This document shows, piece by piece, positions 1 to 64,000 of a stretch of DNA of 64,000 nucleotides. Every line of letters starts with the position of its first letter. Positions within the stretch are counted from its first letter, which is position 1. This DNA is from a virus, in IMG/VR virus record IMGVR_UViG_3300030380_006185, positions 1-64,000 of that record. One strand, given 5' to 3'. Made by a program: the position numbers and the translations under genes. The notes beneath the pieces were generated by a model. The model had not been told where the DNA came from and did no database searches. It was given only the letters and a program-made list of their open reading frames with translations.

Positions 1-3000
1 CTGTTGCAGATGAGCTTCCTGTATCAGCACTTCCTGTATCAGCACTTCCTGTATCAGCACTTCCTGTATCAGCACTTCCTGTATCAGCACTTCCTGAATC
101 TGGAGCTGGTGCAGTAGATGATCTTTGTTCAGATGATCCACTTCCACTACCGTACGCTATTTCATCAGAATGTTTTACAGCATAGATAACATGAGAATCG
201 CTTACATTACCAGTATACAGTAATTTTACAGCTCCTACAGCTACACCTTCTCCAGGTAAGCTATCTAAGTCAGTGTAAGCTACAGCCTCTTGCCAGTCTA
301 CCCCTTCAGTAAGAAGTTGACCATTTAAAAAGACTTGTACTGTACCTTGTTTAAATCCAGTTAAACAAGCTTGAGAATATAAACCTATTAGATCACCATT
401 ACCATTAGCTACTGTATTTACAGAGATTGATTGTAAATGGTTATCTTCTAGTCTATCCAAGTGGTTACTTACTTCACTAAATGAATCTAAAGCTGTTACA
501 TCTGTGTTAGAGATTATATCAGTGATTTTACCATCTAATTCAGCATCAGCAGCAGCAAATTCTGAACGGATAGCAGCTCTATCAGCTGTAGCAGCAGCAT
601 TAGCAGCAAGATCAGCAGCAGCAAATTCTGAACGAACCGCATCTCTATCAACTTTAGCTGATTGGAATGCAGTATCAGCATCAGCTTCATTTTGATTAAC
701 GTCAGCTTGTAATGCAGCGATTACATTATCATGAACAACTTTTTCATTTTCTTGCTTTAATTCTTGTGCATCTAGTGCAGCTTGAATAGCAGCTTCAGCA
801 GCTAATGCTCTAGTTTCTTCAGCAGAGATTGCAGCATCAGCGTCACTTTCGTTTTTATCAACGTCAGCTTGTAATGCAGCGATTGCAGCATCAGCATCAG
901 CTTCATTTTGATCAACGTCAGCTTGTAATGCAGCGATTGCAGCATCAGCATCACTTTCGTTTTGATCAACGTCAGCTTGGACAGCAGCTACAGCAGCATT
1001 GTTAGACAATACATAAGCAGCAAATGCATCATCATTCTCAGTATCAACAGAGTTGATTAAAGTAACGATTTCAGCAAAGCTATCTTTGTCAGCATCAGAA
1101 GCGTCTAAAATTGCATCAACTCTTGCTTCTTCAGTTGCCATTCTTGCAGCAAAAGATGAAGAGTTAGCAGTATCAGCAGCAGCGAATTCTGAACGGATTG
1201 CAGCTCTATCAGTAGTAGCTGAAACAAAATCAGCGTCTGTAGCAGCAATTTCAGCAGCTAATGCAGCATCGTTAGATGTTTCATAAGCAGCTAAATCACT
1301 AGCAACATTTGCTGTTTCAGTAGCAGCAGTTGAAGCATTAAAAGCCATTGTAGACTCAATAGATTGAGAAAGTGCAGTTCTTGCAGCAGTAGCTGAAGCA
1401 AAATCAGCGTCTGTAGCAGCAACTTCAGCAGCAAGTGCAGCGTCATTAGAAACTTTATAAGCATCTAAATCAGATTGAAGTGCTGTATCAGCAGCAGCAA
1501 ATTCTGAACGAATCGCAGCTCTATCAGTATCAGCATTAGATTTATCAGAAGCTTGTTTAGCAACTTGAGCAGCTAATGCAGCATCGTTAGATGTTTCATA
1601 AGAAGCTAAATCACTAGCAACTAAAGCAGTTGCAGCATCTTGTTCGGATTGTTTAGTATCAACTAAAGCTTTTGCATCTACAATTGCTTGGTCAGCAGCA
1701 GCTTTTGCAGCAGCGATTTCAGAATCTCTTGTAGATTCGTCAGCAGCCTGTTTAGCAACTTGAGCAGCTAATGCAGCATCGTTAGATGTTTCATAAGCAG
1801 CTAAATCACTAGCAACTTGAGAAGTTGCAGCATCTTGTTCAGCTTGTTTAGTATCAACTAATGCTTTAGCGTCAACAATCGCTTGATCAGCAGCAGCTTT
1901 AGCAGTAGCAATTGCAGTATCTCTTGCAGATTCATCAGCAGCTTGTTTAGCAACTTGAGCAGCTAATGCAGCATCGTTAGAAACTTCGTAAGCAGCAGAT
2001 TTAGATACTTCTGTTGCAAGTGCAGCATCGTTAGATAATACATAAGAAGCAAATGCATTGTCGTTCTCAGTATCAACAGCGTTGATTAATGTTACGATTT
2101 CAGCAAAGCTATCTTTATCAGCATCAGAGGCAGCTAAGATTGCGTCAACTCTTGCTTCTTCAGTTGCCATTCTTGTAGCAACAGAAGATGAAAGTGCGCT
2201 ATCAGCAGCAGCGAATTCTGAACGAATTGCAGCTCTATCATTAGTAGCTGAAGTGAAATCAGCATCTGTAGATGCAATTTCAGCAGCTAATGCAGCATCA
2301 TTAGAAACTTCGTAAGCAGCTAAATCACTAGCAACTAAAGCAGTTGCAGCATCTTGTTCAGCTTGCTTGGTGTCAACTAATGCTTTAGCATCAACGATAG
2401 CTTGATCAGCAGCAGCTTTTGCAGCAGCAATTTCAGAATCTCTTGTAGATTCATCAGAAGCTTGTTTAGCAACTTGTGCAGCAAGTGCAGCATCGTTAGA
2501 TGTTTCATAAGCAGCTAAATCACTAGCAACATTTGCTGTTGCAGTATCTTGTGCTGTTTGTTTAGCATCAACCAGCGCTTTTGCGTCAATAATTGCTTGG
2601 TCAGCAGCAGCTTTTGCAGCAGCAATTTCAGAATCTCTTGTAGATTCGTCAGCAGCTTGTTTAGCGACTTGTGCAGCTAAGTTATTTGTTAAAATTGTAT
2701 CAGCAGCTTCATAAGCAACTTTTGCAGCATCATCAGCAGCAATTCTTGCAGCAGTTTCAGCAGCATCATCAGCAGCTTGTTTAGCAACTTGAGCAGCTAA
2801 TGCAGCATCATTTGATAATACATAAGAAGCAAATGCAGCATCGTTTTCAGTATCAACAGCGTTGATTAATGTTACGATTTCAGCGAATGAATCTTTATCA
2901 GCAATTGAAGCACTTAAAATTGCATCAACTCTTGCTTCTTCAGTTGCCATCCTTGCTCCAAATGAGCTAGATAGTGCTGTATCAGCAGCAGCGAATTCAT

Positions 3001-4276
3001 TTCTAATTGCAGTTCTGTCAGTTGTAGCTAAAACAAAATCAGCATCTGTAGCAGCGATTTCAGCAGCTAATGCAGCATCGTTAGAAACTTCGTAAGCAGC
3101 TAAATCACTAGCAACATTTGCTGTTGCAGTATCTTGTGCTGTTTGTTTAGCATCAACTAATGCTTTAGCATCAACGATAGCTTGATCAGCAGCAGCTTTT
3201 GCAGCAGCAATTTCAGAATCTCTTGTAGATTCGTTAGATGCCATTTCAGTTCTAATTAATGCTCTGTCAGTTGTAGCAGCAGCATCATCAGCAACTTGTT
3301 TAGCTTCTTGAGTATCTAATGCAGATTGAATACCAGCTTCAGCAGCTAATGCTCTAGTTTCTTCAGCAGCGATAGCAGCATCAGCATCAACTTCGTTTTG
3401 ATCAACATCAGCTTGAAGTGCAGCAATAGCAGCATCAGCATCAGCTTCATTACCATCTACATCAGCTTGAAGTGCAGCAATAGCAGCATCAGCATCAGCT
3501 TCGTTTTGATTAACATCAGATTGTAATGCAGCAACAGCAGCATCGTTAGATAATACGTAAGCACCAAATACATTATCATTTTCTGTATCAACAGAATTGA
3601 TTAATGTTACGATCTCAGCAAAGCTATCTTTATCAGCATCAGCAGCTAATAATACAGCGTCCATTCTAGCTTCATCAGCCGCTAATCTAGTAGCAACAGA
3701 AGATGAAAGTGCGCTATCAGCAGCAGCAAATTCTGAACGAATCGCAGTTCTATCAGTATCAGCAGCAACCTTTTCAGATTCTTGCTTGGCTTCTTGTACA
3801 TCTAATGCAGATTGAATTGCAGCTTCAGCAGCTTCAGCTCTTGCTTTCTCAGTTGCATCAGCAGCAGCAAATTCTGAACGGATTAATGCTCTATCAGAAT
3901 CAGCAGCAACCTTTTCAGATTCTTGCTTGGCTTCTTGAGTATCTAAATCCGCTTGAATAGCAGCATCAGCAGCTTCATAAGCAACCTTTGTAGCATCATC
4001 AGCAGCTTTAAATTCTGAACGGATAGCAGCTCTATCAGTGTCAGCAGCAACCTTTTCAGATTCTTGCTTAGCTTCTTGAGTATCCAATGCAGATTGAAGA
4101 CCAGCTTCGGCAGCTTCAGCTCTTGATTTTTCAGTAGCATCAGCAGTACTTAAGTTAGCCAAATCATCTACTAATCCAGGTAAGTCATTTTTTACAATAC
4201 CTGAAGGTTCAACGATTGTGGCGTTGTTTAGTATTTTATCGGATTGTTTATCCAATACTATTTTTGTATTTGCCAT
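1..4276 (-). CDS. Giant Ala-rich coiled-coil fibre/whisker-like virion protein (at least 1425 aa, 3'-partial; absent from ORF track)
   Basis: ATG at 4276 (MANTKIVLDKQSDKILNNATIVEPSG...); the same frame reads sensibly at the window's left edge (...APDSGSADTGSADT...SSSAT); internal repeats such as RIDAILxASDADKDSFAEIVTLINxVDTEND; a VQVFLNGQLLTEGVDW domain after the coil. Confidence 0.85.
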   Translation of the reverse strand, partial: MANTKIVLDKQSDKILNNATIVEPSGIVKNDLPGLVDDLANLSTADATEKSRAEAAEAGLQSALDTQEAKQESEKVAADTDRAAIRSEFKAADDATKVAYEAADAAIQADLDTQEAKQESEKVAADSDRALIRSEFAAADATEKARAEAAEAAIQSALDVQEAKQESEKVAADTDRTAIRSEFAAADSALSSSVATRLAADEARMDAVLLAADADKDSFAEIVTLINSVDTENDNVFGAYVLSNDAAVAALQSDVNQNEADADAAIAALQADVDGNEADADAAIAALQADVDQNEVDADAAIAAEETRALAAEAGIQSALDTQEAKQVADDAAATTDRALIRTEMASNESTRDSEIAAAKAAADQAIVDAKALVDAKQTAQDTATANVASDLAAYEVSNDAALAAEIAATDADFVLATTDRTAIRNEFAAADTALSSSFGARMATEEARVDAILSASIADKDSFAEIVTLINAVDTENDAAFASYVLSNDAALAAQVAKQAADDAAETAARIAADDAAKVAYEAADTILTNNLAAQVAKQAADESTRDSEIAAAKAAADQAIIDAKALVDAKQTAQDTATANVASDLAAYETSNDAALAAQVAKQASDESTRDSEIAAAKAAADQAIVDAKALVDTKQAEQDAATALVASDLAAYEVSNDAALAAEIASTDADFTSATNDRAAIRSEFAAADSALSSSVATRMATEEARVDAILAASDADKDSFAEIVTLINAVDTENDNAFASYVLSNDAALATEVSKSAAYEVSNDAALAAQVAKQAADESARDTAIATAKAAADQAIVDAKALVDTKQAEQDAATSQVASDLAAYETSNDAALAAQVAKQAADESTRDSEIAAAKAAADQAIVDAKALVDTKQSEQDAATALVASDLASYETSNDAALAAQVAKQASDKSNADTDRAAIRSEFAAADTALQSDLDAYKVSNDAALAAEVAATDADFASATAARTALSQSIESTMAFNASTAATETANVASDLAAYETSNDAALAAEIAATDADFVSATTDRAAIRSEFAAADTANSSSFAARMATEEARVDAILDASDADKDSFAEIVTLINSVDTENDDAFAAYVLSNNAAVAAVQADVDQNESDADAAIAALQADVDQNEADADAAIAALQADVDKNESDADAAISAEETRALAAEAAIQAALDAQELKQENEKVVHDNVIAALQADVNQNEADADTAFQSAKVDRDAVRSEFAAADLAANAAATADRAAIRSEFAAADAELDGKITDIISNTDVTALDSFSEVSNHLDRLEDNHLQSISVNTVANGNGDLIGLYSQACLTGFKQGTVQVFLNGQLLTEGVDWQEAVAYTDLDSLPGEGVAVGAVKLLYTGNVSDSHVIYAVKHSDEIAYGSGSGSSEQRSSTAPAPDSGSADTGSADTGSADTGSADTGSADTGSSSAT
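15..96. repeat. 15-bp tandem repeat (cttcctgtatcagca x5 plus partial) encoding (GSADT)n linker
   Basis: Perfect copies start at 15, 30, 45, 60 and 75. Confidence 0.95.
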
Positions 4277-4374
4277 ATAGGTTAAAATTTAAAAGTTAAA
4301 AAAAAAATAAGGTGAACCCGTGCATTACTATATCAAAAATAGATATAAAACTTTATTAAAAAAATAATAAAATT

Positions 4375-4608
4375 TTATCTATTAAATAATAGATTTTTAA
4401 GGTTCTTTATGGCGTTTGTAAATGCCAAAGGTTCGCATGAACCCATTTCTGTTAAATACTCATCTACATGGGATAGTAAATCGGGACTTGAGGGGAATAT
4501 AAAAGTAGATTTTTTAGATTGTTTTTCTACTTTGAATTTGTGTCCCTTGATCTTAAGGTAGGCTGTTAAATATAAATCGGAGGTTGAATATGAATTTTCA
4601 GTACTCAT
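4375..4608 (-). CDS. Small protein, DUF5659-like
   Basis: TSDLYLTAYL..KG N-terminal motif and C-terminal AIKNLKNLL helix. Confidence 0.6.
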   Translation of the reverse strand: MSTENSYSTSDLYLTAYLKIKGHKFKVEKQSKKSTFIFPSSPDLLSHVDEYLTEMGSCEPLAFTNAIKNLKNLLFNR

Positions 4609-4694
4609 CTAAATAATTTGTTTTTCAATAATACATATAAAACTTTTTTTTAAAATTATAGAAAGAAAAATAAAAAGAAAAAATGTTTTTTTTT

Positions 4695-5144
4695 CTATGC
4701 GGTATAATAATAAGTGCACCTAATTTTAAAATCTTCTTCAGGAGGAGTAAGAAAAGTAATATTAGAGTTAGATATAATATAATCATTTTCAACCCCACTT
4801 TCTTGCAATAATCCATTTAAGTATATATGTTCACTTCCTTCTATTGGAGTATGAGATAAAGTAAAAGAACTATTAACACCATCAATATTTCCAGTTGGTA
4901 TTTCTTTATCTGAAAATATTTGTGTAGGGGTTGATGTAAGTTCGTTTATTAAATTTGAGTTTGTTAGTATATCATTTTGTAATGATTCTAAATTACTATT
5001 TACACCATTTTCAAATGTTGTGTCGGATTTTTGAATATTAAAAATATCTGGGGTAGAATCTTTAAAAACTGTGGTATTTCGTTTTTTAGAAGTGTTTTTA
5101 AAGTTTCGAGTAATAGCCTCAACTGTAGTAAAAGAAGTAGCCAT
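4695..5144 (-). CDS. Virion structural protein with fibre-associated beta domain
   Basis: GNIDGVNSSFTL...IYLNGLLQ...DY...ITF..PP motif typical of phage fibre/neck modules. Confidence 0.55.
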   Translation of the reverse strand: MATSFTTVEAITRNFKNTSKKRNTTVFKDSTPDIFNIQKSDTTFENGVNSNLESLQNDILTNSNLINELTSTPTQIFSDKEIPTGNIDGVNSSFTLSHTPIEGSEHIYLNGLLQESGVENDYIISNSNITFLTPPEEDFKIRCTYYYTA

Positions 5145-5146
5145 AA

Positions 5147-5656
5147 TTATAATCTTTCTTTTGTGATTTGTACTTTATCTGCAGGTGTATAATGAGTTGT
5201 ACAGATTATAGAAATATTAGAACCGAAATCTTCTAATCCTGGGTTTAAGGGGTTTTGGCTATATGGGTATCTTGGATCTTTACCTACAAATAATTGATTA
5301 TCTTTAACACTATCTACTTCAAAATAAGCTTCATAATACATAATAATATCTCCAGGTTCCATTATTACACTAGCATCAACTAAATCATCTCTAAAGAATC
5401 TAAATTCTACATCCCTTGTATAATCAACACCCATATCACTAGAGTTATAAGTTTGGTCACCTCTTTCAAGTAAAACATTTAATAGTACAGGTTCTTGATA
5501 GTATTTAGCCCCTGAAGATTCACCATAAATATTTACTCTAGTTTCTTCTATATTTAATTTGTACACAGCACATTGTTGGGTAACTATATCACCCATTAAT
5601 TCTCGATTAATGTTTCTAATTAAAGAAACGTCACGTTGTGTACCAAATAATGCCAT
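5147..5656 (-). CDS. Head closure/neck protein (T4 gp14-like)
   Basis: NIYGES and EPGDII..YFEV motifs; directly after gp13-like gene. Confidence 0.65.
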   Translation of the reverse strand: MALFGTQRDVSLIRNINRELMGDIVTQQCAVYKLNIEETRVNIYGESSGAKYYQEPVLLNVLLERGDQTYNSSDMGVDYTRDVEFRFFRDDLVDASVIMEPGDIIMYYEAYFEVDSVKDNQLFVGKDPRYPYSQNPLNPGLEDFGSNISIICTTHYTPADKVQITKERL

Positions 5657-5657
5657 A

Positions 5658-6812
5658 TTATCCTATAAAAATTGTCATAGGGGATTTCCCTAAAGTTTTG
5701 TTTTGTGCTTCTCCTTCTTCTGCTTTCTTTTCAAGTAAAGTTTTACGTGATGTTGTATCAAAATAAGCCCTTAGCCTTTCTATTAATGCTCCCTTTTCAG
5801 ATGTTGCAGCAGAAATTAAATCTGATTGGTTTAAGGTTACATCAGAGCCTGGGATGGGGATTGTAGAATATTTTCCTCTAACATATCCTAAAATTTCTTT
5901 TACAATTGCTAAACCGTATTCAAATATCCATTGTCTACCAACTGAGTTAATGCGTGTATAATTAGGATTTTCATATGGTACATTAGAAGCGTTGGTTACA
6001 ATTTCTCTACCATCTCTATCATAATAAGGTTGATTTGTTTCTTCTAATTTAACATAATGAAATGATAAATAAGTTATAGCAGTATCATTTGGGATTGGGA
6101 AAATACGTAATTTATTATTAACTAGTTCAAATGTATATTGGGATTTTCTGATTTGGTCATTCAGTTCAATTGCTTGAATTTTTTGTAAATCATAATTCAT
6201 AGGCATTAACATAAAATTAATAGCGGGGGAAAATGCACCCCAACCAAATGATTCCATCATTTGTTGCATACCAACTCCTGTCCCAGCATATGGATCAAAA
6301 TATCTTGTAATTGCGGGTGGAGATTCATAAAATATTCTTTTTAATTCTATTCTTCCTTCAATACTTTCTGAGGTAGCCCATTCATTCATATCGTATTCTT
6401 GTTGTCCTTTAACAAGTGGAAGAGAACCAGTATAATAAGTTACATTACCACCTACTCCAGCTTCTGTTCCATATTGGTTTGATAATCTAACTATTTCAGA
6501 TAAATTTTCTTGTGGTAATTCTTCATTTGCAGGACCAATAGAAGATGTAGCTCCTTGAAATGTTAATAAGTTATCTGCTACTTGGTAAGCATACAATTCA
6601 TTTCCATAAGTTGTAATAGCTTCTTCAAACGCAGTATAAAAATTTAAATCTTGTAATTCAACTTCTACAAGTGGGTAACCTAAACGTTGAGCTGCAAATC
6701 TAGCAAATTTATCAGTATCTTGTTGGAACTGAAAATCATTATCATAAAATCCAAAAGGTGTATCACCTGGAGAGAAGCTACTTGAGCCAGGCCATATTGG
6801 TATATTTGCCAT
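5658..6812 (-). CDS. Head-tail adaptor/neck protein (T4 gp13-like)
   Basis: RLGYPLVEVEL, WIFEYGLAIVKEILG.VRGKY..IP.PG..VTLN, C-terminal PM.IFIG. Confidence 0.8.
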   Translation of the reverse strand: MANIPIWPGSSSFSPGDTPFGFYDNDFQFQQDTDKFARFAAQRLGYPLVEVELQDLNFYTAFEEAITTYGNELYAYQVADNLLTFQGATSSIGPANEELPQENLSEIVRLSNQYGTEAGVGGNVTYYTGSLPLVKGQQEYDMNEWATSESIEGRIELKRIFYESPPAITRYFDPYAGTGVGMQQMMESFGWGAFSPAINFMLMPMNYDLQKIQAIELNDQIRKSQYTFELVNNKLRIFPIPNDTAITYLSFHYVKLEETNQPYYDRDGREIVTNASNVPYENPNYTRINSVGRQWIFEYGLAIVKEILGYVRGKYSTIPIPGSDVTLNQSDLISAATSEKGALIERLRAYFDTTSRKTLLEKKAEEGEAQNKTLGKSPMTIFIG

Positions 6813-6825
6813 ATTAATATTTTGT

Positions 6826-6833
6826 TATAAATA
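6826..6833 (-). promoter_or_regulatory. Late promoter motif TATTTATA
   Basis: 13 nt upstream of gp13-like start. Confidence 0.7.
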
Positions 6834-6857
6834 TTATAAAAAATAATTTAGGTATTT

Positions 6858-7400
6858 TTATCCTAAAGTAGATGTATTATATTGGACTTTTAATTTAATA
6901 TCCCCATCACCATCTATAAAAGTCCCATTTCGAATTTTAAATGTTACAGCAGTAGCTTCAGGATTTACACCTTCAACAAACCCTACAACTTTATCTATGG
7001 ATTCAGTAGGTACAATTCCTGCTGATCCAGCTACTGTAGAATTTGGGAATATAAGACCTCCTGTTCCTACAAAACGACCACTTCCAGTAGCTACATAAGG
7101 AACAGAACCAAAATCATACTCTAATATTGCTTTAAATTCATAATATTGAGATGAAGATGGAGCAGGGAGGACTATAATTTCATCTGAAGCTAAAATGTTT
7201 GAGGAAGAAAAAGTAACATCTATAGAATTATTATAAGATGAACCTGCAGGGCCTTGTGGTCCTGTTAATATTTCAACAACATTAGTAGTAGGTTGTGTTA
7301 CAGTAATATTATTCTCAGTAGTTGTTACTACATTAATTTTATTTTCTGTTATAGTAGGGTTTACTTGTGGGTTTTGAGATGAAATATTTATACTACTCAT
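6858..7400 (-). CDS. Putative virion structural protein
   Basis: S/T/V-rich with a short GPQGPAG collagen-like stretch; structural context. Confidence 0.5.
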   Translation of the reverse strand: MSSINISSQNPQVNPTITENKINVVTTTENNITVTQPTTNVVEILTGPQGPAGSSYNNSIDVTFSSSNILASDEIIVLPAPSSSQYYEFKAILEYDFGSVPYVATGSGRFVGTGGLIFPNSTVAGSAGIVPTESIDKVVGFVEGVNPEATAVTFKIRNGTFIDGDGDIKLKVQYNTSTLG

Positions 7401-7402
7401 AT

Positions 7403-7801
7403 TTATGTAGTTACTTGTTTGCTTAATTGAACTTTACCTTCTAATAATCTTACTGTGTAGGGGCAATCACCACTACCAGAATATATTTCTAAATCATATA
7501 TAGCTTCATTAAAAGTTAAAGCTGAACTAGTACATGCTGCAATATAAATACCAATTGAACCTGATACGGGTGAGGTTGTACCATTTGAACCACTAAAATT
7601 AAGACCTGTACCATCAGAGTTTAATGAAGATGAAAGTGTTAAATATAATTCACCACTATCTTGAGCATATGTAGATCTAATTTGGAGTCTACCTGAATAA
7701 TTGGTTAAGTCGATTGGGTTGTTATTTGAATCTTTATATTGGATTTCAAAATTTGTAGTAGCACCTTGTTCTATTGTAAAAGAGTATCTTCCTGCAGGCA
7801 T
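7403..7801 (-). CDS. Virion structural protein (Ig-like fibre connector type)
   Basis: IEQGAT...PIDLTNY.GRLQIR...YDLEI...RLLEGKV motif. Confidence 0.6.
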   Translation of the reverse strand: MPAGRYSFTIEQGATTNFEIQYKDSNNNPIDLTNYSGRLQIRSTYAQDSGELYLTLSSSLNSDGTGLNFSGSNGTTSPVSGSIGIYIAACTSSALTFNEAIYDLEIYSGSGDCPYTVRLLEGKVQLSKQVTT

Positions 7802-7810
7802 AATTTTTAT

Positions 7811-7818
7811 TATAAATA
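7811..7818 (-). promoter_or_regulatory. Late promoter motif TATTTATA
   Basis: Just upstream of ATG 7801. Confidence 0.7.
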
Positions 7819-8481
7819 TTACATTCCACTCAACATTTCAAATACTTCATCAATTGCGGGGTGTCTATGGTTATCTTGAAGGACTTTTTTGTAAACATAT
7901 CCAGAATCTGATATTTTTGCCATATCATGGATTGCTGAGTAGTTTTTATCTTTTAAATCTATTTGTTGATTATCACCACAAAATATCATTGTAGATCCTT
8001 TACCTAATCTACCTAAAGCCATCACTAATTGAGAACGAGTTAGGTTTTGGAATTCATCTACTATTACTACAGAATTTTCAAATGTTCTACCTCTAAAATG
8101 AGCTAAAGAAACTAATTCAATAGATTCGTCTGTTTCCATTTTTTCTAAAATTTGAGGTTTATTATAAACTTTTCTCATATTAGAACGAATAGGTACTAAC
8201 CATGGTTCCATTTTTTCTTTTTCAGATCCTGGAAGGAATCCATTGTCTTCAGTTGAAATAGTAGGGCGTGTTATAATGATTTTATTTATCATTCTTTTAA
8301 AAAACATATCTAAAGCTATTTGACATGCTAACATTGTTTTACCACTACCTGCTTTACCTACTATAAAATTGTAGGGGTGGTGTAATATTGCTTGTTTAGC
8401 TGATTTTTGTTCTTCAGAAAGTGTAATTGAGAACTTAATTGGACCTTTAGGTGGTTTTTTGTCCGTATTGGGTGTGGCCAT
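7819..8481 (-). CDS. phoH: PhoH-family ATPase
   Basis: GKAGSGKT, ITRP, GFLPG, FRGRTF, DEFQN, RLG, GD..QIDL, RHP. Confidence 0.95.
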   Translation of the reverse strand: MATPNTDKKPPKGPIKFSITLSEEQKSAKQAILHHPYNFIVGKAGSGKTMLACQIALDMFFKRMINKIIITRPTISTEDNGFLPGSEKEKMEPWLVPIRSNMRKVYNKPQILEKMETDESIELVSLAHFRGRTFENSVVIVDEFQNLTRSQLVMALGRLGKGSTMIFCGDNQQIDLKDKNYSAIHDMAKISDSGYVYKKVLQDNHRHPAIDEVFEMLSGM

Positions 8482-8507
8482 ATTATAACATTTATTTATA
8501 CATATAC

Positions 8508-8533
8508 AAAAAAAGCCTGGCTTTCGCCAGGCT
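8508..8533 (-). terminator. Intrinsic terminator after major capsid gene
   Basis: AGCCTGGC-GAAA-GCCAGGCT followed by a T run. Confidence 0.9.
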
Positions 8534-8557
8534 AATTTAATCTTTATAATTTATTTC

Positions 8558-10213
8558 TTATACAGAAGCTAAATCACTTACAAAGATACGTCCGAAGAAT
8601 TCAGGTCGAATCATCTTCTTAGCGTAACGAGTCAAGAGACCTTTACGTGGTGTAAATGTATCTGGATCGTACACTAGTGGAGTCATAATTAATGGAACGT
8701 ATGGGGCAAATACTGCTCCTGTTTCCAAGAATTGTGAACCTCTGTATCCCATTAAAATAACATTCTCAGTCATATATGGGTTTTTATAAACAGTGTAACG
8801 GTTGTTCAAGTTACCTGATTTTTGGATACCAAATGCGTAAGACGCTTTTGAAGCATCACCATCAGATGTTGAAGCAAATCCTGGGATTGATTCAAGAACT
8901 GTAGCAACTGATGGAGAACATACTAACCAGTTAGCACCACCTCTAAGGGTCTTTTGGTGAATCTTGTTAGATACTTTCTGCATTTTAGTTCCTAAAGTTT
9001 GGAACCATTGTCCTTGTGTGTTGAAGAATCCTAAATCATCATATCCTGTTTTAGCAGCATTTAAAGATTTATTTGATACAGCGCTCCAGTGCTCATCAGC
9101 AGCAGAAGCATCTTGAATTAACATATCCAAGTTTTCCAAATCAATTTCTAATGAAATATATTCACTCATGATTGAAGTTAATTCCGCTTCAGCATCCAAA
9201 GATTGGTAAGCGTTCAAATCTTGAGCAAATTCTGGTGTCCATTGTGCTTTCAACTTACGTGTTTTAGCAACAATAGCCTCAGATTTCATTTTGATATCAA
9301 TTTGAGGGATAGCTAATTCATCTGCAGATGTTGAACTTGCGTTAGCAAATCCAGCTCCACTAGCATCTTCAAAATCACCTCTATTATTATCAGTTGGTTG
9401 TTGGTTATACAATGCAGTTACTGTAGCACCATCTAAAGGCACAGTACCTGTAGCATCCATTACAAAAGTAATGAGCTTATCAGCTGATGACTCATCAACA
9501 GAAGTATATTGTGGTAAAATAGCTGCTTCTGAACCATTTATAGAGAATGCTCTAACACCTTTAAAGTCAGCTCTTGGTAAATCAGAACCTGAAATAATTA
9601 CAGATTTAAGGTTACCACCAGCAGCTATAGAAGCTGAAAGTTCAGCATCATAATTAACCATAGTCCATTCAGCATCATCTACTGTAGCAGTTGATGAAGC
9701 AGAGAATTGGTTGATTGTGTAACCAAATCTACCAGCACCATAAAGACCACCTGATGGGTCAGCATCTGCGCCTGGATCTGTGTTACCATACATTGAAGCA
9801 GGTGAAGTATAAGCATCTCCAGCTGGTCCAAAGTTTATTTGCTTGTCTTGTCCATATTGGAAATCAAGGAAAAATACAAGACCTGAAGGTAGATTCATTG
9901 GTTGAACAGACATGAATTCTTTAGTTGATAAAGAACCAAATACTTTTCTTACCAATGGAAGAGCTACACCAGCCCATTGCTCACCTTGTCCAACTGAAAA
10001 AGTACCACCACCTTGGTTGGTAGCAGAAGCTTCAGTTACAAGCTGTTTAGCTTGGTTTTCGAGGATCATCGCCATATTGTTTTTTTCAATCTCGTTTCCA
10101 AGACCTTCTAACAATCCGGTTTTACCCCATTTTGATGCCATTTTAGCAGCATCGCTCTGCAAGTTTTTATAACTGTTTGCAGAGTTTTCGAGTAATGAAT
10201 TAATTGTTGACAT
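8558..10213 (-). CDS. gp23: Major capsid protein (T4 gp23 family)
   Basis: KWGKTGLLEG, ILENQ, PLVRKVF, VQPM..PSGLVFFL, AKTRKLKAQWT.E.AQDL, FAPYVPL, FTPRKGLLTRY. Confidence 0.97.
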   Translation of the reverse strand: MSTINSLLENSANSYKNLQSDAAKMASKWGKTGLLEGLGNEIEKNNMAMILENQAKQLVTEASATNQGGGTFSVGQGEQWAGVALPLVRKVFGSLSTKEFMSVQPMNLPSGLVFFLDFQYGQDKQINFGPAGDAYTSPASMYGNTDPGADADPSGGLYGAGRFGYTINQFSASSTATVDDAEWTMVNYDAELSASIAAGGNLKSVIISGSDLPRADFKGVRAFSINGSEAAILPQYTSVDESSADKLITFVMDATGTVPLDGATVTALYNQQPTDNNRGDFEDASGAGFANASSTSADELAIPQIDIKMKSEAIVAKTRKLKAQWTPEFAQDLNAYQSLDAEAELTSIMSEYISLEIDLENLDMLIQDASAADEHWSAVSNKSLNAAKTGYDDLGFFNTQGQWFQTLGTKMQKVSNKIHQKTLRGGANWLVCSPSVATVLESIPGFASTSDGDASKASYAFGIQKSGNLNNRYTVYKNPYMTENVILMGYRGSQFLETGAVFAPYVPLIMTPLVYDPDTFTPRKGLLTRYAKKMIRPEFFGRIFVSDLASV

Positions 10214-10239
10214 TTGTTTAAGTTTTTGTCGTTTTTAAA

Positions 10240-11538
10240 TTATTTAATAATACCTGCCAATTTTTGCATTCTAGCGAACACGTCGTTAGATTCAACAATT
10301 GGTTTTTTAGTTGATGGTATTGTTGTCGCTTTAGAAGCTCTACCTAAGTTTTCTTTAATAGTTGATTTTTTAACTTTTAAACCTTCGCTTAAAGTTTCAT
10401 ATATCAACTTAGCTTCCTTAGTTGTATTTGCTTTGTCAAACGAGCTCAATACTTTTACTTTTTGACTTTCGTTCAAGTTTTTAGCCTTGAAAATTTTATT
10501 TGTGTAAAGAAGTTTTGCATTTAATAAATTAGTTGCATTAGTTTCTTTAACAGCTTCGTTTAAGTCAGATTTTAAAGATTCATTTTCAGCTTGAAGTTCA
10601 GCAACCTCTTCAGACATGTTATCTTTTTTAACATCATCTTTAAGATCTTTTGCTATATCAACAACTTCTTTTGCTGATTTAGCTTTACTGAGTTTACTTC
10701 TAATAGCAGCTACTGCTATTCCAGTTGCAGCGGAAACAAAAGGAATCATAGCTGCAATCATACCTGCAACTTCATGTGGAGCAGCATCTGTTCCAAACAT
10801 TACTGATTCTTCTACTTCTTCCATTTCTTCTGTTACTTCTTCATCTTTCATTTCTTCTTCAATCTCTTTTAACAATTCTGCTAAATCGACTTCTTCTTCT
10901 TCATCAGACATTTCTACTTCTTCATCTTCTACTTCATCTTCAACATCTCCACCTTCTAGTTCGCCAGAAGCGACCATATCAGCGATTACGTCTTCGATCA
11001 TTTTCTTAAGATCTTCATCAGTCATGTCTTCAAGATCAAGTGGTTCACCTTCTTCTTCTTCAGATTCTTCTTCGTCTTCGACTTCGTCTTCCTCTTCAGC
11101 TTCATTAAGTGTTTCATCTACTTTCTCTTTTTCTTCTTCTTCTAATTCAGCTAATAGTTCTTCCAAATCCATCTCATCTAAATCTTTTTCACCTTCAGGA
11201 ATATTTCCTTTCAATGAATCAAATCCTTGGTCGTCGTCTGCAGCTATCATTGGTTCAAATCCAGCTTCTTCAACTTCTTCTTTTGCTTCATCCACTTTAG
11301 AATCGTCTTCTTCATATTTCATTTCTTCTTCCATGGTAGTGTCATCTTCTTCATACTTCATTTCTTCCATACTTTTAGATTCTTCTTCATCCATTTCTTG
11401 AATTTTAGCGGATAACATTTCTTTTAAACGAGGTGTAAATGCTTCTTCTAGAGCTGTTTTAGCGTTTGCTATTGCCATTTCTTTTACGGCTTTAGCATCT
11501 GCGATTGCTTCTTTAAGCAAATCTCTGTTTGTTGCCAT
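10240..11538 (-). CDS. Prohead core scaffold protein (gp22 analogue); start moved to MATNRDLLKE at 11538
   Basis: Highly acidic coiled coil between protease and capsid genes; many L-x-E sites; C-terminal RMQKLAGI; the ORF-track extension runs through a structured leader. Confidence 0.8.
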   Translation of the reverse strand: MATNRDLLKEAIADAKAVKEMAIANAKTALEEAFTPRLKEMLSAKIQEMDEEESKSMEEMKYEEDDTTMEEEMKYEEDDSKVDEAKEEVEEAGFEPMIAADDDQGFDSLKGNIPEGEKDLDEMDLEELLAELEEEEKEKVDETLNEAEEEDEVEDEEESEEEEGEPLDLEDMTDEDLKKMIEDVIADMVASGELEGGDVEDEVEDEEVEMSDEEEEVDLAELLKEIEEEMKDEEVTEEMEEVEESVMFGTDAAPHEVAGMIAAMIPFVSAATGIAVAAIRSKLSKAKSAKEVVDIAKDLKDDVKKDNMSEEVAELQAENESLKSDLNEAVKETNATNLLNAKLLYTNKIFKAKNLNESQKVKVLSSFDKANTTKEAKLIYETLSEGLKVKKSTIKENLGRASKATTIPSTKKPIVESNDVFARMQKLAGIIK

Positions 11539-11559
11539 TTTTCCTAAATTTATTTTTGT

Positions 11560-11635
11560 TGGGAAAGTACGTTTATTTAAAAAACGTAATAGAATAATTA
11601 ATTGTGATGCCACATAGAATCGTGGCATATTCCCA
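11560..11635 (-). promoter_or_regulatory. Three-stem structured 5' leader of the scaffold/capsid operon
   Basis: Stems tgggaa/ttccca, tacgttt/aaacgta and atgccac/gtggcat. Confidence 0.6.
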
Positions 11636-11643
11636 TATACATA
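11636..11643 (-). promoter_or_regulatory. Late promoter variant TATGTATA
   Basis: Upstream of scaffold leader; same variant at 8497-8504 and 33905-33912. Confidence 0.6.
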
Positions 11644-11666
11644 TATGAGGAGGAATTAAAGTCGCA

Positions 11667-12299
11667 CTACATTACAGGACAGGTGCCCTTAGCGCATAGT
11701 ATTTCGGTAATAATTGAATTAGTGCGTGCATATGGATGAAGGAATGTAGATCTAGATTCATTTAATTGACCATTTTTCATCCAAGAATCTGGGTTTGATG
11801 GGTTAGATACTAAATCCCAAGTAAGTAATTCAAAGTCATCTTGTACTTCCATTACTTCACCCATTTGTTTTAATGAACCCATTCCACGAGAAGATATACC
11901 TATAATTAAACCATTTTTAACTAATGCTCCTGCTATACGGCCAGATTCAGTTCCAAGTGGGCCTTCATCACAAAATATTTCTACTTTACCTATTATTTCA
12001 TCTCCATCCCATCTTAATTCTCTAATAGCGTGTGATGCATTTTTTAGGTTAATTACTTGTGAATCAGGATGATCTAGTTCACCACAAGTTTCTGTTGATT
12101 TTTGGTCTATTTTCTTTTGGAAATTACCAATTTCACGTTCCCATAACTCTTTTTTATAATATCTACCATTACCATTTTTAACTTCAACAGTAGCTAAAAC
12201 ACCTTCAACGAAAATATTTCCACCTCTGTTTAATCCTTCTACAAGTCGAACAGGACTTGGTTTAAATTGTCTAGTTTCTATTAAGAGTTCTTTGTTCAT
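11667..12299 (-). CDS. gp21: Prohead protease (T4 gp21 family)
   Basis: KNGNGRYY, GELDHP, NASH, GISSRGMGS, WDLVSNPS. Confidence 0.95.
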   Translation of the reverse strand: MNKELLIETRQFKPSPVRLVEGLNRGGNIFVEGVLATVEVKNGNGRYYKKELWEREIGNFQKKIDQKSTETCGELDHPDSQVINLKNASHAIRELRWDGDEIIGKVEIFCDEGPLGTESGRIAGALVKNGLIIGISSRGMGSLKQMGEVMEVQDDFELLTWDLVSNPSNPDSWMKNGQLNESRSTFLHPYARTNSIITEILCAKGTCPVM

Positions 12300-14122
12300 A
12301 TTTTATATTTACCCATTAGGTGTTGTTCAACAAATTCTATTTCTTCACCCATATAAGCAGGAAATTCAGAAAGAACATTTGCTAGGGCATCTTCATCAGA
12401 CATGTTACCACCTGCATTGTCTCTTCCTGTAAGTCTTTCAAACATTTCTTCAGCTTCATCAGCTACTCTCTCTAATGATTTTTGACGATAGTCTGTTGAT
12501 TCTACTCCTTCTTCAAGTGCATCATCTAATTCTTTTGCAGCATCAGCAGCTCTTTCTAGTTCATCAGCTGCCTCACCCGCTGCTGTAGAGGTTGCTTCTG
12601 CATCTTCACTTGCTATTTCAGAAATAGGTTCATCTTCATCAATTACTTCTTTTTTCTTTGGAGTAGATTTAGCTTTTTTAGCAAGTGCTTTTTCAATTTT
12701 TGCTTTAGCTTTTTCTAATTTTTTAATATCTTTTTGAAGTTCTTTAACTTTCTTTTTATCAGTTAAAGCTTTTAAATCTTCATCTTCATCTAATCTGTTA
12801 AGACGTGCACTTTTTCTTTCAATTAATTCAGCAATTTTTTCAAGTTTAGATTCAAATACTTCATATTCAGCTAATTTATTAATTTCAGCTAATTCTTTTT
12901 CTACACTTTCTCTAATTACTTTTCGGATTTTAGATTCATTTAATGATTCATTTTTAGGTGATTCAGGTTGACCCATTCTTTTTCTAAGATCTTTTTTAAA
13001 TTTTTCCCAAACTTCATCAAATCCATCATCCTCTTTATCTTCAAATACATCACCTCGTATTGTTGGGTTTACATCAAACATGTCTTGAACATCAAACATA
13101 CCCATTTGGTCTGCTTTATTGAGAACTCTCATTACCATAGAACTAGATAATCCTTCCTCACCTAAGTATTCTATGGCTTCTACTTTTTTCATGCCTTTAA
13201 TAGCATTTAAGTAAGTTCCCATATCTTGAGGATTTTTAGTATGTCTAGGTTCTGGGAGTTGGTAGGCACCCATTTCTCTATCAGCATATCCTTCTTCTAA
13301 TTCTTCATTAATTATAGAACGAACTACTTTACGTATTTGATCTTCTTCGTTAATTGATTCTTGAATTGGTTTTAACCTTTTTACTGAAACTTCAATAAAT
13401 TCATCATTCCAATCAAGTTGTGCATAACCACCACCAATATTAACAATAGTAGCTATACTACCATCAAATCTTACTTTATCACCAACTTTAAATGAATGGC
13501 TTTCTATTCCTTCATTTAAATTACCATATCCAGAAGACTTATATTTACCTTTAGGTTCTTTTGGTTCACCTAAACCAGGATGATCTACTGTGTATCCTAA
13601 ATCTTTTACACCAAATTGACCTTTTTCAGTGTAATATGTAGGGTTTTTTTCAAGATTTTTAATTACAATGGATTTTAATTGTTCCATTGTTTTATTTTCA
13701 TTTTTAGGATCCTTCATTTCAGTGTAGTATCCTTTCATAATCTGATCAAAGATTAAATTATCAGGATTTTTCTTATCCTCATAATCAAAATTCTTTTCAG
13801 CGTCTTCTTCTACTTGTTTTGAAGTTTTCTTAAGTTCAGCTTTTTCATCATCAAAGTATTCTTTTTTTGCTTCAGCTAAAAAGTTTTCAAATGCTACTTC
13901 AAATGATTCTTTTTTAGAAGGTGGTAATTGATTAATTGGTTCTAAACCAATAACATTTTCATTAATAAGGTTTTTAGTTTTAAGTACATTTGCTACTTCT
14001 GTATATGTAGCAGCGTTACGAATTAAACCAGGAAACTGTCGTTTAGCTTCCTTGATAAAGATATCTTTATGGCCTTTACCTTCTTTAATTAACAAATACT
14101 GGTCTTGTAATGTCTTTTTCAT
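12296..14122 (-). CDS. Putative prohead core/internal protein (modular, acidic)
   Basis: MKKTLQDQYLLIKE leader; repeated LNE/INE/LEE sites; embedded FKVGDKV module; lies between portal and protease. Confidence 0.6.
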   Translation of the reverse strand: MKKTLQDQYLLIKEGKGHKDIFIKEAKRQFPGLIRNAATYTEVANVLKTKNLINENVIGLEPINQLPPSKKESFEVAFENFLAEAKKEYFDDEKAELKKTSKQVEEDAEKNFDYEDKKNPDNLIFDQIMKGYYTEMKDPKNENKTMEQLKSIVIKNLEKNPTYYTEKGQFGVKDLGYTVDHPGLGEPKEPKGKYKSSGYGNLNEGIESHSFKVGDKVRFDGSIATIVNIGGGYAQLDWNDEFIEVSVKRLKPIQESINEEDQIRKVVRSIINEELEEGYADREMGAYQLPEPRHTKNPQDMGTYLNAIKGMKKVEAIEYLGEEGLSSSMVMRVLNKADQMGMFDVQDMFDVNPTIRGDVFEDKEDDGFDEVWEKFKKDLRKRMGQPESPKNESLNESKIRKVIRESVEKELAEINKLAEYEVFESKLEKIAELIERKSARLNRLDEDEDLKALTDKKKVKELQKDIKKLEKAKAKIEKALAKKAKSTPKKKEVIDEDEPISEIASEDAEATSTAAGEAADELERAADAAKELDDALEEGVESTDYRQKSLERVADEAEEMFERLTGRDNAGGNMSDEDALANVLSEFPAYMGEEIEFVEQHLMGKYKI

Positions 14123-14123
14123 T

Positions 14124-14555
14124 CTATTTTTCTGTTAATAGTTCTTTTATTTCTTTTAAATAGTTTTTAACTATTTCTATTGGTTGTGTGATATCATATG
14201 AACCAGCGTTTCCACCATATAATTCAATTGTATCATTTTTTGCATTAGAAACTAATGGTGTTATTTCATTCATTAATTTCTCAATTTCATCTAACCCAGC
14301 TATACGTTGTTTTTGGAAATCATTCATTTCCCATAATTTTTTCTTATCGTATGATTTGGGTTTTATATTAGGAACATTTTTAAATCCTAATTTATAGTAA
14401 TAAATATTCTTAGCTCCTTTAGCATTCTTATTTTTATTAAAAACAGTTGGAGTAGCATAGTTAGCCCCTTCGCCTGGGGTAAAAGAAGCGCCACCTTGGT
14501 TAGTAGCGGACATTTCTTTTAATTTATTTCTTACTATTTCTTTAATTCTATCCAT
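14124..14555 (-). CDS. Putative head-associated protein
   Basis: MDRIKEIVRNKLKE leader; head gene cluster. Confidence 0.55.
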   Translation of the reverse strand: MDRIKEIVRNKLKEMSATNQGGASFTPGEGANYATPTVFNKNKNAKGAKNIYYYKLGFKNVPNIKPKSYDKKKLWEMNDFQKQRIAGLDEIEKLMNEITPLVSNAKNDTIELYGGNAGSYDITQPIEIVKNYLKEIKELLTEK

Positions 14556-15402
14556 TAGCTATTTCTAATTCGTCAACTAAATCACAATATTGTAATAAAT
14601 CAACTAAATCTTTATCTTTAAGTTTATAATTTTTAGATGGAACTTTAATTAGAGAAGCAACTTCAGCAATTTTTATTTTAGTAACTTTATTTTTAGTATT
14701 TTTATTTAAATCTATCAATTCCTTTTTAATTTCATTTACTTTATTAATGTAAAATTCTTTTAAACGGGGGGCATTATCAATAGCGTTAATATATTCTTTA
14801 AGAATAAGTTTTTGCTTTACAGCTAAATCATTATACTTTCCATTAAATTTTTCCATTAAAATTTTATAGGTAAGCAATTTAGTATCTTTATCAGATTTAT
14901 TAACTTCTTCCATTACCTCATCTCTAACTTTATTTTTTTCAATAGAAGCAACAGTTAAATGTTCTAAAATAGTAATTTTATTTTGGATTAACTGTTCAGG
15001 GTTAGATATATTAGAATTATTTAACTCTAATAAAGTATAAAAGGCTGCAAAAGGTTTATAATTAGGGAGTTTATGGTTAAAGAAATGAGTAATGTCATAG
15101 TGTGATTTTATCTCATTAATTAAGTTATACTTTTGTTTTTTTATAGCTCCCCTATTTAAGGATTTTGAAGATTCAATTAACGTAGAAATTGTAATAGAAG
15201 CTTTAGCTTCAGTTAATGAAGTCCTCTTTAAAAGAGACTCATACAATTTATATTCTCTTCCTAATTCGGATTTTACAAAATACTTTTGCAATAAATCTTT
15301 TGCTGGAGAAATTTTATTCTCTAAAGTATCGTTAGTAATCTGGCGTACTAATAATTCAAATAATATACCAGTGTTTTTATACTTTGAATGTTTTACTTGC
15401 AT
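14548..15402 (-). CDS. Hypothetical head morphogenesis protein
   Basis: KHSKYKNTGILFELL N-terminus; own late-promoter motif; follows portal. Confidence 0.6.
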   Translation of the reverse strand: MQVKHSKYKNTGILFELLVRQITNDTLENKISPAKDLLQKYFVKSELGREYKLYESLLKRTSLTEAKASITISTLIESSKSLNRGAIKKQKYNLINEIKSHYDITHFFNHKLPNYKPFAAFYTLLELNNSNISNPEQLIQNKITILEHLTVASIEKNKVRDEVMEEVNKSDKDTKLLTYKILMEKFNGKYNDLAVKQKLILKEYINAIDNAPRLKEFYINKVNEIKKELIDLNKNTKNKVTKIKIAEVASLIKVPSKNYKLKDKDLVDLLQYCDLVDELEIANG

Positions 15403-15422
15403 TCTTAATAAGTTTGTTTATT

Positions 15423-15430
15423 TATAAATA
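15423..15430 (-). promoter_or_regulatory. Late promoter motif TATTTATA
   Basis: Upstream of ATG 15402. Confidence 0.7.
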
Positions 15431-15442
15431 TATAAAAAAGTA

Positions 15443-17350
15443 TTACTCGTGAATTTGATTTTCATCTAACAAAGAATTACCTTTTATTTCCTTTTCAAAT
15501 ATTATCTGTTTTCTTTGATTTTTAATATCATTAAACATTTTTTTATTCTTATTTCGTTTATTCTTTGTTTCAAGAGCTAAAGGGGATCCACCTTTATAAT
15601 TAGGTTTTATTGAATCTGATGAGTCATTATCTGTTTTCATTCCAACTGCTCCTATTCTATCTTTACCAAAAGCATTATCTTGGGTGTTTCTATTAGTTGC
15701 TTTTTCTTTTGGTCTACCTAATGATTCTTTATCTTCATCATACCCTTCAGGTACTTCTCCATTATCATATCTATTTCTACCATATAATGAAGCTAAATCA
15801 TGAGGTGTACCATATGATTTACCTGTTTCAAGTGGGTCATTTCCTTCATTTTCAATTTGGTTAATACGGAATTTACGTTTAGCATCTTGAGTAATAAGAC
15901 TTCTATATTCATCATATTCATCTTCACTTAAATGGAATATATGTTCATATACAAAATCAGAAGGCATTAACTTATTATCTAAAATTGAATTTGCTAATTC
16001 AACTTTTTCTTTCATTAGTGCTACTCTTTCTTGGTCATATATTATTGAAGGAGTGGTTAAATCAAGTTCAAAGTTTACTAGAGCATCATCTTTATAACCT
16101 TGTGTGTATAAATGTACTAAAGCAATTTTATTAAGTTCTGAAAGGATAATTCGTTGTATTCGTTCTATTGTACGAGCAAATCTAATATCTTCAGCAGCTA
16201 ATGTTGCTTTACCAGTTAAATCTTTTTCATAACCCATAAATGCTTTAGGTACTTTAAGAGCAGCAAATAATTTATCTCTTAAATATTCAACATCTTGAAT
16301 TCCATCCCACTGTAGACCAGCTAAATTTTCAATTTTAGTTGATGTATCATTACCTCTAACAGGAAGATAAAAATCTTCCATAAGGTTTTGCATATTATAT
16401 TTTAAATTATAATCACCAGTTTGTTGGTCAATATATGGAGTACGTTTCATTTTTGAAATTGTTTTCTGCATAAAGTTTTCTACTTCAGCAGGTGCAATAT
16501 TCCCAACATTTATATAAAACATACGTTTTTCAGGTGCTCTAACAATTCTATGAATTAACATAGCATCTTCCATCATTGTATACTGTTTAAACAGTTTACG
16601 AGCTGGTTCTAAGTATGATCTACCATAAGGCAAAAAGTTAGTATCTGAAAGTAACCTAAAATGGGCTACTTCGTAATTATCAAAATATATAGCTTTGTCA
16701 TTTTCACTATTACTATAATTTGAAGAGGGTACTGAATATTGACCTGAAGCAACATTAATACCATCTGGGTCAAATCTAAATCTAACATCACCTGGTCTTT
16801 CAGGATCATAACCATCTTGTCTTTCTATATGAAATGCATTGTAAGGTATAACATTATATACACCAAATTTTTCAGAAATTTCCAATTTTAAAAAGAAATC
16901 TCCATACTTACACATATTTCTAATCCAAGGCCATAAGTTAAACTCTATGTTTAATACATCATAAAATAAATTGTATAGAATTTTTTGAACATCTTCATCA
17001 GAACTTTTAATATGAAGTACTTCCCCCATATCATTTTTGAGTGTAGATTCATCAGAAATAATATCTAAAGCAGAAGCAATAATAGCATCAGTATCCATTG
17101 AATCATACTCAGAATAGAGTTGAGGACGCAACATTTGATAATTAAAACTATTCTGGTATCCATAAATGGAGGTGTTTGAATTAGTATAAATTCTATTAAA
17201 CCTATCAACTAAGGAATTAGTTTCATATTCACCTGAAACTTGAATTTTGTTTATATCAATTACTTTTAATTGATTGTCTCCATCATTTCTGATGATTACA
17301 TCAGTTGAAAATAATCTTCTTAATCTTCCAAATAATCCAGTATCTGCCAT
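15443..17350 (-). CDS. gp20: Portal protein (T4 gp20 family)
   Basis: MEDAMLIHRIVRAPEKRMFYINVGN, MEDFYLP.RG, YLRDKLFAALKVP, EDIRFARTI.RIQ. Confidence 0.95.
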   Translation of the reverse strand: MADTGLFGRLRRLFSTDVIIRNDGDNQLKVIDINKIQVSGEYETNSLVDRFNRIYTNSNTSIYGYQNSFNYQMLRPQLYSEYDSMDTDAIIASALDIISDESTLKNDMGEVLHIKSSDEDVQKILYNLFYDVLNIEFNLWPWIRNMCKYGDFFLKLEISEKFGVYNVIPYNAFHIERQDGYDPERPGDVRFRFDPDGINVASGQYSVPSSNYSNSENDKAIYFDNYEVAHFRLLSDTNFLPYGRSYLEPARKLFKQYTMMEDAMLIHRIVRAPEKRMFYINVGNIAPAEVENFMQKTISKMKRTPYIDQQTGDYNLKYNMQNLMEDFYLPVRGNDTSTKIENLAGLQWDGIQDVEYLRDKLFAALKVPKAFMGYEKDLTGKATLAAEDIRFARTIERIQRIILSELNKIALVHLYTQGYKDDALVNFELDLTTPSIIYDQERVALMKEKVELANSILDNKLMPSDFVYEHIFHLSEDEYDEYRSLITQDAKRKFRINQIENEGNDPLETGKSYGTPHDLASLYGRNRYDNGEVPEGYDEDKESLGRPKEKATNRNTQDNAFGKDRIGAVGMKTDNDSSDSIKPNYKGGSPLALETKNKRNKNKKMFNDIKNQRKQIIFEKEIKGNSLLDENQIHE

Positions 17351-17359
17351 TTTTTTATT

Positions 17360-18943
17360 TTATATTAGCCAAGAAATATCTTCTTCACCATTTGAGTAAG
17401 GGTTATCAATTTTATATGGGTTTTTAAAAGCACTATCACTAGAATAACCACCTGAGTATTTTGAGGTGTTATTGCTAATGTTATTAAGCATGCTTTTAGT
17501 CATGTCCATTCCTTGTTGTCTTAATTTAAATGCTGTCTCTCTTAAATAACAGCCAATAGAAAAAGATAAAACTAAATCATCATTATACCCTGTTTGGGCT
17601 TCAGCTCTACCGTTTCTCCATATAAATACTTTCATTTCCTCTAATAGTCGCACAGATCGAAATATAACACCACGATCCCGCACAGCTTCTTGGAATTTAC
17701 CAATTGCTATTGGTCTAGTATTTGAAGCCATTGTAAAACCAGGTGTCATTTTGCTATAATCCATATAAGGGTCAAAATAATTATCTACAGACATGCTATT
17801 GCCTTTAGGTGAATGATACAAATTTTGATAACCCCTATCAAGGATAGTTTGAATAGTTGACCATCCTATACTTGAATTTTCAGGTGCAAGTAAAGCATTA
17901 TTATATTCAGTTGCTATACCAACTAATAAATTACCAAAATCTTTTGTACCCATTTGACCTTTATATTCAGCAACTTGAGTAAATGTTTCAACATCAAATA
18001 CATGGAATGCTGAGTAGTCTTTTCCATCACCACGGGCAACATCAGCTACAACTAAATAATCTCTTGAGTAGTCAGCTGGCTCCCATACCCAAAGATTTTT
18101 ATCTGTTCCACGTTTTTCAAGTGGTTCTTTGACACAATCTTTTTCATAATAATCTATATTCTCAGGATAAAAAACAGTATCACCAGAGGTAGAAAAATCG
18201 CAATCACATTCTTGTGCTGCCATTCTTATTCCTAAATCGGCATCTTGTTGGTCTCTCCAAGCTTGGTCTCTTTCAGGATGTACTTCCCAAGGTAAACGTA
18301 TAGGTAAAAAACTATTATCACCTAATTCAGCCGCTACCCATGTTTTGTGGAACCAATTACCTGTACCATAGGGAGTAGATAATGAAATACACCCACCACC
18401 TGTTGCTAATGTTTGTTGAGCTGAGGCCCATATCTCACCTATATTATTAATAAATGCAGCCTCATCAATTATTAACAAAGAAACTGCTTCTGATCTACCA
18501 GCATCTGAACTTGCTGAAGTGGCTTTTATTTGAGAACCATTATTTAGTCTGAGGGTTAATTTATTGTCTTCGGATGGTTTTTGTTTTTCTTTAAGCCATG
18601 AGGGTAAGTTATCATACATAAACTTAACCTTTGTAACCATATTTTTGGCTGTTTCTTGTTTTGTTGCTATACAAAGTATATTTTTATCTTGGTTAAACAA
18701 CATCATCCATAATGAATAACCTGCTGTTAAAGTAGATATACCTAACTGTCTAGATTTTAAAACAATAGAGTAAGGATTTTCTTGAAATAAAGTTAATACT
18801 TTATCTTGAAATGGGTATAAATTAAATTGAATTCGACCTCGTTTAGGATGTTGTATATAACAATATTTACGCATAAAATGTGCGGGTGAAGTAGCACATT
18901 TAACATATTCTTCTCGTATTTTTTGTTTAAGATCTTGATTCAT
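17360..18943 (-). CDS. terL: Terminase large subunit (T4 gp17 family)
   Basis: KSRQLGIST, LIIDEAAF, STPYG, ADVARGDGKDYS, NDDLV. Confidence 0.95.
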   Translation of the reverse strand: MNQDLKQKIREEYVKCATSPAHFMRKYCYIQHPKRGRIQFNLYPFQDKVLTLFQENPYSIVLKSRQLGISTLTAGYSLWMMLFNQDKNILCIATKQETAKNMVTKVKFMYDNLPSWLKEKQKPSEDNKLTLRLNNGSQIKATSASSDAGRSEAVSLLIIDEAAFINNIGEIWASAQQTLATGGGCISLSTPYGTGNWFHKTWVAAELGDNSFLPIRLPWEVHPERDQAWRDQQDADLGIRMAAQECDCDFSTSGDTVFYPENIDYYEKDCVKEPLEKRGTDKNLWVWEPADYSRDYLVVADVARGDGKDYSAFHVFDVETFTQVAEYKGQMGTKDFGNLLVGIATEYNNALLAPENSSIGWSTIQTILDRGYQNLYHSPKGNSMSVDNYFDPYMDYSKMTPGFTMASNTRPIAIGKFQEAVRDRGVIFRSVRLLEEMKVFIWRNGRAEAQTGYNDDLVLSFSIGCYLRETAFKLRQQGMDMTKSMLNNISNNTSKYSGGYSSDSAFKNPYKIDNPYSNGEEDISWLI

Positions 18944-18944
18944 A

Positions 18945-19373
18945 CTATTTTAATAACGATAATGTAATTAAGGAAGTTAAAGTAGCCACGAATCCTGCAC
19001 CTAACCATTTAAGGCTTTTTTTTAATCTATTATTAGACTTTTGTAATTTATTAACATCATTTTCTAAACCACTAATAATAGAGTATTGTTCTTTATCTAT
19101 TTTAATATAATTTTGAATTTGGAGAATATAATTAGCATCCTTAGATTCAAAGTTTTTTATAATGCTATCTTGATATTGAGATTTTTTACCTAAAATTAAA
19201 ACTAGGTCTTTTGTATGATCTAATTCAACTATTGCAGAATCACCTTTAATTAAATCTATTGCTATTTTTTTAGCAATATCGTAGTCAAAACAAATTTTAC
19301 TGGTATCTTTCTGAGAAAAAGTTATCGAGCTGAGTAGGAGTATAGGTAGTAATATCTTTAATCTTTTTAGCAT
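18945..19373 (-). CDS. Exported coiled-coil protein with C-terminal hydrophobic anchor (candidate spanin partner)
   Basis: Signal peptide ending ITFS/Q, coiled coil, C-terminal hydrophobic helix; overlaps upstream gene by 77 bp. Confidence 0.45.
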   Translation of the reverse strand: MLKRLKILLPILLLSSITFSQKDTSKICFDYDIAKKIAIDLIKGDSAIVELDHTKDLVLILGKKSQYQDSIIKNFESKDANYILQIQNYIKIDKEQYSIISGLENDVNKLQKSNNRLKKSLKWLGAGFVATLTSLITLSLLK

Positions 19374-19653
19374 AGTATTTTCTTACTTTTATTATTTCGT
19401 TACTTGTACTATCAATTTGTTTATTCAAAATATCAATTTCAAGTTGTTGTACAAATATAGATTGGTTTAATTTTACTTGATTACTTTCTAATCCTGTTAT
19501 GACATTGTTTAAACTATCTATTCTTTGTTTTTGTTGTGTATAATCCCCTACTTGTGTTGGGGTTATTTTAATAAAAACAAAATATAATAAAAGTGTGAGA
19601 GATACTACACATGCTAAAACATGCCATAACTTTAATTTAACCTCTCTATTCAT
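19297..19653 (-). CDS. Inner-membrane spanin-like protein
   Basis: N-terminal TM helix plus coiled coil; overlapping partner gene. Confidence 0.5.
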   Translation of the reverse strand: MNREVKLKLWHVLACVVSLTLLLYFVFIKITPTQVGDYTQQKQRIDSLNNVITGLESNQVKLNQSIFVQQLEIDILNKQIDSTSNEIIKVRKYYAKKIKDITTYTPTQLDNFFSERYQ

Positions 19654-19661
19654 ACTAAAGT

Positions 19662-20486
19662 TTATTCAACTCCCCTTCCTGCTGCTCTATTTAAATCATC
19701 TAACATTGATTTTGTAAGCTTATATTCTTCTTTAGCTTTTTTCATATAGGCATCAATTTTAGGTTTATCATCTTTAAATTTCTTAATAAACTTTAATCCC
19801 ATATTAAATTTTTCCTTTTTTTCTTCTGGGGTAGATGATAAAGATTTAGCTGTTTCATCACTTGAAATATCAGCAGAAGATGGTCCTTCATCACTTGTAT
19901 CAGAATATTCTACTTTATCAAACCCATCATCATCTTTTGTACGTGTAGATGTTTTAGCAGTTCCTGCAGGGCGCCCTCTTTTACCTGATCCAGTTGATTT
20001 TTCTTTTTTAGGTTTATTAGGGTCTGCTTTTCTACCTCGTTTGCCAGGTTCTTTACCTAATACAGTATTAGCAGCATTTTTTTCAATTGTGTTTGTTGCT
20101 ATATCATCATTAAATTTATCTCCTGCTTCTTCTGCACCAGCAGCAACATCAGAAAGTAAATTTTGAAGGCTAATATCATGAGTATCTTTAAGTTCTTTTT
20201 TAAGATTTTTAACATACCCTTTTAATCGTTGATTATTACCTTCACCTGAAAATACTGGGTCTTTAGATAACTTTTCAATAGTAGCTTTTTCAGCTGCTTT
20301 AACAGCTTTAAGTTCACTATCCATATTTTGTTTTTCTAATTGATCTTTTAATTGTTTCATACTAGCCATTTCAGCTAATTGTTCAATTTCTTTTAATAAA
20401 TCAGAATCCTCAGCTACTGCAGGGATTTCATTTAATGCAGCATCAATTTCTTCTCTAATAATTTCAAGTAAACGAGTTTTTTTCAT
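19662..20486 (-). CDS. Putative internal head protein with AT-hook-like motifs
   Basis: MKKTRLLEIIREEI leader; KRGRK and KRGRP; late-promoter motif upstream. Confidence 0.55.
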   Translation of the reverse strand: MKKTRLLEIIREEIDAALNEIPAVAEDSDLLKEIEQLAEMASMKQLKDQLEKQNMDSELKAVKAAEKATIEKLSKDPVFSGEGNNQRLKGYVKNLKKELKDTHDISLQNLLSDVAAGAEEAGDKFNDDIATNTIEKNAANTVLGKEPGKRGRKADPNKPKKEKSTGSGKRGRPAGTAKTSTRTKDDDGFDKVEYSDTSDEGPSSADISSDETAKSLSSTPEEKKEKFNMGLKFIKKFKDDKPKIDAYMKKAKEEYKLTKSMLDDLNRAAGRGVE

Positions 20487-20507
20487 TACAGTATATTTTT
20501 ATTTATT

Positions 20508-20515
20508 TATAAATA
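20508..20515 (-). promoter_or_regulatory. Late promoter motif TATTTATA
   Basis: Upstream of ATG 20486 (run of genes leading to terminase and portal). Confidence 0.7.
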
Positions 20516-21046
20516 TTAATGAAATACTGTTTGTTTAATTTTTTCTATTCTTTCCTCAGTAGAGCCCGATATTTCTGTGTATTTGGGATGTTTACCCAAT
20601 CTATCTCCAATTATATTTTTAATTGATTTATCAATTTCTTTTCGATATTCTTTATCTATTGTTCTAACCCCATTATCTTCTAATTCTACACCTTTAGGAG
20701 AAACATAAAACAAATAATCATAATCATGAATTAAATTTTCAGCTAATGCTTGAAATTGTCTTCCCTCAGTCCATGAAATTGATTTAGCTGATTTAGTAAA
20801 TGCTATAACATCTACTACTGTTCTATCTGTTATAATATTTTCTTGTAATAATTCAGAAGTTCGTTCTGCTAAAAATATTAATTGACCCTTAATCGTAGAG
20901 TCAGTATTTAAAGGAATACCTAAATCCCTTAAATATTCACTACGCTCAGTAGCAAATTTATAACCTTTAAATTCAGGTAATTCTTTTAACGCATTAACTA
21001 ACGTTGTTTTACCTACACTCATTGTACCACAAAACCCTATTTTCAT
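20516..21046 (-). CDS. P-loop kinase, NadR/AAA_28-like
   Basis: GTMSVGKTT, ITDRTVVD, YDYLFY, EDNGVR. Confidence 0.8.
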   Translation of the reverse strand: MKIGFCGTMSVGKTTLVNALKELPEFKGYKFATERSEYLRDLGIPLNTDSTIKGQLIFLAERTSELLQENIITDRTVVDVIAFTKSAKSISWTEGRQFQALAENLIHDYDYLFYVSPKGVELEDNGVRTIDKEYRKEIDKSIKNIIGDRLGKHPKYTEISGSTEERIEKIKQTVFH

Positions 21047-21056
21047 ATTTTATAAT

Positions 21057-21341
21057 TTAACCGTTTAATCTTTCATTTCCAAGCATATATTTTAGCACAT
21101 TTGATGGTATGCCTAATTGAGTAAATTGTTCTAGTTTAGCTAAAGCTTGAGTTACATCATATGCTACAATAGGTACTTCTTGTATTTTACCATTTTCAAC
21201 ATATCTACACTCATATAGTAGATTATCTTTAATTTTAGAAGTACCAATTAATTTAATTTCTAATACTGCTGTTTTTCTTTCAATTTTCGATAATTCAACA
21301 GCTAACTCTTTATCTTCTTTTTTATATTTTTTTCTAATCAT
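21057..21341 (-). CDS. Hypothetical protein
   Basis: ORF fills the gap in a tightly packed operon. Confidence 0.6.
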   Translation of the reverse strand: MIRKKYKKEDKELAVELSKIERKTAVLEIKLIGTSKIKDNLLYECRYVENGKIQEVPIVAYDVTQALAKLEQFTQLGIPSNVLKYMLGNERLNG

Positions 21342-21345
21342 AACC

Positions 21346-22704
21346 TTAAAATTCTATATCTTTTAATTCAGGTGACTTTTCTTCCATTTTCCTTGCTTCC
21401 TTATCCATTAATATAGATTCAGCAACATAAGTACCCTGTGCTCCTGAAACTGTTATACCTCTTGCACTTAAAGCATCACCCACGAAATGTACGTTAGAAT
21501 AGTCATTTAGACTAAGATCTTGATAATCTACTAATGGTTCAGGTGACAAATATTTTACTTCAGGCATATAAATACCCCAATCATCCCCAAGTGTTGGGAA
21601 TACAATTTCCATTTCTGTAATAAAATCTTCTATATATTGTGCATATTCTTCTCCTAATGCCTCAAATAAAGGTTCCATACTACCTACTGTGATACATTTA
21701 ACAGAGTCACCTTCTGATGTTTTAGATGGGGTTCTATTGCTTGGTGAATAATATGTACCTACACCATCAATTTGTAATTTTTTAACTGCTTCTCTTGACC
21801 AATCAAATGGTTTATCTATACCTCTAATTTCCATTAGTATACCAAAATTAGTCATATCATTTCGATATGATTCATCTTTTTTAGCATGTCCATTATAACT
21901 TACATCGCCATAAGTATGTTCCGCAGCAACATAAGCGGCGTTATTGTTTGTACAGAATGAACGTAGTGATACACCTTTATCTTCAAACTTTTTATATAAT
22001 TTAAAATCATAACTAATATCTATTAATTTTTGGAAATGTTTTTGTGGTGCTTCAAATCGAACACCTATTTGTACTGCTTTAGGTTCAGTTGCTAATTCAT
22101 ATTTTTCAGCTAATTTTTTACCAAAATCAATTCCTGATTTACCTACACCAAAAATTAAATGATCATATTCTATTTCACCTGCAAAATCATGATTTGCTAA
22201 TGATACTTCTTGTTTATCAAAGTTAATGTCATAAACTTTATGTTCCCAAATAAATTTAATGCCCTTTTCAACTAAGTAATTATACCAATTTTTACCTATT
22301 TCATGTAAATAATCAGTTCCAACATGCCATACAGGAAATAGTTTTAAACCAAAATATGGTTTAATAAAATCTGGTTCTGATTGAGGATCAGAACATTGTA
22401 CTTCCTCTGGTTTAGGGTGAAATCGTTTAAAATTAGCTATAACTTGATCAAACAATTCCATTGCTTTATCTTTACCACAATATTTTGATAATTGACCTCC
22501 TACTTCAGTATGGTAAGTTAATTTACCATCACTCCAACCACCTGCACCTAACATTCCTGTCATTACTTCCTCAGGTAATCTGTTATATGGGTCTTTACCC
22601 ATATCAATTATAGTGATTCTATCACCAGGATATCCATTATCTACTAATTTAGTTGCAGCATTAATACCTGCTACACCTGCTCCTACAATTACTATTTTAT
22701 CCAT
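21346..22704 (-). CDS. FAD/NAD(P)-dependent oxidoreductase (COG2509-like)
   Basis: IVIVGAGVAG, GAGGWSDGKL, IGVRFE, RSFC, NGHA, PEVKY, FVGD. Confidence 0.88.
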   Translation of the reverse strand: MDKIVIVGAGVAGINAATKLVDNGYPGDRITIIDMGKDPYNRLPEEVMTGMLGAGGWSDGKLTYHTEVGGQLSKYCGKDKAMELFDQVIANFKRFHPKPEEVQCSDPQSEPDFIKPYFGLKLFPVWHVGTDYLHEIGKNWYNYLVEKGIKFIWEHKVYDINFDKQEVSLANHDFAGEIEYDHLIFGVGKSGIDFGKKLAEKYELATEPKAVQIGVRFEAPQKHFQKLIDISYDFKLYKKFEDKGVSLRSFCTNNNAAYVAAEHTYGDVSYNGHAKKDESYRNDMTNFGILMEIRGIDKPFDWSREAVKKLQIDGVGTYYSPSNRTPSKTSEGDSVKCITVGSMEPLFEALGEEYAQYIEDFITEMEIVFPTLGDDWGIYMPEVKYLSPEPLVDYQDLSLNDYSNVHFVGDALSARGITVSGAQGTYVAESILMDKEARKMEEKSPELKDIEF

Positions 22705-22715
22705 TTATAAATTTT

Positions 22716-22753
22716 AATACGTTAATATAATAAAAAAAGTGACCTAATCCAAA
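22716..22753 (-). promoter_or_regulatory. Host-type (Bacteroidota sigma-A-like) promoter
   Basis: TTTG-N20-TATATTAA; same spacing at 56046-56083; looser copies at 35628-35660 and 54414-54445. Confidence 0.5.
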
Positions 22754-22764
22754 GATTAGGCCAC
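22732..22764 (-). terminator. Intrinsic terminator
   Basis: GTGGCCTAATC-TTTG-GATTAGGTCAC followed by T7. Confidence 0.85.
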
Positions 22765-22819
22765 AGCTCTAAAAGTTTTTTTATGTTTAAATTCGACTGG
22801 CTATGAATCAGTCTATATA

Positions 22820-23590
22820 TTAGTCTAGATTAGGTTTTCTACCTTTTTCTTTATCCATGTCAATCATTGCTTTAATAGCAGCAGTGTTTGATGGTGAACC
22901 ATAATCTGGTCTTTTAATATCTTTCATATATTCCATTACTTTAAGGTTAAGTTTTTGGGCAGTTTCATCATCTAAAAGATTTAATGCTTTAGCTAAAGCT
23001 AATCTAGGATTTGTCATTTCGTCACTATCAAATAACATACGTACAGTACCCCTAACTGCAGCAGTTCTTCCAGCTCCATATTCATTTAAATTATCTTCCT
23101 CTAAATTTTTCATTACATTCAGATTAGGAACTAATAAATCTCCGGATGAATAGAATTTTTTGCCTGCTTTAGTATATTTATCATCCATTGCTTTTTTAAC
23201 AGGTACTTTTAATGGGTGATATACTTGAAATTCTTTAGGTAATTCAGTTGTTGGACCATAATGATCTGTTTTATTTAATACTTGCTTAAGCATAGGAGGT
23301 ATGTCCATAATTAGCTTTTTAATAGCAATTTGATTAGTATATCCTTTAATTAAATTATTGTATAAAATAGCAGAAATAAATAAAGTATCATTACCAGGGT
23401 TATATACTATATGATCTCCAAATCGTTTTCTGATTTCTGTTGGGAATGGGAGGATGTTTGGGATAAATCTTCTACCATCTCCTTTAGCCATTGATGAGGG
23501 TGATACAGAAGGTATTTGATAACTTTCTTCAATATCTTCACTTAAGATGCGAATAATTTCTTCTTTAATAAGTTGTTTTAAATTTTTCAT
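22820..23590 (-). CDS. Putative internal head protein
   Basis: MKNLKQLIKEEIIRILSE leader; internal LEE/LNE sites. Confidence 0.55.
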   Translation of the reverse strand: MKNLKQLIKEEIIRILSEDIEESYQIPSVSPSSMAKGDGRRFIPNILPFPTEIRKRFGDHIVYNPGNDTLFISAILYNNLIKGYTNQIAIKKLIMDIPPMLKQVLNKTDHYGPTTELPKEFQVYHPLKVPVKKAMDDKYTKAGKKFYSSGDLLVPNLNVMKNLEEDNLNEYGAGRTAAVRGTVRMLFDSDEMTNPRLALAKALNLLDDETAQKLNLKVMEYMKDIKRPDYGSPSNTAAIKAMIDMDKEKGRKPNLD

Positions 23591-23847
23591 TTTTTATATA
23601 TCTTTAATTTAAGACTATTATCTCCTTTTATAACACGGTGCCAATGGTGTCTTGGTATAAATATAAGATTATTTAATGAAGTTGGCAATTCATTATCAAG
23701 TTGTATTTTCCAGTTTGTTTCTCCAAGAATTTCTAAAGTTCGATCTTCATCATCACGATGCCATAATAATTCTATTGGATCTATATTTTCAGAAAATTCA
23801 CGAATAATATAGGAATCTGTAACTTCTATATCAGTGTAAGGTTTCAA
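23587..23847 (-). CDS. Cupin-like small protein
   Basis: WHRD.EDR...FIP...WHRVIKG cupin motifs. Confidence 0.65.
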   Translation of the reverse strand: MKPYTDIEVTDSYIIREFSENIDPIELLWHRDDEDRTLEILGETNWKIQLDNELPTSLNNLIFIPRHHWHRVIKGDNSLKLKIYKK

Positions 23848-24284
23848 GACTTTTTTTTATATTGTGCTTTTTTAGTATTTTTTACAAATTGTTTACCCTT
23901 TTTACCTCCCCTAACTTTTTTAGCTACAGTAGATTTTCTTTCTGCTTTAGTTAAAGATTGTGCTTTAGCTTTGGGTAAACAACGAGTTGTAGCTTTACCT
24001 TTTTTCATTGTACCACAAGGACCAGTTATGTTACCTGAGGTGTTAATACGGACCCATTTTTCTTTTTTAAACCAGTCACGTAAAGATTCTTTAATTATTT
24101 CGTGGATTTGTTCTTCTTTTACACCTTTCCAAATTTTACCTTTTCTACATCTAACTACAGCGCCTGATTTATAAGCAGAAGGTTTATCAAATTTACGATC
24201 AGCAATACGTAAACATCTGTCTCGTTTTTTCTTTTTTTCAGTAAGAACTTCTTTAATTATTTTTTCTAATCTACCCATTACCAA
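23844..24284 (-). CDS. Basic protein (DUF5872-like), putative DNA-binding head protein
   Basis: PSAYKSG, LRDWFKKEKW, RCLP.AKA..L motifs; LEKIIKE leader. Confidence 0.6.
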   Translation of the reverse strand: MVMGRLEKIIKEVLTEKKKKRDRCLRIADRKFDKPSAYKSGAVVRCRKGKIWKGVKEEQIHEIIKESLRDWFKKEKWVRINTSGNITGPCGTMKKGKATTRCLPKAKAQSLTKAERKSTVAKKVRGGKKGKQFVKNTKKAQYKKKS

Positions 24285-25453
24285 AATCCACTAAAGGATG
24301 ATTTTAAACCTAACAATTTAGCATAGCGAGGTAGTCTACAAGACCAGTATGATGCTTTTGTTCTATCTTTCTTTTCAGAACATCTATGACGTTTTGCAAA
24401 TGCTCGTCTTGCTTTAGGGTTATTAATTTTTGCTTTTAATCCACCAGAACCAAATGTAACTTTTTTAATACGTTTTGTTTTAGGATCTCTAACATAAACA
24501 TAATATGCCTTAGGACCACCACGTTTTGGTTTTCCTATAGGGGGATTTTTTTTCTTTTTCTTTTTCTTAGCTTCTTGAAGAGTAAAATTTGATATTGATC
24601 TATACCACTTTACTAACTCGTCATAATTCATATCAAATGCTGGGTAGTTAGGATCATTTTCAAATTTATCTAATTCTTTAGGGAATCTTTCTAACATTTT
24701 TCTAATAGCATCCATTCTGTTATTAGTAGCTTTTATAGTTTTACTAGCGTTAAATAAGTTGTCTTTAGGTAATTTCCAATCCCTATCCCATGTTCTTCTA
24801 TCTATACCATAACTAGCAGGTCCAGTGTATATGTTATTATCATCTTCCCAATCATCTTCCCAATCCAAATCTTCTGATTCAGCAAGTTGAATATCATCTA
24901 CTTTTAGAGGCTCTTCACCAACTATATATCGCACATCATTAAAAAGTGTGTCACGTATTATATCATCAATAATATATATTTTATTTGGGTCTAAGTTTTT
25001 AAAACTAGACTTATCACCAACAAACTTTACTTTATCACCTATATTAAAAGACTCATTAACTATATTTTCCATAGGTAAACCTAAAGGTACTTTTTTACCT
25101 TCATACATTCCATAGTTACCTAAGTCAGTTTCTTCTAAAATTTCTTTATCATCATCATTTACATGAATAATTTCACGTAAATATAAATAACGTGCTTCTT
25201 GCCATAAATTAAGGAAAGATTCGGAACCATAACGGAATGTGTTTTCGGTTAGTGGTAATTTATTTTGCACGTGATATTGCAGATTTTCCGATAGTATTTG
25301 TTTAGGAGCTTTATTTTCATTTAGTAACACACCTTCATTACCTACATTATCACAAGTATTGCAACCGCAGTTACAATCTTTCTTTTTTGGTTGAGTAGAT
25401 AATACTTCTTTTATTAAATTTGTTAAACGTGTCATATTAAAATAATTTATCAA
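24278..25453 (-). CDS. Modular putative head protein with basic C-terminal domain (likely start 25435)
   Basis: MTRLTNLIKE leader; modules bounded by L-x-E; KKVTFG...RRAFAKRHRC...ASYWSC C-terminus. Confidence 0.6.
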   Translation of the reverse strand: MINYFNMTRLTNLIKEVLSTQPKKKDCNCGCNTCDNVGNEGVLLNENKAPKQILSENLQYHVQNKLPLTENTFRYGSESFLNLWQEARYLYLREIIHVNDDDKEILEETDLGNYGMYEGKKVPLGLPMENIVNESFNIGDKVKFVGDKSSFKNLDPNKIYIIDDIIRDTLFNDVRYIVGEEPLKVDDIQLAESEDLDWEDDWEDDNNIYTGPASYGIDRRTWDRDWKLPKDNLFNASKTIKATNNRMDAIRKMLERFPKELDKFENDPNYPAFDMNYDELVKWYRSISNFTLQEAKKKKKKKNPPIGKPKRGGPKAYYVYVRDPKTKRIKKVTFGSGGLKAKINNPKARRAFAKRHRCSEKKDRTKASYWSCRLPRYAKLLGLKSSFSGFW

Positions 25454-26420
25454 AATTTAAAGCTAAGGCACTTTGAGCGGATTTAAAATTACTTAAAAAA
25501 TTATCATCTGTTTTTAATTTTTCTAAATCAACAGCAAAAAATCTAACATCACCATCTTCTTTTAGACTAGCTAAAAAACCACCAGTTCCAGGTTTTCTTT
25601 TAAGTTTAGCAGTAACTAATTCATGTGCCATATTCCTAGCTCCTTCTTCAGCAGTACTAAAATTTCCTAATTTATCAACTAAAGAATCTATATTATTTTT
25701 AATAGTAGCAAATAAAGGATATGTTTTTGCTAAATCACCTAATTCTAAATTTTTTAATTTTACTACATTTTCCATAGCTGGGATTAAATCTGTGCCTTTA
25801 AAATTTGTTGGGTTAATGGTTTTTATTACTTCATCTTTTCCTAGTACTTTAACTAAGTTATTAAGTCCAAAAATCATTCCTAGTAAACGTAAGTTTTCTT
25901 TATCAGCTCCATATCTACCTAAATTTAATAATCCAGTATGTTTATCATAAGCTTTAACCTCTACTCCTACTCCATTAAACTTTAAATCAGGGTCATCTCC
26001 TTCTCTTCCCATAGTAACATCAACCCCACTATTAGAGTAATTATATAACCAATAAAGAGAAATTTCCCCATTTCCTACTCCTAAAGAACCAGCAGTTCCT
26101 ACTTCTTTACCTACTTTAGGTGGTTTTACACTCCATAATTTTTTCCATATATCTAAGTCATCAGATTTAACTTGGATATCAAATGTTGAACTACCTCCAA
26201 ATTTATATCTATTTTTAGATTGAGGAATAGTATCTATGTTTAAAGCATTTAAAATAACCTTATCATATTGTTCGTTTCCTTCTTTTAATAAAGATTTTTC
26301 TTCTGTTACTTCATGGATCATTTTAAACAGCATATCTTTATCCTTAGGATCATTCATGTCAGGATATCCTTTAGGAAATTTATAAGCTATACCATGTAAA
26401 AATTTATCTAAAACGTCCAT
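25437..26420 (-). CDS. PD-(D/E)xK restriction-like nuclease fold behind an N-terminal propeptide
   Basis: GVGNGEISL...PDL...GVEVK; leader YKFPKGYPDMNDPKD...LLKE. Confidence 0.55.
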   Translation of the reverse strand: MDVLDKFLHGIAYKFPKGYPDMNDPKDKDMLFKMIHEVTEEKSLLKEGNEQYDKVILNALNIDTIPQSKNRYKFGGSSTFDIQVKSDDLDIWKKLWSVKPPKVGKEVGTAGSLGVGNGEISLYWLYNYSNSGVDVTMGREGDDPDLKFNGVGVEVKAYDKHTGLLNLGRYGADKENLRLLGMIFGLNNLVKVLGKDEVIKTINPTNFKGTDLIPAMENVVKLKNLELGDLAKTYPLFATIKNNIDSLVDKLGNFSTAEEGARNMAHELVTAKLKRKPGTGGFLASLKEDGDVRFFAVDLEKLKTDDNFLSNFKSAQSALALNFDKLF

Positions 26421-26893
26421 TATGTTTCTGGTTCTTCAGTTGGTGGTTCTTCAGTTGATGGTTCTTCAGTTGGTGGGGTTTCAGCTTCCATATCTCCTCC
26501 CATATCTCCACCTTCTTCTTCCTCTTCAGGTTTAACCCCATATCTTAAAATACGAGCTATTGCTTCTGCAGCATGTTGTTCTTCTGGGAGGTTTAACAAG
26601 TAGTATTTTTTACCTTCAATTTGGGCTATAAAACTTCTTTTACCATAAATTAAGTAAAATAGTTGATCATTTTTTAAATTAATTCTAAATGTAGAAGGAC
26701 GTGGTGCAACCCAATCAATTGAAGCTACAAAATTATCATATTCAGGTGTTAAAAGATCTACAATAACAGCTTTTAACTCAGGAAACTTAGTTAGTTCATC
26801 ATACTGAACAGCTTCCTCAGGTGTAATAGTTCTATTAGAATACACCTGTTTAATTAAAATTTTTAGTTTACCTTGTAGTTCTTCTCTAGTCAT
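26420..26893 (-). CDS. Hypothetical protein with acidic Pro/Thr tail
   Basis: Continuous ORF; (TEEPP)n-like C-terminus. Confidence 0.6.
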   Translation of the reverse strand: MTREELQGKLKILIKQVYSNRTITPEEAVQYDELTKFPELKAVIVDLLTPEYDNFVASIDWVAPRPSTFRINLKNDQLFYLIYGKRSFIAQIEGKKYYLLNLPEEQHAAEAIARILRYGVKPEEEEEGGDMGGDMEAETPPTEEPSTEEPPTEEPET

Positions 26894-26895
26894 TT

Positions 26896-27864
26896 TTATT
26901 TAGTAGTGTATTTTTGAAATGATTGTTGATCTGTGGCTATATCGATGGGGGATTTATCTGTTAATACAGATGCAAGATAATCTATACTTGTGTCTAATTG
27001 TTCTACATCTTCTTCAGTATCTTCTTGACTATTATCTACATCCTTAATTCCGTTAAGAATATCAAGTAAAATAGGTTCTAATCTTTTTACAGCTCTAGTA
27101 GTATCTGGGTCTTCGTGTAATTTTTGTAAAAAAGTTTCAGCTAATTTTTTACGTAAAGATTCATCAATTACTCCTTCCTCACTTGCAACATCTACCATTG
27201 CATCAATTTGAGGTTCTTTCATTTCAAAATCAAGATAATGTTTAGCAGAAACAATCATATCTTTTGATTTAGATATTTTTGATTGCCACCAATGTGGAAA
27301 ATCTACTTCATTATCCATTTTATCAAACTTATCAAGCATTTTATAAAGCTCCATAGCATATTTTCCAATACGATATACATCAGCTTTTAACATACCTGGT
27401 TCATCATCTTGATGTCCTAAATCAATATCTTCTGATATGGGTTCGTCTGCAATAAGTTCTTCATCTGTTTCAAATTCCTTCATCATCGATTTTTCAATAG
27501 CAGCTCCACGCTTTTTTTCATAATCAGAAAGCTTACCATCTTTATTTAAATCTGCTTTTTTAGGATTTTTTAAAGCATCTTTAACCATTTCTTTAAGTTT
27601 AAGTAATGAAGGACCAGCGGGTGTGTTTCCTATTTTTCCGTCTACACCATATCCACAAGTGCCTTCTTCTATTTCTTTTTCCATAGATTTTTTTTCTGCT
27701 TGTTTTTTAACTTGTTTAACAGCTTTAGCGTATGCTACTTTTTCAGCTTCAGAGCCATATCTTTTAACCAATTTGTCTCTCCGAGTTCCAATTATAGACA
27801 AAAAATTGTCATATATCTTTTTGGATTCCTCAGGAGAGAACGCTTCATTGGTTAATTGCTTCAT
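26896..27864 (-). CDS. Modular putative head protein
   Basis: Multiple x-x-E boundaries; EF-hand-like DLNKDGKLSDYE; DFPHWWQSKI motif. Confidence 0.55.
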   Translation of the reverse strand: MKQLTNEAFSPEESKKIYDNFLSIIGTRRDKLVKRYGSEAEKVAYAKAVKQVKKQAEKKSMEKEIEEGTCGYGVDGKIGNTPAGPSLLKLKEMVKDALKNPKKADLNKDGKLSDYEKKRGAAIEKSMMKEFETDEELIADEPISEDIDLGHQDDEPGMLKADVYRIGKYAMELYKMLDKFDKMDNEVDFPHWWQSKISKSKDMIVSAKHYLDFEMKEPQIDAMVDVASEEGVIDESLRKKLAETFLQKLHEDPDTTRAVKRLEPILLDILNGIKDVDNSQEDTEEDVEQLDTSIDYLASVLTDKSPIDIATDQQSFQKYTTK

Positions 27865-27865
27865 A

Positions 27866-28036
27866 TTAAGCTTTATCTTCAGCAGTTGAAGTTCTTTTAA
27901 ACTCAGCTGCTAATTTTTTAATTTCATTAGCTGCTCTACGTGCACGTGTACGAGAGACTTTTGTTGTTTTTTCGTTTTCAGCTTCTAAAGTTACTACTTG
28001 TTCTTTAATAGCTTCAATAATTTCATTTAAGTTCAT
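27866..28036 (-). CDS. Histone H1-like (Hc1 family, Bacteroidota type) protein, 56 aa; not in ORF track
   Basis: MNLNEIIEAIKEQVVTLEAENEKTTKVSRTRARRAANEIKKLAAEFKRTSTAEDKA. Confidence 0.75.
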   Translation of the reverse strand: MNLNEIIEAIKEQVVTLEAENEKTTKVSRTRARRAANEIKKLAAEFKRTSTAEDKA

Positions 28037-28064
28037 AATTTTTATTTTATATAGATTTTATTAT

Positions 28065-28793
28065 TTATTCTTCTCCTCCAATGTACTCACCTACAAAGAA
28101 TTTTAAGGTGTTTCCTATTTGAGTAGTAAGTTTTTCGTTGTCCATTCCTTTGGATACTTTTAGAGCTGATATTAAGTGGTCCATAAGATCACCTTCATCA
28201 CCTTTCATATCAGCGGCTATATCTTCTAATCCACCTCCAGTTTCAGATTCTTCTTCAGTTTCTTCTTCTTCAGTTTCTTCCTCTTCAGGTGCTTCCTCTG
28301 TGTCTTCGGATTCATCAGTTTCTATTTCATCTTCTTCAGCTTCGTCTAAAGATTCTTCAAATGGTATACTACTAAGATAAGCTGCTATTTCAGCTTCTTC
28401 TTCTGCTTGTCTTTTTTGCTCTTCATAATCTATTTCTTCCTCTTCATCTTCAGGATCCATCATTTCTTCTAGCTCAATATCAGTTTGGTGTGAATGTTGA
28501 TAGTAAGATTTTTCATCATCATCATAATCACCATACATTTCTTCCTCACTTGTTCCTTCATAATCAAGTTCAGGATCCATTTCTTCACTTAATTCGTTAA
28601 TAATCATTTCACGAATTTTTTTACGTAAAGAAGTTTTCTTATCATCAGCCATATCTTTTTCTAAAGCATCAATGTGTTCAGCATCATCTGCTTCAGCATC
28701 TTTTTCATATTGGTTTTCCTTTAAATAAGGATTGGAATTTTCAATAGATTTATTTTCTACTAAAAACTTTTTTAAATCAAAGTTATCTTTCAT
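28065..28793 (-). CDS. Highly acidic putative prohead/internal protein
   Basis: MKDNFDLKKFLVENK leader; E/D-rich; late-promoter motif upstream. Confidence 0.6.
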   Translation of the reverse strand: MKDNFDLKKFLVENKSIENSNPYLKENQYEKDAEADDAEHIDALEKDMADDKKTSLRKKIREMIINELSEEMDPELDYEGTSEEEMYGDYDDDEKSYYQHSHQTDIELEEMMDPEDEEEEIDYEEQKRQAEEEAEIAAYLSSIPFEESLDEAEEDEIETDESEDTEEAPEEEETEEEETEEESETGGGLEDIAADMKGDEGDLMDHLISALKVSKGMDNEKLTTQIGNTLKFFVGEYIGGEE

Positions 28794-28808
28794 TTTATTT
28801 TAATTTAT

Positions 28809-28816
28809 TATAAATA
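28809..28816 (-). promoter_or_regulatory. Late promoter motif TATTTATA
   Basis: Upstream of ATG 28793. Confidence 0.7.
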
Positions 28817-28846
28817 TATGAGATTAGCGCAATACGCACTATTATA

Positions 28847-29467
28847 TTAAGATTTTTGTTTATATAAATAATTAGATAAAAGTGTTCCTATAATACCCTC
28901 TTTTTGTCTAATAATAATCCAATCATCTTTAACTAAGTTATGTTCATTAATAAATGAAATACCCATTACTCCAATTAAATGACCATCTAAACTTCTTAAT
29001 CCAACCATACAAATAGATTTTGTTTTAAACTGGTTGGTTAGAGCAGATATACCAAATGAATTTTCTTCTGTTTCTACATTAAGTATTTCTAATTCTCCAT
29101 CTTTGTATACTTTAGATAATACTTTAGGGAATAAAGATACAGGTATATTTTGGAAAATAGATTGAAGGTGTGGGATTGAAGGATTACATTTTTCATAAAA
29201 TATAGAAAACTTTTGAATTGATTTTCCTGTTGGGTAAAAATGTCCACCATTGTGAAATTGAGCTACCCATACTCTATCACAACCTAACTCTTCCATAATT
29301 TCTGTAAGTTGGTCATCTATTAAAGAGCTAGATTCAAGTGCTTCTCCCATTGGGGTTTCTTTCTTTTTTCGTTCTAATTTAGCTTTAACCCAAGTTACAG
29401 CTACTGGGCCTAGTACTGCTGTTATTAATGCGACTAGGATTGTTGTGATCATAGTGAGGTTTTCCAT
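28847..29467 (-). CDS. Putative T4 T-type holin (single TM plus GAF-like domain)
   Basis: N-terminal TM; ELGCDRVWVAQFHNG...LIGVMGISF resembles a GAF fold. Confidence 0.55.
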   Translation of the reverse strand: MENLTMITTILVALITAVLGPVAVTWVKAKLERKKKETPMGEALESSSLIDDQLTEIMEELGCDRVWVAQFHNGGHFYPTGKSIQKFSIFYEKCNPSIPHLQSIFQNIPVSLFPKVLSKVYKDGELEILNVETEENSFGISALTNQFKTKSICMVGLRSLDGHLIGVMGISFINEHNLVKDDWIIIRQKEGIIGTLLSNYLYKQKS

Positions 29468-29468
29468 T

Positions 29469-30041
29469 TTATTTCTTAAGATTTTTTAAATAATTAATTC
29501 CTTCTTCCATAGCTGTATTGGCACGGTTTTTGTCAATTCCACCAACCCATTTTTGTATATCACCCGCCTCTGTAATATAATTATTATTACTTTCAGAAAG
29601 CATATCTTCCATAAAACTTTTATATTCTTCAATATTAATATCTATTTCTTTATTAAACGTAGTATTAATATACTCTTCCCATTTACCTTCATTCTTTAAC
29701 TTTGTTTCAGTAGTTGCTCTACAGTCAACACATTCTCCATAAGCTTTATAGTAATGTGGGTCTAACTGTTTATCCATAACTTGTTTACAGTTTGGACAAA
29801 ATATTGGAACAGCAACGTTTTTAAATTTATCTAATTTTGTTATATTTTCTTTTATACCATCTCGAATAGTCCATGTTTTACCATCTTCTTCCCAAACATC
29901 ACCTTCTTTATGTGAAATTGATTCTTCACCATTATAACCTATACCAGTTGTAGTTTTATTACCTGTCTTACCTTTTACTAAATTTCTAAGGCGTTCTACA
30001 TCTCGTTTTTGGAATTGTTTTTTTAATACTGAATCTGACAT
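29469..30041 (-). CDS. Zn-ribbon hypothetical protein
   Basis: CPNC...CVDC. Confidence 0.65.
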   Translation of the reverse strand: MSDSVLKKQFQKRDVERLRNLVKGKTGNKTTTGIGYNGEESISHKEGDVWEEDGKTWTIRDGIKENITKLDKFKNVAVPIFCPNCKQVMDKQLDPHYYKAYGECVDCRATTETKLKNEGKWEEYINTTFNKEIDINIEEYKSFMEDMLSESNNNYITEAGDIQKWVGGIDKNRANTAMEEGINYLKNLKK

Positions 30042-30586
30042 TATATTTCTAGTTGTTTAAGTTGATCAATTGTATTTTCTGCTGATGTATATAATATTCC
30101 TATACCTCCTGCATTATTCCAATTATCAATTGTGCTTGCCTTATCGTCTATAAGTATGTCTGATTTGGTTAAAGATGGTTTAATTTTATGTTTTTCTTTT
30201 GCAGGTTTAAAATTAACTTTAGGTGTATTAGGGAATAAATCAGAATGGATTTTACGTAACCATATCATTTTCCCTAATCTTGATTGTTTTTTAATAGAAG
30301 GGGCAGTTAATATTTCATAATCATATTGTGAAACATAATCTACTAATTTTTTAGCCCCAGGCATTAATGGTATACCAGCCCAAAATCTAACTTTATTTTC
30401 TATATCTATAAAATCCCAAAATTGATTCATACCATATTTATCTCTATATTCATCAGGTGTCATTCCAGATAAATCTAAAAATCGTTGGTCAAAATCAGCT
30501 ATTACACCATCCATGTCTAAATAGATAGTATACGCAGATACTTCATTTTCTTTAATTAATTTATATAATTCAAATAAATTTGACAT
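30041..30586 (-). CDS. HAD-family 5'(3')-deoxyribonucleotidase-like phosphatase
   Basis: YLDMDGVIADF, ILTAP, ILIDD, W..AGG.GI. Confidence 0.85.
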   Translation of the reverse strand: MSNLFELYKLIKENEVSAYTIYLDMDGVIADFDQRFLDLSGMTPDEYRDKYGMNQFWDFIDIENKVRFWAGIPLMPGAKKLVDYVSQYDYEILTAPSIKKQSRLGKMIWLRKIHSDLFPNTPKVNFKPAKEKHKIKPSLTKSDILIDDKASTIDNWNNAGGIGILYTSAENTIDQLKQLEI

Positions 30587-30588
30587 GG

Positions 30589-33156
30589 TTAAAATTTAGG
30601 TAAACTTAATGCTTTTCTTCTACTTCTCCAAAGATTTAATATTATTTGTTTATCTTTAGGAGTAATATCTTGGGCATCTAAATAAGTATTTATTACATCT
30701 GCAAATGGTCTTCTTTCTTTTTTAGCTCTAAAATACATTCCTTGTAAATTAGCATCTACTTCTTTTGGTAATTTAAAATATTCAGCTTGTGGAATTATAT
30801 CAGCTTTTACTAAAGCTCGTATTGTCATATCAAAATCTTCATCAAAATCTTCCTTTTTAGTTTTTGAGTCACCTGATTGGGTTATGTGTTCAATTTCATG
30901 TCTTACAACATCTTTAAGATTCATAGAAATTTCTTCCCAAAATTTAGGCAACATTTCAGGATCAACTATAAAGTTTATTTTAATAAAACCAGGGTATTCT
31001 TTTTTCTTTTTTTTATCTATGTAAGCATAATCACTTCCACCATCTACTTTAAGTTTACCAAATTTGGGTTTGTATATTATTTGTGCATAAACTTGAATAC
31101 CTCTTGGAGGAAAATCATAATTATCTTCATATGTTGAATCCATTTCACCTTCATCAAAATCTTCTTTCCAAAAATTAAATATATCTCTTGAAATTTGGTT
31201 TGATAAGGTATCATAACGACCTTCTTCTAAAGTAGCTAATTCTCTAGCAAATTGATTTAAACCAAAAGGATCTTTACCTAAATTTTTATCAAATCCATGT
31301 TTATGCTTATATGGTTTTTCCTTTTCATTTAAACTAGTAACTTCTTCTCCGTCTATTCCATCTGTGTAATTTCTAAAAAGCATATTACCTTTTGTATATG
31401 CTTCTCTTTCTATATCATTTAAATAATCATCTTCCATTGTGTTAGTAGTACTAATATCTTTTAGTCTACCTTCTAAATTTTGAATATGATGAATCATTTC
31501 ATGAGCATATGATCTTACTATATCTTTAGGATGTCTACCTTCAGTATATAATACTATTATTTTATTGTTTGGATCATAATATGCAGTTTTACCTAAAAAT
31601 TTTTTAGCATTTTCTTCATTATTGTGCTTAAATATTATTTTAGGTAAAGGTTTAACATTCATACCTTTTTTTAACATATGATCTGTTAAATTTATAATTT
31701 CTTGCTTATAGTCTATATGATTAGAATATGTAGCATTTTCATTAAGTGGTTTATATCCCGAACCAAACGGAGCAGCTTTACCATTATGGTCAGGAGCAAC
31801 ATTTTCTTTTTTTAGTTCTGGGTGGAATTTCATATAAACTTCCTTAGCATCAGGTTTAATTGATTCATCATCTACTAATACTTCAACAGGATATACTTTA
31901 GCATCATCTCCATACCAATAGTTCATTTTATATCCACCTTCTTTAGTTAATTCAACAATTAATCCTCTATTATAGTCTTCACTTTCAGCTTGCAGGTATA
32001 TTTTTTTACCTCTTGGTAAAACTAAAGATGTTTTTTCTAAAATATCTTCATTTAAGTTTTCTTCTAAATTTTGATTTACAGGAATTTGTCTTACATCTTT
32101 AGGGCCAAAATTAGAAGGATAAGGTTCTATAATATTACTTATTTTAATATTATTTTCTTCCATAGTAATTTCAAATGGGGATGGGGAAACATTAGTATAA
32201 TAATCATAATAAAATTTAACTTTATCAAAATTAGTATCTATAGCTTCATTAGTTTTTTGTTTTTTTAAACGTTGAGTTTTTTTCTTAGATGCTTCTTTAC
32301 GTTTTTTAATATATTCAAAAGCAGAACGTAATTTAGCTTTCTTTTGAGGATCTTTTGTTCTACTTAAAGCAGCTCTTACTCTTTGGTGTATTAAATTAAT
32401 TACTTGAGATTGACGAGCATGAGATTTAGATTTAAAAGAAGTTTTATTTAAAGTATCTATTATGTCTTGTCTTGTAGAAAATTTAACTTTAACAGTATCT
32501 TTTGGATTTTCATCTGTATACAAACGTCTACCTGATCCTTTAGGTTTTTTACCTGTACCTTTTTTAGGATCACCTTCATTTAAAGTAGATGATGTTAAAA
32601 TATTCCAAATTTCATCTAGATTAGCATTAATAGGTATAAAAAATTTAAAAACTTCTTTATCATTATTCATTAATGCTTTTCTAGCATTAGTACCACTCAT
32701 TCCACCATCTGGGGTAGATGTTATTTTTAAATCTAAATTTGGATGTTTATCTATAGATACTGATCTAGCTGATATATCTTGCATATCATCTTCTCTTCCT
32801 TCTCTTGCTCCTATAATCCAATATATAGAATCTTCAGGATTGTCTTTAGCATATCTATAAATATCTCCAATTGGGGAAACTGATTTTTCTATTCTGACTG
32901 GTTTACCAATTAAAGGTTTATAATGTTCATCCCAAATTTTATATGCTTGATCTTGTGTAATCCCATCTCTTACTTTACTCCCAACATAAATTATAATATT
33001 ATCTATTTCAGGATTATCTTTTAAGGCATTTTGAATTACAGCTAAATGACCTGCAGTAGGTGGTTTAAATCCACCACCAAAAACAGCAGTAACCTCTTTA
33101 CCATCTATACTTTCAGGTAAAAGATCTTTAATGAGTGATTTAGTTAAGGAATCCAT
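30589..33156 (-). CDS. Multidomain protein: HxGH-type nucleotidyltransferase, basic domain and two HExxH metalloprotease-like domains
   Basis: FGGGFKPPTAGH...MSGT.AR; LYTDENPKDTV; AHEMIHHIQ; RHEIEHITQ. Confidence 0.75.
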   Translation of the reverse strand: MDSLTKSLIKDLLPESIDGKEVTAVFGGGFKPPTAGHLAVIQNALKDNPEIDNIIIYVGSKVRDGITQDQAYKIWDEHYKPLIGKPVRIEKSVSPIGDIYRYAKDNPEDSIYWIIGAREGREDDMQDISARSVSIDKHPNLDLKITSTPDGGMSGTNARKALMNNDKEVFKFFIPINANLDEIWNILTSSTLNEGDPKKGTGKKPKGSGRRLYTDENPKDTVKVKFSTRQDIIDTLNKTSFKSKSHARQSQVINLIHQRVRAALSRTKDPQKKAKLRSAFEYIKKRKEASKKKTQRLKKQKTNEAIDTNFDKVKFYYDYYTNVSPSPFEITMEENNIKISNIIEPYPSNFGPKDVRQIPVNQNLEENLNEDILEKTSLVLPRGKKIYLQAESEDYNRGLIVELTKEGGYKMNYWYGDDAKVYPVEVLVDDESIKPDAKEVYMKFHPELKKENVAPDHNGKAAPFGSGYKPLNENATYSNHIDYKQEIINLTDHMLKKGMNVKPLPKIIFKHNNEENAKKFLGKTAYYDPNNKIIVLYTEGRHPKDIVRSYAHEMIHHIQNLEGRLKDISTTNTMEDDYLNDIEREAYTKGNMLFRNYTDGIDGEEVTSLNEKEKPYKHKHGFDKNLGKDPFGLNQFARELATLEEGRYDTLSNQISRDIFNFWKEDFDEGEMDSTYEDNYDFPPRGIQVYAQIIYKPKFGKLKVDGGSDYAYIDKKKKKEYPGFIKINFIVDPEMLPKFWEEISMNLKDVVRHEIEHITQSGDSKTKKEDFDEDFDMTIRALVKADIIPQAEYFKLPKEVDANLQGMYFRAKKERRPFADVINTYLDAQDITPKDKQIILNLWRSRRKALSLPKF

Positions 33157-33901
33157 TTATTTTACTTTTTATTTGGTCTTGGGATGTAAATTCAGGTAAG
33201 TCTGAGAGTAGTTGTTTAATAGAGGATTCAAGTTCTTGTTGTTCAGCTTTCTTTTTTTCTATTTCTTCGTCACTATATTCACGAGCAGCAGTTACTTGAT
33301 CAAAATAATTTTGAACTTCTTTTTCATTATATGTTTTATCTACTCCTTTAGGGTCATTATTTACTAAAATAAAATTATCTCCAAACATGTTTTGAAAAGT
33401 ATTAATATTTTTATTTACTTTTTCCCAAGTACGAACTATAATTGAAGGGCGAAGTGATCTACCTCCTGCTTCTCCTCTAGATCTATTACGTTCTAAAGAT
33501 ACAAGTGGTGAAACATATATCATTACCATCATTGTATCATATCCTAAATCTTCTAATTGTGTTTTTTTCTTTAATATAGGATTTGAAGCTGCTCCGGTAC
33601 CATCAATTATAATACTTTCTCCCTCTTCTTGAGCAGATTGTAGTTTTGCTGTTGTTTCTTTACGAGCTCTACTCATTAATTTAGATGATTGAGACAATTC
33701 ATCTGAAGTAAAAGTTGATTGAGGTTTATCTAAGCCTGCTTGTTTAAGTAATTCTTCATATGTGTCATCTACATTAATTACTTTTAAATTAGGGATATTA
33801 TTTTTAATAAAAGTGGATTTACCACTTCCTGCAGGTCCAGCTAAAAATATGGCTTTAGGTGGGGATTGGATCTCTTTTAATAGTTTTACTAGACTTACCA
33901 T
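33140..33901 (-). CDS. Zeta-toxin/AAA_33-like P-loop kinase
   Basis: AIFLAGPAGSGKS, INVDD, IIDGTG, SLERN..R. Confidence 0.8.
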   Translation of the reverse strand: MVSLVKLLKEIQSPPKAIFLAGPAGSGKSTFIKNNIPNLKVINVDDTYEELLKQAGLDKPQSTFTSDELSQSSKLMSRARKETTAKLQSAQEEGESIIIDGTGAASNPILKKKTQLEDLGYDTMMVMIYVSPLVSLERNRSRGEAGGRSLRPSIIVRTWEKVNKNINTFQNMFGDNFILVNNDPKGVDKTYNEKEVQNYFDQVTAAREYSDEEIEKKKAEQQELESSIKQLLSDLPEFTSQDQIKSKINGFLN

Positions 33902-33912
33902 GATTATACATA

Positions 33913-34698
33913 TTAAAGTTTTCTTTTAGCAACCGTTTTAAATTCAGTAAATATTGGAGAATGTCTAGGATTTTCTAAATCAAATAATTTTTTAACAGTT
34001 TTAAAAATATCTAAATTTTCTTCTTGTGTACGTTTTGATTCATACATTTCCCATCCTTTACCCTGTATTTTATCTTTTGAAGGTTTTCTTTTACTAGATT
34101 TTAGCCATAAAATACCATAACGATCCGCTTCTTTACCAAAACATTCTTTATACATTTGTCCATAAACAGCTGTTTGTAAATCATATGTTGTTTGAAGATG
34201 GTTTGAAGTTTTAAAATCAATAATCCATAATTCTGTTTTACCATTAATTTCAATTTCACATACCATATCACAAGTACCTGCTACTTTTAATTCATCTGAA
34301 AATAAATGTACTTCTGTTTCAATTAAGGTAGGGTTGTATTCCTCCCAAAAATCAACGAAACGTAAAAACATTTGCCATACATCAGGATTATGTTGTGGAT
34401 AACCATTTTTATCTAAAAAATTAAGTTCTTTACCATTAAGATAATCTTCACACATTTCATGAACTTGAGTACCTTCTTCAGATGCTTTTTTAACAATCCA
34501 ATCTGCAGAATGTCCTACTTTTTTTAGCCAATCTTGAAAAAATTTACCTTTAGGATAATAACTTAAAACATAAGTTACAGAAGGATAATACTTACCATTT
34601 CTACGATAATATCTGGAATCTGGTAGGGTTATTTGTTTCGCGTCTTCAGAAATTTCTAAGATACGGTTATAAGATTTTTTTACATTTCTTTTCTTCAT
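33913..34698 (-). CDS. PD-(D/E)xK exonuclease
   Basis: YPSVT, GT.VH, AGTCD, IIDFKTS, LQ.AVY. Confidence 0.88.
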   Translation of the reverse strand: MKKRNVKKSYNRILEISEDAKQITLPDSRYYRRNGKYYPSVTYVLSYYPKGKFFQDWLKKVGHSADWIVKKASEEGTQVHEMCEDYLNGKELNFLDKNGYPQHNPDVWQMFLRFVDFWEEYNPTLIETEVHLFSDELKVAGTCDMVCEIEINGKTELWIIDFKTSNHLQTTYDLQTAVYGQMYKECFGKEADRYGILWLKSSKRKPSKDKIQGKGWEMYESKRTQEENLDIFKTVKKLFDLENPRHSPIFTEFKTVAKRKL

Positions 34699-35624
34699 AT
34701 GAGAGATAATTTTTTCTCCATAAGATTATATTCAGTTAATGGAGTAACTGTTTGTATTAGTTTAGTAAAGTTTTCAAAACCTAACTCACTTGGGTCTTTC
34801 CCTTGCAATTCAACAAAATAAACTTCTTTTCCAACATTTAAAAGTTGTTCACAAAATTTTAAAGCTTGTTTTATTGCATCATTATCTAAAGCAATATATA
34901 TTTTTTCAACTTTAGATTCAACTATTTTTTTCATTAAAGACGGTTGAATGTTTTTACCAAATAATGGTATAGCATTACGTTTAATAGCCATAGCATCAAA
35001 AGGTCCTTCACATAGTATAATGGGTAAATCCCAATTAATAAATAATTCAAACGGTATAATATCGCGTGAAGCATCAGGATTACGGTATTTTATATAAGGG
35101 TCTTTTTCAAATGATCTCGCGGTAAAATAATTTAATTTACCATTGTTATCATATGAAGGTATAACAACCATTTTAGAATATCTACCATAATCACAATATC
35201 CTATATTATATTTTAAAATATCTTGTACTGTTACATTTCTTTTTTTTAAATACGAATAAGCATGTTTTGCTATAATATCTTTATTATTTGAAAACTTTTT
35301 AAATTCTTTTGGTAACTCTAGTTGTTCTATTTTAATAACATGATTTTCATTACTAGATACGTTTTTTACTAACTTAGATAGTTCTTGAAAATAATCAGAT
35401 GATACATTTAACTGTTTGAATAAACTTCTTATAGTTTTGCCTTTTTTACCACATACCCAACATTGCCATAAATTAATACCTTTTTTACTTTCTGTATAAT
35501 TTACTTCTAATTTAGGTTTATGGTGGTGGCAAAAAGGACAGTTATGAGCTTGATTACCTCGAGCAGTACGCTTTCCTTTACCTAAAACTTTGTTTACTAG
35601 ATTAACCAGTAGTTCATTTACCAT
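34695..35624 (-). CDS. DNA primase (Zn finger plus TOPRIM)
   Basis: CPFC...CWVC, KY.NP, CEGPFDA, ALDND, KDP. Confidence 0.9.
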   Translation of the reverse strand: MVNELLVNLVNKVLGKGKRTARGNQAHNCPFCHHHKPKLEVNYTESKKGINLWQCWVCGKKGKTIRSLFKQLNVSSDYFQELSKLVKNVSSNENHVIKIEQLELPKEFKKFSNNKDIIAKHAYSYLKKRNVTVQDILKYNIGYCDYGRYSKMVVIPSYDNNGKLNYFTARSFEKDPYIKYRNPDASRDIIPFELFINWDLPIILCEGPFDAMAIKRNAIPLFGKNIQPSLMKKIVESKVEKIYIALDNDAIKQALKFCEQLLNVGKEVYFVELQGKDPSELGFENFTKLIQTVTPLTEYNLMEKKLSLI

Positions 35625-35650
35625 ATAAATAATGTATGAAATGGATTTTG

Positions 35651-36097
35651 CTAATCAAAATCTTTTCTAAAAAACTTGCCTAAAATGTTATCATTATAGT
35701 ACATTTCGGGTTCTTCTAAAACTCTATACACAAATAAAACTTGTGTTTCGTAATATGTTAGTAATTTTTTTGTTGGTGCAAATTTTAAAATTTCTTTAGT
35801 AAAATTTTCTTTTGGTTCTGTCTTTAATAATTCATTTAAAGGTTTATTTGATCCCCAATAAGTTTTCCAATCAGATTCTTTAGTTGCTATTTTATAACCT
35901 GGTTTACGGCCTACTATTCCTTCATATAAAGCTAAATCTTTTTTTGTTAATTTAACTTTACGATTATGATATAATACCTTTTTACCAATATAAGATTTAT
36001 TAGTTGATATATGAGTTATTTTATAAATAAACCCAAATGTGTTTTCTGGGAATTGAGAAAGATCCTCAATTTGTTTTTTGTTATATGTCCAGTTCAT
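35651..36097 (-). CDS. GIY-YIG endonuclease (T4 EndoII/Seg-like)
   Basis: GFIYKIT...YIGKK, YWGS, YYN.NI. Confidence 0.8.
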   Translation of the reverse strand: MNWTYNKKQIEDLSQFPENTFGFIYKITHISTNKSYIGKKVLYHNRKVKLTKKDLALYEGIVGRKPGYKIATKESDWKTYWGSNKPLNELLKTEPKENFTKEILKFAPTKKLLTYYETQVLFVYRVLEEPEMYYNDNILGKFFRKDFD

Positions 36098-36101
36098 GAT
36101 T

Positions 36102-37064
36102 TTATAAGTCTAAGTTAACAAGAATAGAAGTATCTGTAACTTGAGAGATTGGGAGAGGTTGAGCTAATTTTGCTACTGCAATTAATTCTTTAGCATTATT
36201 ATACATACCTACTGTGGTTACATAGGGAGTAAAGTATGAGCCTGTTGCAAAATCATATAAAGTACTATCTAGAGAACTACCTGTTATTAATGTTGGATTT
36301 TGTGAAAAATTAAACTCATTTTGGCGTAATGTACATTTATATTGGGATTCATATATAGTAGATGTACTTTCAAATGAACAAGTAAAATCTGGGGTGTTAA
36401 TGAATTCATTTATAAATGCTTGATCACTAAGACCATAAATAGCTGTTCCATAATTTACATAACCATAACCATCATCTCCTATAGGTTCAATTCCATCACT
36501 AGTTAAAACTATAATACCATGTTCATATATTATATCCCCTACTTTTAAAGATCCTGTAAGCATGTTTCCATTTCCATCATCAGTAATAGTATAATTTGGA
36601 GTAGAAATAGTTATAGAATCAAGTTTTATATGTTCACCATATAAGTTAGAAGGTATAGAAATAACTCCTATTATTTGATCTGATCCTGTTGGTATATATC
36701 TATTAGCTAATAAAGTTGAAGATAGATAGTTATAGTAATTAGGGGTATATCTAGGACCTGTTACTGTTCCATCATTATTAAATGATGCTGTACCTGCAGG
36801 TGCACCATCGTCCCCACCTATAAAGTTAGAGTAATATAATTCTTTAATTGAATCATATATTAGTTTTTTATCTTGGGTTGTAACATATCCTGTTGGATTT
36901 GAACCAGAGACATATAAAGATGAAATGATGTTTTGACCAATATACCTATCTATAGAAACATTAGATGCGGTAAGTGCAGATGCACCTTGAAAAGAAAAGG
37001 ATTTATTTACCTCAAAAGGAGATACTACAATATCTGATGTTATAAATGGTTTGTAAACACTCAT
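36102..37064 (-). CDS. Baseplate/tail structural protein
   Basis: EFNFSQNP...YVTTVGMYN...LIAVAKL..P C-terminus, paralogous to the adjacent gene. Confidence 0.65.
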   Translation of the reverse strand: MSVYKPFITSDIVVSPFEVNKSFSFQGASALTASNVSIDRYIGQNIISSLYVSGSNPTGYVTTQDKKLIYDSIKELYYSNFIGGDDGAPAGTASFNNDGTVTGPRYTPNYYNYLSSTLLANRYIPTGSDQIIGVISIPSNLYGEHIKLDSITISTPNYTITDDGNGNMLTGSLKVGDIIYEHGIIVLTSDGIEPIGDDGYGYVNYGTAIYGLSDQAFINEFINTPDFTCSFESTSTIYESQYKCTLRQNEFNFSQNPTLITGSSLDSTLYDFATGSYFTPYVTTVGMYNNAKELIAVAKLAQPLPISQVTDTSILVNLDL

Positions 37065-37069
37065 TCATT

Positions 37070-38095
37070 TTAAAAATCTAATTTAACTCTTACTAATGAT
37101 TCTTTAGTAAAGTCTTTCAATAATGGTTTTGATAATTTAGCTACAGCTAATAACTCATTACTATCATTATACATTCCTACTGTAGTTGCATATACTTGAG
37201 GATGATTAACAAAAGCATCATATATTACCTCACCTGTTGAACCTGATATAAATGAAGGGTTTTCGGAATAATTAAACTCACTATTTCTTGCTCTAACAAA
37301 TATATAATCAGAAGTAATTGTTTCTTCTGAATTTAACTCAAATGAAGAACCAGATATTATAGAATTAACTAATATTTTTGGGTTATTATCTGTATTACTA
37401 AGAGCGGAATTTCTTAATGTATCAACTCCTATAGATTGAGAAATAGCATCTGGGTTTAATAAAATAGTTCCTAAATCTGGGAATACTAAACCATAAGAAC
37501 CTGAACCAGGTACATAACCACCATTTGCTAAACCACGTGATGTACCATTTGATCCTGAAATTAGTTGGAAGTATCTTGAAGATCCTAAAAATCTATTAAC
37601 AGGGTTGTCTTGAGAGTCATCTGTTAGATTAATTTCTTCAATTCCTCCAGACCCTGATAGTTTTAAGTTAAGGGATCCAGGGAATAAACTTTCTTTATAT
37701 TGTGCTCTATCAATGGATATTACCCAAAAGTGACTACCGGTTATTATATTAGTACTAGAACCAAAAATAAAATCAGCATTTTCATCTTCTAATATTAATG
37801 CTCTATATTGACCATAAACTGATAGAGATGGTGATTTCCCATCAACTACTGTATTATAAACTTGACTACCACTTCCTACTGAATCAGCATAGGCTATTTC
37901 AAATTGTGGGGTAGCAGAAGTTAGTGTAGAGGCTGTTTGATAAACAGTTAAATAAAAATCTCCTGATGATCCTGCCTCTTGGACAGATGAAGTAAAAAAC
38001 TGTGTTAATGTTGGAGCACCTGTTGACCATAAAGTAGAAGTAATTGAATCACTACTTACTACAAAGTCTTCGGCATCAAATCTTTTAAATGACAT
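37070..38095 (-). CDS. Baseplate/tail structural protein
   Basis: EFNYSENP...YATTVGMYND.NELLAVAKLSKP...VKLDF. Confidence 0.65.
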   Translation of the reverse strand: MSFKRFDAEDFVVSSDSITSTLWSTGAPTLTQFFTSSVQEAGSSGDFYLTVYQTASTLTSATPQFEIAYADSVGSGSQVYNTVVDGKSPSLSVYGQYRALILEDENADFIFGSSTNIITGSHFWVISIDRAQYKESLFPGSLNLKLSGSGGIEEINLTDDSQDNPVNRFLGSSRYFQLISGSNGTSRGLANGGYVPGSGSYGLVFPDLGTILLNPDAISQSIGVDTLRNSALSNTDNNPKILVNSIISGSSFELNSEETITSDYIFVRARNSEFNYSENPSFISGSTGEVIYDAFVNHPQVYATTVGMYNDSNELLAVAKLSKPLLKDFTKESLVRVKLDF

Positions 38096-38104
38096 AATTT
38101 AGTT

Positions 38105-38770
38105 TTATTCTTTGGTTGTTTGTGTAATAGTTAATGGGATTGTTAATCTTGCTCCACTATCTAATCCTACTACAGTTAAAGTAGCAGCTAATGAGGTATT
38201 AGATCCAAATAATGTATTTACAGTTGTTGCTCTTAGATTAATTTGAGATCCAATAATTGTTCTAGAAACATTAGTTCCTAGTGTTGTAGTTGCAGTATTA
38301 GCTGCTTGAGCAGCATCTGTGTTGATTCCAATACCATCAAATGTTGATAATAATCTAACATCAGAAATTGTAGCAGAATATCCACTAGTTTCAAATGTTT
38401 GGTTATTCCCTAAAAAGTTTAAGGTTTGAGGGGTGATTGCGAGAGAAGCTCCTTGTTTTAGCGTTACAGCAGAATATCCTAAATCAAGTACAGGTAATTT
38501 AGCTGTTCCACGAGGTAGAGTTGCTAATTTGTACTTCATAATTTGAGTTTCAATTGGGAATGCCTCAAGTAGGGGCATATTTTCAATTGCTTCTCCATAA
38601 AATGTAGATCCTGAAGGGTGTGTAGGATTATATAGAGTGTAATCTATTTCATCATCTGCTAAAGCAAACTGTGTGATTTGGAAAGAACCATCATTTTTAG
38701 CTAATAATTCTCTTCCTTTTTTTGTTAGTATGGCGTCAACTGTTATGACTTGGTTATTTAAATATCCCAT
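38105..38770 (-). CDS. Baseplate/tail-collar-type protein
   Basis: ILTKKGRELLA...ITQFALADDEIDY. Confidence 0.6.
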   Translation of the reverse strand: MGYLNNQVITVDAILTKKGRELLAKNDGSFQITQFALADDEIDYTLYNPTHPSGSTFYGEAIENMPLLEAFPIETQIMKYKLATLPRGTAKLPVLDLGYSAVTLKQGASLAITPQTLNFLGNNQTFETSGYSATISDVRLLSTFDGIGINTDAAQAANTATTTLGTNVSRTIIGSQINLRATTVNTLFGSNTSLAATLTVVGLDSGARLTIPLTITQTTKE

Positions 38771-38811
38771 TTTTTATTATAGTTATTATTGCAATATATT
38801 AATAAATATTA

Positions 38812-41358
38812 CTAGAGCAAACCTTTTTCGGTAAGAATCGTAATATATTCATCTACTTTTTTATTCATTTTAGGAACTACATACTCAGGTGTTATAATAA
38901 ACGGACCAGTTGAATTTTCTGGTTTGAATCCTTCCATAATAACTTGTGAAGCATCATCAACATATCTTCTAATTAAAAAGTGATCTAAGTTAAAAGCATC
39001 AAAACTGGCACTTATAGGTAAATTTTTATCAAATTGTACTTCTATTGAACCTGTTGGGGTAATTCTTGAACCAGCCCCTTCATTTGGACCATATACTTTT
39101 TTAACCATATATGTAAATCTTTCATCTCCCTCAAATCTAAATTCATCTCCATATTTAATAGACCAAGGTAAAGCAATAGGATTAAGACCAGAATTAGGTA
39201 CAGATTGTTGTCTAACATTTAAGTCACCATAAAGTGTTCCTAAGGATCCAGATACATCATCCGAAGAAGTTATTATATTTGGATAATTTGTTTTATCATA
39301 ATAACCCCATATGTCACTATTTGTTGTTTCTGATGGTATGATTAATGAAGTTGGAATTGGGTTTTGGGTAATTGAATAGTTACTCTGATCCAATATTGTT
39401 ATTCCTGGGAAGCTAGGGTGGAAAGCACCATTACCAGGGTCAGCTTGAATTTCAATTGATATTTGATCATTTTCACTAAGTTCAGAAGCTGGGATTGAGA
39501 GGGTAGTAGTGGGGATTGTGGCTAGTAAAGTAAAAGTTCCAAATGCTGTTGGGATTACATCTTTATTAAATCCTATTTCTATTTGGGTAAGACCTACTGT
39601 GTCATTATTTCTTTTTAAAATAACTCCTAAAGTAATATCAGAAGGGAATGGAGAATTGAGGAACCAAATCCAACCAATATCTAAATTAACAGTAAAATTT
39701 AATGTAATGTTTTCTTGTATGGCTCCTAAAGGAACTGTGTAATAACTATACTTTTCATTATTTGGACCGGTTACATTTGTTGTGATATAACTATACCCAC
39801 TATCTTGGTTTGGGGTTAATCTTATTCTTTGGGTTTTAAAATAAGATGGGGTACCCCCAGAATTTATAGTTTCTGCTACATATCCAGTGTTTTGAAAATC
39901 CCCTACAGCACTACCTGAGGTTGCTTGAATATCTACTAATTCAATCTCTGTCCATTGTGCTCCAGGTACACTACCACTTTGGGTAGATAGGATAGGTTCA
40001 AGCCTTTGTCCACCTCTAATTACTGTTCTAAAAGGTGTAGCTTCACCAGACCCAATAGTTTCAGAGCTTATTCTAAATCTTTCTCCAGTTTGAAAAGCAC
40101 CTTGTACATTAGATAAAGAATTTTCGGAAGTATTTGGAATTCCAATATTACCATCTTGGTCAATAATATATAAGATATGTGCTGTTGAGGCATTCATTCT
40201 TTCAGGAGGCCATCCACCTATAAAATCACAATATGCTACAACAGTTTTAAGACTTTCTACTGTTGGTGTTTTACCATAAGTTCCAGTATCTCCTTCTGTC
40301 CAAGTATTTAATTCTTGAGAGGTTGATTTTGAACCTATATAACGTGGTATTATATGTCTACGAGTTGTATAGTTTGAAAATTGTACTTCAGCTCTTGTAG
40401 CACTCCCACTTATTAATAAATCAAAATTAACAGGTTCATTTACCCCAGCAGAATAATCAATATCTTGATATAAATTATGTCTTCTAACTCTTTCAGCATT
40501 ATTTAATAAGGGTTGACAATCAAGTGCTCTATTAAAATCATTTGAACCAAAATATGGTTCTGCAACTAGTCCAACTTGTTGACCTGTTGCATTTGAAGAG
40601 GAAATTGTAAAGGTTGTATCTGAGGTAAAAGAAGCAGTTACTTGTTCATTTCCTGAAGTAGGGAAAGCACCCAAAGCTGCAAATAAAGAATCTCCAGGCT
40701 GCAAACTTGAAGATAATGAAGCAGATATATGGAAACTTGATGTTATTGGGAGAGTTTTATTTAAAGTAAAAGATTGTTTTGAAGAAGGAATACTATAAGG
40801 GGAGGATTGAAGTAATATAGGTTCAACTCCATCTTTTTTTAAGAGAACTAATGCAACTTCAGATGATACACCAAATCCACTAGTAAAGGGTTCAAACATT
40901 ACTGATCCTGAAAAATTAATTTGGAGGGTTTCTTGGGGGTAGGTTAAAAGTCTATATGTATTTAAAGAATTATTATTATCAAAATTAGTAGAAGGCCCAA
41001 GATTTAAAAAATTTAAATTATCATTTGAAGAAGATATTATAGGAAACTTAATATATAAATCAGGTGCACCTGACATATCTTGGGTAGTTTGATATCTTTT
41101 AGATGAATTTAAAATGGATCCTGTAAAATCATATTTTATTTCAGCTCTATCATCCCATTCAACTCCTGCAAGATTTACATAATATAGAAAGAATGTTAAT
41201 CTTTCGGTTATGTTAATAACAGTATATGTAATGTCCCCTGTACTATAAGGTATAGTTATCTTATTAAGAGATTGAAGAGTAGGAGTTTGGTCAACTCCAT
41301 TCTTATCTATTCTAGATATTTTTATATATCTTATTCCATCATTATTTAAAGAGGGCAT
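38812..41358 (-). CDS. Large tail/baseplate structural protein
   Basis: S/G/T-rich beta composition within baseplate cluster. Confidence 0.55.
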   Translation of the reverse strand: MPSLNNDGIRYIKISRIDKNGVDQTPTLQSLNKITIPYSTGDITYTVINITERLTFFLYYVNLAGVEWDDRAEIKYDFTGSILNSSKRYQTTQDMSGAPDLYIKFPIISSSNDNLNFLNLGPSTNFDNNNSLNTYRLLTYPQETLQINFSGSVMFEPFTSGFGVSSEVALVLLKKDGVEPILLQSSPYSIPSSKQSFTLNKTLPITSSFHISASLSSSLQPGDSLFAALGAFPTSGNEQVTASFTSDTTFTISSSNATGQQVGLVAEPYFGSNDFNRALDCQPLLNNAERVRRHNLYQDIDYSAGVNEPVNFDLLISGSATRAEVQFSNYTTRRHIIPRYIGSKSTSQELNTWTEGDTGTYGKTPTVESLKTVVAYCDFIGGWPPERMNASTAHILYIIDQDGNIGIPNTSENSLSNVQGAFQTGERFRISSETIGSGEATPFRTVIRGGQRLEPILSTQSGSVPGAQWTEIELVDIQATSGSAVGDFQNTGYVAETINSGGTPSYFKTQRIRLTPNQDSGYSYITTNVTGPNNEKYSYYTVPLGAIQENITLNFTVNLDIGWIWFLNSPFPSDITLGVILKRNNDTVGLTQIEIGFNKDVIPTAFGTFTLLATIPTTTLSIPASELSENDQISIEIQADPGNGAFHPSFPGITILDQSNYSITQNPIPTSLIIPSETTNSDIWGYYDKTNYPNIITSSDDVSGSLGTLYGDLNVRQQSVPNSGLNPIALPWSIKYGDEFRFEGDERFTYMVKKVYGPNEGAGSRITPTGSIEVQFDKNLPISASFDAFNLDHFLIRRYVDDASQVIMEGFKPENSTGPFIITPEYVVPKMNKKVDEYITILTEKGLL

Positions 41359-41376
41359 TCTGTTTTATTTTTAAAA

Positions 41377-44300
41377 TTACATAACATCATTAGGGTCAGG
41401 GACAGGGAGTGGAAATTCTGTTTTAGTATAATACATTGATACATATCCATTTGTAGGGTGATTATTATCACTCATCCATTCACCAAATAAATAATTTTCA
41501 CCTGAAACACTTCCACTGTAAACTCTTACGCCATTATATTCTATTGCTCTTGGGTTAATTTTTTTATAAGGATCACATCCAGCATTAAAGTTTTGAGTTG
41601 AAACAACTATATGTGAGCCACTTAATTCTCCATTATAAAATTCTTCTTGTGAATCATGAAATGTTGTAACTGAGCCTGATATAGTTTCAACTGTTTCGTA
41701 CCAACTTTGAGAAGTATTAGTTACAGTATTAAATTCATTAAATACACCTGCGGCACCACCTGAAATTGCAACCATATCAATTGATGCAGTATAGATTTCA
41801 TTTTCAAAAGATAATTGTGGTTGTGGGTATTTATTTCTTTCTAATAAATGTTGTTTTACAACTACACCAGAGGCAAGGCTTGTACGTGCAGGTACAAAAT
41901 CTTTAATCATTTTAAATAAAGAATTATCAAAAAACTTTATTAAACGTATAAAATCTTTTAAATTGTAATTCTTTGTATATTTTTCAAAATAATCATTTCT
42001 TAAATTATCTAAATCAGGGTATGAAGTAGCTGATGAGGATCTTAATCTTGGGTCACCAATATAATCACCCATATTAAAATACCCAATTTGGTCCATTATA
42101 TCTTCATTTATCTCATTTGTAGGAGAAAATGCTACCTCTAAATAATTTATACCAGGAGTATAACTTTGAGATACATTTGCCATTTGGGATAATGACATAA
42201 ATGGTGATAAAGTATTACCTTCAGGTATTACATTATTTTCAATTCTAATTTTATCTTTAATTATATTTCTTAAACCAGCTACAGGTTGATCTGCAAAAAA
42301 TGTTTCTACATTAGGTACAAATGTTGGTGTTGTATTAAAATAAAAATTACTATCACTTCCATCAGTAAAAGATTGAGTTATAGCCCATGAACCTGTTATT
42401 TTTGGGTGTATTGAAACTGATCCTGTGTAAAGTTCTCCCCCTAAAGATGCTCTAAAAATCAATTCATCAGGTGAACTATTTATTGTATTACCCTCAATTG
42501 AGTGAGGATTCATTACATAGTCTTTAAATACACTCTCACTAATAGGAACAGTATAATATCTAATTTCTTGTAAAGATCCTGAAAATGGGGTGTAGGAATT
42601 TCCATTTATAGTACTACTAGAAGCAAAAATAGAAGGAACTACATTAAGATCCCAATCTGAACCATCAACCTGGGTTGTAAATGATTCAATAAAACCAATT
42701 TGGGTTCCATTATTTCCCTCTTTATATGTTTTATTAGCAGCAATCAACTTAAATTCATCAGTACTTCCTACAGTTCTATTAATCATTACAGACCACCAAT
42801 CTCCATCAAAAAATGGTAAATATACACTACAAGAAACTGTGGGGTTACTTGTATATGAAGGATAAAAATCTAAATAAGCATATTGGTAATAAGGGTCTAT
42901 AATTGACCCAGAATAAGAAGCACTTGTATAAGCAGATCCTGTGTATCTTAAAACTAAATGAGAGTTGTTATTTTTATTCCATAAACTTTGAGAATAAGGA
43001 ATATTGGATGTAGGTAAACCATTAGTTTTAAATCTAAATACTACAGTGTCAGGTACATCAGATGCACTATTCCAAGGTGAAGAAGCATCCCATGAAGAAG
43101 TAATAAAATTATCTCCATCAGTTTTAAAAGCATAATTAAATTCTCTTTGCCAATGATCCCAATCATTTACATTAATCTTATCTTTGCCTCCATATTCGTT
43201 TATTCTTAATATTGTATCAGGAATACCATAAGAAGTTATAAGAGCGCGCAAACCAGGTATAGTACCTTTTGCTTTTAATAAGTATGGTATGTTATGATAA
43301 ATTCGTTTATATAACGACTTATTTACATCATCTAATGGTATAATATCATTAGAAGCAGATATTAAAGTATTAACATACTCAAACCCAGTTGGGGTAGGTA
43401 ATGATCCTGTTATGTTTGGGAATGGGAATAATCCTCCATCAGGTGTTAATCCTAAAAATGCTGTGTATAAATCATCATTTGAAAAGTTATTTTGGTATAA
43501 TTTAACCCCAAAATCTTTAATAGCATCAGAAACTATATCTTTTGATATACCTTGATTTAAACGGTTATCAGCATCATATTTTTGGGTTAATTCTTTATGA
43601 TAAATCCAAATATTATCATAGTGCTGGGCAACCATATCAACAAATAGTTCATATTGTGCATTATTTGGGTCATTTCTTAAATATTCAGGAATAGAAAATT
43701 TAAGATTATCTTTATTATCCCTATCAAATAATGAAGCTGAGAGTGTTAATCCACCATATATAGGGCTATCTTCATTTGAGCTCCCAAACCAACTAACAAC
43801 TTCGGGGCTGGATATTTTTGCTAATTCATATGGTTTAGTAGATGTAGTTTTAGGCCAAGCATATGAACTACTTTCATAATATAAATAATAATCATACCCA
43901 TCAAAATTTTTAATTATATTACTAATTTTGCTTTCATAAACAGCTTTACTTCCACTTGTATCAGCAGAGGAGGTTGTATTATCTAAGGTTGATATTGATG
44001 AAGAGTATGACTCTAATAAACTAACTTTGTAATAAAAATTTTCTAATCTAGTTTGAGCTGAACTAAAGTGAGTAAATTCTGGGAATTTGGTGTAATCTAT
44101 ATTTATATTAATTTCTTTTTTATCTAATAAATGATTTATTTGATTTAAAGAACTTGTTTGTTGGGTTAAAAGTAAAGAAGAATAAGAAAGTAAATCAGTT
44201 GAATTATTTACTTGGTCTTTTAAGTCTATATTAAAATTAGGTCCACCTATATTAACTGTATCTTTAATTATTATAGGATCATCTTCAAAAATTACTTGGT

Positions 44301-44946
44301 AAGCTCTTGGTTCTTCAACTGTGGTTACTATCCATAAAGTAGAATTAACATCTAAATCTTCTGGTAGTGGGGAATAGAGTTTAACTAAAATAGAAGGATT
44401 ATCAGGATTGCTATTTTCTAAATCTAGATTATTAGCTATATATAAATTATTAACTCCAAAATTTAAATAAAAATCTAAAAAATATTCACTATTTTCTCTT
44501 TCTTGTATAAATTGTAAAGACTGTTCAACTAAGTCTAAATTAGATAAACTATTACTACTTAATCTTAATTCCGTTCTGTCGGGAGATATTGAAGATATAT
44601 ATAATAATTGTAAGTTTGAGCCTATTTTTTTATTTAAAAAATTAAAATAAGTATTATATTCCCCAATACTTTCAAAATTCTTTTCTACAGCTTTACTTGG
44701 AAAAAGTTGAATAGTAGAAAGATCACCTGTAAGAGCAGATTGTCCATTATTTAAAACAGTATAATCTAAAAAATTATAATTTTCAAAAGATATATTATTA
44801 GAATTATCATATACAAAAAACTCTACATAACTTTGAGAAGTAAAAGAAGTTGGAATTTCATTAGATGATATTAAGTTTACTTCACTTTCTGAGTAGAGTT
44901 GTTGGGTAAAACTTAAAGGATCTATTTCAATTACTTGACTTGACAT
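41377..44946 (-). CDS. Baseplate wedge protein (gp7/P2 gpI-like core plus LamG-like region)
   Basis: NIPYLLKAKGTIPGLRALITSYGIP...INEY; SGSLQEIRYY; IKDFVPAR. Confidence 0.7.
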   Translation of the reverse strand: MSSQVIEIDPLSFTQQLYSESEVNLISSNEIPTSFTSQSYVEFFVYDNSNNISFENYNFLDYTVLNNGQSALTGDLSTIQLFPSKAVEKNFESIGEYNTYFNFLNKKIGSNLQLLYISSISPDRTELRLSSNSLSNLDLVEQSLQFIQERENSEYFLDFYLNFGVNNLYIANNLDLENSNPDNPSILVKLYSPLPEDLDVNSTLWIVTTVEEPRAYQVIFEDDPIIIKDTVNIGGPNFNIDLKDQVNNSTDLLSYSSLLLTQQTSSLNQINHLLDKKEININIDYTKFPEFTHFSSAQTRLENFYYKVSLLESYSSSISTLDNTTSSADTSGSKAVYESKISNIIKNFDGYDYYLYYESSSYAWPKTTSTKPYELAKISSPEVVSWFGSSNEDSPIYGGLTLSASLFDRDNKDNLKFSIPEYLRNDPNNAQYELFVDMVAQHYDNIWIYHKELTQKYDADNRLNQGISKDIVSDAIKDFGVKLYQNNFSNDDLYTAFLGLTPDGGLFPFPNITGSLPTPTGFEYVNTLISASNDIIPLDDVNKSLYKRIYHNIPYLLKAKGTIPGLRALITSYGIPDTILRINEYGGKDKINVNDWDHWQREFNYAFKTDGDNFITSSWDASSPWNSASDVPDTVVFRFKTNGLPTSNIPYSQSLWNKNNNSHLVLRYTGSAYTSASYSGSIIDPYYQYAYLDFYPSYTSNPTVSCSVYLPFFDGDWWSVMINRTVGSTDEFKLIAANKTYKEGNNGTQIGFIESFTTQVDGSDWDLNVVPSIFASSSTINGNSYTPFSGSLQEIRYYTVPISESVFKDYVMNPHSIEGNTINSSPDELIFRASLGGELYTGSVSIHPKITGSWAITQSFTDGSDSNFYFNTTPTFVPNVETFFADQPVAGLRNIIKDKIRIENNVIPEGNTLSPFMSLSQMANVSQSYTPGINYLEVAFSPTNEINEDIMDQIGYFNMGDYIGDPRLRSSSATSYPDLDNLRNDYFEKYTKNYNLKDFIRLIKFFDNSLFKMIKDFVPARTSLASGVVVKQHLLERNKYPQPQLSFENEIYTASIDMVAISGGAAGVFNEFNTVTNTSQSWYETVETISGSVTTFHDSQEEFYNGELSGSHIVVSTQNFNAGCDPYKKINPRAIEYNGVRVYSGSVSGENYLFGEWMSDNNHPTNGYVSMYYTKTEFPLPVPDPNDVM

Positions 44947-44962
44947 TTTTTATTTAAATATT

Positions 44963-45388
44963 TTAGTATTCACTTCCAGCTGAGTTTCTAGTATTTGTTA
45001 AGGAACTTAAATTTAATGAAGTGTTATTAGATAATTCATCTAGATTAATATTTGTTTGATTTTCGATTGAAGTTTTTTGAATATTTAATAATTCAGTTCG
45101 TAATTGAGCTATTTCATTTTGAAGAGCTTCTATGATTTCATTTTGTTCTTCAAAACCTATATATTCACTGCTTTTTTTAATTAAATACTCATGAGAATTT
45201 ATAGGTCCTAATTCATTTATACTATAAAATAACTCATCATATAGTTGAAAAAATTCTTCAACAGTAGGAACTTGTTCAAGTTGTTCTTGTATAGTTTTAA
45301 CCCCTAATTGTTTAAAAGAAGTATCAATAATTCTCTCATATTGTGCTTTATTAAATACTTGTTTATTAAATTCTACATTTTTACTCAT
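44963..45388 (-). CDS. Baseplate-cluster protein
   Basis: FFQLYDELFY...SHEYL plus coiled coil; context. Confidence 0.55.
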   Translation of the reverse strand: MSKNVEFNKQVFNKAQYERIIDTSFKQLGVKTIQEQLEQVPTVEEFFQLYDELFYSINELGPINSHEYLIKKSSEYIGFEEQNEIIEALQNEIAQLRTELLNIQKTSIENQTNINLDELSNNTSLNLSSLTNTRNSAGSEY

Positions 45389-46509
45389 CCGTTAATAACT
45401 TTAAAATAATAATCATCATCAAGTATTAAAGTAGAACCACCAATTTCAGTTTTAATTAAAACTTTATAATATCTTTCAGGTTCTAAACCACTCATATAAA
45501 CATCAAAATAATTTCCTCTATTATCAGAAGAAATTTGGGTATATTTAGTATCGAAATTAATAACAAATTCGTTAGTAGCCAAGTCTTTTATTGCATAAAA
45601 TGAAGAAGAAGGTAAATAGTTTGTATTTGTAAATAAAGAACTTGTTTGATAAGTTCGAGTAGGATATAAAGGACTTACATTTATATAAAATCTATTTATA
45701 CTACTAGGAAAAAATTCACCTGGATTATCATCAAGAGATAATTTGATTTGTTTAGTTGACACAATGGAAGAGGAATCAGGGGTTATTGTAGTATAATCCC
45801 TCCATCTAAATTCTAATTGGGGAGGATAGATTGTATTTGTATCTACACTGTAGTATTTGAGGATAGGTTGATTATCCAAATTTGAATCAAATTCAGAACT
45901 TGAGCTTAATTTTGTTAAAAACCCATAATTAGGGATAGATCCACTATACCATAAATTCACAACATCTTTTACATTTAACTCTAAATCTTTTTCAGATCTT
46001 AATCCAAATGATTCTGTAATTTGGGGAATTAAAGTTGAAGATGTAAACCAAGAACCGCCACCTTGTGATGAAAGTGTTGAATCAAATGAACCTGTATATC
46101 CATATCCATTGATACTACCACTCATATTCCAAATACTTGATCCTGAGGTGTTTCTGTAAGACCAAGAGGCTCCATCTGTTACATTGGGTATATCTAAATA
46201 ATGCCCTGTTCCATTATTCCAAGATTGGGCTAAAGGAAAAATTTCTAATTCTACATCAGTATTAATACCTTGAGCTGTTGAGATATTGTTTTGTAAATAA
46301 ACATCAAATTCACTTCCTGAGATTTTATTATTAATAATATCTTGGATTTCGGTTGTATCAAATTCAATTAAATATCTTGATATAATAGGATTACCATCTA
46401 TATTTATAGTATTTGATGCTTCTAAAATAGCATCTAATCCTGTATTCATAGTAGGGTAATATGAATATAATGTAGTATCCTTAGTAGGGAATATTTTATA
46501 AACGGCCAT
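45385..46509 (-). CDS. Virion structural protein (DNRLRE-like beta sandwich)
   Basis: KDTTLY...NTGLD.ILE...SRYLIEFD...NYGF. Confidence 0.55.
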   Translation of the reverse strand: MAVYKIFPTKDTTLYSYYPTMNTGLDAILEASNTINIDGNPIISRYLIEFDTTEIQDIINNKISGSEFDVYLQNNISTAQGINTDVELEIFPLAQSWNNGTGHYLDIPNVTDGASWSYRNTSGSSIWNMSGSINGYGYTGSFDSTLSSQGGGSWFTSSTLIPQITESFGLRSEKDLELNVKDVVNLWYSGSIPNYGFLTKLSSSSEFDSNLDNQPILKYYSVDTNTIYPPQLEFRWRDYTTITPDSSSIVSTKQIKLSLDDNPGEFFPSSINRFYINVSPLYPTRTYQTSSLFTNTNYLPSSSFYAIKDLATNEFVINFDTKYTQISSDNRGNYFDVYMSGLEPERYYKVLIKTEIGGSTLILDDDYYFKVING

Positions 46510-46523
46510 TTATAATATTTTAT

Positions 46524-46531
46524 TATAAATA
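46524..46531 (-). promoter_or_regulatory. Late promoter motif TATTTATA
   Basis: Upstream of ATG 46509. Confidence 0.7.
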
Positions 46532-46536
46532 TATAA

Positions 46537-48384
46537 TTACAAAGGAACTACTCTACCTTTAATATCTTCATTAGGGTATCTAACCTCAAATATACTAGGA
46601 TCTAAAGAAGGATATATGGTTTTGAATTGAGTAGCTGCATCTATATCATAAGCATATTGAGAATATCCTGTAGTAGTACCAGCTTTATTAAATATTTTTA
46701 AGTCTTTAACTGTTTGTACTCCTTCAATTTTATCTAGCAAAATAAATAAATCTTTTAAAAATATAGGTTGGTTTAATTGCCAATTATCTCTATTAAAATA
46801 TTGTTGAAGAGAAGAAATACATTTAGTTAAAACATTATTATTATTATAATTAGGTAATACTATAATTTCAAACTCAATACCTATGTTTATAATATAGGCA
46901 TCTTTAATTTCAATATTATCACCTATAATCCTGTATTGTGATAAATAAGTTCGTAAATTTTGTTTTAAAGTATTTCCTGCATAATCAAACTGTCCTTGGG
47001 AATTTTGGGTAAGAACATACAAACAAAGAGTTTCTATTGTAGAAATTTGTCTATCGGTGATTTTTGGTTTTTCAATATATGCTTTAGTTACTGAACCATA
47101 ATCAGATGGCATACTTAATGCTCTAATTAAATAATCTTCTGAAGTAACTGATCTTTTTTGGGAGGAAATTAATGATAAAGTATTTTGTCTAATTTCTTCT
47201 AATGTATCTCCTCCTTTACCTCCTGTGGCTGCTAATAAATTATTAACAGATACAGAATTAAATATGTATTCTGCTGTTGTAGAATTTAAGTTTTGTTTAT
47301 TAAAAAACACACCATTAGTATTGGATATATTTGTAATAGTATTAGCTTCAACATTTGAATTAACACCTCCTCCTTCTAAATATCTTACTGTTAAAGTAGT
47401 GTTAGCTGGGGCTATACCATAAGTTCCGGTGTATAAGAAGTTAGTAGGAGAATAAGCAGAAGTTAATTTATCTTGTTTAAATGGTAAACCTAAACCTACA
47501 TTATTAGGGTTAGGAACAATTTCTTCAGTTGTATCATTAGGAGAACCAACACCAAATTGGATTTGAATTTCATTTAAAGATTTAATTCTTGTAGAAAATC
47601 TCCTTTGAGTTTTTAATAATTTTAAGATATATGGAATATTATTTTCTTTATTAGGGTAATTAATGTTAGTATTAGAAACAGAATTAAAAACCATTTCTTG
47701 TCCTAAATGATCTACCTCATACCATAAATTCCCATCACTATCTTTTATATCTAAAATCTTTATAAAATTATTTGAATTAAAATTTACTGTTGTGAATGGT
47801 TCAGGAGTAGTAAAACTAAAAGAAACAGTTTTAACAGTTGAAGAAATAACATTTCTGTTTTTCTTTAAAAGATAATATTGGGGTTGGTTTCCTGAGATTT
47901 GGTAAACTGTTATTTCTGTAGGGTCTTGGGAGCTAGAGACTGAAAAGTCTATTTTGTCTCCTAAAATAAAATTAGTAGAAATTGATGATAGTTGTGTATT
48001 TTCGTTTATACTTAAAGCATAATCAAAATCAGGGACAATACTAGATCCTGAAGTTTTCGAAGGGATTTGTTGGTAAAAACTAACAACAACTTGAGATGCA
48101 GAAGAAAGTTTTGGTTTATAACCAAGCATATATGCTAATTCAAATATATTATTTGATTGTCTAGCATATTGTATGAAATTTTCTTGGATTTGATTATCTA
48201 GATAAAAACTTAAAACATCTCCTACATATGAAGCTTGTTCCATAAACATCATCCCTAAAGAAACAGGTGTAAAATCATTAAAAGTTTGAGGAAAATATGT
48301 TTTAGAATAATCTATTAACCTAGACCTAAAACTATTAAAATCTCTATTAATATACTTTATATCTCGTTTTAATTCATTAGCCAT
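46537..48384 (-). CDS. Baseplate wedge subunit (T4 gp6/P2 gpJ family)
   Basis: RDF, YVGDVLSFYLD, LAYMLGYKP, IQFG.G, ATGG.GGDTLEEIR, RSVT.EDY. Confidence 0.9.
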   Translation of the reverse strand: MANELKRDIKYINRDFNSFRSRLIDYSKTYFPQTFNDFTPVSLGMMFMEQASYVGDVLSFYLDNQIQENFIQYARQSNNIFELAYMLGYKPKLSSASQVVVSFYQQIPSKTSGSSIVPDFDYALSINENTQLSSISTNFILGDKIDFSVSSSQDPTEITVYQISGNQPQYYLLKKNRNVISSTVKTVSFSFTTPEPFTTVNFNSNNFIKILDIKDSDGNLWYEVDHLGQEMVFNSVSNTNINYPNKENNIPYILKLLKTQRRFSTRIKSLNEIQIQFGVGSPNDTTEEIVPNPNNVGLGLPFKQDKLTSAYSPTNFLYTGTYGIAPANTTLTVRYLEGGGVNSNVEANTITNISNTNGVFFNKQNLNSTTAEYIFNSVSVNNLLAATGGKGGDTLEEIRQNTLSLISSQKRSVTSEDYLIRALSMPSDYGSVTKAYIEKPKITDRQISTIETLCLYVLTQNSQGQFDYAGNTLKQNLRTYLSQYRIIGDNIEIKDAYIINIGIEFEIIVLPNYNNNNVLTKCISSLQQYFNRDNWQLNQPIFLKDLFILLDKIEGVQTVKDLKIFNKAGTTTGYSQYAYDIDAATQFKTIYPSLDPSIFEVRYPNEDIKGRVVPL

Positions 48385-48385
48385 T

Positions 48386-48790
48386 TTATAAATCTATTAT
48401 TATTTCATCAGAAATATTAGTACTAGGTACTGAGTACTTTATATTAATTGTTATTCTATTTTCTTCTGAATTTCCTGTTAATACAACATCATTAATATTT
48501 AAATTTGGGAAATTTGAATTTAATTTGTTATTAATATCTTCTCTTAAAAAATCTAAACTTTCACTATTAATTTGTTCAAAAATAAATTCTCTTAATCCAC
48601 CCCCAAATCCAGGATTAAGATATCTTTCTCCAGGATTTGTAAGAAAATAATTAATTAAACTACTTTTAATAGCATCTTTAGTTTGAAAATTTGGTTTAAA
48701 TACAGCATTACCATTTAAAGGAAGATTAATCCCTACAGCAATACTGTTATCTAAGTCTAAAGGATTTATTTGTCTAGCACCAAATGCCAT
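48386..48790 (-). CDS. Baseplate sheath initiator (gp25/gpW family)
   Basis: AIKSSLINYFLTNPGERYLNPGFGGGL..FIFE. Confidence 0.9.
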   Translation of the reverse strand: MAFGARQINPLDLDNSIAVGINLPLNGNAVFKPNFQTKDAIKSSLINYFLTNPGERYLNPGFGGGLREFIFEQINSESLDFLREDINNKLNSNFPNLNINDVVLTGNSEENRITINIKYSVPSTNISDEIIIDL

Positions 48791-49137
48791 TATTTAGTAT
48801 TTAAAAGTCCCATTATTGTGTCCATTCCAACTTCACCATTACCTAAATTTCCATTTACAGGATCTACTCCTTGTGGGTTAAAAGAAGAAACATCTCTACT
48901 AGTCATACTTATAGCAGTTTCACCTACTATATCAGCGTATTTTTGCTTAATATCCATAGTAGGTTCTGTATAAGTTGGTTTTGGTGATGGTGGTGGAGTT
49001 GTATTAGGTTGTATAGACTCTCTTACAATTTGTGTTTTAGGAGTTTTAACAGCTTCTAATAAAATATCCTTCAATTCATCTTGAATTGCTTCTTTTACTG
49101 CTTCTTTAATTAATTTTTTAAGTACTTCGGTTTTCAT
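48790..49137 (-). CDS. Hypothetical late protein with LIKE leader
   Basis: MKTEVLKKLIKEAVKE; own late-promoter motif. Confidence 0.55.
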   Translation of the reverse strand: MKTEVLKKLIKEAVKEAIQDELKDILLEAVKTPKTQIVRESIQPNTTPPPSPKPTYTEPTMDIKQKYADIVGETAISMTSRDVSSFNPQGVDPVNGNLGNGEVGMDTIMGLLNTK

Positions 49138-49144
49138 ATGTGTT

Positions 49145-49152
49145 TATAAATA
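49145..49152 (-). promoter_or_regulatory. Late promoter motif TATTTATA
   Basis: Upstream of ATG 49137. Confidence 0.7.
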
Positions 49153-49157
49153 TAGGG

Positions 49158-50492
49158 TTAATCTGCTTTTAAATTATTTTGTTGTATATAAAATACTAAT
49201 TCATCAATAAGTATTTGATCAATTGAACTAAAAGAATATTCTCCTTTCAACATTGTTACTCCTTGTTTATTTTGAGCTATAGCTCTTCTACGTTTTAATG
49301 TATTAGTTGTTTTTTCAGTTTCCACACCCATTTTAAATCCATTTACATTTGTTACTACAGGAGATAACTGTTGGGATTGTTCTTGAGTGAAATCTATTAA
49401 TTCTGAAGATATTTGGTTTTGTTGGGTCCCATCTAAAGAAGAACAATATTCTGTTACTAGATCTAAAAGTTTTAATATATTTAAAACTTGTAATAACACA
49501 TTTCTTAATAAAACTAAAATAGATAATAATATAGAATTAGCAAAAGAAAGTTTAGGAATTAGTTCTTCCAAAAATCCTATAGCATTTCTAACAGAATTAA
49601 CAAGAGTAGCACTAGCAATAGGAACATTTTTTAAAATTGGAAGTAATATTTCAATTGGGGTTAAAATTGCTTGAGTTATAGACAATATTTCTGTTGTTCT
49701 ATTAATAGTTTTAAAAACATCATTAATTTGTTTTACAAGTTTATTTTTTGTTTCTATAATCTTAGATAAATCTTCTTGAGGGGGGCAAGTTATAAGTTGC
49801 TTTAATTCATCAGTAATCCCATCTTTATTTTCTTCTATTAATTGTTTTACTTTAGAAACACCATATTGTGCTAATAATCCAAGTAATAAAGGAATAACTA
49901 ATTTTTTTAAATTATCTATAGATACATTTAATTCTTTTTCTATATGGAATTCTATTGTTACATCCTTTTCTACATATTCTTTAGTTTCTCTATCTTCAAA
50001 TTTAAAAAATTCTCTTATATCTTCAAGTAAAGATATATCAGTTGAATCTAATTTAATAATTCCTAAATCTTTTTTAACATCTGTTGTTGATGTATATGGA
50101 ATGATTGTTAAAGGAGAATATTTTCTTTTAATAATGTTAACTGGGAATTTGGTTGGGTTAAATGGGGTATTTAATATTGAAGGAACTTTTATTTCAAATT
50201 CTCCTTTTTCATTTGTTCTTTTAGGTATTTTTAAAACATTTAAAACAGTTACTCCTTTTATAGGTGTAAGAGTTTCAGAATCTACTATTGTACCTTTTAT
50301 AGGAACAAATTCAATAGTTTTAGGGGAAGTATCTTCTGAAGAGGTTGTTTCAGTTTCAGTTTCATTACTACCAGTTTCTAAAGATGAAAGTATAAGATCA
50401 GAATAAGGGACATTTAAAATCTCTAAAATCTTAGATAAATCAATTGAAGCTGTTACTTCTATTGATGATGTTATTTGATATTCTTCAGACAT
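49158..50492 (-). CDS. Baseplate-region protein with carboxypeptidase-regulatory-like domain and long hydrophobic helices
   Basis: IKGTIVDSET..PIKGVTV...TNEKGEFEI. Confidence 0.55.
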   Translation of the reverse strand: MSEEYQITSSIEVTASIDLSKILEILNVPYSDLILSSLETGSNETETETTSSEDTSPKTIEFVPIKGTIVDSETLTPIKGVTVLNVLKIPKRTNEKGEFEIKVPSILNTPFNPTKFPVNIIKRKYSPLTIIPYTSTTDVKKDLGIIKLDSTDISLLEDIREFFKFEDRETKEYVEKDVTIEFHIEKELNVSIDNLKKLVIPLLLGLLAQYGVSKVKQLIEENKDGITDELKQLITCPPQEDLSKIIETKNKLVKQINDVFKTINRTTEILSITQAILTPIEILLPILKNVPIASATLVNSVRNAIGFLEELIPKLSFANSILLSILVLLRNVLLQVLNILKLLDLVTEYCSSLDGTQQNQISSELIDFTQEQSQQLSPVVTNVNGFKMGVETEKTTNTLKRRRAIAQNKQGVTMLKGEYSFSSIDQILIDELVFYIQQNNLKAD

Positions 50493-51826
50493 TATTTAAC
50501 TTTAGAAGTATATGATTTTAAACTATCAGGTTTACTTTCGTCTAAATTTAATTGTTTTAATAAATCTTGTAATGTAGTTTTAGCATTTGTAGCAATTGTA
50601 TTATTAGAAGTAACCAATGCTCCTTGTGGCCAATTTTTTTCAACTTCTAATATTTGGGCTAATTTTTCTACAGATTCAACTAAACTTTTAAGTAAACTAA
50701 CAGTAATATTACCTTTTAAAATTGGTTCTTTTGCATCATTACTACCTAATCTAATTTTATTTGAGCCAATATAAAAAGCAGGAGATGTTATCCCAACTCC
50801 TCCTTTTTGTTCTCCTGTTTCAGAATCTATTTCTCCTTCTATTGAAATAGATAATTGTTTTTTAGCACTTAATAATATGCTATTTTCTTGAGCATTAATT
50901 ACTATTCTATCTGAATTTATAGCTATTTGGGGTTTTGAATATAAACTTGGAGGTATAGGTTGAAAAGAACTAGGGAAAGCACTATAGTTTTCATTTCCAG
51001 CAACTTTAAAGCCTTTAAGTTGTTGTGTAGAAGTTAAATAAATTGAAGATAAATCATTTCTAATATCCTCAACAATAGGTTCAATACCAACAGTATTTAA
51101 TACTTTACTTTGTCCATTTCTAATTATCATTATAGGATCACCATTATTTCCTATTGATGAATAATTATTTTGAATGCGACTTTTTGATTTAGTTGTTGAG
51201 CCAAATCTTATACTTTGCCCCCATCTTCCTTCATATAAAATATCTCCACTATAATACATTAAAGACTTAATATTATCTTTTTCTATAAAAGTGTTTTGAG
51301 AAGGGTTTGACGAATTAATTACATTTTTTAATTCTTCTGATTCTTTTTCATCTTTTATATTAAAAACTCCCAGTTCAGAAACATCCTCATATGACATTTG
51401 TTGAGAAGAAGGTTGGGTATTTACTGTTGGAGATGGTGATTGATTTGAATGGGGGGATAATACTCCATAATCACTTATTGGGGTAGATTCATATACCCAA
51501 ACAGGGGTTGGAGAATTAGGAGCAGAATTAGAAAAACATTTTACATTTTCTCCAGGAATTGGAAAATTTTTACTATTTGGGTTTGAAGGTTTTGCTATAT
51601 AGGTTCTAGGGGTAGCAGAATTTTGTAATGTTTTTTCGACCCCAAATATAGTACCTATCTGTGAGAAACCTAAGTTAGGGTTAAATTTAGGATGGTTTTC
51701 ATCTAAAATAATGTCTTTTACTTTTAATATTAGATTAGTTTTAGGTGAAGAAAAACCCCCGGTATTCCCCATACTTCCACCTAAGGAATTATTAACCATA
51801 TTACCTAATCCAAATTTATGTGACAT
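50492..51826 (-). CDS. Baseplate hub/spike protein (gp5/gpV-like)
   Basis: FPIPGE.V OB-fold motif; GD..YEGRWGQSIRFGS; INSDRIVINA; IRLG..A.EPILKG. Confidence 0.7.
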   Translation of the reverse strand: MSHKFGLGNMVNNSLGGSMGNTGGFSSPKTNLILKVKDIILDENHPKFNPNLGFSQIGTIFGVEKTLQNSATPRTYIAKPSNPNSKNFPIPGENVKCFSNSAPNSPTPVWVYESTPISDYGVLSPHSNQSPSPTVNTQPSSQQMSYEDVSELGVFNIKDEKESEELKNVINSSNPSQNTFIEKDNIKSLMYYSGDILYEGRWGQSIRFGSTTKSKSRIQNNYSSIGNNGDPIMIIRNGQSKVLNTVGIEPIVEDIRNDLSSIYLTSTQQLKGFKVAGNENYSAFPSSFQPIPPSLYSKPQIAINSDRIVINAQENSILLSAKKQLSISIEGEIDSETGEQKGGVGITSPAFYIGSNKIRLGSNDAKEPILKGNITVSLLKSLVESVEKLAQILEVEKNWPQGALVTSNNTIATNAKTTLQDLLKQLNLDESKPDSLKSYTSKVK

Positions 51827-52164
51827 TATTTTTTAGGTTTAAATTTTTCTATTTCTTTAAAAAGTTGAGCTTTTTCTTCTTCGGTCATACCAAAACCTTC
51901 TTCTTCGGATTTATTAGAAGCAAGAGTACGTTGAACAATAGTAGCCATTTTAACTAATTGCTCATCATTTTTAATTCCAAGTTCCATATATTCTTTAATA
52001 AGAGGTACTACTAAAGTAGCATCTCCTAAATCATTAATTAAAGGTTTTAATTCTCCTATTAAAGCTGAAATTTGTGTTTCTTTTCTTTTTTGGTTGTCAT
52101 AAATTTCTTTTAGAATATCAGAAAATTTTTTCTTCCCAAAAACATTTGATTCTAGGTTTCCCAT
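51826..52164 (-). CDS. Hypothetical helical late protein
   Basis: VPLIKEYME.GIKNDEQLVK; late-promoter motif upstream. Confidence 0.6.
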   Translation of the reverse strand: MGNLESNVFGKKKFSDILKEIYDNQKRKETQISALIGELKPLINDLGDATLVVPLIKEYMELGIKNDEQLVKMATIVQRTLASNKSEEEGFGMTEEEKAQLFKEIEKFKPKK

Positions 52165-52174
52165 GTCATTTATT

Positions 52175-52182
52175 TATAAATA
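52175..52182 (-). promoter_or_regulatory. Late promoter motif TATTTATA
   Basis: Upstream of ATG 52164. Confidence 0.7.
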
Positions 52183-52198
52183 TGAAACTATAAAAGAA

Positions 52199-53074
52199 TT
52201 AGAAATTAATATACCCGTTTTCTATATAGAAAATATAATGTTTTTTAAAAATAGCATATAGATTATTAGCTATTTTAGTTATTTTAGGGGTTTTAACATT
52301 AGGTAACATTTCATGTATATAAATGTATAAAGCTTTCTTATTGAATACATCTATAGAATCTCTTTTTCTAAATAATTCTAATATTGAATCCGCTATTTGT
52401 GCGTCAATATTTTTAGGATATAAAGTAAAGATATTATCCGAGATATATTTAACATATTCATCTATAAAATAAGATAATTTATCATTAGGAGATAATTCTA
52501 AAGAATAAGAATGGGTGTCATCTTTTTCTAATTCACCAACAGGAACAGAAGAAACCTTCTTTTTATAATTTTTTTCATTATATAAAATACACCACCTTTT
52601 TACAATAGTTCCAAAATATGAATATGCCTTAGCTGGGGTTATTTTTATTAATTTATTATAACATTCAGGGGATACATTAAGAGTATTAACATATTCTTGT
52701 ATCTCTTGTGGGGAGCATTTTATTTCATTTTCAGGCATGTAATCAATAAAACTTCCACTATATGGTTCATTAAATTCTTTATGTATTATTTTTCTTATCT
52801 TATTATCTGCACTTTTTACAGGGTGAAATAGTTTCATTTTTTCTAAAAGAAATACTTCAATTTCATGTTGTAAATGTTCTAAATTTTCTACTTCTGTATG
52901 GTAAAATTTAAATGTGTGGATAATGTTTTGGGTAAGTTTAAAGAAAGGGTAATGTATTTCTTTTTCATATATTTTACTTCTTTGGTGAGGACAAGAAGTA
53001 CTATTATATAACATAATAGCATTCTCTGTATCCTTAGTAAAGTAATTTTTACTTTTTGCTTTTCGCGGGGCCAT
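52199..53074 (-). CDS. Late-transcription sigma factor (T4 gp55-like)
   Basis: KNYF..., region-2-like KAYSYFGTIVKR..I..N; matching late-promoter motif across the window. Confidence 0.7.
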   Translation of the reverse strand: MAPRKAKSKNYFTKDTENAIMLYNSTSCPHQRSKIYEKEIHYPFFKLTQNIIHTFKFYHTEVENLEHLQHEIEVFLLEKMKLFHPVKSADNKIRKIIHKEFNEPYSGSFIDYMPENEIKCSPQEIQEYVNTLNVSPECYNKLIKITPAKAYSYFGTIVKRWCILYNEKNYKKKVSSVPVGELEKDDTHSYSLELSPNDKLSYFIDEYVKYISDNIFTLYPKNIDAQIADSILELFRKRDSIDVFNKKALYIYIHEMLPNVKTPKITKIANNLYAIFKKHYIFYIENGYINF

Positions 53075-53077
53075 AAT

Positions 53078-53365
53078 TTATTTTATCTTTTTTACTGTAA
53101 ATTCATTTAAAATATCTTGTATTTTTAAAATTGAATCAAATATAACCCCTACATCATCATCTTTTTCAAATATTCTCTTATTATCTACTTCTTTTAATTT
53201 TTTATTAGATATTTCAATTACTCTAGAAAACTTATCTAAATATTCCATGTAACCTAAAAGAATATCTTCTGATTTTTCTTGTTTTTTCATCAAATTGTAA
53301 GTTGTCCATCCTAAAATTACAATTACAACTGAAAGTACACAAACTGTTATTATTAAAGGTATCAT
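53078..53365 (-). CDS. Single-TM coiled-coil protein
   Basis: Hydrophobic N-terminus; FEKDDDVG. Confidence 0.6.
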   Translation of the reverse strand: MIPLIITVCVLSVVIVILGWTTYNLMKKQEKSEDILLGYMEYLDKFSRVIEISNKKLKEVDNKRIFEKDDDVGVIFDSILKIQDILNEFTVKKIK

Positions 53366-54156
53366 AAGTTGTCTAACATATTTTTCAAACCATCACTTTT
53401 CATCGAACCTAAAGCTTTTGTTTTAGTGGACAATTTTTTAGATGAGTTTGGTGTTGTTCCTAATGTATAATTTTCCTTTAGCTTCTCCACGGACCCTTGT
53501 TCCCCATTTAATTTTGGTAACCATTCACGTTCAAACTCAACACGAGCTGCCATTAAATCAGCTTGATGAATTATAAAAGGTAAGGATGTACGTGGTTTTT
53601 GTTCTGGCATGAATGCAAATAAATATTTTTTATTCGCTTCATCATATAAACCATCATGTGTCTGGATAGCTAACATTTCATTAAATGAATATTGTATACC
53701 ATGTGATTGGAGTAAAAATAATCCTCTATCAGGAACAGATGCAAATGGTACTTTTTTATTAAACATATAATCTTCACCTAACTTATCACGTCTCCATTTA
53801 TCAGTCTGAGGGATATATGATTCATTTTCTTCATCACCCATTTTACCTAAATCATGATTAATAGCAGAGAATACTAATTCTTCAATAGTAAATGTAGATC
53901 TATCCATTTCAAATTCACACCATACATCATAAATTCTAAATGATGCTGCAACAACACGATTTACATGATCTACATACCCTCCTGGAAAAGCATTATGGTA
54001 TTCTTTTTTATGAGCAGCAGGCATTAACATTATACGATCTTCATATTTTTTATAAAAATCTAATAGTTTTTCTTTTCTAGGGGAAGAAATATGTTGTTCA
54101 ATATTGGTTAAAAATATTCCCCAATTTGCTTGGATGTGTTCTGGTTTTAATTTCAT
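53362..54156 (-). CDS. HD-domain phosphohydrolase (YhaM-like)
   Basis: PAA...YHNAFPGG..DH, HDLGK, HDG, HQAD. Confidence 0.88.
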   Translation of the reverse strand: MKLKPEHIQANWGIFLTNIEQHISSPRKEKLLDFYKKYEDRIMLMPAAHKKEYHNAFPGGYVDHVNRVVAASFRIYDVWCEFEMDRSTFTIEELVFSAINHDLGKMGDEENESYIPQTDKWRRDKLGEDYMFNKKVPFASVPDRGLFLLQSHGIQYSFNEMLAIQTHDGLYDEANKKYLFAFMPEQKPRTSLPFIIHQADLMAARVEFEREWLPKLNGEQGSVEKLKENYTLGTTPNSSKKLSTKTKALGSMKSDGLKNMLDNL

Positions 54157-54171
54157 AACTTTTATTTTAAT

Positions 54172-54339
54172 TTAATTTTCTCTTTCTACTATTGATTCCA
54201 TATCCTGCCTTAATTCAAGTGTTTCATTTAAAAGTTCTCTTGCTTTAGAAACATTGTTTTCACTAAGAGATAATCTAATCTTTTTAAGCATACCCTCTAA
54301 AGTTTGCATGCGTCTCAATAATAATTTTTTATTTTTCAT
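54172..54339 (-). CDS. Small helical protein, 55 aa (not in ORF track)
   Basis: MKNKKLLLRRMQTLEG...IVEREN; fills intergenic gap. Confidence 0.6.
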   Translation of the reverse strand: MKNKKLLLRRMQTLEGMLKKIRLSLSENNVSKARELLNETLELRQDMESIVEREN

Positions 54340-54440
54340 ATTTTATTTAATTATTTTTTTTATTTTTATATTAAACATTTTAAATTTTTATGTTTAAATA
54401 ATCAAATATAAATTAAAGGTAATAAGGATATTTTAGAAAA

Positions 54441-54899
54441 TCAAGTTTTCTTTAAATTTTTTAGAAAAAGATGTTTTTCTGTTAAATCTTGTACTTTTTT
54501 TAATAACCCACATTTTTCGTATTCTTCAATTTCTTCAAAATGTTCAATAGAAAGTTTGATACATTCAACTATTTCTTCATCACAATAGTAATCTATAGCA
54601 CTTATCCAATCCTCATTACCAAAATCTATTTCCTGAACCCAATAATATGCCCTGGAATATAACATATAGTCTCCTATTTCATCCAGCCCAGTATTAAAAT
54701 CATTGTCTAGGTTTGAATTGGTAAAAAATCCCATAAGTTGTTGTTGAAAATTTTGACCATTTACCAACATTTTATAAAACATCCCAAACTTAAAATGTGG
54801 AGATTCTTTAAAACTATCTACTTCTTCTTGTAATTTTTTTACAGAATTGTCGTTATCTTTGTTAAATCCAAATAAACCAAATATTTCGTTTATATTCAT
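54441..54899 (-). CDS. Hypothetical protein with UVR-like C-terminal helical hairpin
   Basis: FEEIEEYEKCGLLK. Confidence 0.6.
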   Translation of the reverse strand: MNINEIFGLFGFNKDNDNSVKKLQEEVDSFKESPHFKFGMFYKMLVNGQNFQQQLMGFFTNSNLDNDFNTGLDEIGDYMLYSRAYYWVQEIDFGNEDWISAIDYYCDEEIVECIKLSIEHFEEIEEYEKCGLLKKVQDLTEKHLFLKNLKKT

Positions 54900-54921
54900 A
54901 TTTTATGATTAAATAAACGTA

Positions 54922-55170
54922 TTAATTAACAGATCTTAAACGAATTATATCCAATTCTACACTACTAATTTCTCTTTCTATTTTATCTATTTGAGAGATA
55001 ATTTCGTCATATTCTTTAATAGGATTAATAAAATTTTCATTACCAGGGTGGTATCTCCAAATTTCATCTCTAATAAGGTGTATATTTGTTAATGTATTTT
55101 GTAAATTTAATAACTTATCTTGTAAATCATGTAATTCCATTTGGTATGTTTTTTGATAAATATTAATCAT
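54922..55170 (-). CDS. Coiled-coil hypothetical protein (likely start 55140)
   Basis: WRYHPGN flanked by helices. Confidence 0.55.
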   Translation of the reverse strand: MINIYQKTYQMELHDLQDKLLNLQNTLTNIHLIRDEIWRYHPGNENFINPIKEYDEIISQIDKIEREISSVELDIIRLRSVN

Positions 55171-55615
55171 ATTGTAAACCTATTTCTTTAATAACACTTT
55201 TTGTTTTTTCTATATCAATCTTAAAAAATTCCCTATCATTATTTATACGATATTTTTGTAATTTTTTATGAGTAGCCCGTTCAATTCTTTCACCATTAAA
55301 ACAATTATAAGAAAATACTACTTTATATGGGGTTGGAACACCTGTTGCTTTACTTAACTTATCGGCTCTATCATTTGGGTCACCCTTAGTATATCCTATT
55401 TTTAATATACCTGGCATTGAGGGATTTTCTAGAACATATACTGATTGATCTCCATTCCCTCCATCTATGCTTTGTCTTAATCTATAAGTATAGTATTCTA
55501 TTTTTTCCCAACCATTTTTTTCAACTTTAACCGTAAAATGTGAAGGGGGAAGTGAAGTGCGAGTGCGATCGTAAGGTACAAATTTTTTAGCTTCTTCATT
55601 TGTAATTCTTTTCAT
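55163..55615 (-). CDS. T5orf172/MUG113-type GIY-YIG protein
   Basis: VYVLENPSMPGILKIGYT...R...L...TGVPTP...E...H...REFF. Confidence 0.88.
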   Translation of the reverse strand: MKRITNEEAKKFVPYDRTRTSLPPSHFTVKVEKNGWEKIEYYTYRLRQSIDGGNGDQSVYVLENPSMPGILKIGYTKGDPNDRADKLSKATGVPTPYKVVFSYNCFNGERIERATHKKLQKYRINNDREFFKIDIEKTKSVIKEIGLQYD

Positions 55616-55617
55616 TA

Positions 55618-55857
55618 TTAAAATCTTGCATTAGCACTAGAACCTTTATACCATGGTAATCCTTCACGTCTTCTTAAAGCATCTTTATACTCTGGTTCTG
55701 ACATTTTAATACCATTTAAATAATATTCACGTTTTCTCATATTACCTTCTGGGATTAGTGCTGGTCCTTCCCAATTGTGTAGTTTCCCATTAAACATATA
55801 CATTATAGTTCCGTCTGCTGTGGTTAATTTTCTTGATTTGAATTCTTTATTCTCCAT
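55618..55857 (-). CDS. Small beta-hairpin repeat protein
   Basis: NGKLHNWEGPA...EYYLNG motif. Confidence 0.65.
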   Translation of the reverse strand: MENKEFKSRKLTTADGTIMYMFNGKLHNWEGPALIPEGNMRKREYYLNGIKMSEPEYKDALRRREGLPWYKGSSANARF

Positions 55858-56026
55858 CGTTTTTGAAAATTAATGGGTTAATAAATCTTTCTCCTACAAA
55901 ACAACCTGATATAAATGGGAGAACAATAAACCCTGTAAAAAAGTAAGAAACAAATAATCCTATTGCAATTGCTCCAATAATTAAATCTCCTACTCTTTTT
56001 TTATTCATTTTAATTAATTCTAACAT
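55847..56026 (-). CDS. Small membrane protein, 59 aa (not in ORF track)
   Basis: MLELIKMNKKRVGDLIIGAIAIGLFVSYFFTGFIVLPFISGCF...; promoter upstream. Confidence 0.55.
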   Translation of the reverse strand: MLELIKMNKKRVGDLIIGAIAIGLFVSYFFTGFIVLPFISGCFVGERFINPLIFKNDGE

Positions 56027-56045
56027 AACTTTTATTTTTTAAATT

Positions 56046-56083
56046 TATACCTTAGTATACGAAATATCTTTATAATCTCCAAA
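56046..56083 (-). promoter_or_regulatory. Host-type (Bacteroidota sigma-A-like) promoter
   Basis: TTTG-N20-TATACTAA. Confidence 0.5.
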
Positions 56084-56088
56084 TATTA

Positions 56089-56904
56089 TTATGGAGTTTC
56101 TTCTATTCTATCTGTTTCTAATACATTAGCTGAGGTCATAATGTAACTTGCATTATCAAAACAATTCAATTCAGTCCAATTCCCAGAAAATGACCCACTT
56201 AAACCATTACCTCCCATTTGCCACCATGCTATACCATTTGCAACTTGAGAATGATTATTTAAATCAGTTGGGGTTCCTAAATTATATATTTCATCTATTT
56301 CACTTTGATTCATAGCAACATTCCATATAGAAATATTTTGTAAAGAACCAGAATAATTAGCAGTTCCAGATGGTGTTGTTGCTCCTATTATAACCTCTTG
56401 AGAATTAGTTCCTAATGATGCAAAAGAAGTTGTTAAACTATCTTCCTCAACCCCATTAATATACATTTTTGCTACTTGAGATTCATATGTAACTAATACA
56501 TGATACCAAATATCAGTTGAAGGAATATTGGATGCTTGTAATCTAAATCTAGTATTACTGTTTTTTAAATCAAAACTCATTAAACCAGGTACATTATTAT
56601 CATGATATAGTCCCCATCCATTACCCGAATTTGCACCAAGATTACCACTTGATTTATCTATTATAACTTCATCTGCCGGTGGTTGTAACTCATGAGGTCT
56701 AACCCATGCAGATATAGTAAATAAAGAAGTTAAATCAAAAATAGATTGATCAGGTGTTGAAAAATAAGGTTCAGAAGGATATTCTCTAAATTCAAAAGAA
56801 TATTGATTATTATATGAAGGACTACTCCCAGAAGAAGGTAGTTCAAATGAATTACAAATTCCTGCTCCCTTAAGTTGCGCAGGTGTTAATGTATAAATAG
56901 CCAT
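56089..56904 (-). CDS. LamG/concanavalin-A-like domain protein
   Basis: FTISAWV, WYHVLVTY, MYING, IGA, ISIWN. Confidence 0.85.
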   Translation of the reverse strand: MAIYTLTPAQLKGAGICNSFELPSSGSSPSYNNQYSFEFREYPSEPYFSTPDQSIFDLTSLFTISAWVRPHELQPPADEVIIDKSSGNLGANSGNGWGLYHDNNVPGLMSFDLKNSNTRFRLQASNIPSTDIWYHVLVTYESQVAKMYINGVEEDSLTTSFASLGTNSQEVIIGATTPSGTANYSGSLQNISIWNVAMNQSEIDEIYNLGTPTDLNNHSQVANGIAWWQMGGNGLSGSFSGNWTELNCFDNASYIMTSANVLETDRIEETP

Positions 56905-56916
56905 ACGTATATATTA

Positions 56917-57204
56917 TTAAGTTGTTATAATTACAGTAAATTCACCAGTTCCCCTAAATTTTACCCCACAAACAGGAACATCAACCGCATTATTAAAGTT
57001 AAAAGATGACGTACCGGGAGGTATAACTTGACTCCATATATAATCAGATTGAACCACATGATCAGGATTAGAATTAACAAAACCATCAAATGAACCCGAT
57101 GCGTATTTACCCGAACTAGAGTCATAAAAACCATTATAATTCCTTACGGTCTCAAAGGTAAAATATGATGAACCTGAAGGATTATGAAATGTATAATTTG
57201 CCAT
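56917..57204 (-). CDS. Small beta-rich late protein
   Basis: Late-promoter motifs at 57215 and 57267. Confidence 0.55.
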   Translation of the reverse strand: MANYTFHNPSGSSYFTFETVRNYNGFYDSSSGKYASGSFDGFVNSNPDHVVQSDYIWSQVIPPGTSSFNFNNAVDVPVCGVKFRGTGEFTVIITT

Positions 57205-57214
57205 GTAATTTTAT

Positions 57215-57222
57215 TATAAATA
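57215..57222 (-). promoter_or_regulatory. Late promoter motif TATTTATA
   Basis: Upstream of ATG 57204; second copy at 57267-57274. Confidence 0.65.
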
Positions 57223-57284
57223 TGTGGGTGAACAAGTAGGTTTTAAGCTGGGTATAATGCAAGGCATATAAATATATACATTAT

Positions 57285-57743
57285 CTATGGTTTCTTTTTT
57301 AAGAGATTCTTTTTGTATATTAACAAGTGGAGATGATAAGAACATAATGTTGAAACAGCGATAACTTCACTCCAAAATAAATTAAAAGGAAGTAATATCA
57401 TTGCTATCCCATAAACTATTATATATCCCCCTAAACGTTGAGTCTCCCATAACGCCTGTAGTGAGAAGAAGAAAAATAATCCCGCAAATATATTATGTAA
57501 TATTCCAAAATCAACTACTGAAAATGATGTTAATAACATTAGGAATATACTTGCTTTTTTCCAATTTTTTATCTCAAATAGCAGATATGCTGTTATTGTG
57601 TTTGAAATGATAAAAAGTGGTTGTAATGGGGTGGTCCAATACTGAGAGATTGAATTTAATTCCCCGTAGGTAATTAACATTATAAACGGAGATATTCCGA
57701 TTAATAATATTGCTAATACCTTTAAGTAAAATTCTTTTCCCAT
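57285..57743 (-). CDS. Multi-pass membrane protein (DUF998-like)
   Basis: About 5 hydrophobic segments; SISQYW and LHNIFA. Confidence 0.65.
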   Translation of the reverse strand: MGKEFYLKVLAILLIGISPFIMLITYGELNSISQYWTTPLQPLFIISNTITAYLLFEIKNWKKASIFLMLLTSFSVVDFGILHNIFAGLFFFFSLQALWETQRLGGYIIVYGIAMILLPFNLFWSEVIAVSTLCSYHLHLLIYKKNLLKKKP

Positions 57744-57749
57744 ATCAAT

Positions 57750-57757
57750 TATAAATA
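57750..57757 (-). promoter_or_regulatory. Late promoter motif TATTTATA
   Basis: Upstream of ATG 57743. Confidence 0.65.
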
Positions 57758-57779
57758 TATGTCTGTATATACTTTGTTC

Positions 57780-58058
57780 GATGAAAAAAAATTTTTATGA
57801 AAAAAAGATTTGGGATACGTGGGAAAACAAAAAATTACCCATTTTGAAAATTATGTTTACATCGTGGGGATATTCGTATATACTAGTCGATATTGGTAGA
57901 TCGTTTACGATTTATGAGTGTGTCTAATCCGGCTTTTTCCACCACATACCCGCGTATTGACAACCGCGCGCGTGGTACGGTATTACCATAGTATTACCAT
58001 ATATATACCATATATATACCGCCGCACGCGGTACGGCATAAAGGGGTACTACCCCCTT
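57780..58058. other. GC-rich non-coding island with 11-bp-period direct repeats and hairpins
   Basis: taccata x3 plus tacc at 11-nt spacing, flanked by cgcgtg/cacgcg and cggta/taccg; hairpin aaggggt/accccctt. Confidence 0.6.
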
Positions 58059-58191
58059 AACACCAATCTATATTCAAACTAAATTTTAAAAACCTAAATA
58101 CAACAAATTGCCATTTTAAATCTACTATTATTGTTGGTATTATGTACCAACTATCGTCTATATCCCAATGCTTTTTTACCTTTACTTTCAT
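58057..58191 (-). CDS. Micro-ORF, 44 aa
   Basis: MKVKVKKHWDIDDSWYIIPTII...; TAA-T-ATG coupling. Confidence 0.55.
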   Translation of the reverse strand: MKVKVKKHWDIDDSWYIIPTIIVDLKWQFVVFRFLKFSLNIDWC

Positions 58192-58192
58192 A

Positions 58193-58261
58193 TTACTTAT
58201 TTAAATTTTTAATCATATAACCTAATATTAAACTAAAATATTTATATTTATCCTTTTCCAT
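58193..58261 (-). CDS. Micro-ORF, 22 aa
   Basis: MEKDKYKYFSLILGYMIKNLNK; TAA-T-ATG coupling. Confidence 0.45.
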   Translation of the reverse strand: MEKDKYKYFSLILGYMIKNLNK

Positions 58262-58262
58262 A

Positions 58263-58352
58263 TTATTTATTTAAATTTTTAAAAAAAATATAACCAAGTA
58301 TACAACTAAAACACATTATAAACACAACCCATATTGCTATACCAACTACCAT
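58263..58352 (-). CDS. Micro-ORF, 29 aa membrane peptide
   Basis: MVVGIAIWVVFIMCFSCILGYIFFKNLNK; TAA-T-ATG coupling. Confidence 0.5.
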   Translation of the reverse strand: MVVGIAIWVVFIMCFSCILGYIFFKNLNK

Positions 58353-58353
58353 A

Positions 58354-58635
58354 TTACTTAGTTTTAGTTATCCACTTATTATTTACATACTTACCAATTA
58401 CCAAACTACCATCAGCCATTAATCTAACTGTAAGTGTGTACACTCTTTTCTTACCTGTATATTTACTTACATCATTATACCACACCTTAAATGTATCACA
58501 GTTCCAATTGTTCCATACTTGAGCAATATCAAGATTTGGGTATCTAGACAGAACAAACTTTTTGACATCTACATTATTAACCATTACTTTTTCCCTTAAC
58601 ACCATTACATTTTCCATAAATCTCATTTTAATCAT
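58354..58635 (-). CDS. Early hypothetical protein (likely start 58626 or 58617)
   Basis: Degenerate early promoter at 58632-58673. Confidence 0.6.
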   Translation of the reverse strand: MIKMRFMENVMVLREKVMVNNVDVKKFVLSRYPNLDIAQVWNNWNCDTFKVWYNDVSKYTGKKRVYTLTVRLMADGSLVIGKYVNNKWITKTK

Positions 58636-58673
58636 ACCACAATATACGAACCAGCACTCGCTAACCCTCTACC
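58632..58673 (-). promoter_or_regulatory. Early promoter (variant)
   Basis: GGT-N23-GTATATTGTGGTAT. Confidence 0.55.
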
Positions 58674-58904
58674 CTTGATATCTTGGCTGAGCATCTGGTT
58701 ACGTAGATCGTAATTTGGATCGTATCCGCACGCTTTGAGTACCATGTACAATGTTTTCCAACGTGTTTCTAGGTGGCGATAATGCTTGCTATCTGTACCA
58801 TATAACTCTTTCCACTCATCTTGTGCTACCCATGATTGCGCCTCTAATTTTTGCATGATTGCTATTGTACCTCTCTTTGTCATATACTTTTGTTTTTTGG
58901 TCAC
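58632..58904 (-). CDS. Early hypothetical protein (likely ATG start 58883)
   Basis: ORF immediately downstream of a structured RNA. Confidence 0.55.
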   Translation of the reverse strand: MTKKQKYMTKRGTIAIMQKLEAQSWVAQDEWKELYGTDSKHYRHLETRWKTLYMVLKACGYDPNYDLRNQMLSQDIKGRGLASAGSYIVV

Positions 58905-59081
58905 CTAAAGCCCTACACATGGGTTGGTGTAGAGCCGTTGGCGATTGTATAATTAAAAAAGATATGGGTTTTATTTTGATGGCTAAAACCCTTAAACCAA
59001 ATATCTATACTCACCTCGCTGCTCCCCTCTATTTTAAGCAACCCAACCATTTCTTGGTCATTCCTCTCGCCGAGGTGAGTA
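58901..59081 (-). ncRNA. Candidate structured RNA (RNA1) containing the antisense of the early-gene leader
   Basis: 11-bp perfect stem 59008-59018/59071-59081, 8+6-bp stem, 9-bp stem, 7-nt loop pairing; CAUAUCUUUUUUAAUUAUAC segment. Confidence 0.6.
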
Positions 59082-59092
59082 ATACCAATTTC

Positions 59093-59296
59093 TTATTTAA
59101 ACCTACCGTACTGTTTTTTCATACCAAGTACTTCTTGTATCTCATCACTACTAATACCACCCTCACTTATAGGTGCATCCAATAGTATCTTCATCATTTG
59201 CATTACGATTGTATACTCACCAGTTTTATTAGCATCATCCAACAATCCTAGTTTCATCTCTTTACTCAATCCCAACAACATTTCTTTTTCAAACAT
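59093..59296 (-). CDS. Early hypothetical protein
   Basis: Own promoter copy. Confidence 0.7.
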   Translation of the reverse strand: MFEKEMLLGLSKEMKLGLLDDANKTGEYTIVMQMMKILLDAPISEGGISSDEIQEVLGMKKQYGRFK

Positions 59297-59310
59297 ATTT
59301 CTTTTTTTAA

Positions 59311-59352
59311 TTATACTACAATATACGAACTATCTATCTAAACTGGTATTCA
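59311..59352 (-). promoter_or_regulatory. Early promoter
   Basis: TGA-N23-GTATATTGTAGTATAA. Confidence 0.75.
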
Positions 59353-59649
59353 TTAAATAGGTAAATCATACTCATCAAACCTACCCTCCTCTCTACCAAA
59401 CCCAAAATTACCTTTCTCCTCAACCTCAACATCTTCTTCATAGTCATCATCAAGTACATCAGTACCAACAATAATTTCTTCACCTGTAATAGGGTCTATT
59501 CCTCTTCTTTCAAGTTCTTTCGTTACTAACCAAAATAATTTCTCAAGTGTTGTTCCTCTTTCAGTACCCAACTCACAACTAATTTCTAAATTCAAATGAT
59601 CTAACTCATTTAACAAATCGTCATCACTATAACCACTAAAATCTTTCAT
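59353..59649 (-). CDS. Acidic early protein
   Basis: D/E-rich; own promoter copy. Confidence 0.7.
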   Translation of the reverse strand: MKDFSGYSDDDLLNELDHLNLEISCELGTERGTTLEKLFWLVTKELERRGIDPITGEEIIVGTDVLDDDYEEDVEVEEKGNFGFGREEGRFDEYDLPI

Positions 59650-59664
59650 ATTTACCCTTTAAAA

Positions 59665-59706
59665 TTATACTACAATATACAAACTACCTATTTAAACTGG
59701 TATTCC
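59665..59706 (-). promoter_or_regulatory. Early promoter
   Basis: GGA-N23-GTATATTGTAGTATAA. Confidence 0.8.
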
Positions 59707-59710
59707 CTAT

Positions 59711-59935
59711 TTATCTATGAAACTTTTTAAACCGAAGTTCTGTTTTATTAATAGTACTGTCTTCTATTTTCTTATCTATAGCTCTGACAGTTCGTCCTAT
59801 TTGTATTATTTCATCCCACTGATCCTCTTGGACTTTAAAAATAATGTTGTGGTATTTTTTTTGTTCTTGTCTTATATAAACTAACAGATGGCAATTCACT
59901 ATGAATGACATAAAAACTATTGTTATTGTTATCAT
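59711..59935 (-). CDS. Early single-TM protein
   Basis: Hydrophobic N-terminus. Confidence 0.55.
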   Translation of the reverse strand: MITITIVFMSFIVNCHLLVYIRQEQKKYHNIIFKVQEDQWDEIIQIGRTVRAIDKKIEDSTINKTELRFKKFHR

Positions 59936-59953
59936 CTTTTTTCTTTTTTTTAT

Positions 59954-60121
59954 TTATACTTTATTTATTAAATCACTTACTTCTTTTCTAAATCCTTCAT
60001 CCTCCAAATACTTCTTACCATTTGTATACCACCATTCCTGAGATACATAACCAATAATATCATCTACAAATACTAAATTGTAGGACTTATAATAATAACC
60101 TCTTAACATTGTTTCTAACAT
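59954..60121 (-). CDS. Early hypothetical protein, 55 aa (not in ORF track)
   Basis: MLETMLRGYYYKSYNLVFVDD...; directly after promoter copy. Confidence 0.65.
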   Translation of the reverse strand: MLETMLRGYYYKSYNLVFVDDIIGYVSQEWWYTNGKKYLEDEGFRKEVSDLINKV

Positions 60122-60136
60122 ACTATCTTTTTTTAA

Positions 60137-60178
60137 TTATACTACAATATACAAACTTAGTATTAATAAGGTTAGTCC
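60137..60178 (-). promoter_or_regulatory. Early promoter
   Basis: GGA-N23-GTATATTGTAGTATAA. Confidence 0.8.
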
Positions 60179-60235
60179 TTTTACAAACAAAAAACCATTT
60201 TTCATTATTGAACTAACCTTACTATCTAACTTAAT

Positions 60236-60565
60236 TTATTTATTTACAACTTCATTACTATCTTCAACCTTTACTTTTTTAGGTCGTCCTAATTTTAAAG
60301 TTCCATTTTTTCTTTTTTCTTCTAATTCCTTTAACCTAATTTGTCTTACACTTAAAGGATTCACTTTTCTACCTCTTAACTCAATTCCATTTTCTCTATT
60401 AAACTTTTTTCTTTCAAGTTCCTTTTGTCTAACACTATTTTCATTAACAGGTCGTCCTCTTTTCAACTCACCATTTTTTCTTTTTTCTTCCAATTCTCTC
60501 AACCTAATTTGTCTTTTACTATTCACATTAACAGGTCGTCCTAATTTTACACTTACTTTTTTCAT
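60236..60565 (-). CDS. Early DNA-binding protein with repeated AT-hook-like motifs
   Basis: KLGRP/KRGRP/LRGRK/KLGRP separated by VNxxSxRQ-helix repeats. Confidence 0.7.
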   Translation of the reverse strand: MKKVSVKLGRPVNVNSKRQIRLRELEEKRKNGELKRGRPVNENSVRQKELERKKFNRENGIELRGRKVNPLSVRQIRLKELEEKRKNGTLKLGRPKKVKVEDSNEVVNK

Positions 60566-60588
60566 AACTTTTTTTTATTTATTTTTAA

Positions 60589-60630
60589 TTATACTATAAT
60601 ATACAAATTATTTATTAATTTTAAAATTCC
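60589..60630 (-). promoter_or_regulatory. Early promoter
   Basis: GGA-N23-GTATATTATAGTATAA. Confidence 0.8.
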
Positions 60631-60638
60631 ATAATGAT

Positions 60639-60824
60639 TTAAAAATCATCATGTTTCCCACTCCATTTACCAACGTATTTATCATTTTTATCATACACTT
60701 CCAATGTATAAATTTTATCTCCCCAAACATGCATTGGAGGACGTGCACTAACGATTATCCCATAAAAACCTTCCTCAGCTGGGAATCTTAATCCCGCGTC
60801 CTTCTCTAATTTAATTTTATTCAT
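60639..60824 (-). CDS. Early hypothetical protein
   Basis: Own promoter copy. Confidence 0.65.
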   Translation of the reverse strand: MNKIKLEKDAGLRFPAEEGFYGIIVSARPPMHVWGDKIYTLEVYDKNDKYVGKWSGKHDDF

Positions 60825-60839
60825 TTTATCATTTTTTAA

Positions 60840-60881
60840 TTATACTATAATATACGAATTATTTATTTATTTGCTTCGTCC
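60840..60881 (-). promoter_or_regulatory. Early promoter
   Basis: GGA-N23-GTATATTATAGTATAA. Confidence 0.8.
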
Positions 60882-61045
60882 TGCATTATAACATAATCTA
60901 AAGTTTTATTTATTTGCCCTATATAGTGAAATATATCATCAATTAAATGTATTCCGTGATGATGATCCTCTACCAATTCGTTTAATTTAACTTTAAATTC
61001 TTTTAACTCTTTAATATCGTCCGTAACAAACCTTAATTTATTCAT
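60863..61045 (-). CDS. Early hypothetical protein
   Basis: Own promoter copy. Confidence 0.65.
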   Translation of the reverse strand: MNKLRFVTDDIKELKEFKVKLNELVEDHHHGIHLIDDIFHYIGQINKTLDYVIMQDEANK

Positions 61046-61060
61046 ATGTTTTTTTTTTAA

Positions 61061-61102
61061 TTATACTATAATATACAAAATAAATATTAATTAAAACATT
61101 CC
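61061..61102 (-). promoter_or_regulatory. Early promoter
   Basis: GGA-N23-GTATATTATAGTATAA. Confidence 0.8.
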
Positions 61103-61564
61103 TTACCCACAAAAAGCTCTTTTATCTTTATTTAACATTTCTTTTACCTCTTCATTACTTATTTCTCTAACCAACTCACCACTTTTCCAATCAAACCCCC
61201 ATATTCTCTTACTACTACATCCTGCATTAGTGAATACACAAGGAACTGCCATTACTTTAATACTTTTATTTTCTTTATCCACTACCAATTTATAATATCC
61301 ATAATCACCTCCATCACCATTATCTTCAATTTCAAACCCATCACAATCACTAAACCACTCATCAAAATATATATCATCAAAATCACCCTCATCCTCACTA
61401 TACACTCTATATTCTAAATCATCCTCACCCTTAATATCCAAATAATCTTCTTCACCATAATCATAACCACCACTTCCTAATAATGGTTCTCCATAATATA
61501 TTACCCTTAATTTTTTTAATCTTTCAACAATACCCAATTTTAAATATTCTTTTTTAAATTTCAT
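61103..61564 (-). CDS. Acidic early protein
   Basis: D/E/Y/G-rich; own promoter copy. Confidence 0.7.
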   Translation of the reverse strand: MKFKKEYLKLGIVERLKKLRVIYYGEPLLGSGGYDYGEEDYLDIKGEDDLEYRVYSEDEGDFDDIYFDEWFSDCDGFEIEDNGDGGDYGYYKLVVDKENKSIKVMAVPCVFTNAGCSSKRIWGFDWKSGELVREISNEEVKEMLNKDKRAFCG

Positions 61565-61576
61565 ATCTCTTTTTAA

Positions 61577-61618
61577 TTATAATATAATATACAAATTACT
61601 TATTAATTATCTTATTCC
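61577..61618 (-). promoter_or_regulatory. Early promoter
   Basis: GGA-N23-GTATATTATATTATAA. Confidence 0.75.
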
Positions 61619-61797
61619 TCAAAACAACTTCTATCAACAAAAACACTATAATCATCACCAATACTACCACATAAATCAATTAAAAAACTTCTTAATTTAA
61701 CATCACTTTTTAAAATTAACCTTTCTTCTAGTTCACCACTATTATATAATTCTAACAAGTCATTATAAATTTTATTTACCTTTTCTTTATCTAACAT
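61612..61797 (-). CDS. Early hypothetical protein (no A/P/Q/H/T residues)
   Basis: Own promoter copy. Confidence 0.65.
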   Translation of the reverse strand: MLDKEKVNKIYNDLLELYNSGELEERLILKSDVKLRSFLIDLCGSIGDDYSVFVDRSCFEE

Positions 61798-61810
61798 ATT
61801 ACCTTTTTAA

Positions 61811-61852
61811 TTATACTATAATATACAAAAAACCCCCTATATAAGGGGGTCC
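61811..61852 (-). promoter_or_regulatory. Early promoter with terminator hairpin in its spacer
   Basis: GGA-N23-GTATATTATAGTATAA; ACCCCCT-TATAT-AGGGGGT plus T run at 61827-61850. Confidence 0.8.
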
Positions 61853-61876
61853 TGTACAATATTTATTTTATTTTAT

Positions 61877-62461
61877 TTAAACAACTCTTTTTAAATCTTC
61901 AATTTCACCAGTTAATACCCACTTCCTAGTTACACTACAATATTTACCTACTTTTCTAAATCCTCCATCTTCCTCATTTAATACTCTATTCATATTAACT
62001 CCTTTCCATTTAATTTTAATAATTAAAGTAGTTTCCTTTTCTAACATTTCATTTTTATAATCAAACCAATTCTTACCCCAATTTTCTTCATATTTTAAAA
62101 AGAAATTCCTATACCAATACCAACTATAATCACTTAATTTACAAATTTCAACTTCATATTTACCAAAATCCTTACTATTTAAATAATCTTTTACTTTATT
62201 AAATTTTTCATTATCACTAATTAATCTATTTTTATCACTTAAACTATTATATACATCATCATTATAATTACTAATCCATCCTTTTAACCTTCTACACTCA
62301 CCTCCTTTAACACTATATAAATCATTATAACTAACATAAAAACTTAAATTTAAATCTTTAAATATTTTATTTAATAATTCATTTTTAAAATCATTACTTT
62401 CTTTTAATAAACCTTTCCTAATACTTTTTAACTCTTTTACTTTACTACTTTCCTTAAACAT
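61877..62461 (-). CDS. Early hypothetical protein (no A/P/Q/H residues)
   Basis: 194-aa ORF; own promoter copy; 5 C in 585 coding nt. Confidence 0.7.
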   Translation of the reverse strand: MFKESSKVKELKSIRKGLLKESNDFKNELLNKIFKDLNLSFYVSYNDLYSVKGGECRRLKGWISNYNDDVYNSLSDKNRLISDNEKFNKVKDYLNSKDFGKYEVEICKLSDYSWYWYRNFFLKYEENWGKNWFDYKNEMLEKETTLIIKIKWKGVNMNRVLNEEDGGFRKVGKYCSVTRKWVLTGEIEDLKRVV

Positions 62462-62476
62462 ATTTTATCTTTTTAA

Positions 62477-62518
62477 TTATACTACAATATACAAATTTTT
62501 ATTAAATAACAGAAGTCC
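62477..62518 (-). promoter_or_regulatory. Early promoter
   Basis: GGA-N23-GTATATTGTAGTATAA; hairpin gaagtcct/aggacttc (62512-62532) overlaps the GGA box. Confidence 0.8.
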
Positions 62519-62554
62519 TTTAACAGGACTTCCATTACTATATATAATTAAAAA

Positions 62555-62968
62555 TTAACTCTTAAATTCTTTACTTACAAAATCCTTAACCATATTATTA
62601 ATTAATTCTTTAATATCAATTCCTTTATCAATACCATTTAATATTAATTCTTTTTCAATATTTCTTTTACAATTATAATCAACACTTCCTACAATATTAA
62701 ACAAATTTTTATTTTCCTTATAACCATATCTTCCTACACTATTATAAGTAATTCTAATATTAAATTCATCATTAACCTTATTAACAAAATCATTTAATTC
62801 ATTTTCTAATTTTTCCTTTTTTAATTCTACTTCTCTTAATTCCTCTAATAAACTAAAATCAACATTTTCATTAACAATTTTTAAACATTTATCATTAACT
62901 TCCTCTACAACTTTACTATAAACTTCATTACTAACAACATCTAACTCAATTCTACTTAATTTACCCAT
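62555..62968 (-). CDS. Early hypothetical protein (single cytosine in the whole CDS)
   Basis: 137-aa ORF; only + strand G is at 62748. Confidence 0.7.
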   Translation of the reverse strand: MGKLSRIELDVVSNEVYSKVVEEVNDKCLKIVNENVDFSLLEELREVELKKEKLENELNDFVNKVNDEFNIRITYNSVGRYGYKENKNLFNIVGSVDYNCKRNIEKELILNGIDKGIDIKELINNMVKDFVSKEFKS

Positions 62969-63014
62969 AATTTACCTTTTTTAACTTTTAATTTTTAATA
63001 ATTTAACTTTTTAA

Positions 63015-63056
63015 ATATAATATAATATATAAAATTTCTATTAAAATAAATATTCC
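63015..63056 (-). promoter_or_regulatory. Early promoter (variant)
   Basis: GGA-N23-ATATATTATATTATA. Confidence 0.65.
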
Positions 63057-63057
63057 T

Positions 63058-63411
63058 TTATTTTATCTCTTCAACAAATTCTTTAAAACCTTCCCAATAA
63101 AAATTACTATATTCCATTCCTATAGTACTATAATATAAATCATCTTCACTAGTATTCATATCTAATACTTCTTCCATACTAATTTTATTTTTTCCTTTAA
63201 TACACATTAATTCAGGTTCAATCATTTCACCATCTTCATCAGATTTAAATTCATTCATAATATGATCATTCATTACTTCATAAACATCTCCTTTATAAAA
63301 TACATCACTAAAACAATCTTTCCATTCATCACCTACAAACATTTCTTCATCAATTCTGTAATCAACAATTCCTGTACATACATCTTCAATAACTCTAAAT
63401 TTTCTTCCCAT
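63058..63411 (-). CDS. Acidic early protein
   Basis: Own promoter copy. Confidence 0.7.
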   Translation of the reverse strand: MGRKFRVIEDVCTGIVDYRIDEEMFVGDEWKDCFSDVFYKGDVYEVMNDHIMNEFKSDEDGEMIEPELMCIKGKNKISMEEVLDMNTSEDDLYYSTIGMEYSNFYWEGFKEFVEEIK

Positions 63412-63429
63412 TTTATTTTATCTTTTTAA

Positions 63430-63471
63430 TTATAATACAATATACAAATTTCTAGTAAATTAAACTATTCC
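63430..63471 (-). promoter_or_regulatory. Early promoter
   Basis: GGA-N23-GTATATTGTATTATAA. Confidence 0.75.
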
Positions 63472-63650
63472 TTTAATTTTTTAACCAATTTATTAAACAT
63501 TAATTCCAATTCTTTACTTTCATCCCTATTTAATATTACATTTTCAAATAAGTTAATAGGATTTATTTCTACCACTGTGTTGTTTTCTAGTATAACATCT
63601 GTAGTGTAAATATCTCTATTGTCAGTACCTTTTATTTCAACTCTTTTCAT
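63465..63650 (-). CDS. Early hypothetical protein
   Basis: Own promoter copy. Confidence 0.65.
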   Translation of the reverse strand: MKRVEIKGTDNRDIYTTDVILENNTVVEINPINLFENVILNRDESKELELMFNKLVKKLKE

Positions 63651-63662
63651 AATATCTTTTTA

Positions 63663-63704
63663 ATATACTATAATATACGAATAATCTTTTTATAATAAAC
63701 TTCC
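63663..63704 (-). promoter_or_regulatory. Early promoter
   Basis: GGA-N23-GTATATTATAGTATAT. Confidence 0.8.
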
Positions 63705-63820
63705 TGGGTAATATAGGTTTGTTTGGTTGGGTACAAACCTGAAAACCATCCCGTTACCTCTTGCATTACTCAGTAACCCGCTAGCAAACATTGTAATCCC
63801 CGTTCTAGTAGGGTAATAAA
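63705..63820 (-). ncRNA. Candidate structured RNA (RNA2)
   Basis: GC-elevated intergenic stretch; perfect hairpin AGGUUUGU-ACCCAACCAA-ACAAACCU; GUUAC/GUAAC stem. Confidence 0.4.
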
Positions 63821-63825
63821 CTATT

Positions 63826-63984
63826 TTAATTCATCCATGAACATCTATCTTCCTGATTTAAATATTCAATAGGTACATAACCATACGTGGCAACCTCTTG
63901 TTTCAGTATCGATATAGATTCTTTAATGTTGTAAGTTAAACCTAGTGATTTAATATAATCTTTTAAAATATCATTTTCTTTCAT
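63826..63984 (-). CDS. Early hypothetical protein, 52 aa (not in ORF track)
   Basis: MKENDILKDYIKSLGLTYNIKESISILKQEVATYGYVP... Confidence 0.6.
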   Translation of the reverse strand: MKENDILKDYIKSLGLTYNIKESISILKQEVATYGYVPIEYLNQEDRCSWMN

Positions 63985-64000
63985 AACCTTTTTTTAAATA

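Follow-up and report, generated by a model that had tools for sequence, protein, structure and literature searches.

Modular N-terminal tags resembling the T4 capsid-targeting sequence on about 25 genes of a distant T4-like phage

About 25 genes of the phage genome analyzed here, roughly 10% of that genome, begin with short peptide tags that are shared between otherwise unrelated proteins, three enzymes among them. Their conservation supports the view that the tags are real modular peptides under selection at the peptide level, and sequence comparison likewise supports a likeness to the T4 targeting sequence in length, hydrophobic register, and terminal L/I-x-E. The whole set may thus represent an expanded form of the T4-type system of capsid targeting and cleavage, a reading to which we assign a probability of roughly 60%; that the enzymes too are packaged cargo is held with less confidence. 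The stretch of DNA analyzed (the window) covers the first 64 kb of a genome of 156 kb that is nearly complete, and the source is a distant T4-like phage of the lineage of Flavobacterium phage immuto (vB_FspM_immuto), the cultured relative. The eleven N-termini quoted in the original prediction are all correct, being real starts of minus-strand ORFs at the positions given. They had been taken to carry a single "LIKE" leader on a dozen unrelated proteins. The bodies are indeed without mutual similarity beyond the tag (BLASTP), but only part of the set had been spotted and the tags fall into at least four classes. Beyond the window, 11 tagged genes form a tandem array (97666-102496), and more tagged genes occur singly.

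How specific the signature is depends on its definition. The bare L/I-x-E near the N-terminus, by which the leaders had originally been recognized, is weakly enriched (60 of 232 ORFs against 43 ± 5 with shuffled N-termini) and unspecific, so that under this loose definition alone part of the quoted list would be due to chance. The stricter pattern, PHI-x-x-PHI-PHI-x-E, with hydrophobic residues at P7, P4, and P3 and Glu at P1, is strongly enriched. Five ORFs have its Glu at residue 10 and 13 have it at residue 12, where about 0.6 are expected in either case, and no ORF has it at residue 11; the maximum across 2000 shuffles that preserve N-terminal composition was 4. The sequence L[LIV]KE is found within residues 1-16 of 13 of the 232 ORFs (shuffle mean 1.2; 0.2% of internal windows). 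Conserved full-pattern sites ending at residues 10-14 occur in 5 of 31 families, compared with 0.12 per 100 residues in protein interiors, and phage immuto shows the same strict-pattern enrichment.

T4 itself served as a control. In the T4 tag, residues 4 and 7 act in targeting and residues 8 and 10 in processing (PMC9026906), and the N-termini, read here from NC_000866, are MKTYQEFIAE for IPII and IPIII, MAKINELLRE for gp24, and MELITELFDE for Alt (PMC8442874). Among T4 ORFs, the strict residue-10 template matches only IPII, IPIII, gp24, and one unknown, gp61.1, with Alt matching if read from its annotated start; the loose pattern also matches DNA polymerase, ligase, RNase H, and many other non-head proteins. 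When the Glu of a T4 tag is changed to Asp, processing stops but targeting still occurs. Within the window, the proteins at 22820, 23844, 24278, and 33140 match the template exactly, classes A and B do so once shifted by two residues, and the proteins at 12296 and 14124 agree with it at P3 and P1 only. TerL also starts with a leader-like sequence (LKQKIREE), which counts against the pattern. It was set aside, as this stretch is presumably equivalent to an internal segment of T4 TerL.

The components of a T4-type prohead are encoded together on the minus strand:

8558..10213, minus strand: major capsid protein (MCP), Gp23 family (Pfam PF07068, 1e-74; domain from residue 78)
10240..11538, minus strand: gp22-like scaffold; true start at ATG 11538, not at the ORF start 11628
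11667..12299, minus strand: gp21-type prohead serine protease, Peptidase S77 (Pfam PF03420, 5e-25, above the curated cut-off)
12296..14122, minus strand: 608-aa head-core protein; leader MKKTLQDQYLLIKE at 14081-14122, second site FIKE
14124..14555, minus strand: 143-aa head-module protein; leader MDRIKEIVRNKLKE at 14514-14555

In the alignment of the protease with T4 gp21, the His of GEL(D/N)HP and the Ser of SSRG are invariant, H77 and S136/S137 aligning with T4 GELNHP and SSRG. The enzyme has an N-terminal LLIE site as in T4 and a C-terminal L/I-x-E site, and its identity across the clade falls to 41%. Its cleavage specificity is assumed from T4. The scaffold is acidic, lies between protease and MCP, and contains three LNE sites. 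Scaffold and capsid had both been proposed to carry the leader motif. The scaffold RDLLKE does stand at the true start, but its Glu is Gln in phage immuto, and hence it is no conserved site. The capsid SLLE, in the N-terminus MSTINSLLE, is conserved in all relatives. The predicted maturation site of the MCP is LVTE|ASATNQGG (10031-10042), and the MCPs of relatives keep Q-L-V-(T/V)-E followed by S-x-T-N-x-G-G. A similar arrangement is seen in the 143-aa protein: relatives with as little as 37% identity keep K-L-(K/A/T)-E followed by MSATN-x-GGA, and the sequence beyond this site is like the mature N-terminus predicted for the MCP. In the 608-aa core protein, encoded between portal and protease, the leader is invariant among relatives (pN 0.003 at pS 0.57) while the bodies diverge to 42% identity, and the immuto orthologue keeps AIQE and FIAE.

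Four tag classes can be distinguished: class A, MKxSxLKQLIKEE..LNE; class B, MxxFNLKKYLxENK; class C, which duplicates the C-terminal RMQKLAG of the scaffold itself; and class D, ten residues of the form MIxLxxLLxE in the register of the T4 tags. The source of class C is the scaffold peptide RMQKLAGIIK (10243-10272), within which F-x-RMQKLAG(I/L) is invariant in all relatives and recurs as an N-terminal tag on cargo genes. A search for co-variation between tag C and the scaffold C-terminus in distant contigs, which are fragments, yielded scaffold copies only. Most tagged proteins have no immuto orthologue, and immuto carries the same tags on other bodies. In IMG/VR, tag B is attached to at least 47 unrelated body families, and 84 of its 93 matches are N-terminal. 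Divergence at synonymous sites is the same inside the tags as outside (pS 0.4-0.8), whereas five of the seven tags tested show suppressed replacement (pN/pS 0.006-0.38); against this, the tags of the 144-aa and 385-aa proteins have pN/pS values not below those of their bodies. At the tag sites P3 and P1 are fixed and P2 is variable, and copies in the window and in the array differ in DNA but keep the peptide. The density of LNE in scaffold, core, and tagged proteins is five times that in the rest of the proteome. N-terminal hyper-conservation marks the proteins at 19662, 12296, and 28065 and fails to separate the enzymes from untagged genes.

Six tagged proteins of the window lie outside the head module and the enzyme block:

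19662..20486, minus strand: 274-aa protein, class A; leader MKKTRLLEIIREEIDAALNE at 20427-20486
22820..23590, minus strand: 256-aa protein; leader MKNLKQLIKE at 23561-23590, extending to ..ILSE
23844..24278, minus strand: 144-aa very basic protein, DUF5872; leader MGRLEKIIKEVLTE at 24237-24278, beginning MGRLEKIIKE
24278..25435, minus strand: 385-aa protein; leader MTRLTNLIKE at 25406-25435
28065..28793, minus strand: 242-aa very acidic protein, class B; leader MKDNFDLKKFLVE at 28755-28793
48790..49137, minus strand: 115-aa protein in the baseplate region; leader MKTEVLKKLIKE at 49102-49137

For the 274-aa protein, identity among 21 orthologues is 0.90 in the leader versus 0.40 in the body, and P2 of its second site, A-L-x-E, is N, R, H, or G. 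When the genome was scanned in six frames with the class-A leader HMM, the best match outside the seed was the 256-aa protein (E 0.003), which follows the strict T4 template (Glu at residue 10) and lacks an immuto orthologue; the second best was the 115-aa protein, which has a tagged counterpart in immuto (MKLDLLKKLIKE). In the 144-aa protein, two PHI-x-E sites are conserved apart from P2, which varies freely at both (K, Q, R, N in the first; T, Q, E, L, A, S in the second), and its mature part, with a pI of 10.7, resembles the T4 internal proteins. The full pattern is present in 15 of 16 distinct orthologue N-termini of the 385-aa protein. The 242-aa protein matches the class-B HMM (E 2e-4) and has F-L-x-E with variable P2 in 8/8 orthologues; its mature part contains 86 Asp+Glu and has a pI of 4.1. 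For most of the cargo neither PHROGs nor Pfam suggested a function, and the ESM Atlas gave only weak metallopeptidase leads, for HExxH modules. A tblastn search of phage records with a 20-aa tag returned no match, and a word-index search of a protein database that used the first 40 residues of the protein at 22820 as query returned orthologues only.

The claim that enzymes are among the tagged proteins is supported by sequence, their tags being kept across relatives. The three enzyme genes form a block that comes after primase and exonuclease genes, a position that counts against a role as head cargo:

30041..30586, minus strand: NT5C/HAD 5'-nucleotidase; N-terminal extension MSNLFELYKLIKE at 30548-30586
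30589..33156, minus strand: 855-aa NMNAT-like multi-module protein; leader MDSLTKSLIKDLLPE at 33112-33156
32575-32583, 32047-32055, 31738-31746, and 31324-31332, minus strand: internal LNE joints of the 855-aa protein
33140..33901, minus strand: Zeta-toxin/PNK-like P-loop kinase (Pfam Zeta_toxin and AAA_33; Foldseek agrees)

The kinase decapeptide MVSLVKLLKE (33872-33901) follows M-x-x-PHI-x-x-PHI-PHI-x-E, a pattern found in 32/32 distinct orthologue N-termini and in 105 of the best 120 database homologues (of 2608). All of these best 120 are at least 52% identical, so that the count covers close homologues. L4 is invariant and E10 at least 90% conserved. In the AlphaFold model, residues 1-10 have a pLDDT of 53, compared with >82 nearly everywhere else apart from two short dips (74 and 61). 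The 855-aa protein contains four LNE sequences, which places it alongside the scaffold and the core protein. In relatives, two of its modules occur as stand-alone genes with 10-aa tags ending in L-N-E or L-S-E (MISLIKILNE, MIKLSYLLNE, and MIKLSSLLSE; L110, L102, L103, L121, and L125), and at two of the four joints (LNE 192-194 and 471-473) the LNE aligns with the terminal Glu of these tags. Among the 25 orthologues examined (450-1120 aa), most of the longer ones retain (L/V/I)-N-E ahead of modules whose order is permuted, and four shorter ones have no such joint. Modules separated by the protease motif would make this a polyprotein-like product, with cuts predicted at the L-N-E joints. The 5'-nucleotidase is the weakest case of the three, its tag being loosely conserved: PHI-x-E lies at residues 8-20 in 30/30 distinct orthologue N-termini, the full pattern in 40%.

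A promoter-like motif is common to structural genes and several tagged genes. The sequence TATTTATAA has 24 sense-strand copies genome-wide, 22 of which fall between genes, each with an ATG 2-24 nt downstream. This placement suggests a possible role as a late promoter. Copies relevant to the tagged genes are:

15422..15430, minus strand: TATTTATAA upstream of the head-core operon, kept in 89% of relatives
20507-20515, minus strand: TATTTATAA upstream of the 274-aa gene, kept in 79% of relatives
28808-28816, minus strand: TATTTATAA upstream of the 242-aa gene
33904-33912, minus strand: one-mismatch motif TATGTATAA upstream of the kinase
49144-49152, minus strand: the 115-aa gene's own TATTTATAA

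The head-core operon comprises a 284-aa gene (14548-15402), the genes of the 143-aa and 608-aa proteins, the protease, the scaffold, and the MCP. Upstream of the 385-aa gene the motif is present in 39% of relatives.

The features observed here, namely modular and conserved tags, a gp21-type protease, a promoter-like motif common to structural and tagged genes, and LNE joints, allow a pathway to be drawn in which packaging, cleavage, and co-injection would probably proceed as in T4, the analogy on which these steps are wholly founded. Late in infection, tagged proteins would be synthesized alongside the head proteins; the tag would bind the scaffolding core, so that the protein is incorporated into the prohead; and the gp21-type protease would cleave after the terminal hydrophobic-x-Glu, freeing the mature protein within the head. 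Core binding, retention in the head, and injection are likewise modeled on T4: the mature protein would remain with the DNA and probably enter the next host alongside it. Window members would be two head-core proteins and five of unknown function and, less certainly, the kinase, the NMNAT-like protein, and the nucleotidase, with the 855-aa protein cleaved at its joints in polyprotein fashion. In a literature search, neither this phage nor a close relative turned up with a virion proteome, an N-terminal sequence, or a packaging assay.

The tags could instead be recognized by a partner other than the prohead (the phage-encoded GroEL/GroES, an enzyme complex in the cytoplasm, or a modifying enzyme), with the proteins acting in the cell and never packaged. 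The tag array does begin directly 3' of the phage GroES/GroEL genes, and kinase, NMNAT-like protein, and nucleotidase resemble a metabolic trio beside replication genes. A radical-SAM partner of the RB43 type was not found, the sole radical-SAM match in the genome being QueE of the deazaguanine pathway, below cut-off. That the tags terminate with the head protease's cutting motif in the T4 register, that tag C duplicates the scaffold C-terminus, that two core proteins of the portal-protease interval have L-x-E leaders (not in the strict register), and that the late motif is shared with structural genes make such a partner improbable in our judgment. A narrower alternative concerns the enzymes, whose N-terminal helices might belong to the fold, to oligomerization, or to regulation, leaving the small unknown proteins and the core proteins as cargo. 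The kinase has no clear extra length, since its Zeta_toxin match from residue 12 is at profile position 13; N-terminal conservation ratios of about 1.2 are unremarkable, that of the kinase (1.2) being no higher than in some untagged genes; and the exact late motif is absent before the block in this genome, which has the one-mismatch copy only, a point against packaging. In relatives, however, the exact TATTTATAA precedes the kinase ATG by 2 nt in L087 and L095 and by 29 nt in L139. Also opposed to such a role are the conservation of the kinase decapeptide despite its low pLDDT, its T4 register in every distinct orthologue, compared with a fit of 0-3% in the neighboring primase, exonuclease, and tail-fiber genes, and the alignment of stand-alone tags with joints inside the 855-aa protein. 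The nucleotidase has about 17 residues ahead of its domain, the NT5C match starting at residue 21 with profile position 4. We regard this explanation of the enzymes as a real possibility, if an unlikely one.

Least probable by far is that the tags are a by-product of composition (A/T-rich gene starts in a genome of 30% G+C) or mere recombination joints at the 5' ends of genes. The loose motif exceeds shuffled N-termini by only about 3 SD and also matches many T4 non-head proteins, and the leaders of the array are, by eye, 85%–95% identical in DNA, which would favor recombination. The strict patterns, however, exceed all 2000 composition-keeping shuffles, and diverged synonymous sites with suppressed replacements in most tags tested, the same peptide encoded by differing DNA in window and array, and fixed P3 and P1 around a free P2 point to selection on the peptide. 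A by-product is thus largely refuted for the strict set; it still covers part of the looser list, such as the scaffold RDLLKE.

Of the known systems, T4 is the closest to the proposed head-targeting tags. As summarized in PMC9026906 (citing Mullaney & Black 1996), PMC3012670, and PMC8442874, the T4 targeting sequence is present on IPI-III, Alt, and gp24 and is removed by gp21. Both systems have a short N-terminal peptide with hydrophobic residues 4, 7, and 8, Glu 10, and a terminal L/I-x-E, common to otherwise unrelated, fast-changing proteins, and a gp21-family protease in the module order portal, core proteins, protease, scaffold, MCP; Alt provides a precedent for enzyme cargo. Here, in contrast to T4, about 25 genes are tagged rather than about 5. 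The tags belong to four or more classes; in two of these the tags have 18-20 residues and a second L-x-E, and one class duplicates the scaffold C-terminus. Tagged proteins include a kinase, a nucleotidase, and a multi-module protein joined internally by L-N-E. The lineage has a Bacteroidota-type host, and the system is known from genes alone. The polymorphic internal-protein loci of T-even phages, described through references cited in two reviews as sharing the targeting sequence only (ref. 23 of PMC3012670; ref. 69 of PMC9026906), similarly combine a constant leader with exchangeable unrelated bodies in a set that varies between related phages. In the present case exchange extends across a deep clade, as judged from protease divergence, and modules fuse and split at the tag-terminal L-N-E. 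In phiKZ, 201phi2-1, and SPN3US, head and ejection proteins are cut after Glu by a diverged gp21 homologue (PMC9026906, PMC5694885, PMC7411985). These phages also have many head-internal proteins, including enzymes, with propeptides cut after a short Glu-ending motif, but they are jumbo phages with an inner body, their propeptides are long and lack a common short tag, and their processing was shown by mass spectrometry rather than from sequence.

A broader reading of the tag system, which we put forward tentatively and consider doubtful, is that the T4 head-loading signal has become a general plug-in address, whereby about one-tenth of the coding capacity would be delivered pre-made with the DNA, including an NAD-related enzyme set (zeta-type kinase, NMNAT-like protein, and nucleotidase) and a polyprotein cut in the head, with cargo recruited by gene fusion and splitting at L-N-E. 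If the tags act as in T4, sequence alone would predict which proteins are injected ahead of gene expression. This would hold across an entire clade of T4-like phages that are abundant in marine and fresh waters and would provide a ready list of candidate anti-defense and host-takeover factors, as well as natural tags for loading proteins into capsids of non-coli phages. The 10-residue T4 address would then predate the T-even phages and extend beyond them, and fusion and fission at the protease motif would offer a simple route for the evolution of cargo.

The window covers the initial 64 kb of a single phage contig of 156,273 bp, rated 96% complete by CheckV. The contig has a G+C content of ∼30%, with nearly every gene encoded on the minus strand. 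Its closest cultured relative is Flavobacterium phage vB_FspM_immuto (immuto; 60% identity in the major capsid protein, MCP), and the next are Microcystis phage Mel-JY01, at 50%, and Rhodothermus phage RM378, at 36%. The contig has a T4-type head module:

8558-10213, minus strand, Gp23-family capsid protein
10240-11538, minus strand, acidic scaffold
11667-12299, minus strand, prohead protease, Peptidase S77 (gp21-type)
three genes for proteins of 284, 143, and 608 aa
15443-17350, portal
17360-18943, TerL

In an alignment with T4 gp21, the catalytic His and Ser of the protease are conserved, as are the LLIE found at the T4 N terminus and an L/I-x-E site at the C terminus. Where maturation of the MCP is expected, Q-L-V-(T/V)-E and, after it, S-x-T-N-x-G-G are conserved. 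The mechanical scaffold ORF (10240-11628, minus strand) begins 30 codons early; MATNRDLLKE (ATG 11538) is the start in relatives and immuto. In the 143-aa head protein (leader at 14514-14555, minus strand), the predicted cut site is followed by MSATNQGGASF..G.G, closely similar to the predicted mature N terminus of the MCP (site at 10031-10042, minus strand), ASATNQGGGTF..GQG. Both are conserved in relatives. The sequence could be a longer recognition site for the protease, or it could mimic the N-arm of the capsid protein. At the window's edge (1-4276, minus strand), an open-ended 1425-aa ORF has a G+C of 40%, against ∼30% for the remainder.

The original prediction was that leaders ending in L/I-x-E occur on about a dozen unrelated proteins, including enzymes, and mark capsid cargo. 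All N termini quoted there begin real ORFs at the positions given, and overall the leaders are a real observation. The criterion itself is weak, with L/I-x-E in the first 16 residues of 60 of 232 ORFs against 43 ± 5 when the same N termini are shuffled; stricter forms are far above chance. L[LIV]KE is found in 13 ORFs (1.2 expected; 0.2% of internal windows). In the pattern PHI-x-x-PHI-PHI-x-E (PHI, hydrophobic), the Glu is residue 10 in 5 ORFs, residue 12 in 13, and residue 11 in none; ∼0.6 are expected at each of positions 10 and 12, with a maximum of 4 in 2000 shuffles. The same enrichment of the strict pattern is seen in immuto.

The classic gp21 substrates of T4 are IPII, IPIII, gp24, and Alt. 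When the T4 record (NC_000866) was run through the same scripts as a positive control, the strict template ^M-x-x-PHI-x-x-PHI-PHI-x-E matched only four ORFs: IPII and IPIII (MKTYQEFIAE), gp24 (MAKINELLRE), and gp61.1 (MKTFKEFIKE). Alt (MELITELFDE) also fits from its annotated start. The loose pattern gave 21 matches (11 expected), including DNA polymerase, ligase, and RNase H; the strict template is therefore informative and the loose one is not. The uncharacterized 54-aa gp61.1 (gene 61.1, 18966-19130, minus strand of NC_000866), with a leader nearly identical to that of IPII and IPIII, is the sole strict match in T4 without a known head role. Within the T4 tag (sequence in PMC8442874), targeting is the role of residues 4 and 7, and processing that of residues 8 and 10 (PMC9026906).

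Genome-wide, ∼25 genes are tagged, totaling 5529 residues or ∼10.6% of the genome. The tags fall into classes:

Class A, MKxSxLKQLIKEEIxxxLNE
Class B, MxxFNLKKYLxENKLLNE
Class C, ..RMQKLAG(I/V)..E
Class D, 10 residues, M-(I/V)-x-L-x-x-L-L-x-E, in a register identical to that of T4

Outside the window, 11 of the tagged genes lie in a tandem array (97666-102496). Leader HMMs trained on the array alone and searched against a six-frame translation of the entire genome found, as next-best matches, the true N termini of window genes 22820, 48790, 19662, and 28065 (named by the coordinate of their lower end). That unrelated proteins share leaders was borne out: past residue 22, the tagged proteins show no BLASTP similarity to one another. 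Most have no immuto orthologue, and immuto bears the same tags on different bodies. A degenerate DNA pattern for tag B matched at least 119 stretches in IMG/VR; among the matches listed, 84 of 93 sit at ORF residue 3-4, and 70 distinct proteins form 47 body clusters. Neighboring genes assign these contigs to the same deep T4-like clade (protease identity 41%-58%). One array gene (98942-99274) has an N-terminal class-A leader and an internal class-B core, LAENKLLNE, and looks like a fusion of two tagged genes.

Selection was analyzed across 150 related IMG/VR loci, and it acts on the tag peptide. In the 608-aa core protein the leader does not vary, with body identity down to 42% (pN 0.003 at pS 0.57); in 19662, identity is 0.90 across the class-A leader and 0.40 across the body. 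For 28065, 14124, and the kinase, pN/pS is likewise lower in the tag than in the body, and synonymous sites in these tags have diverged as much as in other regions. Taking the Glu as P1, P3 and P1 are fixed and P2 is free, as in 19662, A-L-(N/R/H/G)-E, in 28065, L-(V/K/T)-E, and at two sites of 23844, I-(K/Q/R/N)-E and L-(T/Q/E/L/A/S)-E. Conserved full-pattern sites ending at residues 10-14 occur in 5 of 31 gene families, against ∼0.03 predicted from their density inside proteins (0.12 per 100 residues). A motif equally common in replication and baseplate proteins had been named as counting against the cargo proposal; this is answered by the primase, exonuclease, portal, tail-fibre, and neck genes, where 97%-100% of orthologues lack the pattern. 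The leader-like TerL start, LKQKIREE, was discounted as a tag because the stretch presumably matches an internal segment of T4 TerL.

Several features link the tagged genes to the head. The motif TATTTATAA has 24 sense-strand copies in the genome, 22 of them intergenic and 2-24 nt upstream of a start codon. It precedes sheath, tube, baseplate, neck, and head-core genes and also tagged genes 19662, 28065, 48790, 95179, 140646, and the first of the array. Relatives keep it before 14548 (89%), 19662 (79%), 28065 (50%), and 24278 (39%). The late promoter of T4 is TATAAATA, and TATTTATAA may be an analogous late promoter. Tag C is the peptide at the extreme C terminus of the scaffold, F-x-RMQKLAG(I/L)I, invariant in every relative, which suggests that class-C cargo binds where the scaffold itself does. 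LNE, as a tripeptide, occurs 47 times (21 expected) and is five times as dense in the scaffold, core, and tagged proteins as in the remaining proteome; more than one copy is found only in the scaffold (3), the 608-aa core protein (2), the 855-aa NMNAT-like protein (4), and one array gene (2).

Nine closely spaced ORFs form a run (28065-22820, minus strand) behind one copy of the late-promoter-like motif (28808-28816, minus strand), and in it tagged 28065, 24278, 23844, and 22820 are mixed with untagged ORFs. ORFs 26896 and 26420 of this run match separate parts of one 841-aa immuto protein. The run also encodes a 327-aa protein (25437-26420, minus strand) with a strongly conserved N-terminal block of ∼45 residues, MDxLxxFLxxIAYKFPKGYPDM, followed in most relatives by hydrophobic-x-Glu and a hypervariable body (mean identity 0.24); the block may be a longer class of propeptide. 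Between two tagged genes, 250 nt (23591-23843) contain no ATG-started ORF, only an 86-aa TTG-start frame, and represent a noncoding spacer or else a gene whose start is unusual.

For the tagged enzymes, the boldest part of the original prediction, the evidence is mixed and leans in favor. The decapeptide of the zeta-toxin/PNK-type kinase (33140-33901) follows the register of T4 in all 32 distinct orthologue N termini, at identities down to 27%, and in 105 of the best 120 of 2608 database homologues. Its AlphaFold model, with a mean pLDDT of 86, shows residues 1-10 as a short helix before the first strand. The low pLDDT of this helix (53), combined with L4 and E10 being among the most conserved positions, would suit a peptide that binds another partner. 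The 855-aa protein varies widely in length (467-1120 aa in 25 tagged orthologues examined). Most longer orthologues have (L/V/I)-N-E ahead of modules that are inserted, lost, and reordered between these joints; four shorter ones lack the joint. Two of its modules exist elsewhere as separate genes with 10-residue tags (MISLIKILNE, MIKLSYLLNE, and MIKLSSLLSE), whose terminal Glu aligns with internal LNE 192-194 and 471-473. In the 5′-nucleotidase, ∼17 residues precede the NT5C domain and contain hydrophobic-x-Glu in all orthologues, the full register being kept in 40% only. Against enzyme cargo, the enzyme genes come after those for the primase and exonuclease, show an unexceptional ratio of N-terminal conservation, and have in this genome just a one-mismatch motif, TATGTATAA, 2 nt ahead of the kinase ATG; the exact motif lies 2 nt before that ATG in two relatives and 29 nt before it in a third. 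That these N-terminal helices simply belong to the enzymes is the less probable account.

For the tags as a whole, an effect of composition or of conservation at the DNA level is highly improbable, failing on both the shuffles and the synonymous divergence. Recognition of a partner other than the prohead is unlikely; in its favor, the array follows the phage GroES/GroEL genes. The sole radical-SAM match in the genome is QueE, and no radical-SAM candidate for a tag partner emerged. The best available interpretation, at a probability of roughly 0.6, is that the tags constitute an expanded capsid-targeting and cleavage system of the T4 type. A full-text literature search of incomplete coverage found no description of such tags in T4-like phages outside the T-evens and giant phages. 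In contrast to capsid targeting as known from T4, the set in this different phage lineage is larger, with ∼25 genes, and comprises several tag classes, one of which copies the end of the scaffold. Its tags are also found on metabolic-type enzymes and on a multi-module protein whose joints bear the protease motif.

Follow-up and report, generated by a model that had tools for sequence, protein, structure and literature searches.

Candidate head-protease sites at the module junctions of a putative polyprotein from a marine T4-like phage

Is the product of a long modular phage gene used as a single enzyme, or is it cut into separate proteins? This question is raised by ORF P0001 (30589..33156, minus strand), which starts with ATG and encodes a chain of 855 aa (approximately 98 kDa) in the window, the whole 64,000-nucleotide stretch of DNA that was analyzed. 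The source is a marine T4-like phage, a dsDNA tailed virus. An earlier note had listed a series of LNE-type and HExxH motifs along this ORF, and all of them were present in the claimed order when the codon coordinates were checked. The candidate sites are LPE13-15, LNE192-194, TNE302-304, LEE364, LNE368, LNE471-473, LNE609-611, and LEE643-645, and the HExxH motifs are HEMIH552 and HEIEH753. The flanking residues are Thr (T-LNE192), Lys (K-TNE302), Pro (P-LNE471), Ser (S-LNE609), and Thr (T-LEE643). The chain is divided as follows.

33112..33156, minus strand: leader, residues 1-15; amphipathic helix at 2-12, ends in LPE; pLDDT<50 at 13-17
32575..33111, minus strand: module A, residues 16-194; HIGH-motif nucleotidyltransferase, ends in LNE
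32245..32574, minus strand: module B, residues 195-304; basic and helical, contains 'RRLYTDENPKD', pI 10.8, ends in TNE (weak site)
32047..32244, minus strand: module C, residues 305-370; poorly modelled, pLDDT<50 over 322-384, ends in LEE-N-LNE
31738..32046, minus strand: module D, residues 371-473; small and beta-rich, conserved end 'PFGSGYKPLNE'
31324..31737, minus strand: module E, residues 474-611; compact and zincin-like, HEMIH552-556, E583/E585, ends in LNE
31222..31323, minus strand: module F, residues 612-645; 34-aa spacer peptide, ends in LEE; pLDDT<50 over 603-634
30592..31221, minus strand: module G, residues 646-855; alpha/beta, invariant HEIEH753-757, pLDDT>90

Module A contains T-A-G-H at residues 34-37 and S-G-T-N-A-R at 154-159, which are nucleotide-binding motifs of the HxGH and ISSTxxR types, and H37 and R159 are at least 90% conserved in the homologues. 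Foldseek matched the predicted fold to NadD (E 1.6e-5, TM 0.66) and to PPAT (TM 0.78). The model suggests the fold of the HIGH nucleotidyltransferase superfamily, and PPAT matches it as well as or better than NadD, so the substrate may be a different one from that of NadD. The homologue in the cultured Flavobacterium phage immuto (immuto35A_182) is annotated as a single enzyme, a putative 'NMNAT'. Module A did not reach the curated cut-offs of the NMNAT HMMs (20.4 bits vs 112 for TIGR00482 and 15.3 vs 181 for TIGR01527) or that of nadR_NMN_Atrans (12.1 bits vs 341), and the alignments to the NMNAT models cover only the first ~40 residues. The score of Pfam CTP_transf_like on this module was also below the cut-off.

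In module E, H552, E553, H556, E583, and E585 are invariant in the family. The order of elements in the structural model (m015c618a9a05) is a helix, three strands, the HExxH helix, and a Glu-bearing helix, and this predicted topology matches that described for the zincin-like MPTase (PMC5512222). The structure matches found with VIA (Z 5-7.3) were mostly zincins, and phage IrrE- and SprT-like models also matched. Pfam matches of module E were all sub-threshold; MPTase-PolyVal (PF18818) matched 5 of 47 family members with a best E of 3.8e-4, below the gathering score. LPD23 was only a feature-space lead (0.88), and Pfam LPD models matched below threshold. Module G has an invariant HEIEH and near-invariant D776 and E799. 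Its order of helix, sheet, and HExxH helix is compatible with a zincin; matches to module E took up the Foldseek and VIA lists, and searches of the atlas and BFVD returned uncharacterized phage relatives only. Searches of Pfam, PHROGs, NCBIfam, and a PDB sequence profile gave nothing significant for modules B, C, D, F, and G. The functions of the modules, including the role as effectors that the earlier note gave to the two HExxH domains, and the zinc dependence of modules E and G are presumptive.

We compared the motif counts with 2000 composition shuffles. LNE occurs 4 times in the 855-aa ORF vs 0.28 expected (~14-fold over composition), L[NE]E 6 times vs 0.57, and HExxH twice vs 0.017. In composition shuffles the looser [LI]xE showed no overall enrichment (11 vs 9.6). 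The genome's own LNE rate is 0.97 per 1000 aa, and relative to the genome rate the L[NE]E excess is modest (Poisson P 0.005); the ORF ranks second for L[NE]E among 213 ORFs, behind the scaffold protein. Because the excess over the genome rate is modest, the motif count alone would fail multiple testing, and the raw count was dropped as proof. The non-random aspect of the sites is their placement, in linkers and at conserved module junctions. The weakest site is KTNE, which has Thr at P3; of the 11 sequences aligned there, only 2 retain [LIVMF]xE.

The earlier note had proposed that the domain borders coincide with gp21-type motifs, and the AlphaFold model and the homologue junctions agree that borders and [LIV]xE sites coincide. 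When the model was inspected for buried sites, none was found to be buried: seven of the eight lie in low-pLDDT linkers (13, 192, 302, 364/368, 471, and 609, all in segments with pLDDT<50), and LEE643 lies at a domain edge. Within the folded parts of the ORF, [LIV]xE occurs once vs 6.9 expected (P 0.004). Family-wide, the observed/expected ratios of [LIV]xE were 0.67 in module A, 0.13 in B, 0.37 in E, and 0.31 in G; the corresponding ratios elsewhere were 1.17 genome-wide, 1.5 in the scaffold, and 1.76 in the core protein.

More than 3,400 metagenomic relatives hold the same modules in shuffled order, and other contigs include homologues that are 94-100% identical to the 855-aa ORF. Among 265 homologues there are more than 40 architectures, including A-E, A-B-E-G, A-G-E, and A-E-F-B-G. 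Module E occurs in 261 of the 265, a near-ubiquity that is partly selection bias because the matches were ranked by similarity to an E-containing query; module B occurs in 154 of 265 and module C in 39. Relatives have also added SOD, plastocyanin-family, P-loop kinase, NT5C, and SET domains. The SOD, plastocyanin-family, and kinase domains occur whole as modules with [LIV]xE on their flanks, and their release is plausible because they have unrelated activities and are found stand-alone elsewhere.

The motif [LIVMF]xE directly abuts the start of module E in 92% of 126 unique junctions and that of module G in 98% of 126, and it coincides with the end of module D in 90% of 60, with E473 invariant; the homologues are mutually related, so these percentages overstate the number of independent events. 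In the linkers, P10-P4 are unconserved and P2 is variable. At site 471, the motif is kept in 64 of 64 sequences with N, K, or E at P2 (alignment A1); at site 643 it is kept in 94% of 63 aligned sequences, also with a variable P2; at the non-junction LDE180 it is kept in 2% (alignment A1). P1' differs by junction type (N, G, D, K, or A). A DNA-level recombination joint was considered as the cause of this conservation and rejected: with a variable P2 and any of L, I, V, and M at P3, the conservation must be at the protein level. The T4 head protease prefers L or I at P3. Conservation of P3 and P1 combined with freedom at P2 fits a Glu-directed X-x-E cleavage motif of T4-type head proteases. Cutting after Glu and capsid-targeting (CTS) leaders of 10-20 residues are described in PMC5694885.

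The genome encodes a protease of this kind, together with two head-type proteins that carry similar sites.

10240..11628, minus strand: acidic scaffold-like protein; the most L[NE]E-enriched ORF of the genome (6 L[NE]E, P 2e-4)
11667..12299, minus strand: prohead protease, T4 gp21 family; PF03420 Peptidase_S77 (E 5e-25, 88.5 bits vs cut-off 27), phrog_207
12296..14122, minus strand: prohead-core-like protein of 608 aa, adjoining the protease; 'LIKE' leader, 4 L[NE]E sites

The protease that the earlier note had placed at 11667-12299 is confirmed as a member of the Pfam S77/T4 gp21 family, and tblastn matched it to the gp21 genes of T4-like phages (2589 phage records). It has LNE at residues 179-181 of 210, and this C-terminal LNE is conserved in phage immuto. 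C-terminal self-cleavage has been reported for related proteases (PMC5694885), with which the position of this motif is compatible. Ten of the 18 LNE motifs in the ORFs of the window lie within the scaffold, the core protein, the protease, and the 855-aa ORF. P2 usage was compared between head proteins and polyprotein junctions in this phage and in phage immuto and was too diverse in both to reveal co-variation. The extended motif [SA]G[YF]xx[LIV]xE has only two matches in the genome, the polyprotein and the 608-aa core protein, a suggestive pairing, but ~0.5 matches are expected by chance. The 'SSGYGNLNE' of the core protein resembles the 'GSGYKPLNE' of the polyprotein.

The polyprotein leader has 15 residues and ends in LPE, within the 10-20 residues and with the [L/I]xE end expected of such leaders, and by analogy it resembles a T4 capsid-targeting sequence. 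Approximately 85% of the homologues have a leader of 13-20 aa that ends in L(N/P/E)E. The 35 leaderless homologues (~15%) begin ~2 residues past the leader site and keep the junction sites. Furthermore, ~20 small ORFs of the genome begin with near-identical leaders ending in LNE; the internal-protein genes of T4 have such near-identical leaders (PMC3012670).

The ORF lies outside the head module, with genes for primase, exonuclease, and a kinase on one side and for a 5'-nucleotidase on the other. The two adjacent genes are the following.

33140..33901, minus strand: P-loop kinase (Zeta-toxin/AAA_33-like), upstream; 10-aa leader MVSLVKLLKE, overlaps the polyprotein start by 17 nt
30041..30586, minus strand: HAD 5'-nucleotidase, downstream; phrog_2643, 13-aa leader ending in IKE

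The ratio of observed to expected [LIV]xE in the kinase is 0.25. Homologue P0201 contains this kinase as a module, and IKE precedes it where the stand-alone leader has LKE. The listed matches of the kinase included no NadR-type kinase model and were generic (Zeta_toxin/AAA_33); that the kinase and module A form a NadR-like pair in NAD salvage is speculation. The 5'-nucleotidase has an orthologue without a leader in phage contig L002, and in P0344 and P0365 it forms one protein with module E. At the syntenic locus of L002, two polyprotein modules are separate genes, and its stand-alone module G begins 'M-GVYD' exactly at P1' of 'LEE|GRYD'. Where module E is encoded by a gene of its own, 'MKPL(I/T)E' is retained immediately ahead of the mature start and leaves no room for a targeting leader, so this Glu may serve module E itself. 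The T4 late-promoter word TATAAATA occurs 33 times vs 22 expected, with none upstream of the operon, and was not informative on the timing of expression.

On balance, we somewhat favor the explanation that the ORF encodes a head-packaged cargo polyprotein that is cut by the prohead protease at the module junctions. The amphipathic N-terminal leader would take the 98-kDa chain into the assembling prohead, and the gp21-family serine protease would cut after the Glu of [L/I/V]-x-E at the exposed linkers. This would remove the leader and free ~7 pieces: the HIGH-type nucleotidyltransferase, the very basic module, two small modules, the compact zincin, the 34-residue spacer, and the second HExxH module. 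The freed pieces would stay inside the capsid until they pass, along with the DNA, into the next host. The earlier note had inferred about 6-7 products, and about 7 are predicted from the sites. We infer packaging, cleavage, the identity of the protease, and delivery. A protease site at each module border would allow modules to be added, lost, and re-ordered without harm to their neighbors, which would explain the extreme shuffling in the relatives. Several observations count against head cargo: the gene has primase and exonuclease genes for neighbors and is not part of the head module, the 35 leaderless homologues still keep the junction sites, the stand-alone module E genes have a Glu site but no space for a leader, the raw LNE excess is modest, and SOD and plastocyanin-family modules seem more useful when made in bulk in the cell than when delivered in tens of copies.

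Cutting by the polyprotein itself is the main alternative, although an unlikely one, in which an embedded zincin (module E, perhaps module G) would cut the junctions in the cytoplasm or after injection without the prohead protease. Embedded metallopeptidase domains have been proposed to process polyvalent proteins, with the zincin as a hub domain (Iyer et al. 2017, PMC5512222). This proposal is consistent with the near-ubiquity of module E, although this is in part the selection bias described above, and with the position of module E, always after [LIV]xE and with E473 invariant. The 'MKPLxE' retained by the stand-alone E genes, the junction sites of the leaderless polyproteins, and the sub-threshold MPTase-PolyVal matches also favor it, and release in the cytoplasm would suit the SOD and plastocyanin-family modules. 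However, the specificity of zincins is mostly P1'-driven, whereas the junctions combine a conserved P3 and a Glu at P1 with a variable P1', which is the pattern of the gp21 family. Moreover, LNE also ends the ~20 small-gene leaders and is enriched in the zincin-free scaffold and core proteins, which one head protease acting in trans would explain more economically. The split-gene phage L002 still keeps module E, which indicates a role for this module beyond cutting its own chain.

We consider it rather improbable that the chain is an uncleaved multidomain enzyme. In that case [LIV]xE would reflect a preference of the linkers, serve for docking, or be left behind by recombination joints. The gene is indeed annotated as one enzyme in the cultured relative's record, and some polyvalent proteins, among them the N4 virion RNA polymerase and ArdC, are reported to be transferred without being cut (PMC5512222). 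In addition, an AT-rich genome such as this one uses L, I, K, N, and E often, and [LIV]xE is slightly over-represented everywhere (1.17 of expectation). Nevertheless, P3 and P1 are near-invariant within unconserved, disordered linkers, which calls for a sequence-specific reader, and the variation at P2 and P3 places this conservation in the protein rather than in a DNA joint. The depletion of the motif within folded modules and the separate module genes that begin at the site also argue against an uncleaved chain, and the freedom with which modules change order speaks against a machine of fixed inter-domain arrangement.

For the wider family (thousands of variants in marine T4-like phages), we judge the chances to be even that it constitutes a capsid-packed 'toolkit' polyprotein, with one leader, a changeable set of enzymes (nucleotidyltransferase, zincins, kinase, SOD, and cupredoxin), and protease sites as plug-in joints. 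In the literature searched, we found no paper that describes a cargo polyprotein cut by the head protease in a dsDNA phage and no proteome of phage immuto or other relatives. If the head-cargo explanation is true, the T4 scheme, in which each leader brings in a single cargo and is removed by a single cut, extends to polyproteins in tailed dsDNA phages, and the free swapping of injected enzymes by thousands of marine phages is explained. It would also provide a sequence rule for the injected proteome of uncultured phages, namely a leader ending in [LIV]xE, sites at the junctions, and avoidance inside the domains, and a concrete alternative to the untested self-cutting of polyvalent proteins by their own metallopeptidases. 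The modules may serve to take over the host very early or to counter its defences. The question can be tested directly, because the cultured Flavobacterium phage immuto has the same gene.

Among the closest known systems are the internal proteins of T4 (IPI, IPII, IPIII, and Alt), which combine a capsid-targeting sequence with gp21 processing and with which the S77 protease family is shared. Both have a short amphipathic leader that ends in [L/I]xE, and the leader of the neighboring kinase, MVSLVKLLKE, likewise has 10 residues and a Glu end. Both have variable payloads behind a conserved leader, and the basic module B recalls the basic internal proteins. In T4, however, each leader carries one payload, whereas here as many as 7 unrelated modules, or more, share one chain and one leader with sites at every junction. 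The polyprotein gene also lies outside the head/late cluster, and the polyprotein is known here from its sequence.

Polyvalent proteins, as described in PMC5512222, are similar in their disparate domains in one chain, extreme mosaicism, zincin-like hub modules, and predicted co-delivery with DNA. With a nucleotidyltransferase, two HExxH modules, and mosaic architectures, the present family has the at least two unrelated activities that define this class. That paper proposes cutting by embedded metallopeptidases and gives no junction motif, whereas the [LIV]xE found here matches the head protease; term searches of it did not find N-terminal HIGH nucleotidyltransferase, SOD, or plastocyanin-family modules. 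In the giant phages phiKZ, 201phi2-1, and SPN3US, a gp21-related protease cuts after Glu at X-x-E at several sites per substrate, and the host receives many of the proteins from inside the head by ejection (PMC5694885, PMC10052503). There, the extra cuts fragment long N-terminal propeptides that are discarded to leave one mature protein, whereas here each fragment is predicted to be a folded module. The polyproteins of RNA viruses are similar in that one translation product gives several mature proteins through short conserved cleavage motifs in linkers. The present polyprotein differs in that its virus is a tailed phage with dsDNA, the proposed protease has its own gene and would act inside the capsid, and the products would be accessory rather than core replication proteins.

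The gene for P0001, the 855-aa candidate polyprotein, is a single ORF on the minus strand (30589..33156). All motifs that the earlier note had named in it were found in the order it gave, and the codon coordinates were checked. In composition shuffles, LNE occurred 4 times against 0.28 expected, L[NE]E 6 times against 0.57, and HExxH twice against 0.017; the loose [LI]xE showed no overall enrichment in P0001. The excess is modest relative to the genome's own LNE rate (P 0.005, rank 2 of 213 ORFs, behind the scaffold), so the motif count alone is weak evidence and the case rests on the positions of the sites.

We examined these positions on an AlphaFold2 model of P0001 (input, 69 collinear homologues; mean pLDDT 74). 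The model has four confident blocks (residues 20–190, 220–300, 477–602, and 645–855) and low-confidence segments at 13–17, 191–215, 302–312, 322–384, 390–394, 418–476, and 603–634. Sites 13, 192, 302, 364/368, 471, and 609 (P0001 residues) lie within low-confidence segments, and site 643 lies at a domain edge. Therefore, in this model the candidate sites are not buried in folded domains, and the proposed agreement of domain borders with sites holds. The folded blocks contain one [LIV]xE against 6.9 expected (P 0.004), and the linkers 10 against 5.2. Family-wide, the observed/expected ratios in module interiors were 0.67 (A), 0.13 (B), 0.37 (E), and 0.31 (G), compared with 1.17 for the genome-wide control, 1.5 in the scaffold, and 1.76 in the core protein; the neighbouring kinase is also depleted (0.25). 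Such ratios would be expected if some proteins have to withstand a protease except at designated cuts while others are destined for degradation.

P0001 had more than 4,600 matches in a word-indexed search, and its family comprised 3,439 cluster representatives at E≤0.001. The query was cut at the candidate sites into modules A–G, which were mapped on 265 homologues. More than 40 architectures were observed with varying module order (A-E, A-B-E-G, A-G-E, A-E-F-B-G, and others). Among 126 unique junctions for each of the two modules, [LIVMF]xE abuts the start of module E in 92% and that of module G in 98%. It forms the exact end of module D in 90% of junctions and of module A in 62% (≤4 residues away in 90%); the 7 residues upstream of the junction motif are unconserved. 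In the alignment of homologues, the motif at site 471 is kept in 64 of 64 sequences with a variable P2 (N, K, or E), and retention at sites 643, 192, 609, and 13 is 94, 83, 78, and 75%, respectively, against 2% for the non-junction LDE180. E473 and the HExxH of module E are both invariant in the family. As judged from the alignment, the constancy of P3 and P1 beside a freely varying P2 reflects protein-level selection for a short recognition site. The same pattern ruled out a DNA recombination joint as the source of the junction conservation.

Some relatives have complete domains inserted (Fe/Mn superoxide dismutase, plastocyanin-family, and Zeta-toxin-like kinase), each with [LIV]xE on its flanks, and modules of the NT5C nucleotidase and SET types are present as well (between them, in homologues P0015, P0201, P0280, P0344, and P0365). 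Thus, the products of the two genes neighbouring P0001, a kinase and a nucleotidase, are sometimes joined into the same chain. P0201 carries the kinase inside its chain as a module, and the IKE before it occupies the position at which the leader of the window's separate kinase has its LKE. L002, a 136.7-kb related phage contig, carries separate genes at the syntenic place: a kinase whose leader ends in LKE, a 137-aa module E starting MKPLIE-NSTYS, a 209-aa module G starting M-GVYD (the exact P1' of the query LEE|GRYD), and a HAD nucleotidase without a leader. Leaderless family members start approximately 2 residues past the LNE position of the leader. Splitting, fusion, and leader loss thus fall precisely at motif sites. 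Directly upstream of the L002 primase lies a SegE-type GIY-YIG homing-endonuclease gene (1820-2278), absent there in the window.

The window is the first 64 kb of a phage genome (156,273 bp, 29.8% G+C) whose minus strand carries nearly all called genes. This genome has a T4-type head module:

8558-10213, major capsid protein
10240-11628, acidic scaffold-like protein
11667-12299, prohead protease
12296-14122, core-like protein, 608 aa
15443-17350, portal
17360-18943, large terminase

The protease that the earlier note had placed at 11667-12299 belongs to Pfam Peptidase_S77 (T4 gp21 family; E 5e-25, above cut-off), and its hits to gp21 genes extend over 2,589 phage records. Proteases of this family cleave after Glu in an X-x-E motif. 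The N-terminal capsid-targeting sequences of T4 head cargo, 10–20 residues long, are cut off in this manner, and C-terminal self-trimming is described for related proteases (PMC5694885; PMC3012670; PMC10052503). The protease here has LNE 30 residues before its C-terminus, conserved in phage immuto. Window ORFs contain 18 LNE, 10 of which fall within four proteins (scaffold, core protein, protease, and P0001) that together hold 12% of the residues. The major capsid protein contains VTE|ASATNQGGG (VSE|ANVTG in immuto) and a 143-aa head-module protein (14124-14555) contains LKE|MSATNQGGA; the common SATNQGG suggests that the mature N-termini left by cleavage are homologous. The core-like protein contains GKYKSSGYGNLNE, similar to GKAAPFGSGYKPLNE of the polyprotein, and no other sequence encoded by the genome fits [SA]G[YF]xx[LIV]xE.

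Approximately 85% of family members begin with an amphipathic leader of 13–20 residues that closes with L(N/P/E)E, and leaders of the [LIV]xE type are also found on the neighbouring kinase and nucleotidase. Of the 213 ORFs of the genome, 64 have [LIV]xE at N-terminal positions 6–16, where 19% would be expected to (P 6e-5). Approximately 20 ORFs start with leaders that are nearly the same and close with LNE. Some of them form a tandem cluster of about 10 small genes outside the window (97666-101286, also 140646-141017), in which unrelated payloads follow leaders of two classes, 'MKHSQLKQLIKEEI...LNE' and 'MK(E/N)FNLKKYLAENKLLNE', each nearly uniform in sequence. Further window ORFs begin with amphipathic 'LIKE'-type leaders that close with [LIV]xE, and these are candidate head cargo as well:

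19662-20486, 'LIKE'-type leader
22820-23590, 'LIKE'-type leader
23844-24284, 'LIKE'-type leader
24278-25453, 'LIKE'-type leader
28065-28793, 'LIKE'-type leader
48790-49137, 'LIKE'-type leader

Modules A, B, and G of P0001 are as follows:

Residues 16-194, module A, HIGH nucleotidyltransferase fold with both nucleotide-binding motifs
Residues 195-304, module B, helical, very basic (pI 10.8)
Residues 646-855, module G, invariant HEIEH, helix-sheet-helix order compatible with a zincin

Modules C, D, and F are either short or modelled with low confidence. Module A matched NadD (TM 0.66) and PPAT (TM 0.78) in fold and fell far short of the cut-offs of all curated NMNAT models. The modelled topology of module E is a helix, three strands, the HExxH helix, and a Glu-bearing helix, with H552, E553, H556, E583, and E585 invariant. 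Its predicted fold matches are weak but mutually consistent: mostly zincins in VIA (Z 5–7.3), minigluzincins, IrrE, and SprT in Foldseek (E about 0.1), phage IrrE- and SprT-like models at 1e-5 to 1e-2, and sub-threshold DUF6782, M91, and MPTase-PolyVal in Pfam. In regards to the 'two zinc-dependent effectors' proposed earlier, the invariant HExxH/HEIEH and the fold order make zinc plausible, and 'effector' is unsupported.

We consider it likely that the P0001 chain is cleaved in some way, and we lean slightly toward the head protease as cutting it inside the capsid. One trans-acting head protease would account jointly for the leaders, the junctions, and the scaffold sites. Self-processing by a built-in zincin-like module seems improbable. 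It would agree with the near-constant presence of module E in the family, although this ubiquity is partly search bias, and with the proposal that the zincin-like metallopeptidase hub domain of 'polyvalent proteins' is their processor (PMC5512222). MKPLxE is also retained in stand-alone module E genes, and junction sites in 35 polyproteins without a leader. However, P3 and P1, not P1', are conserved across junction types, many zincin-less genes have leaders ending in the same motif, and module E persists in the phage with split genes.

The polyprotein reading is directly testable because a cultured relative exists: the Flavobacterium phages vB_FspM_immuto, the only ones in the phage collection. 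Their gene order is that of the window (primase, exonuclease, a hypothetical gene in place of the kinase, the P0001 homologue, and 5'-nucleotidase). The homologue (907 aa; MW353176, 5179-7902) is annotated 'nicotinamide mononucleotide adenylyltransferase'; since module A fails the curated NMNAT models, this name stands as annotation only. It has an additional N-terminal module of approximately 290 residues ahead of the nucleotidyltransferase, and the sequences at the junctions of this homologue are LAE|A, LPE|G, and MAE|GRYD.

In the literature searched, we did not find a description of the combination seen here, namely a shuffled enzyme polyprotein with a head-protease motif at every junction, site avoidance inside modules, and stand-alone genes starting at sites. 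The components are already known: gp21 processing behind a T4-type targeting leader, cleavage at multiple sites in giant phages, and the polyvalent proteins, which are mosaic, injected, multi-enzyme polypeptides whose metallopeptidase domain, as described by Iyer et al. (PMC5512222), fits module E. The basic character of module B resembles that of DNA-associated internal proteins, and the small genes with common LNE leaders bear a strong likeness to the T4 internal-protein locus.

Follow-up and report, generated by a model that had tools for sequence, protein, structure and literature searches.

Can an early transcript of a T4-like phage carry the complement of the leader shared by its early genes, and with which leader or start region would such an RNA pair? 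The question is raised by a 180-nt stretch in the window analyzed here, i.e., the whole 64 kb at the beginning of a 156,273-bp IMG/VR virus record. The initial annotation proposed that this stretch forms one folded element whose minus strand, carrying the antisense of the early leader, acts as a multi-target shut-off RNA. The G+C content of the window is about 30%, and nearly all of its genes are located on the minus strand. Pfam matches include the T4-type major capsid protein Gp23, the Gp20 portal and the T4-type terminase. The nearest cultured phage, as judged by the capsid protein (60% identity), is Flavobacterium phage vB_FspM_immuto (hereafter immuto), and a host in the Bacteroidota is therefore likely for this marine, T4-like, flavobacterial phage. 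The A-rich early leaders, which have no Shine-Dalgarno sequences, are in keeping with such a host.

The site is located between two small minus-strand genes, P0001 (59296-59093) and P0002 (58883-58632). P0001 is preceded by a canonical promoter and leader (about 59329-59297), and P0002 has neither a promoter nor a canonical leader of its own. In the set of relatives anchored on P0002, nucleotide differences in this gene are distributed over the three codon positions as 292/205/486, by which P0002 is recognizable as a genuine coding gene. No PHROGs family was found for ten small proteins of the region, P0001 and P0002 among them, and no nucleotide match was obtained in a phage collection when 3 kb surrounding the site served as the query. 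Relatives were obtained from IMG/VR, from a metagenome scan and from contigs reached via P0002 homologs. The metagenome scan comprises 35 loci, giving 34 distinct versions once the earlier loci were added, and their flanks differ. The features discussed below are as follows.

59093..59296, minus strand: early gene P0001, 67 aa, an open reading frame with translation and homologs in relatives
59005..59084, minus strand: three-way-junction RNA ("cargo") of about 77 nt, recognized by covariation
59081-59071 with 59018-59008, minus strand: P1, closing stem of the junction
59059-59055 with 59049-59045, minus strand: P2, helix of the junction
59042-59036 with 59024-59018, minus strand: P3, covarying helix of the junction
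58947..59002, minus strand: near-invariant module made of AUUUGGUUUAA, an 8-bp hairpin (58991-58966), AU(AU)C and the anti-leader
58947..58966, minus strand: anti-leader CAUAUCUUUUUUAAUUAUAC, complement of the early leader
58901..58944, minus strand: extended hairpin in the 5′ UTR of P0002, covarying in its inner and outer stems
58632..58883, minus strand: gene P0002, 83 aa
62470..62554, minus strand: second cassette of the same design (stop codon, anti-leader, hairpin, promoter, leader)

The shared early leader and its inverted copy

The early genes are preceded by a cassette of the form GGA-N24-TATATT-RTAG-TATAATTAAAAA..ATG, in which the fuller box reads TTYGTATATT. With a relaxed pattern (up to 4 substitutions) 24 copies were found between 58.6 and 89.6 kb, all of them on the minus strand and none on the + strand. 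The 12-mer TATAATTAAAAA is exact in nine of these promoters and has near matches in about 15 more, so the leader is indeed common to the early genes, as the initial annotation had it. Allowing at most one mismatch, TATAATTAAAAA has 29 matches against 10.4 ± 3.1 expected. The TAnnnT pattern of TATATT is kept in all 24 promoters, and TATAAT decays to TATAAA, TCAAAA, TATCTT or TATGAT among them. Immuto has about 28 early promoters of the form GTTGC-N17/18-TATATT-TAGGTAT-CAATAATTAAAAC..ATG, that is, a −35-like GTTGC at proper spacing from TATATT, followed by the conserved GGTATCAATAATTAAAAC. On the strength of the 24 conserved TAnnnT boxes and the spacing in immuto, TATATT can be identified as a −10-type element, and TATAATTAAAAA would therefore be a transcribed leader that, by spacing, begins at about the transcript start. 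That the leader is transcribed had been assumed in the initial annotation and is backed by the immuto promoters. TATAAT was also considered as the −10 box, which would leave the "leader" mostly untranscribed, and was dropped after the immuto comparison and the TAnnnT count.

One inverted copy of the leader, GTATAATTAAAAAAGATATG, is found on the + strand at 58947-58966 just as first described, without upstream promoter boxes. The sequence upstream of 58948 is GCCGTTGGCGATTG; the TATATT and GGA boxes are both missing and there is no −35 element. A search with the early-promoter motif (GGA, 24-nt spacer, TTYGTATATT, TATAATTAAAAA) gave no + strand match, all 24 matches being on the minus strand. 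A second inverted 12-mer, which the initial annotation did not list, is located at 62543-62554.

The inverted copy could be explained by an inverted gene cassette, with a + strand promoter and a start codon at 58964 that give rise to an antisense RNA or a small protein. The + strand does contain a TATAAT, an A-run and an ATG followed by an open 73-aa frame, and the copy at 62543 has a near-consensus TTAACA-17-TATAAT. However, the boxes that the 58947 copy lacks are present in 24 of 24 promoters, and the ATG is changed to GTG in relative L057. Furthermore, the 73-aa frame runs through cargo sequence that is exchanged between relatives, has no family match in PHROGs and accumulates changes at all codon positions, and the G.U pairs assign the conserved structures to the minus strand. 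Translation from ATG 58964, which the initial annotation had set against its own reading, is thus not borne out: the boxes are absent and the start codon is not conserved. A + strand protein was rejected on account of the unconserved ATG and the swapped cargo. A + strand promoter or gene is unlikely given the absent boxes, the GTG and the swapped sequence within the frame, and the inverted-cassette explanation taken as a whole is hardly credible.

Modular composition of the 180-nt element

On the minus strand the 180 nt fold at −60.9 kcal/mol (z −4.1), compared with −50.5 kcal/mol (z −2.65) on the + strand. The proposed folded element therefore holds up in that its structures are real and the minus strand folds better, but not in its unity. 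Comparison of the relatives indicates three independent minus-strand modules that are juxtaposed and recombine, rather than one device.

The first of them is the three-way junction. Among 20 distinct sequences, 98.7% of the alignment cells are paired and 6 of the 19 pairs are changed on both sides, whereas only 32–54% are paired when the structure is slid along the alignment and none of 500 shuffles reaches the covariation score. Its helices are kept through compensatory changes, the criterion by which we regard the junction as a structured RNA, and its U.G pairs fit the minus strand. The three-way junction of the initial annotation is thus real; of its 11-bp closing stem, the 11th pair uses C59018, which is also claimed by P3. 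The P2 loop varies from 4 to 6 nt across relatives, and an alternative fold with a D-arm-like hairpin CCUC..GAGG is possible. A covariance model of the junction (R1) scores 98 bits and has a single copy in the genome. No match in the window reaches the Rfam 15 gathering thresholds, the best sub-threshold one being csRNA (19.4 vs 57 bits), and the cargos of nine relatives gave no Rfam match except for one tRNA, in relative L003. As for the junction itself, ARAGORN found no tRNA in the window and RF00005 gave none even at E ≤ 10. Its only tRNA likeness is the D-arm-like CCUC(U)GGUA(G)AGG, which resembles the tRNA-Gly of L003.

The place of the junction is variably occupied. L003 has a bona fide tRNA-Gly(UCC) at precisely this position. 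The other relatives have either the junction, in two covarying subtypes, or one of at least four other stem-closed elements of 60–130 nt; such cargos are sometimes found two in tandem, and L040 has no cargo. By its covariation and its exchange, the junction would be a previously undescribed small RNA in an exchangeable "cargo slot".

The second part is a module of about 56 nt with the constant layout ATTTGGTTTAA-hairpin-AT(AT)CTTTTTTAATTATAC. In the P0002-anchored set, which is free of search-pattern bias, identity is 96% in the module, 81% in the P0002 coding sequence and 86% in the downstream hairpin and UTR. Its core CUUUUUUAAUUAUAC (58961-58947), complementary to GUAUAAUUAAAAAAG at the 5′ end of the early mRNAs, is invariant across all relatives but for one A-to-G, G.U-compatible change (L058/L059). 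The most variable part of the module is CAU(AU), opposite the start codon. The 8-bp stem GGGUUUUA/UAAAACCC (58991-58966) exists as first described and is near-constant in the relatives, and for that very reason the comparison is uninformative on its pairing. The 6-bp extension that had been thought to hide part of the anti-leader is not conserved: 11 of 19 relatives have lost two of its pairs by deletion, and further pairs are disrupted in 6–8. The reading preferred below does not explain why the loop and the 5′ flank of the module hairpin are conserved.

The module is joined to at least six upstream cargos or none, and to three downstream units. Its downstream neighbor is either the hairpin and gene of P0002 or another, terminator-like hairpin, after which come a canonical promoter and a different gene. 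The anti-leader of L058/L059 comes immediately after a stop codon. In L028 a TATATT-like box stands right before the module with its spacing off by one, and was not counted toward a stand-alone gene. The module hairpin has 3 G-C and 5 A-U pairs, a 10-nt loop and a U-run 3–5 nt past the stem; together with its U6 it was not called by an intrinsic-terminator scan, and it departs from the G+C-rich stem, short loop and U-tract 0–2 nt after the stem that characterize such terminators. Nor is the site a PeSL, defined by a stem-loop, then an early promoter in gene orientation, with flanking small open reading frames: no gene-strand promoter box was found at 58885-59092. Neighboring intergenic regions, e.g., 61853-61800, do fit this definition.

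The third part is the extended hairpin in the 5′ UTR of P0002. It has an inner stem of 10 bp (58936-58927 with 58918-58909; loop CAACCCAU) and an outer stem of 5 bp (58944-58940 with 58905-58901, UCGCC/GGUGA), the latter being ACACCA/UGGUGU in relatives L020 and L046. Compensatory changes from U-A to C-G and from A-U to G-C have taken place, and its G.U pairs work on the minus strand only. The 9-bp hairpin of the initial annotation is thus a real, covarying one, with 10 bp in the stem (58936-58909) instead of 9 and an outer 5-bp stem in addition. The pairing suggested between its loop and UGGGUUG in the junction fares worse. No more of it than GGG:CCC is constant, its target lies partly within the covarying P3 helix, and relatives that have a tRNA instead of the junction (L003), or no cargo (L040), still keep the loop motif.

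Recurrence of anti-leader and leader pairs

The same design is found at 62554-62470, where the anti-leader UUUUUAAUUAUA (62554-62543) is followed by a hairpin (62533-62511) and the leader UAUAAUUAAAAA (62481-62470), with a predicted 13-bp long-range helix. This second cassette is near-invariant in three relatives, with changes in the hairpin loop only, and the flanking protein is 84–92% identical. Seven relatives of a context that we call type b (L008, L029, L036, L041, L028, L043 and L038) also have the design. In them and at 62554-62470, the anti-leader and the next leader are predicted to form a helix of 12–20 bp around the intergenic hairpin.

Immuto provides a further case. The sequence TTTTTAATTATTGAT at 72098-72112 is intergenic, directly follows the stop codon of immuto26A_136 and is the exact complement (15/15) of ATCAATAATTAAAAA, the start of the next gene's leader, with a terminator hairpin and a promoter in between. 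Five specific non-U letters in this 15-mer match its leader. In all these other occurrences, a matching leader is found on the same strand 60–80 nt downstream. The anti-leader matches the adjacent leader better than others, both in immuto (15/15, vs 14 for the commoner AAAAC leaders) and at 62554 (12 vs 11). The initial annotation had named covariation of leader and anti-leader across relatives as a check on its reading, and the TTTTTAATTATTGAT and ATCAATAATTAAAAA pair supplies it in one independent lineage. Within the lineage of the window phage no such covariation was seen, the CAUAUC and CAUC variants sharing the same upstream leaders.

In three cassette families the complementarity sets in 1–3 nt ahead of the expected +1, and in none of them does it reach into TATATT. 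This boundary points to selection at the RNA level over copied promoter DNA. Because immuto has a matching pair of its own and the complementarity stops short of TATATT, we consider that the complementarity between leader and anti-leader has probably been selected for RNA pairing. The design is rare: it accompanies about 1 of 24 promoters in the window phage and one clear case among about 28 promoters in immuto, and it makes up two cassette families among 154 distinct promoters in the relatives. No anti-leaders of at least 12 nt to variant leaders were found in the genome beyond that at 62554. An immuto candidate at about 67569-67582 was not counted, as it is located between divergent promoters and has no hairpin. 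The leader core TAATTA is palindromic, so that a match carries less information, and U-runs followed by AAUUA also occur after ordinary terminators.

Pairing partners, rival readings and known systems

For duplexes of the anti-leader with the 24 leaders, the mean predicted energy is −9.4 kcal/mol with an RNA start within TATAAT and −7.3 kcal/mol with a start past it; for shuffled anti-leaders it is −6.1 ± 0.9 kcal/mol, the best of them reaching −9.5. The duplexes, made up of A-U pairs except for one or two, are predicted to be weak at 37 °C. Compared with the other 29-nt windows of the early region, the anti-leader ranks among the best in such pairing. With P0002 included in the fold, the anti-leader is predicted to be paired (unpaired probability 0.01–0.2 at 14 of 20 positions and >0.4 at five). 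In the MFE structure its U-run pairs with AAAGAGAGG (P0002 codons 3–5, into codon 6) and its UAUAC with GUAUA at the P0002 start codon, and pairing of the anti-leader with the P0002 start is found in the MFE of most relatives. No compensatory change was seen in these helices, one of which is interrupted in 9–13 of 23 sequences. Pairing with the P0002 start region is thus a possibility raised by the folding model. The anti-leader is open in the centroid fold without P0002, i.e., only if the RNA is cut before P0002. Every module-bearing transcript starts with a leader, and cis covariation of the anti-leader with the nearest upstream leader was not found, as module variants do not track leader variants. 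Neither a promoter nor a good terminator that would bound an sRNA was found at the locus.

Any explanation has to accommodate the observed structures, their conservation and modularity, the recurrence of the design and its match across lineages. We infer that the locus is transcribed as one RNA from a start point upstream of P0001 and that this RNA affects translation or decay. Our tentative preference, to which we would give somewhat less than an even chance, is for a composite non-coding segment of an early transcript whose anti-leader pairs locally, within the same transcript. A minus-strand early transcript would start near 59329, pass P0001 and continue into the promoterless P0002. It would carry an exchangeable stem-closed RNA (the junction) in a slot that can hold tRNA-Gly or other structured RNAs, then a conserved hairpin with a single-stranded U-rich tract complementary to the first ~14 nt of the early leader, and then the structured hairpin in the P0002 5′ UTR. 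The anti-leader might find its partner in the leader with which this transcript itself begins or, on a read-through RNA, in the leader or start region of the following gene. Pairing would occlude the A-rich ribosome landing site, which has no Shine-Dalgarno sequence; alternatively, the duplex might serve processing and free the upstream stable RNA. The inverted copy could act in four modes: on its own 5′ end, on the next start by read-through, in trans on all leaders, or at the DNA level. Local pairing is ranked first because all other instances have a same-strand partner within 80 nt and because there is a precedent in T4. The core at 58947 is invariant though no canonical leader is located downstream, so that its partner would be elsewhere, either at the transcript's own 5′ end or among the leaders in trans.

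It is plausible, from the complementarity, that the anti-leader pairs with leaders, and shut-off of many targets in trans is one, unproven, mode of doing so. The minus-strand structure and the leader/anti-leader match on which the initial annotation built this proposal stand, but with no promoter to bound it, the discrete RNA acting in trans is left unsupported. For such action the unit of hairpin, anti-leader and 3′ hairpin would have to be cut free, e.g., by the same tRNA-type processing as the upstream cargo, and to accumulate as a small RNA, shutting off the translation of many early mRNAs by pairing with their 5′ ends. Its architecture is that of a base-pairing sRNA, with a 5′ hairpin, a single-stranded seed that is open without P0002, and a 3′ hairpin, which in relatives makes a reasonable terminator (GAGCCCGA-GUAA-UCGGGCU, then U3-5). 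In L003 the unit directly follows the tRNA, like an sRNA derived from a 3′ trailer. The invariance of the seed in the absence of a canonical leader downstream, the nine exact and ~15 near-matching promoters, the rank of the anti-leader among 29-nt windows and the match across lineages are also what trans action predicts. A search of the genome for the RegA family gave no match, the control genomes being equally silent. Against it, the RNA has no promoter and here no good terminator; the A-U duplexes, even at a mean of −9.4 kcal/mol, do not exceed the best shuffle; the seed is predicted to be paired in the unprocessed transcript; and the part opposite the start codon is the least conserved. The other three cassette families have the anti-leader right after a stop codon and the matching leader 60–80 nt downstream, and the anti-leaders of immuto and 62554 favor precisely this adjacent leader. 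We therefore regard release and action in trans as rather unlikely. A more far-reaching form of it, in which an RNA takes the place of a RegA-type protein as a global timer, the unit being cut out beside the tRNA-like cargo and leader and anti-leader co-evolving between genera, is likewise unlikely; as part of that reading, the RNA would pair with ~10–24 early leaders and shut off Shine-Dalgarno-independent translation.

The remaining two explanations do without RNA pairing. The inverted copy may be a by-product at the DNA level, either a scar or working part of recombination in the hyperplastic regions of T4-type phages, similar to PeSL, or a second site for a DNA-binding factor that recognizes the conserved start of early units; any RNA pairing would then be functionless. 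The module is a constant joint between varied neighbors, a signature of recombination at a conserved regulatory sequence such as the PeSL-mediated shuffling of T4-type phages (PMC2839356, PMC4122927). The intergenic cassettes are also more conserved than the surrounding genes, and cargo has apparently been inserted at ATTT/GG with short duplications. However, the copy is inverted relative to all 24 promoters, and homologous exchange would invert DNA rather than shuffle it. Further, the complementarity goes no farther than the predicted transcript start in three independent cassettes, a separate lineage carries a matching pair of its own, and the changes that do occur still allow minus-strand pairing through G.U (A to G in L058/L059; TATGGT with AUUAUAC in L038). 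A DNA-level origin is accordingly a doubtful alternative. More improbable still is that the U-run simply ends a stable-RNA transcript after the 8-bp hairpin and resembles the leader by AT-rich composition. Such a terminator tail would fit the U6 within 3–5 nt of the hairpin, the position of the module after a tRNA, small RNA or stop codon, and the UUUUUUAAUUA-like tails after ordinary terminators (the 22726 region of the window, a tRNA-Ala trailer and L041). Yet the scan does not call this hairpin, with its 10-nt loop, A-U-rich stem and displaced U-run, and the promoterless P0002 depends on read-through. No hairpin precedes the anti-leader in L058/L059, at 62554 or in immuto, where it comes right after a stop codon; AAUUAUAC beyond the U-run is invariant, and the immuto 15-mer has five specific non-U letters that agree with its leader.

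If the pairing works, it would be a simple, sequence-programmed control of a whole temporal class of mRNAs, in hosts whose translation does without Shine-Dalgarno sequences. To our knowledge, the shut-off of early genes in T4-type phages is known solely from proteins (RegA, RegB) and gene-specific hairpins. The anti-leader is under stronger constraint than the neighboring genes, and a cultured relative, immuto, has a matching pair of its own; since immuto and its host, Flavobacterium sp. LMO8, are in culture, pairing between leader and anti-leader is directly testable. The new covarying small RNA, and the slot in which a tRNA and unrelated structured RNAs interchange, stand as results on their own, and both add to the little-understood stable RNAs of large phages.

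Several known systems share some of these properties. By analogy only, 3′ETS-leuZ, an sRNA from a tRNA 3′ trailer, is released from a longer precursor beside a tRNA-like structure, and the c4 RNA of P1/P7 acts on a start region of the same transcript. The streptococcal csRNAs (RF02379) likewise have a hairpin, a single-stranded complementary tract and a hairpin, and act on start regions; with 19.4 bits against a threshold of 57, our element is not a member of this family. PeSLs (PMC2839356, PMC4122927) are similar in being short conserved cassettes between small early genes that serve as joints for modular shuffling, and the neighbors of the module are mosaic in the same way. In contrast, a PeSL combines a stem-loop with an early promoter in gene orientation, whereas the module lacks a promoter box and carries its copy of the leader in inverted orientation. 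The stable RNAs C and D of T4 (PMC3014915) are small structured RNAs co-transcribed with tRNAs or placed like them, and the junction likewise occupies a tRNA-Gly slot, a likeness of placement; unlike them, it is located in the early small-gene region, away from the tRNA cluster of the phage at ~79.5–80.7 kb.

The closest comparisons concern the control of translation. The targets of the T4 protein RegA are ~30 early mRNAs whose start regions are A+U-rich and have a 5′ poly(A) tract (PMC3014915). One factor acting on many early start regions is also the function proposed for the candidate RNA, but RegA is a protein, and the candidate here is an RNA with Watson-Crick complementarity. In the T4 genes e, soc, 49 and I-TevI, start regions are occluded on longer transcripts (PMC3014915). 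As is proposed here, the start region of a gene is paired with a segment farther upstream on the longer transcript, and transcripts from the gene's own promoter are without the inhibitory arm. The T4 transcripts differ in class, early vs late, whereas here both promoters are of the early class; the occluded sequence in T4 is a gene-specific Shine-Dalgarno, whereas here it would be a leader common to about two dozen genes; and at the 58947 locus no canonical leader is located downstream. At 62554-62470, in the type-b relatives and in immuto, the geometry is exactly that of T4 occlusion.

Stem-closed inserts in relatives

Relatives that carry the module (a near-invariant hairpin plus the complement of the early-mRNA leader) contain stem-closed elements of 60–130 nucleotides, at least four of them unrelated to one another, in L017/L026, L034/L044, L043, L049 and L051/L052. 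All lie between the three-way junction, a small structured RNA, and the module; the insertion point is ATTT/GG, directly before the module, and 3–4 nucleotides are duplicated at the joints. The sole difference between L051 and L053 is one such insert, closed by an 11-bp stem. The inserts resemble small-RNA cassettes that are exchangeable or mobile; none has a match in Rfam.

A G+C-rich hairpin and the ends of P0002

On the minus strand, 63700–63830 holds a non-coding G+C-rich stretch and the perfect hairpin AGGUUUGU-ACCCAACCAA-ACAAACCU, both a short way upstream of the 63681 promoter. The loop of this hairpin shows complementarity to UGGUUGGGU in the three-way junction and is similar to the C-rich loop of the hairpin in the 5′ UTR of P0002, an 83-aa gene. 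The start of P0002 (58881–58890) reads AAAGTATATGAC, similar to the promoter box TTYGTATATTRTA, and the start in relatives (..ATGGTA) likewise resembles this box. The complete promoter of the next gene (58636–58661) is contained in the 3′ end of P0002.

Other promoter-like and non-coding sequences

TTAACA precedes the inverted leader copy at 62543 by 17 nucleotides, and together they form the top sigma-70-type match in an 8-kb scan (62520–62548, plus strand), directed antisense into the gene at 62555–62968. Within the early gene array, the T4 late-promoter motif TATAAATA occurs at 59947–59958 on the minus strand, upstream of a small gene (59935–59711). The same phage genome has a five-tRNA cluster outside the window, where the spacer between tRNA-Leu and tRNA-Glu (80534–80632) holds about 95 nucleotides of C-rich sequence with hairpin potential and UUUUUUAAUUAAAUU follows tRNA-Ala.

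A candidate small RNA gene in a cultured phage

In a cultured relative, Flavobacterium phage vB_FspM_immuto (MW353175.1, about 67450–67570, reverse strand; L078), an early-type promoter, AGTTGC..TATCTTTAGGTAT, is oriented against the gene direction and reads into non-coding, G+C-rich sequence roughly 100 nucleotides long. This region is a candidate small RNA gene.

Follow-up and report, generated by a model that had tools for sequence, protein, structure and literature searches.

Purifying selection against cytosine in a block of early genes of a marine phage predicted to replace all of its guanine

The DNA analyzed here (the window) covers positions 1-64000 of a virus record 156,273 bp long (IMGVR_UViG_3300030380_006185), nearly all genes of which lie on the minus strand. 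Toward its end, five adjoining minus-strand genes (61103-63411) contain 25 C in 2001 coding nucleotides. The block opens with an early promoter-like repeat of the TTTGTATATTGTATTATAATTAAAAAG type (63422-63448, two mismatches to the consensus), located 5′ of a C-poor gene for 117 aa (63058-63411; C, 8/354; C among pyrimidines at codon position 3 [C3/Y3], 1/60). A degenerate copy of the repeat (63007-63033, three mismatches) precedes a C-free gene for 137 aa (62555-62968; C, 1/414; C3/Y3, 0/73), behind which a terminator-like hairpin (62511-62533), not scored by a simple terminator scan, accounts for 4 of the 11 C found between the genes of the block (62512, 62515, 62526, and 62527). The C-free gene for 194 aa (61877-62461; C, 5/585; C3/Y3, 1/97) lies between a repeat with one mismatch (62469-62495) and an intrinsic terminator with a 10-bp stem and a T run (61829-61853), which contains six intergenic C and is conserved in the related contigs L014 and L015. 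An exact copy of the consensus (61803-61829, no mismatches) stands 5′ of the C-free gene for 61 aa (61612-61797; C, 2/186; C3/Y3, 1/34), and one with a single mismatch (61569-61595) stands 5′ of a C-poor gene for a very acidic protein of 153 aa (61103-61564; C, 9/462; C3/Y3, 1/74), which is absent from L014 and L015. Silent C is also avoided in an outlying early gene for 109 aa (60236-60565; C, 16/330; C3/Y3, 0/34). All of these features are on the minus strand. When the block was compared with 50,697 phage records by blastn, no match was obtained, and no family was found when 10 early proteins were searched against Pfam and PHROGs. No PDB entry matched the structural model of the 194-aa protein (pLDDT 75) at an E value of 0.001 or better; that of the 137-aa protein (pLDDT 61) was too poor for a structure search. 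An Rfam search of the window revealed no known RNA.

The C counts per gene and the lengths of the G-free runs given in the initial annotation were matched exactly upon recount, and its statement that three of the proteins lack Ala, Pro, Gln, and His altogether holds for those of 61, 137, and 194 aa. The two longest G-free runs of the plus strand, at 62103-62511 (409 nt) and 62749-63124 (376 nt), are adjoined by others of 244, 236, and 220 nt, all five within 61249-63124. At the genome-wide G frequency of 0.129, the chance of a 409-nt G-free run is ∼3e-25 per position. Runs free of any other letter do not exceed 73 nt in the whole 156-kb genome, and avoidance of other letters was not seen anywhere in it. 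While coding-strand C makes up 11-16% of typical genes of this phage, its share at codon positions 1, 2, and 3 of the block is 0.8, 2.4, and 0.6%, compared with 12.6, 20.1, and 7.5% for the remainder of the genome, and the GC skew reaches −0.92 at 62-63 kb, compared with ∼−0.15 elsewhere. Where a C-free synonym is possible, C-containing codons are used in 1.3% of cases in the block versus 23%; the combined share of Ala, Pro, Gln, His, and Thr is 2.4% in the five proteins versus 19.9% in the rest of the genome. Most of the 25 coding C are the middle letters of Thr, Ala, and Pro codons, and nearly all of the intergenic C lie in the two hairpins 3′ of stop codons. The loss is not limited to recognition motifs, as all dinucleotides with C are down to 0.06-0.17 of their genome level (AC 0.14, GC 0.07, TC 0.07, CC 0.06). 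The T fraction of the block genes is raised from 0.29 to 0.33-0.39 (at third positions, from 42% to 51%), and purines are raised from 58% to ∼64%, with C far below G. The proteins are enriched in Cys, Trp, Tyr, and Val.

Relatives were found via the 194-aa protein and the promoter repeat, and orthologue pairs from four contigs were compared to obtain the substitution spectrum, a comparison already proposed in the initial annotation. At two-fold silent sites of the block orthologues, T/C differences were present at 1 of 757 sites and A/G differences at 36 of 827; in the control, made up of ordinary early genes from these contigs, the corresponding values were 47 of 604 and 45 of 702. T-to-C changes are ∼35-60 times rarer in the block than in the control genes. 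A raised C-to-T rate cannot stop T-to-C changes from arising; therefore, selection removes new C. The pooled dS of the block was 0.064, or 0.132 when changes involving C were taken out of the site count, a value near the 0.153 obtained for the control. With C-changes again left out of the sites, dN/dS was 0.51 in the block versus 0.26 in the control, which indicates that the block proteins are constrained, yet evolve fast.

The C-free state outlasts considerable protein divergence. Orthologues of the 137-aa gene contain no C (0/414) in four relatives, one of them at 35% identity, and in contig G002 orthologues only 35 and 41% identical have 0 C in 414 and 1 in 417 nucleotides, respectively. 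Those of the 117-aa gene in L015 and L042 (73-90% identical) are equally C-poor; the 61-aa gene has orthologues in L014, L015, and L042 (85-97% identical). Non-homologous genes occupying the same slots in relatives are likewise C-free (e.g., 0/291), and the few C that are present in the block are conserved across relatives, without turnover. In the family of the 194-aa protein (102 protein clusters, 65-100% identity), Ala, Pro, Gln, His, and Thr together amount to 1.85%, nearly all of it Thr, with Ala at 0.02%; 77 of the 85 protein clusters of the 137-aa family lack all five. An assembly error fails as an explanation, as the same C-free genes recur in other IMG/VR contigs, in ∼190 protein clusters across both families, and the block DNA is present in marine runs from 11 studies. 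Purifying selection strips every avoidable C from the message strand, promoters and leaders included, and the only C remaining are those of terminator hairpins and of a few Thr, Ala, and Pro codons that are needed. With avoidable C removed, the block proteins therefore use ∼15 amino acids.

According to the initial annotation, the effect fades on both sides of the block. C at synonymous sites, which it had proposed to examine, gives a different picture, in that the edges are sharp: C3/(C3+T3) at silent sites is 4/338 in the five genes versus 0.153 genome-wide, and 5/27, 4/30, and 5/25 in flanking genes with near-identical promoters. Thus, silent C is avoided inside the block and ordinary in its flanks. 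Position-3 C of the early region as a whole is ordinary (7.3% vs 7.5%), and most early genes of the phage use C normally despite their near-identical promoters. As silent C is normal there, the wider skew between 58 and 68 kb stems from the composition of early proteins (fewer Ala, Pro, and Ser). A gradient tied to promoter strength was considered and rejected, the silent-site edges being sharp beside near-identical promoters. YC-specific depletion (Rho-site or APOBEC-like) in the flanking early genes was likewise rejected, as amino acid content explains it and silent C is normal.

Each block gene is preceded by the 27-nt repeat TTTGTATATTATAGTATAATTAAAAAG, of which there are 25 copies, all on the gene strand and mostly between 58.6 and 70 kb. 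L014 and L015 differ from the phage by the presence or absence of whole cassettes, and the joints of the relatives' contigs fall at the repeats (e.g., 60547>62463 and 58053>61564). This arrangement resembles the promoter-early stem-loop (PeSL) cassettes of the T4-type phages RB49 and phi1 (Arbiol et al. 2010, PMC2839356), in which small ORFans each stand behind a repeated strong early promoter, some with stem-loops, and in which relatives shuffle gene content with joints at the repeats. It differs in that the promoter of the block is not of a plain sigma-70 type and that nucleotide exclusion is unreported for PeSL cassettes; stem-loops follow only two of the five block genes. In the lineage, the ratio of TTTG to TTCG at promoters is 15/9 for C-free genes and 5/27 for normal genes. 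The one template-strand G of the repeat is thus more often missing at C-free genes, a third of which keep it. Contigs from RNA libraries (X15 and X16) cover the early region, with little depth over parts of adjoining structural genes; such contigs cannot prove transcription or rank genes.

The phage is a marine myophage of 156 kb with T4-like portal, major capsid, and baseplate proteins; its closest isolate is Flavobacterium phage immuto, whose major capsid protein is 60% identical. In one run, its genome encodes QueC, QueD, QueE, FolE2, a phosphoribosyltransferase, a MazG-like protein, and PolB (Pfam: QueC, 7e-36; PTPS, 2e-14; GCHY-1, 9e-71; radical SAM, weak), the preQ0 synthesis proteins being 66-75% identical to those of immuto. 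When immuto DpdA3 was used as the tblastn query, a homologue was found in the phage genome (G000 117064-117831; 36% identity, E 9e-50), which the Pfam TGT profile misses; the reciprocal search with this protein led back to immuto, CP220, and phiST. DpdA3 is the class associated with complete modification (PMC10516641). By mass spectrometry, G is absent from the DNA of immuto, CP220, and phiST only: in immuto, dG is gone and fdPreQ1 is present instead, all G of CP220 is replaced by dADG, and phiST carries unsubstituted 7-deazaguanine (PMC10516641). From this gene content, the virion G of the lineage is predicted to be fully replaced by a 7-substituted 7-deazaguanine. QueF and DpdN had no tblastn match in G000, G007, or G008; given their absence from the phage, its base is probably preQ0 or ADG and not fdPreQ1, and in this respect the phage probably differs from immuto, with which it shares synteny, the placement of nearly all genes on one strand, DpdA3, FolE, QueD, QueE, and QueC. 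The letter missing from the template strand of the block is exactly the modified one.

The immuto early gene gp143 is clearly C-free, with 5 C in 357 nucleotides and none at 61 silent third positions (C3 0/61), and C avoidance is weaker in gp134; neither gene has homology to the block genes. The paper on immuto (PMC10516641) does not mention base-free genes. Whereas the block has five C-free genes, immuto has one or two, and CP220 and phiST have none. G-free tracts were sought in the DpdA3 phages CP220, phiST, BSP7, and MA9V-3, and none were found; in CP220, a 111-nt G-free run proved to be AT-rich non-coding DNA, and a 1.7-kb GA-free stretch proved to be a 97-bp tandem repeat array. Motif-level avoidance was not seen in the partially modified phages CAjan and 9g. 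With a DpdA3 profile built from a four-member alignment (a seven-member alignment was too diverse), relatives of DpdA3 were detected on at least 558 IMG/VR contigs. Among 20 DpdA3 contigs scanned for runs of at least 150 nt, there was one match, at a contig end. Two near-complete relatives with DpdA3 and QueC/D/E, G007 (174 kb) and G008 (158 kb), had no run of at least 150 nt and only two tiny borderline ORFs. As they are essentially without C-free genes, a DpdA3 phage can evidently run without G-free templates. The absences in CP220, MA9V-3, BSP7, G007, and G008, together with the normal composition of most early genes, mark the C-free trait as accessory.

What these data require is a penalty for every C in the message, or for every G in the template, as far as the stop codon, and one that falls on a subset of accessory early cassettes. 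Given the genes for complete G replacement, the absence of G from the template strand becomes a reading of its own: tentatively, and at less than an even chance, we favor avoidance by the template strand of the modified G that the phage itself makes. In vitro, bacterial RNA polymerases are inhibited more strongly by 7-substituted 7-deazaguanines than by other bases bearing identical groups, unsubstituted 7-deazaguanine is harmless, and the inhibition by modified G concerns initiation, not elongation (PMC4838386). The lack of C-free genes in phiST, the DNA base of which is unsubstituted, fits this pattern. Avoidance of modified template G is further supported by co-occurrence, as immuto, with G replaced by fdPreQ1, itself has the C-free gp143, by the promoter repeats of C-free genes being more often without template-strand G, and by the tolerance of C 3′ of stop codons, in terminators. 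Against it count the DpdA3 phages CP220, MA9V-3, BSP7, G007, and G008 with essentially no C-free genes, the ordinary C content of most early genes behind near-identical promoters, and the restriction of the in vitro inhibition to initiation; the promoters here keep non-template G, and a third of the C-free genes keep the template G. The link between modified G and C-free genes is circumstantial. To our knowledge, no defense aimed at 7-deazaguanine DNA is known.

If the template does avoid modified G, RNA polymerase would read a G-less strand in these cassettes, which would be copied from the incoming DNA regardless of what happens at modified G in a template. Such a base might be read poorly by the host polymerase, or a host defense might mark it, excise it, or nick the DNA there; with the modified bases confined to the non-template strand, the template would stay clean and unbroken. 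The products, small and fast-evolving proteins of no known family, may be first-wave take-over or counter-defense proteins that would be needed before the rest of the genome is expressed normally. Should the trait be tied to modified G, the more likely version is that only certain hosts attack modified G or create a handicap there, and that these cassettes must be readable under such conditions.

Readings that place the liability in the RNA or in the nucleotide pool explain the accessory pattern equally well. A message transcribed to its stop codon without C would escape a chain terminator such as the viperin product ddhCTP, or CTP shortage, as the initial annotation had suggested, and its products could then lift the block. 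A cost per C fits the near-total removal, the presence of C after the stop codon, and the confinement to a subset of accessory, fast-evolving genes, and if the cause is a host defense, one would expect related phages to differ in having the trait, as they do. Prokaryotic viperins of marine Bacteroidota reportedly make ddhCTP. Viperin products are reported to hit the T7 polymerase and not the host enzyme, however, and no phage RNA polymerase was found among nine large proteins scanned or in the annotation of immuto, so the host polymerase is probably used, which weakens the ddhCTP version; with the co-occurrence with complete G modification left as coincidence, we consider CTP-independent messages unlikely. 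The same coincidence has to be accepted if the genes escape a ribonuclease or another RNA-directed host or phage factor that cuts or marks RNA at C or at short C-holding motifs, for which we see a slim chance. Cost per C and accessory nature are again accounted for, C survives, apart from a few codons, solely where terminator stems make it double-stranded, and engineered ACA-less messages are known to escape MazF; toxin ribonucleases, however, usually act after host shut-off, when the C-containing middle and late messages would be hit, and no candidate enzyme was identified. Extreme avoidance of Rho, which loads on C-rich, G-poor naked RNA, would let C-less, G-rich messages escape early termination. 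Rho avoidance is a proven force on gene composition, which drives the purine bias of genes and acts as a barrier against foreign genes, including those of phages (Dierksheide et al. 2026, PMC13323073); the raised purine content with C far below G agrees with it, as does the selection on sense-strand nucleotides that overrides codon choice. Yet the bias described is a mild, genome-wide shift (54% purine), whereas here one letter is nearly gone from five or six genes only and amino acid content is rewritten; a general, moderate purine excess with both pyrimidines reduced is not what was found, since T, the second Rho feature (PMC13323073), rises. Moreover, Rho requires many C over >150 nt, so that removing the last C of 414 nt gains little, the purge of AC and GC is almost as severe as that of TC and CC, Ala is down to 0.02% in the 194-aa family, adjoining early genes do not follow the rule, and the co-occurrence with G modification would be coincidental here, too; Rho avoidance is accordingly improbable as the cause.

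The remaining explanations act on the DNA. Neutral C-to-T deamination could affect the strand displaced by heavy transcription or, as had been proposed in the initial annotation, a strand near an origin or genome end, and the raised third-position T and the enrichment of Cys, Trp, Tyr, and Val are as C-to-T paths predict. Under deamination, T-to-C changes should arise normally, yet they are rarer by the factor given above (1/757 vs 47/604), the few C are conserved, adjoining genes with the same promoter are unaffected, G rises too, amino acid choice is overridden, and orthologues at 35% identity are still C-free. It is rejected, with hardly any probability left to it. A purge of all G/C-containing restriction sites from the first-entering DNA, also suggested there, would be complete in a C-less strand, which holds no palindrome containing G or C. 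Isolated C need not go for this purpose but are gone nonetheless, adjoining early genes are unpurged, and immuto DNA is already resistant to enzymes that recognize G-containing sites (PMC10516641), which makes such a purge very improbable. Escape from G- or C-directed DNA modifiers, the third alternative of the initial annotation, is a further candidate.

In full-text literature searches, no account of cytosine-free or C-less genes of phages came up. Synthetic G-less or C-less cassettes serve in in vitro transcription and, like ACA-less messages, are made or survive when one nucleotide or motif is a liability; those are engineered, whereas the block consists of natural protein-coding genes kept by selection. 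We regard it as evenly poised whether these are swappable first-wave genes written in a three-letter code, with ∼15-amino-acid proteins, that are immune to any nucleotide-specific block, whether this comes from the phage's own modified template base, from an attack by the host on this base, or from an NTP that is poisoned or missing. A cultured model exists in immuto gp143, which makes the question testable. Natural genes without one letter and proteins without five amino acids reveal selection that acts on individual nucleotides with enough strength to overrule protein composition, and they show that 15-letter alphabets can yield working, evolving proteins. If modified G is the cause, the block would be the first sign of a transcriptional cost of complete DNA modification, which phages would pay by rewriting genes; a cause that works through C in RNA, or through CTP, would point to an as yet unknown host defense or phage shut-off in marine Flavobacteriia. 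If immunity to a nucleotide-specific block is indeed what these genes provide, it would represent a general and undescribed layer of the conflict between phage and host, acting on single letters of the message.

Within positions 58000-63700, the early cassettes are joined differently in contigs from other marine samples (60547 to 62463 and 58053 to 61564 are two examples), and the site of the alternative joint is every time a copy of the 27-nt promoter-like repeat that precedes each cassette. This shows that the early cassettes are still being shuffled. The repeat itself occurs in two forms, TTTG and TTCG (58624-63681 in the window and 63990-89577 in the whole record). In the lineage of this phage, the genes nearly devoid of coding-strand cytosine (C-free genes) carry the TTTG form 15 times and the TTCG form nine times; normal genes carry TTCG 27 times and TTTG five times. 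Each repeat is accompanied, 20-30 nt upstream on the minus strand (58600-70200), by a further conserved box, (A/G)AGGAAT(A). Because it frequently overlaps the stop codon of the preceding gene, early proteins often end in -E or -EE.

Ordinary early non-core genes are also low in C, but only at their 5′ ends: C makes up 4.6% of the first 30 nt of their coding region, compared with 11.9% in other genes. Between two early cassettes lies a conserved, C-rich non-coding stretch with hairpins (63700-63820, minus strand), which is also found in the related contig L015 and for which an Rfam search returned no match.

At the contig start, an incomplete minus-strand ORF of at least 1425 aa (2-4276) has a G+C content of 40%, compared with 30% for the genome. 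Its Ala-rich product, in which the units AAAD..AIRSEFAAAD and QADVDQNEADADAAIAALQ recur, the C-terminus is globular and the tail consists of (GSADT)n, had no match in a Pfam search; it looks like a fibre protein.

Relatives of DpdA3, the transglycosylase class associated with complete G modification, are encoded by at least 558 IMG/VR contigs, the best 80 sharing 58-95% identity with the enzyme of this phage; phages with this type of modification are thus common in environmental data. In the DpdA3 phage CP220, a 1.7-kb GA-free tract at 171.5-173.1 kb was dismissed as spurious, being the product of a tandem repeat array (97-bp unit, ∼16 copies).

A C-free gene is also present in a cultured phage, Flavobacterium phage immuto 2-6A. 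Its gp143 (NC_055915, 68330-68686; 18330-18686 of the part analyzed, L017) contains five C in 357 nt, none of them silent, encodes an acidic protein of 118 aa, and is followed by a 3′ hairpin. This gene can be used at once as a laboratory model of the C-free genes.
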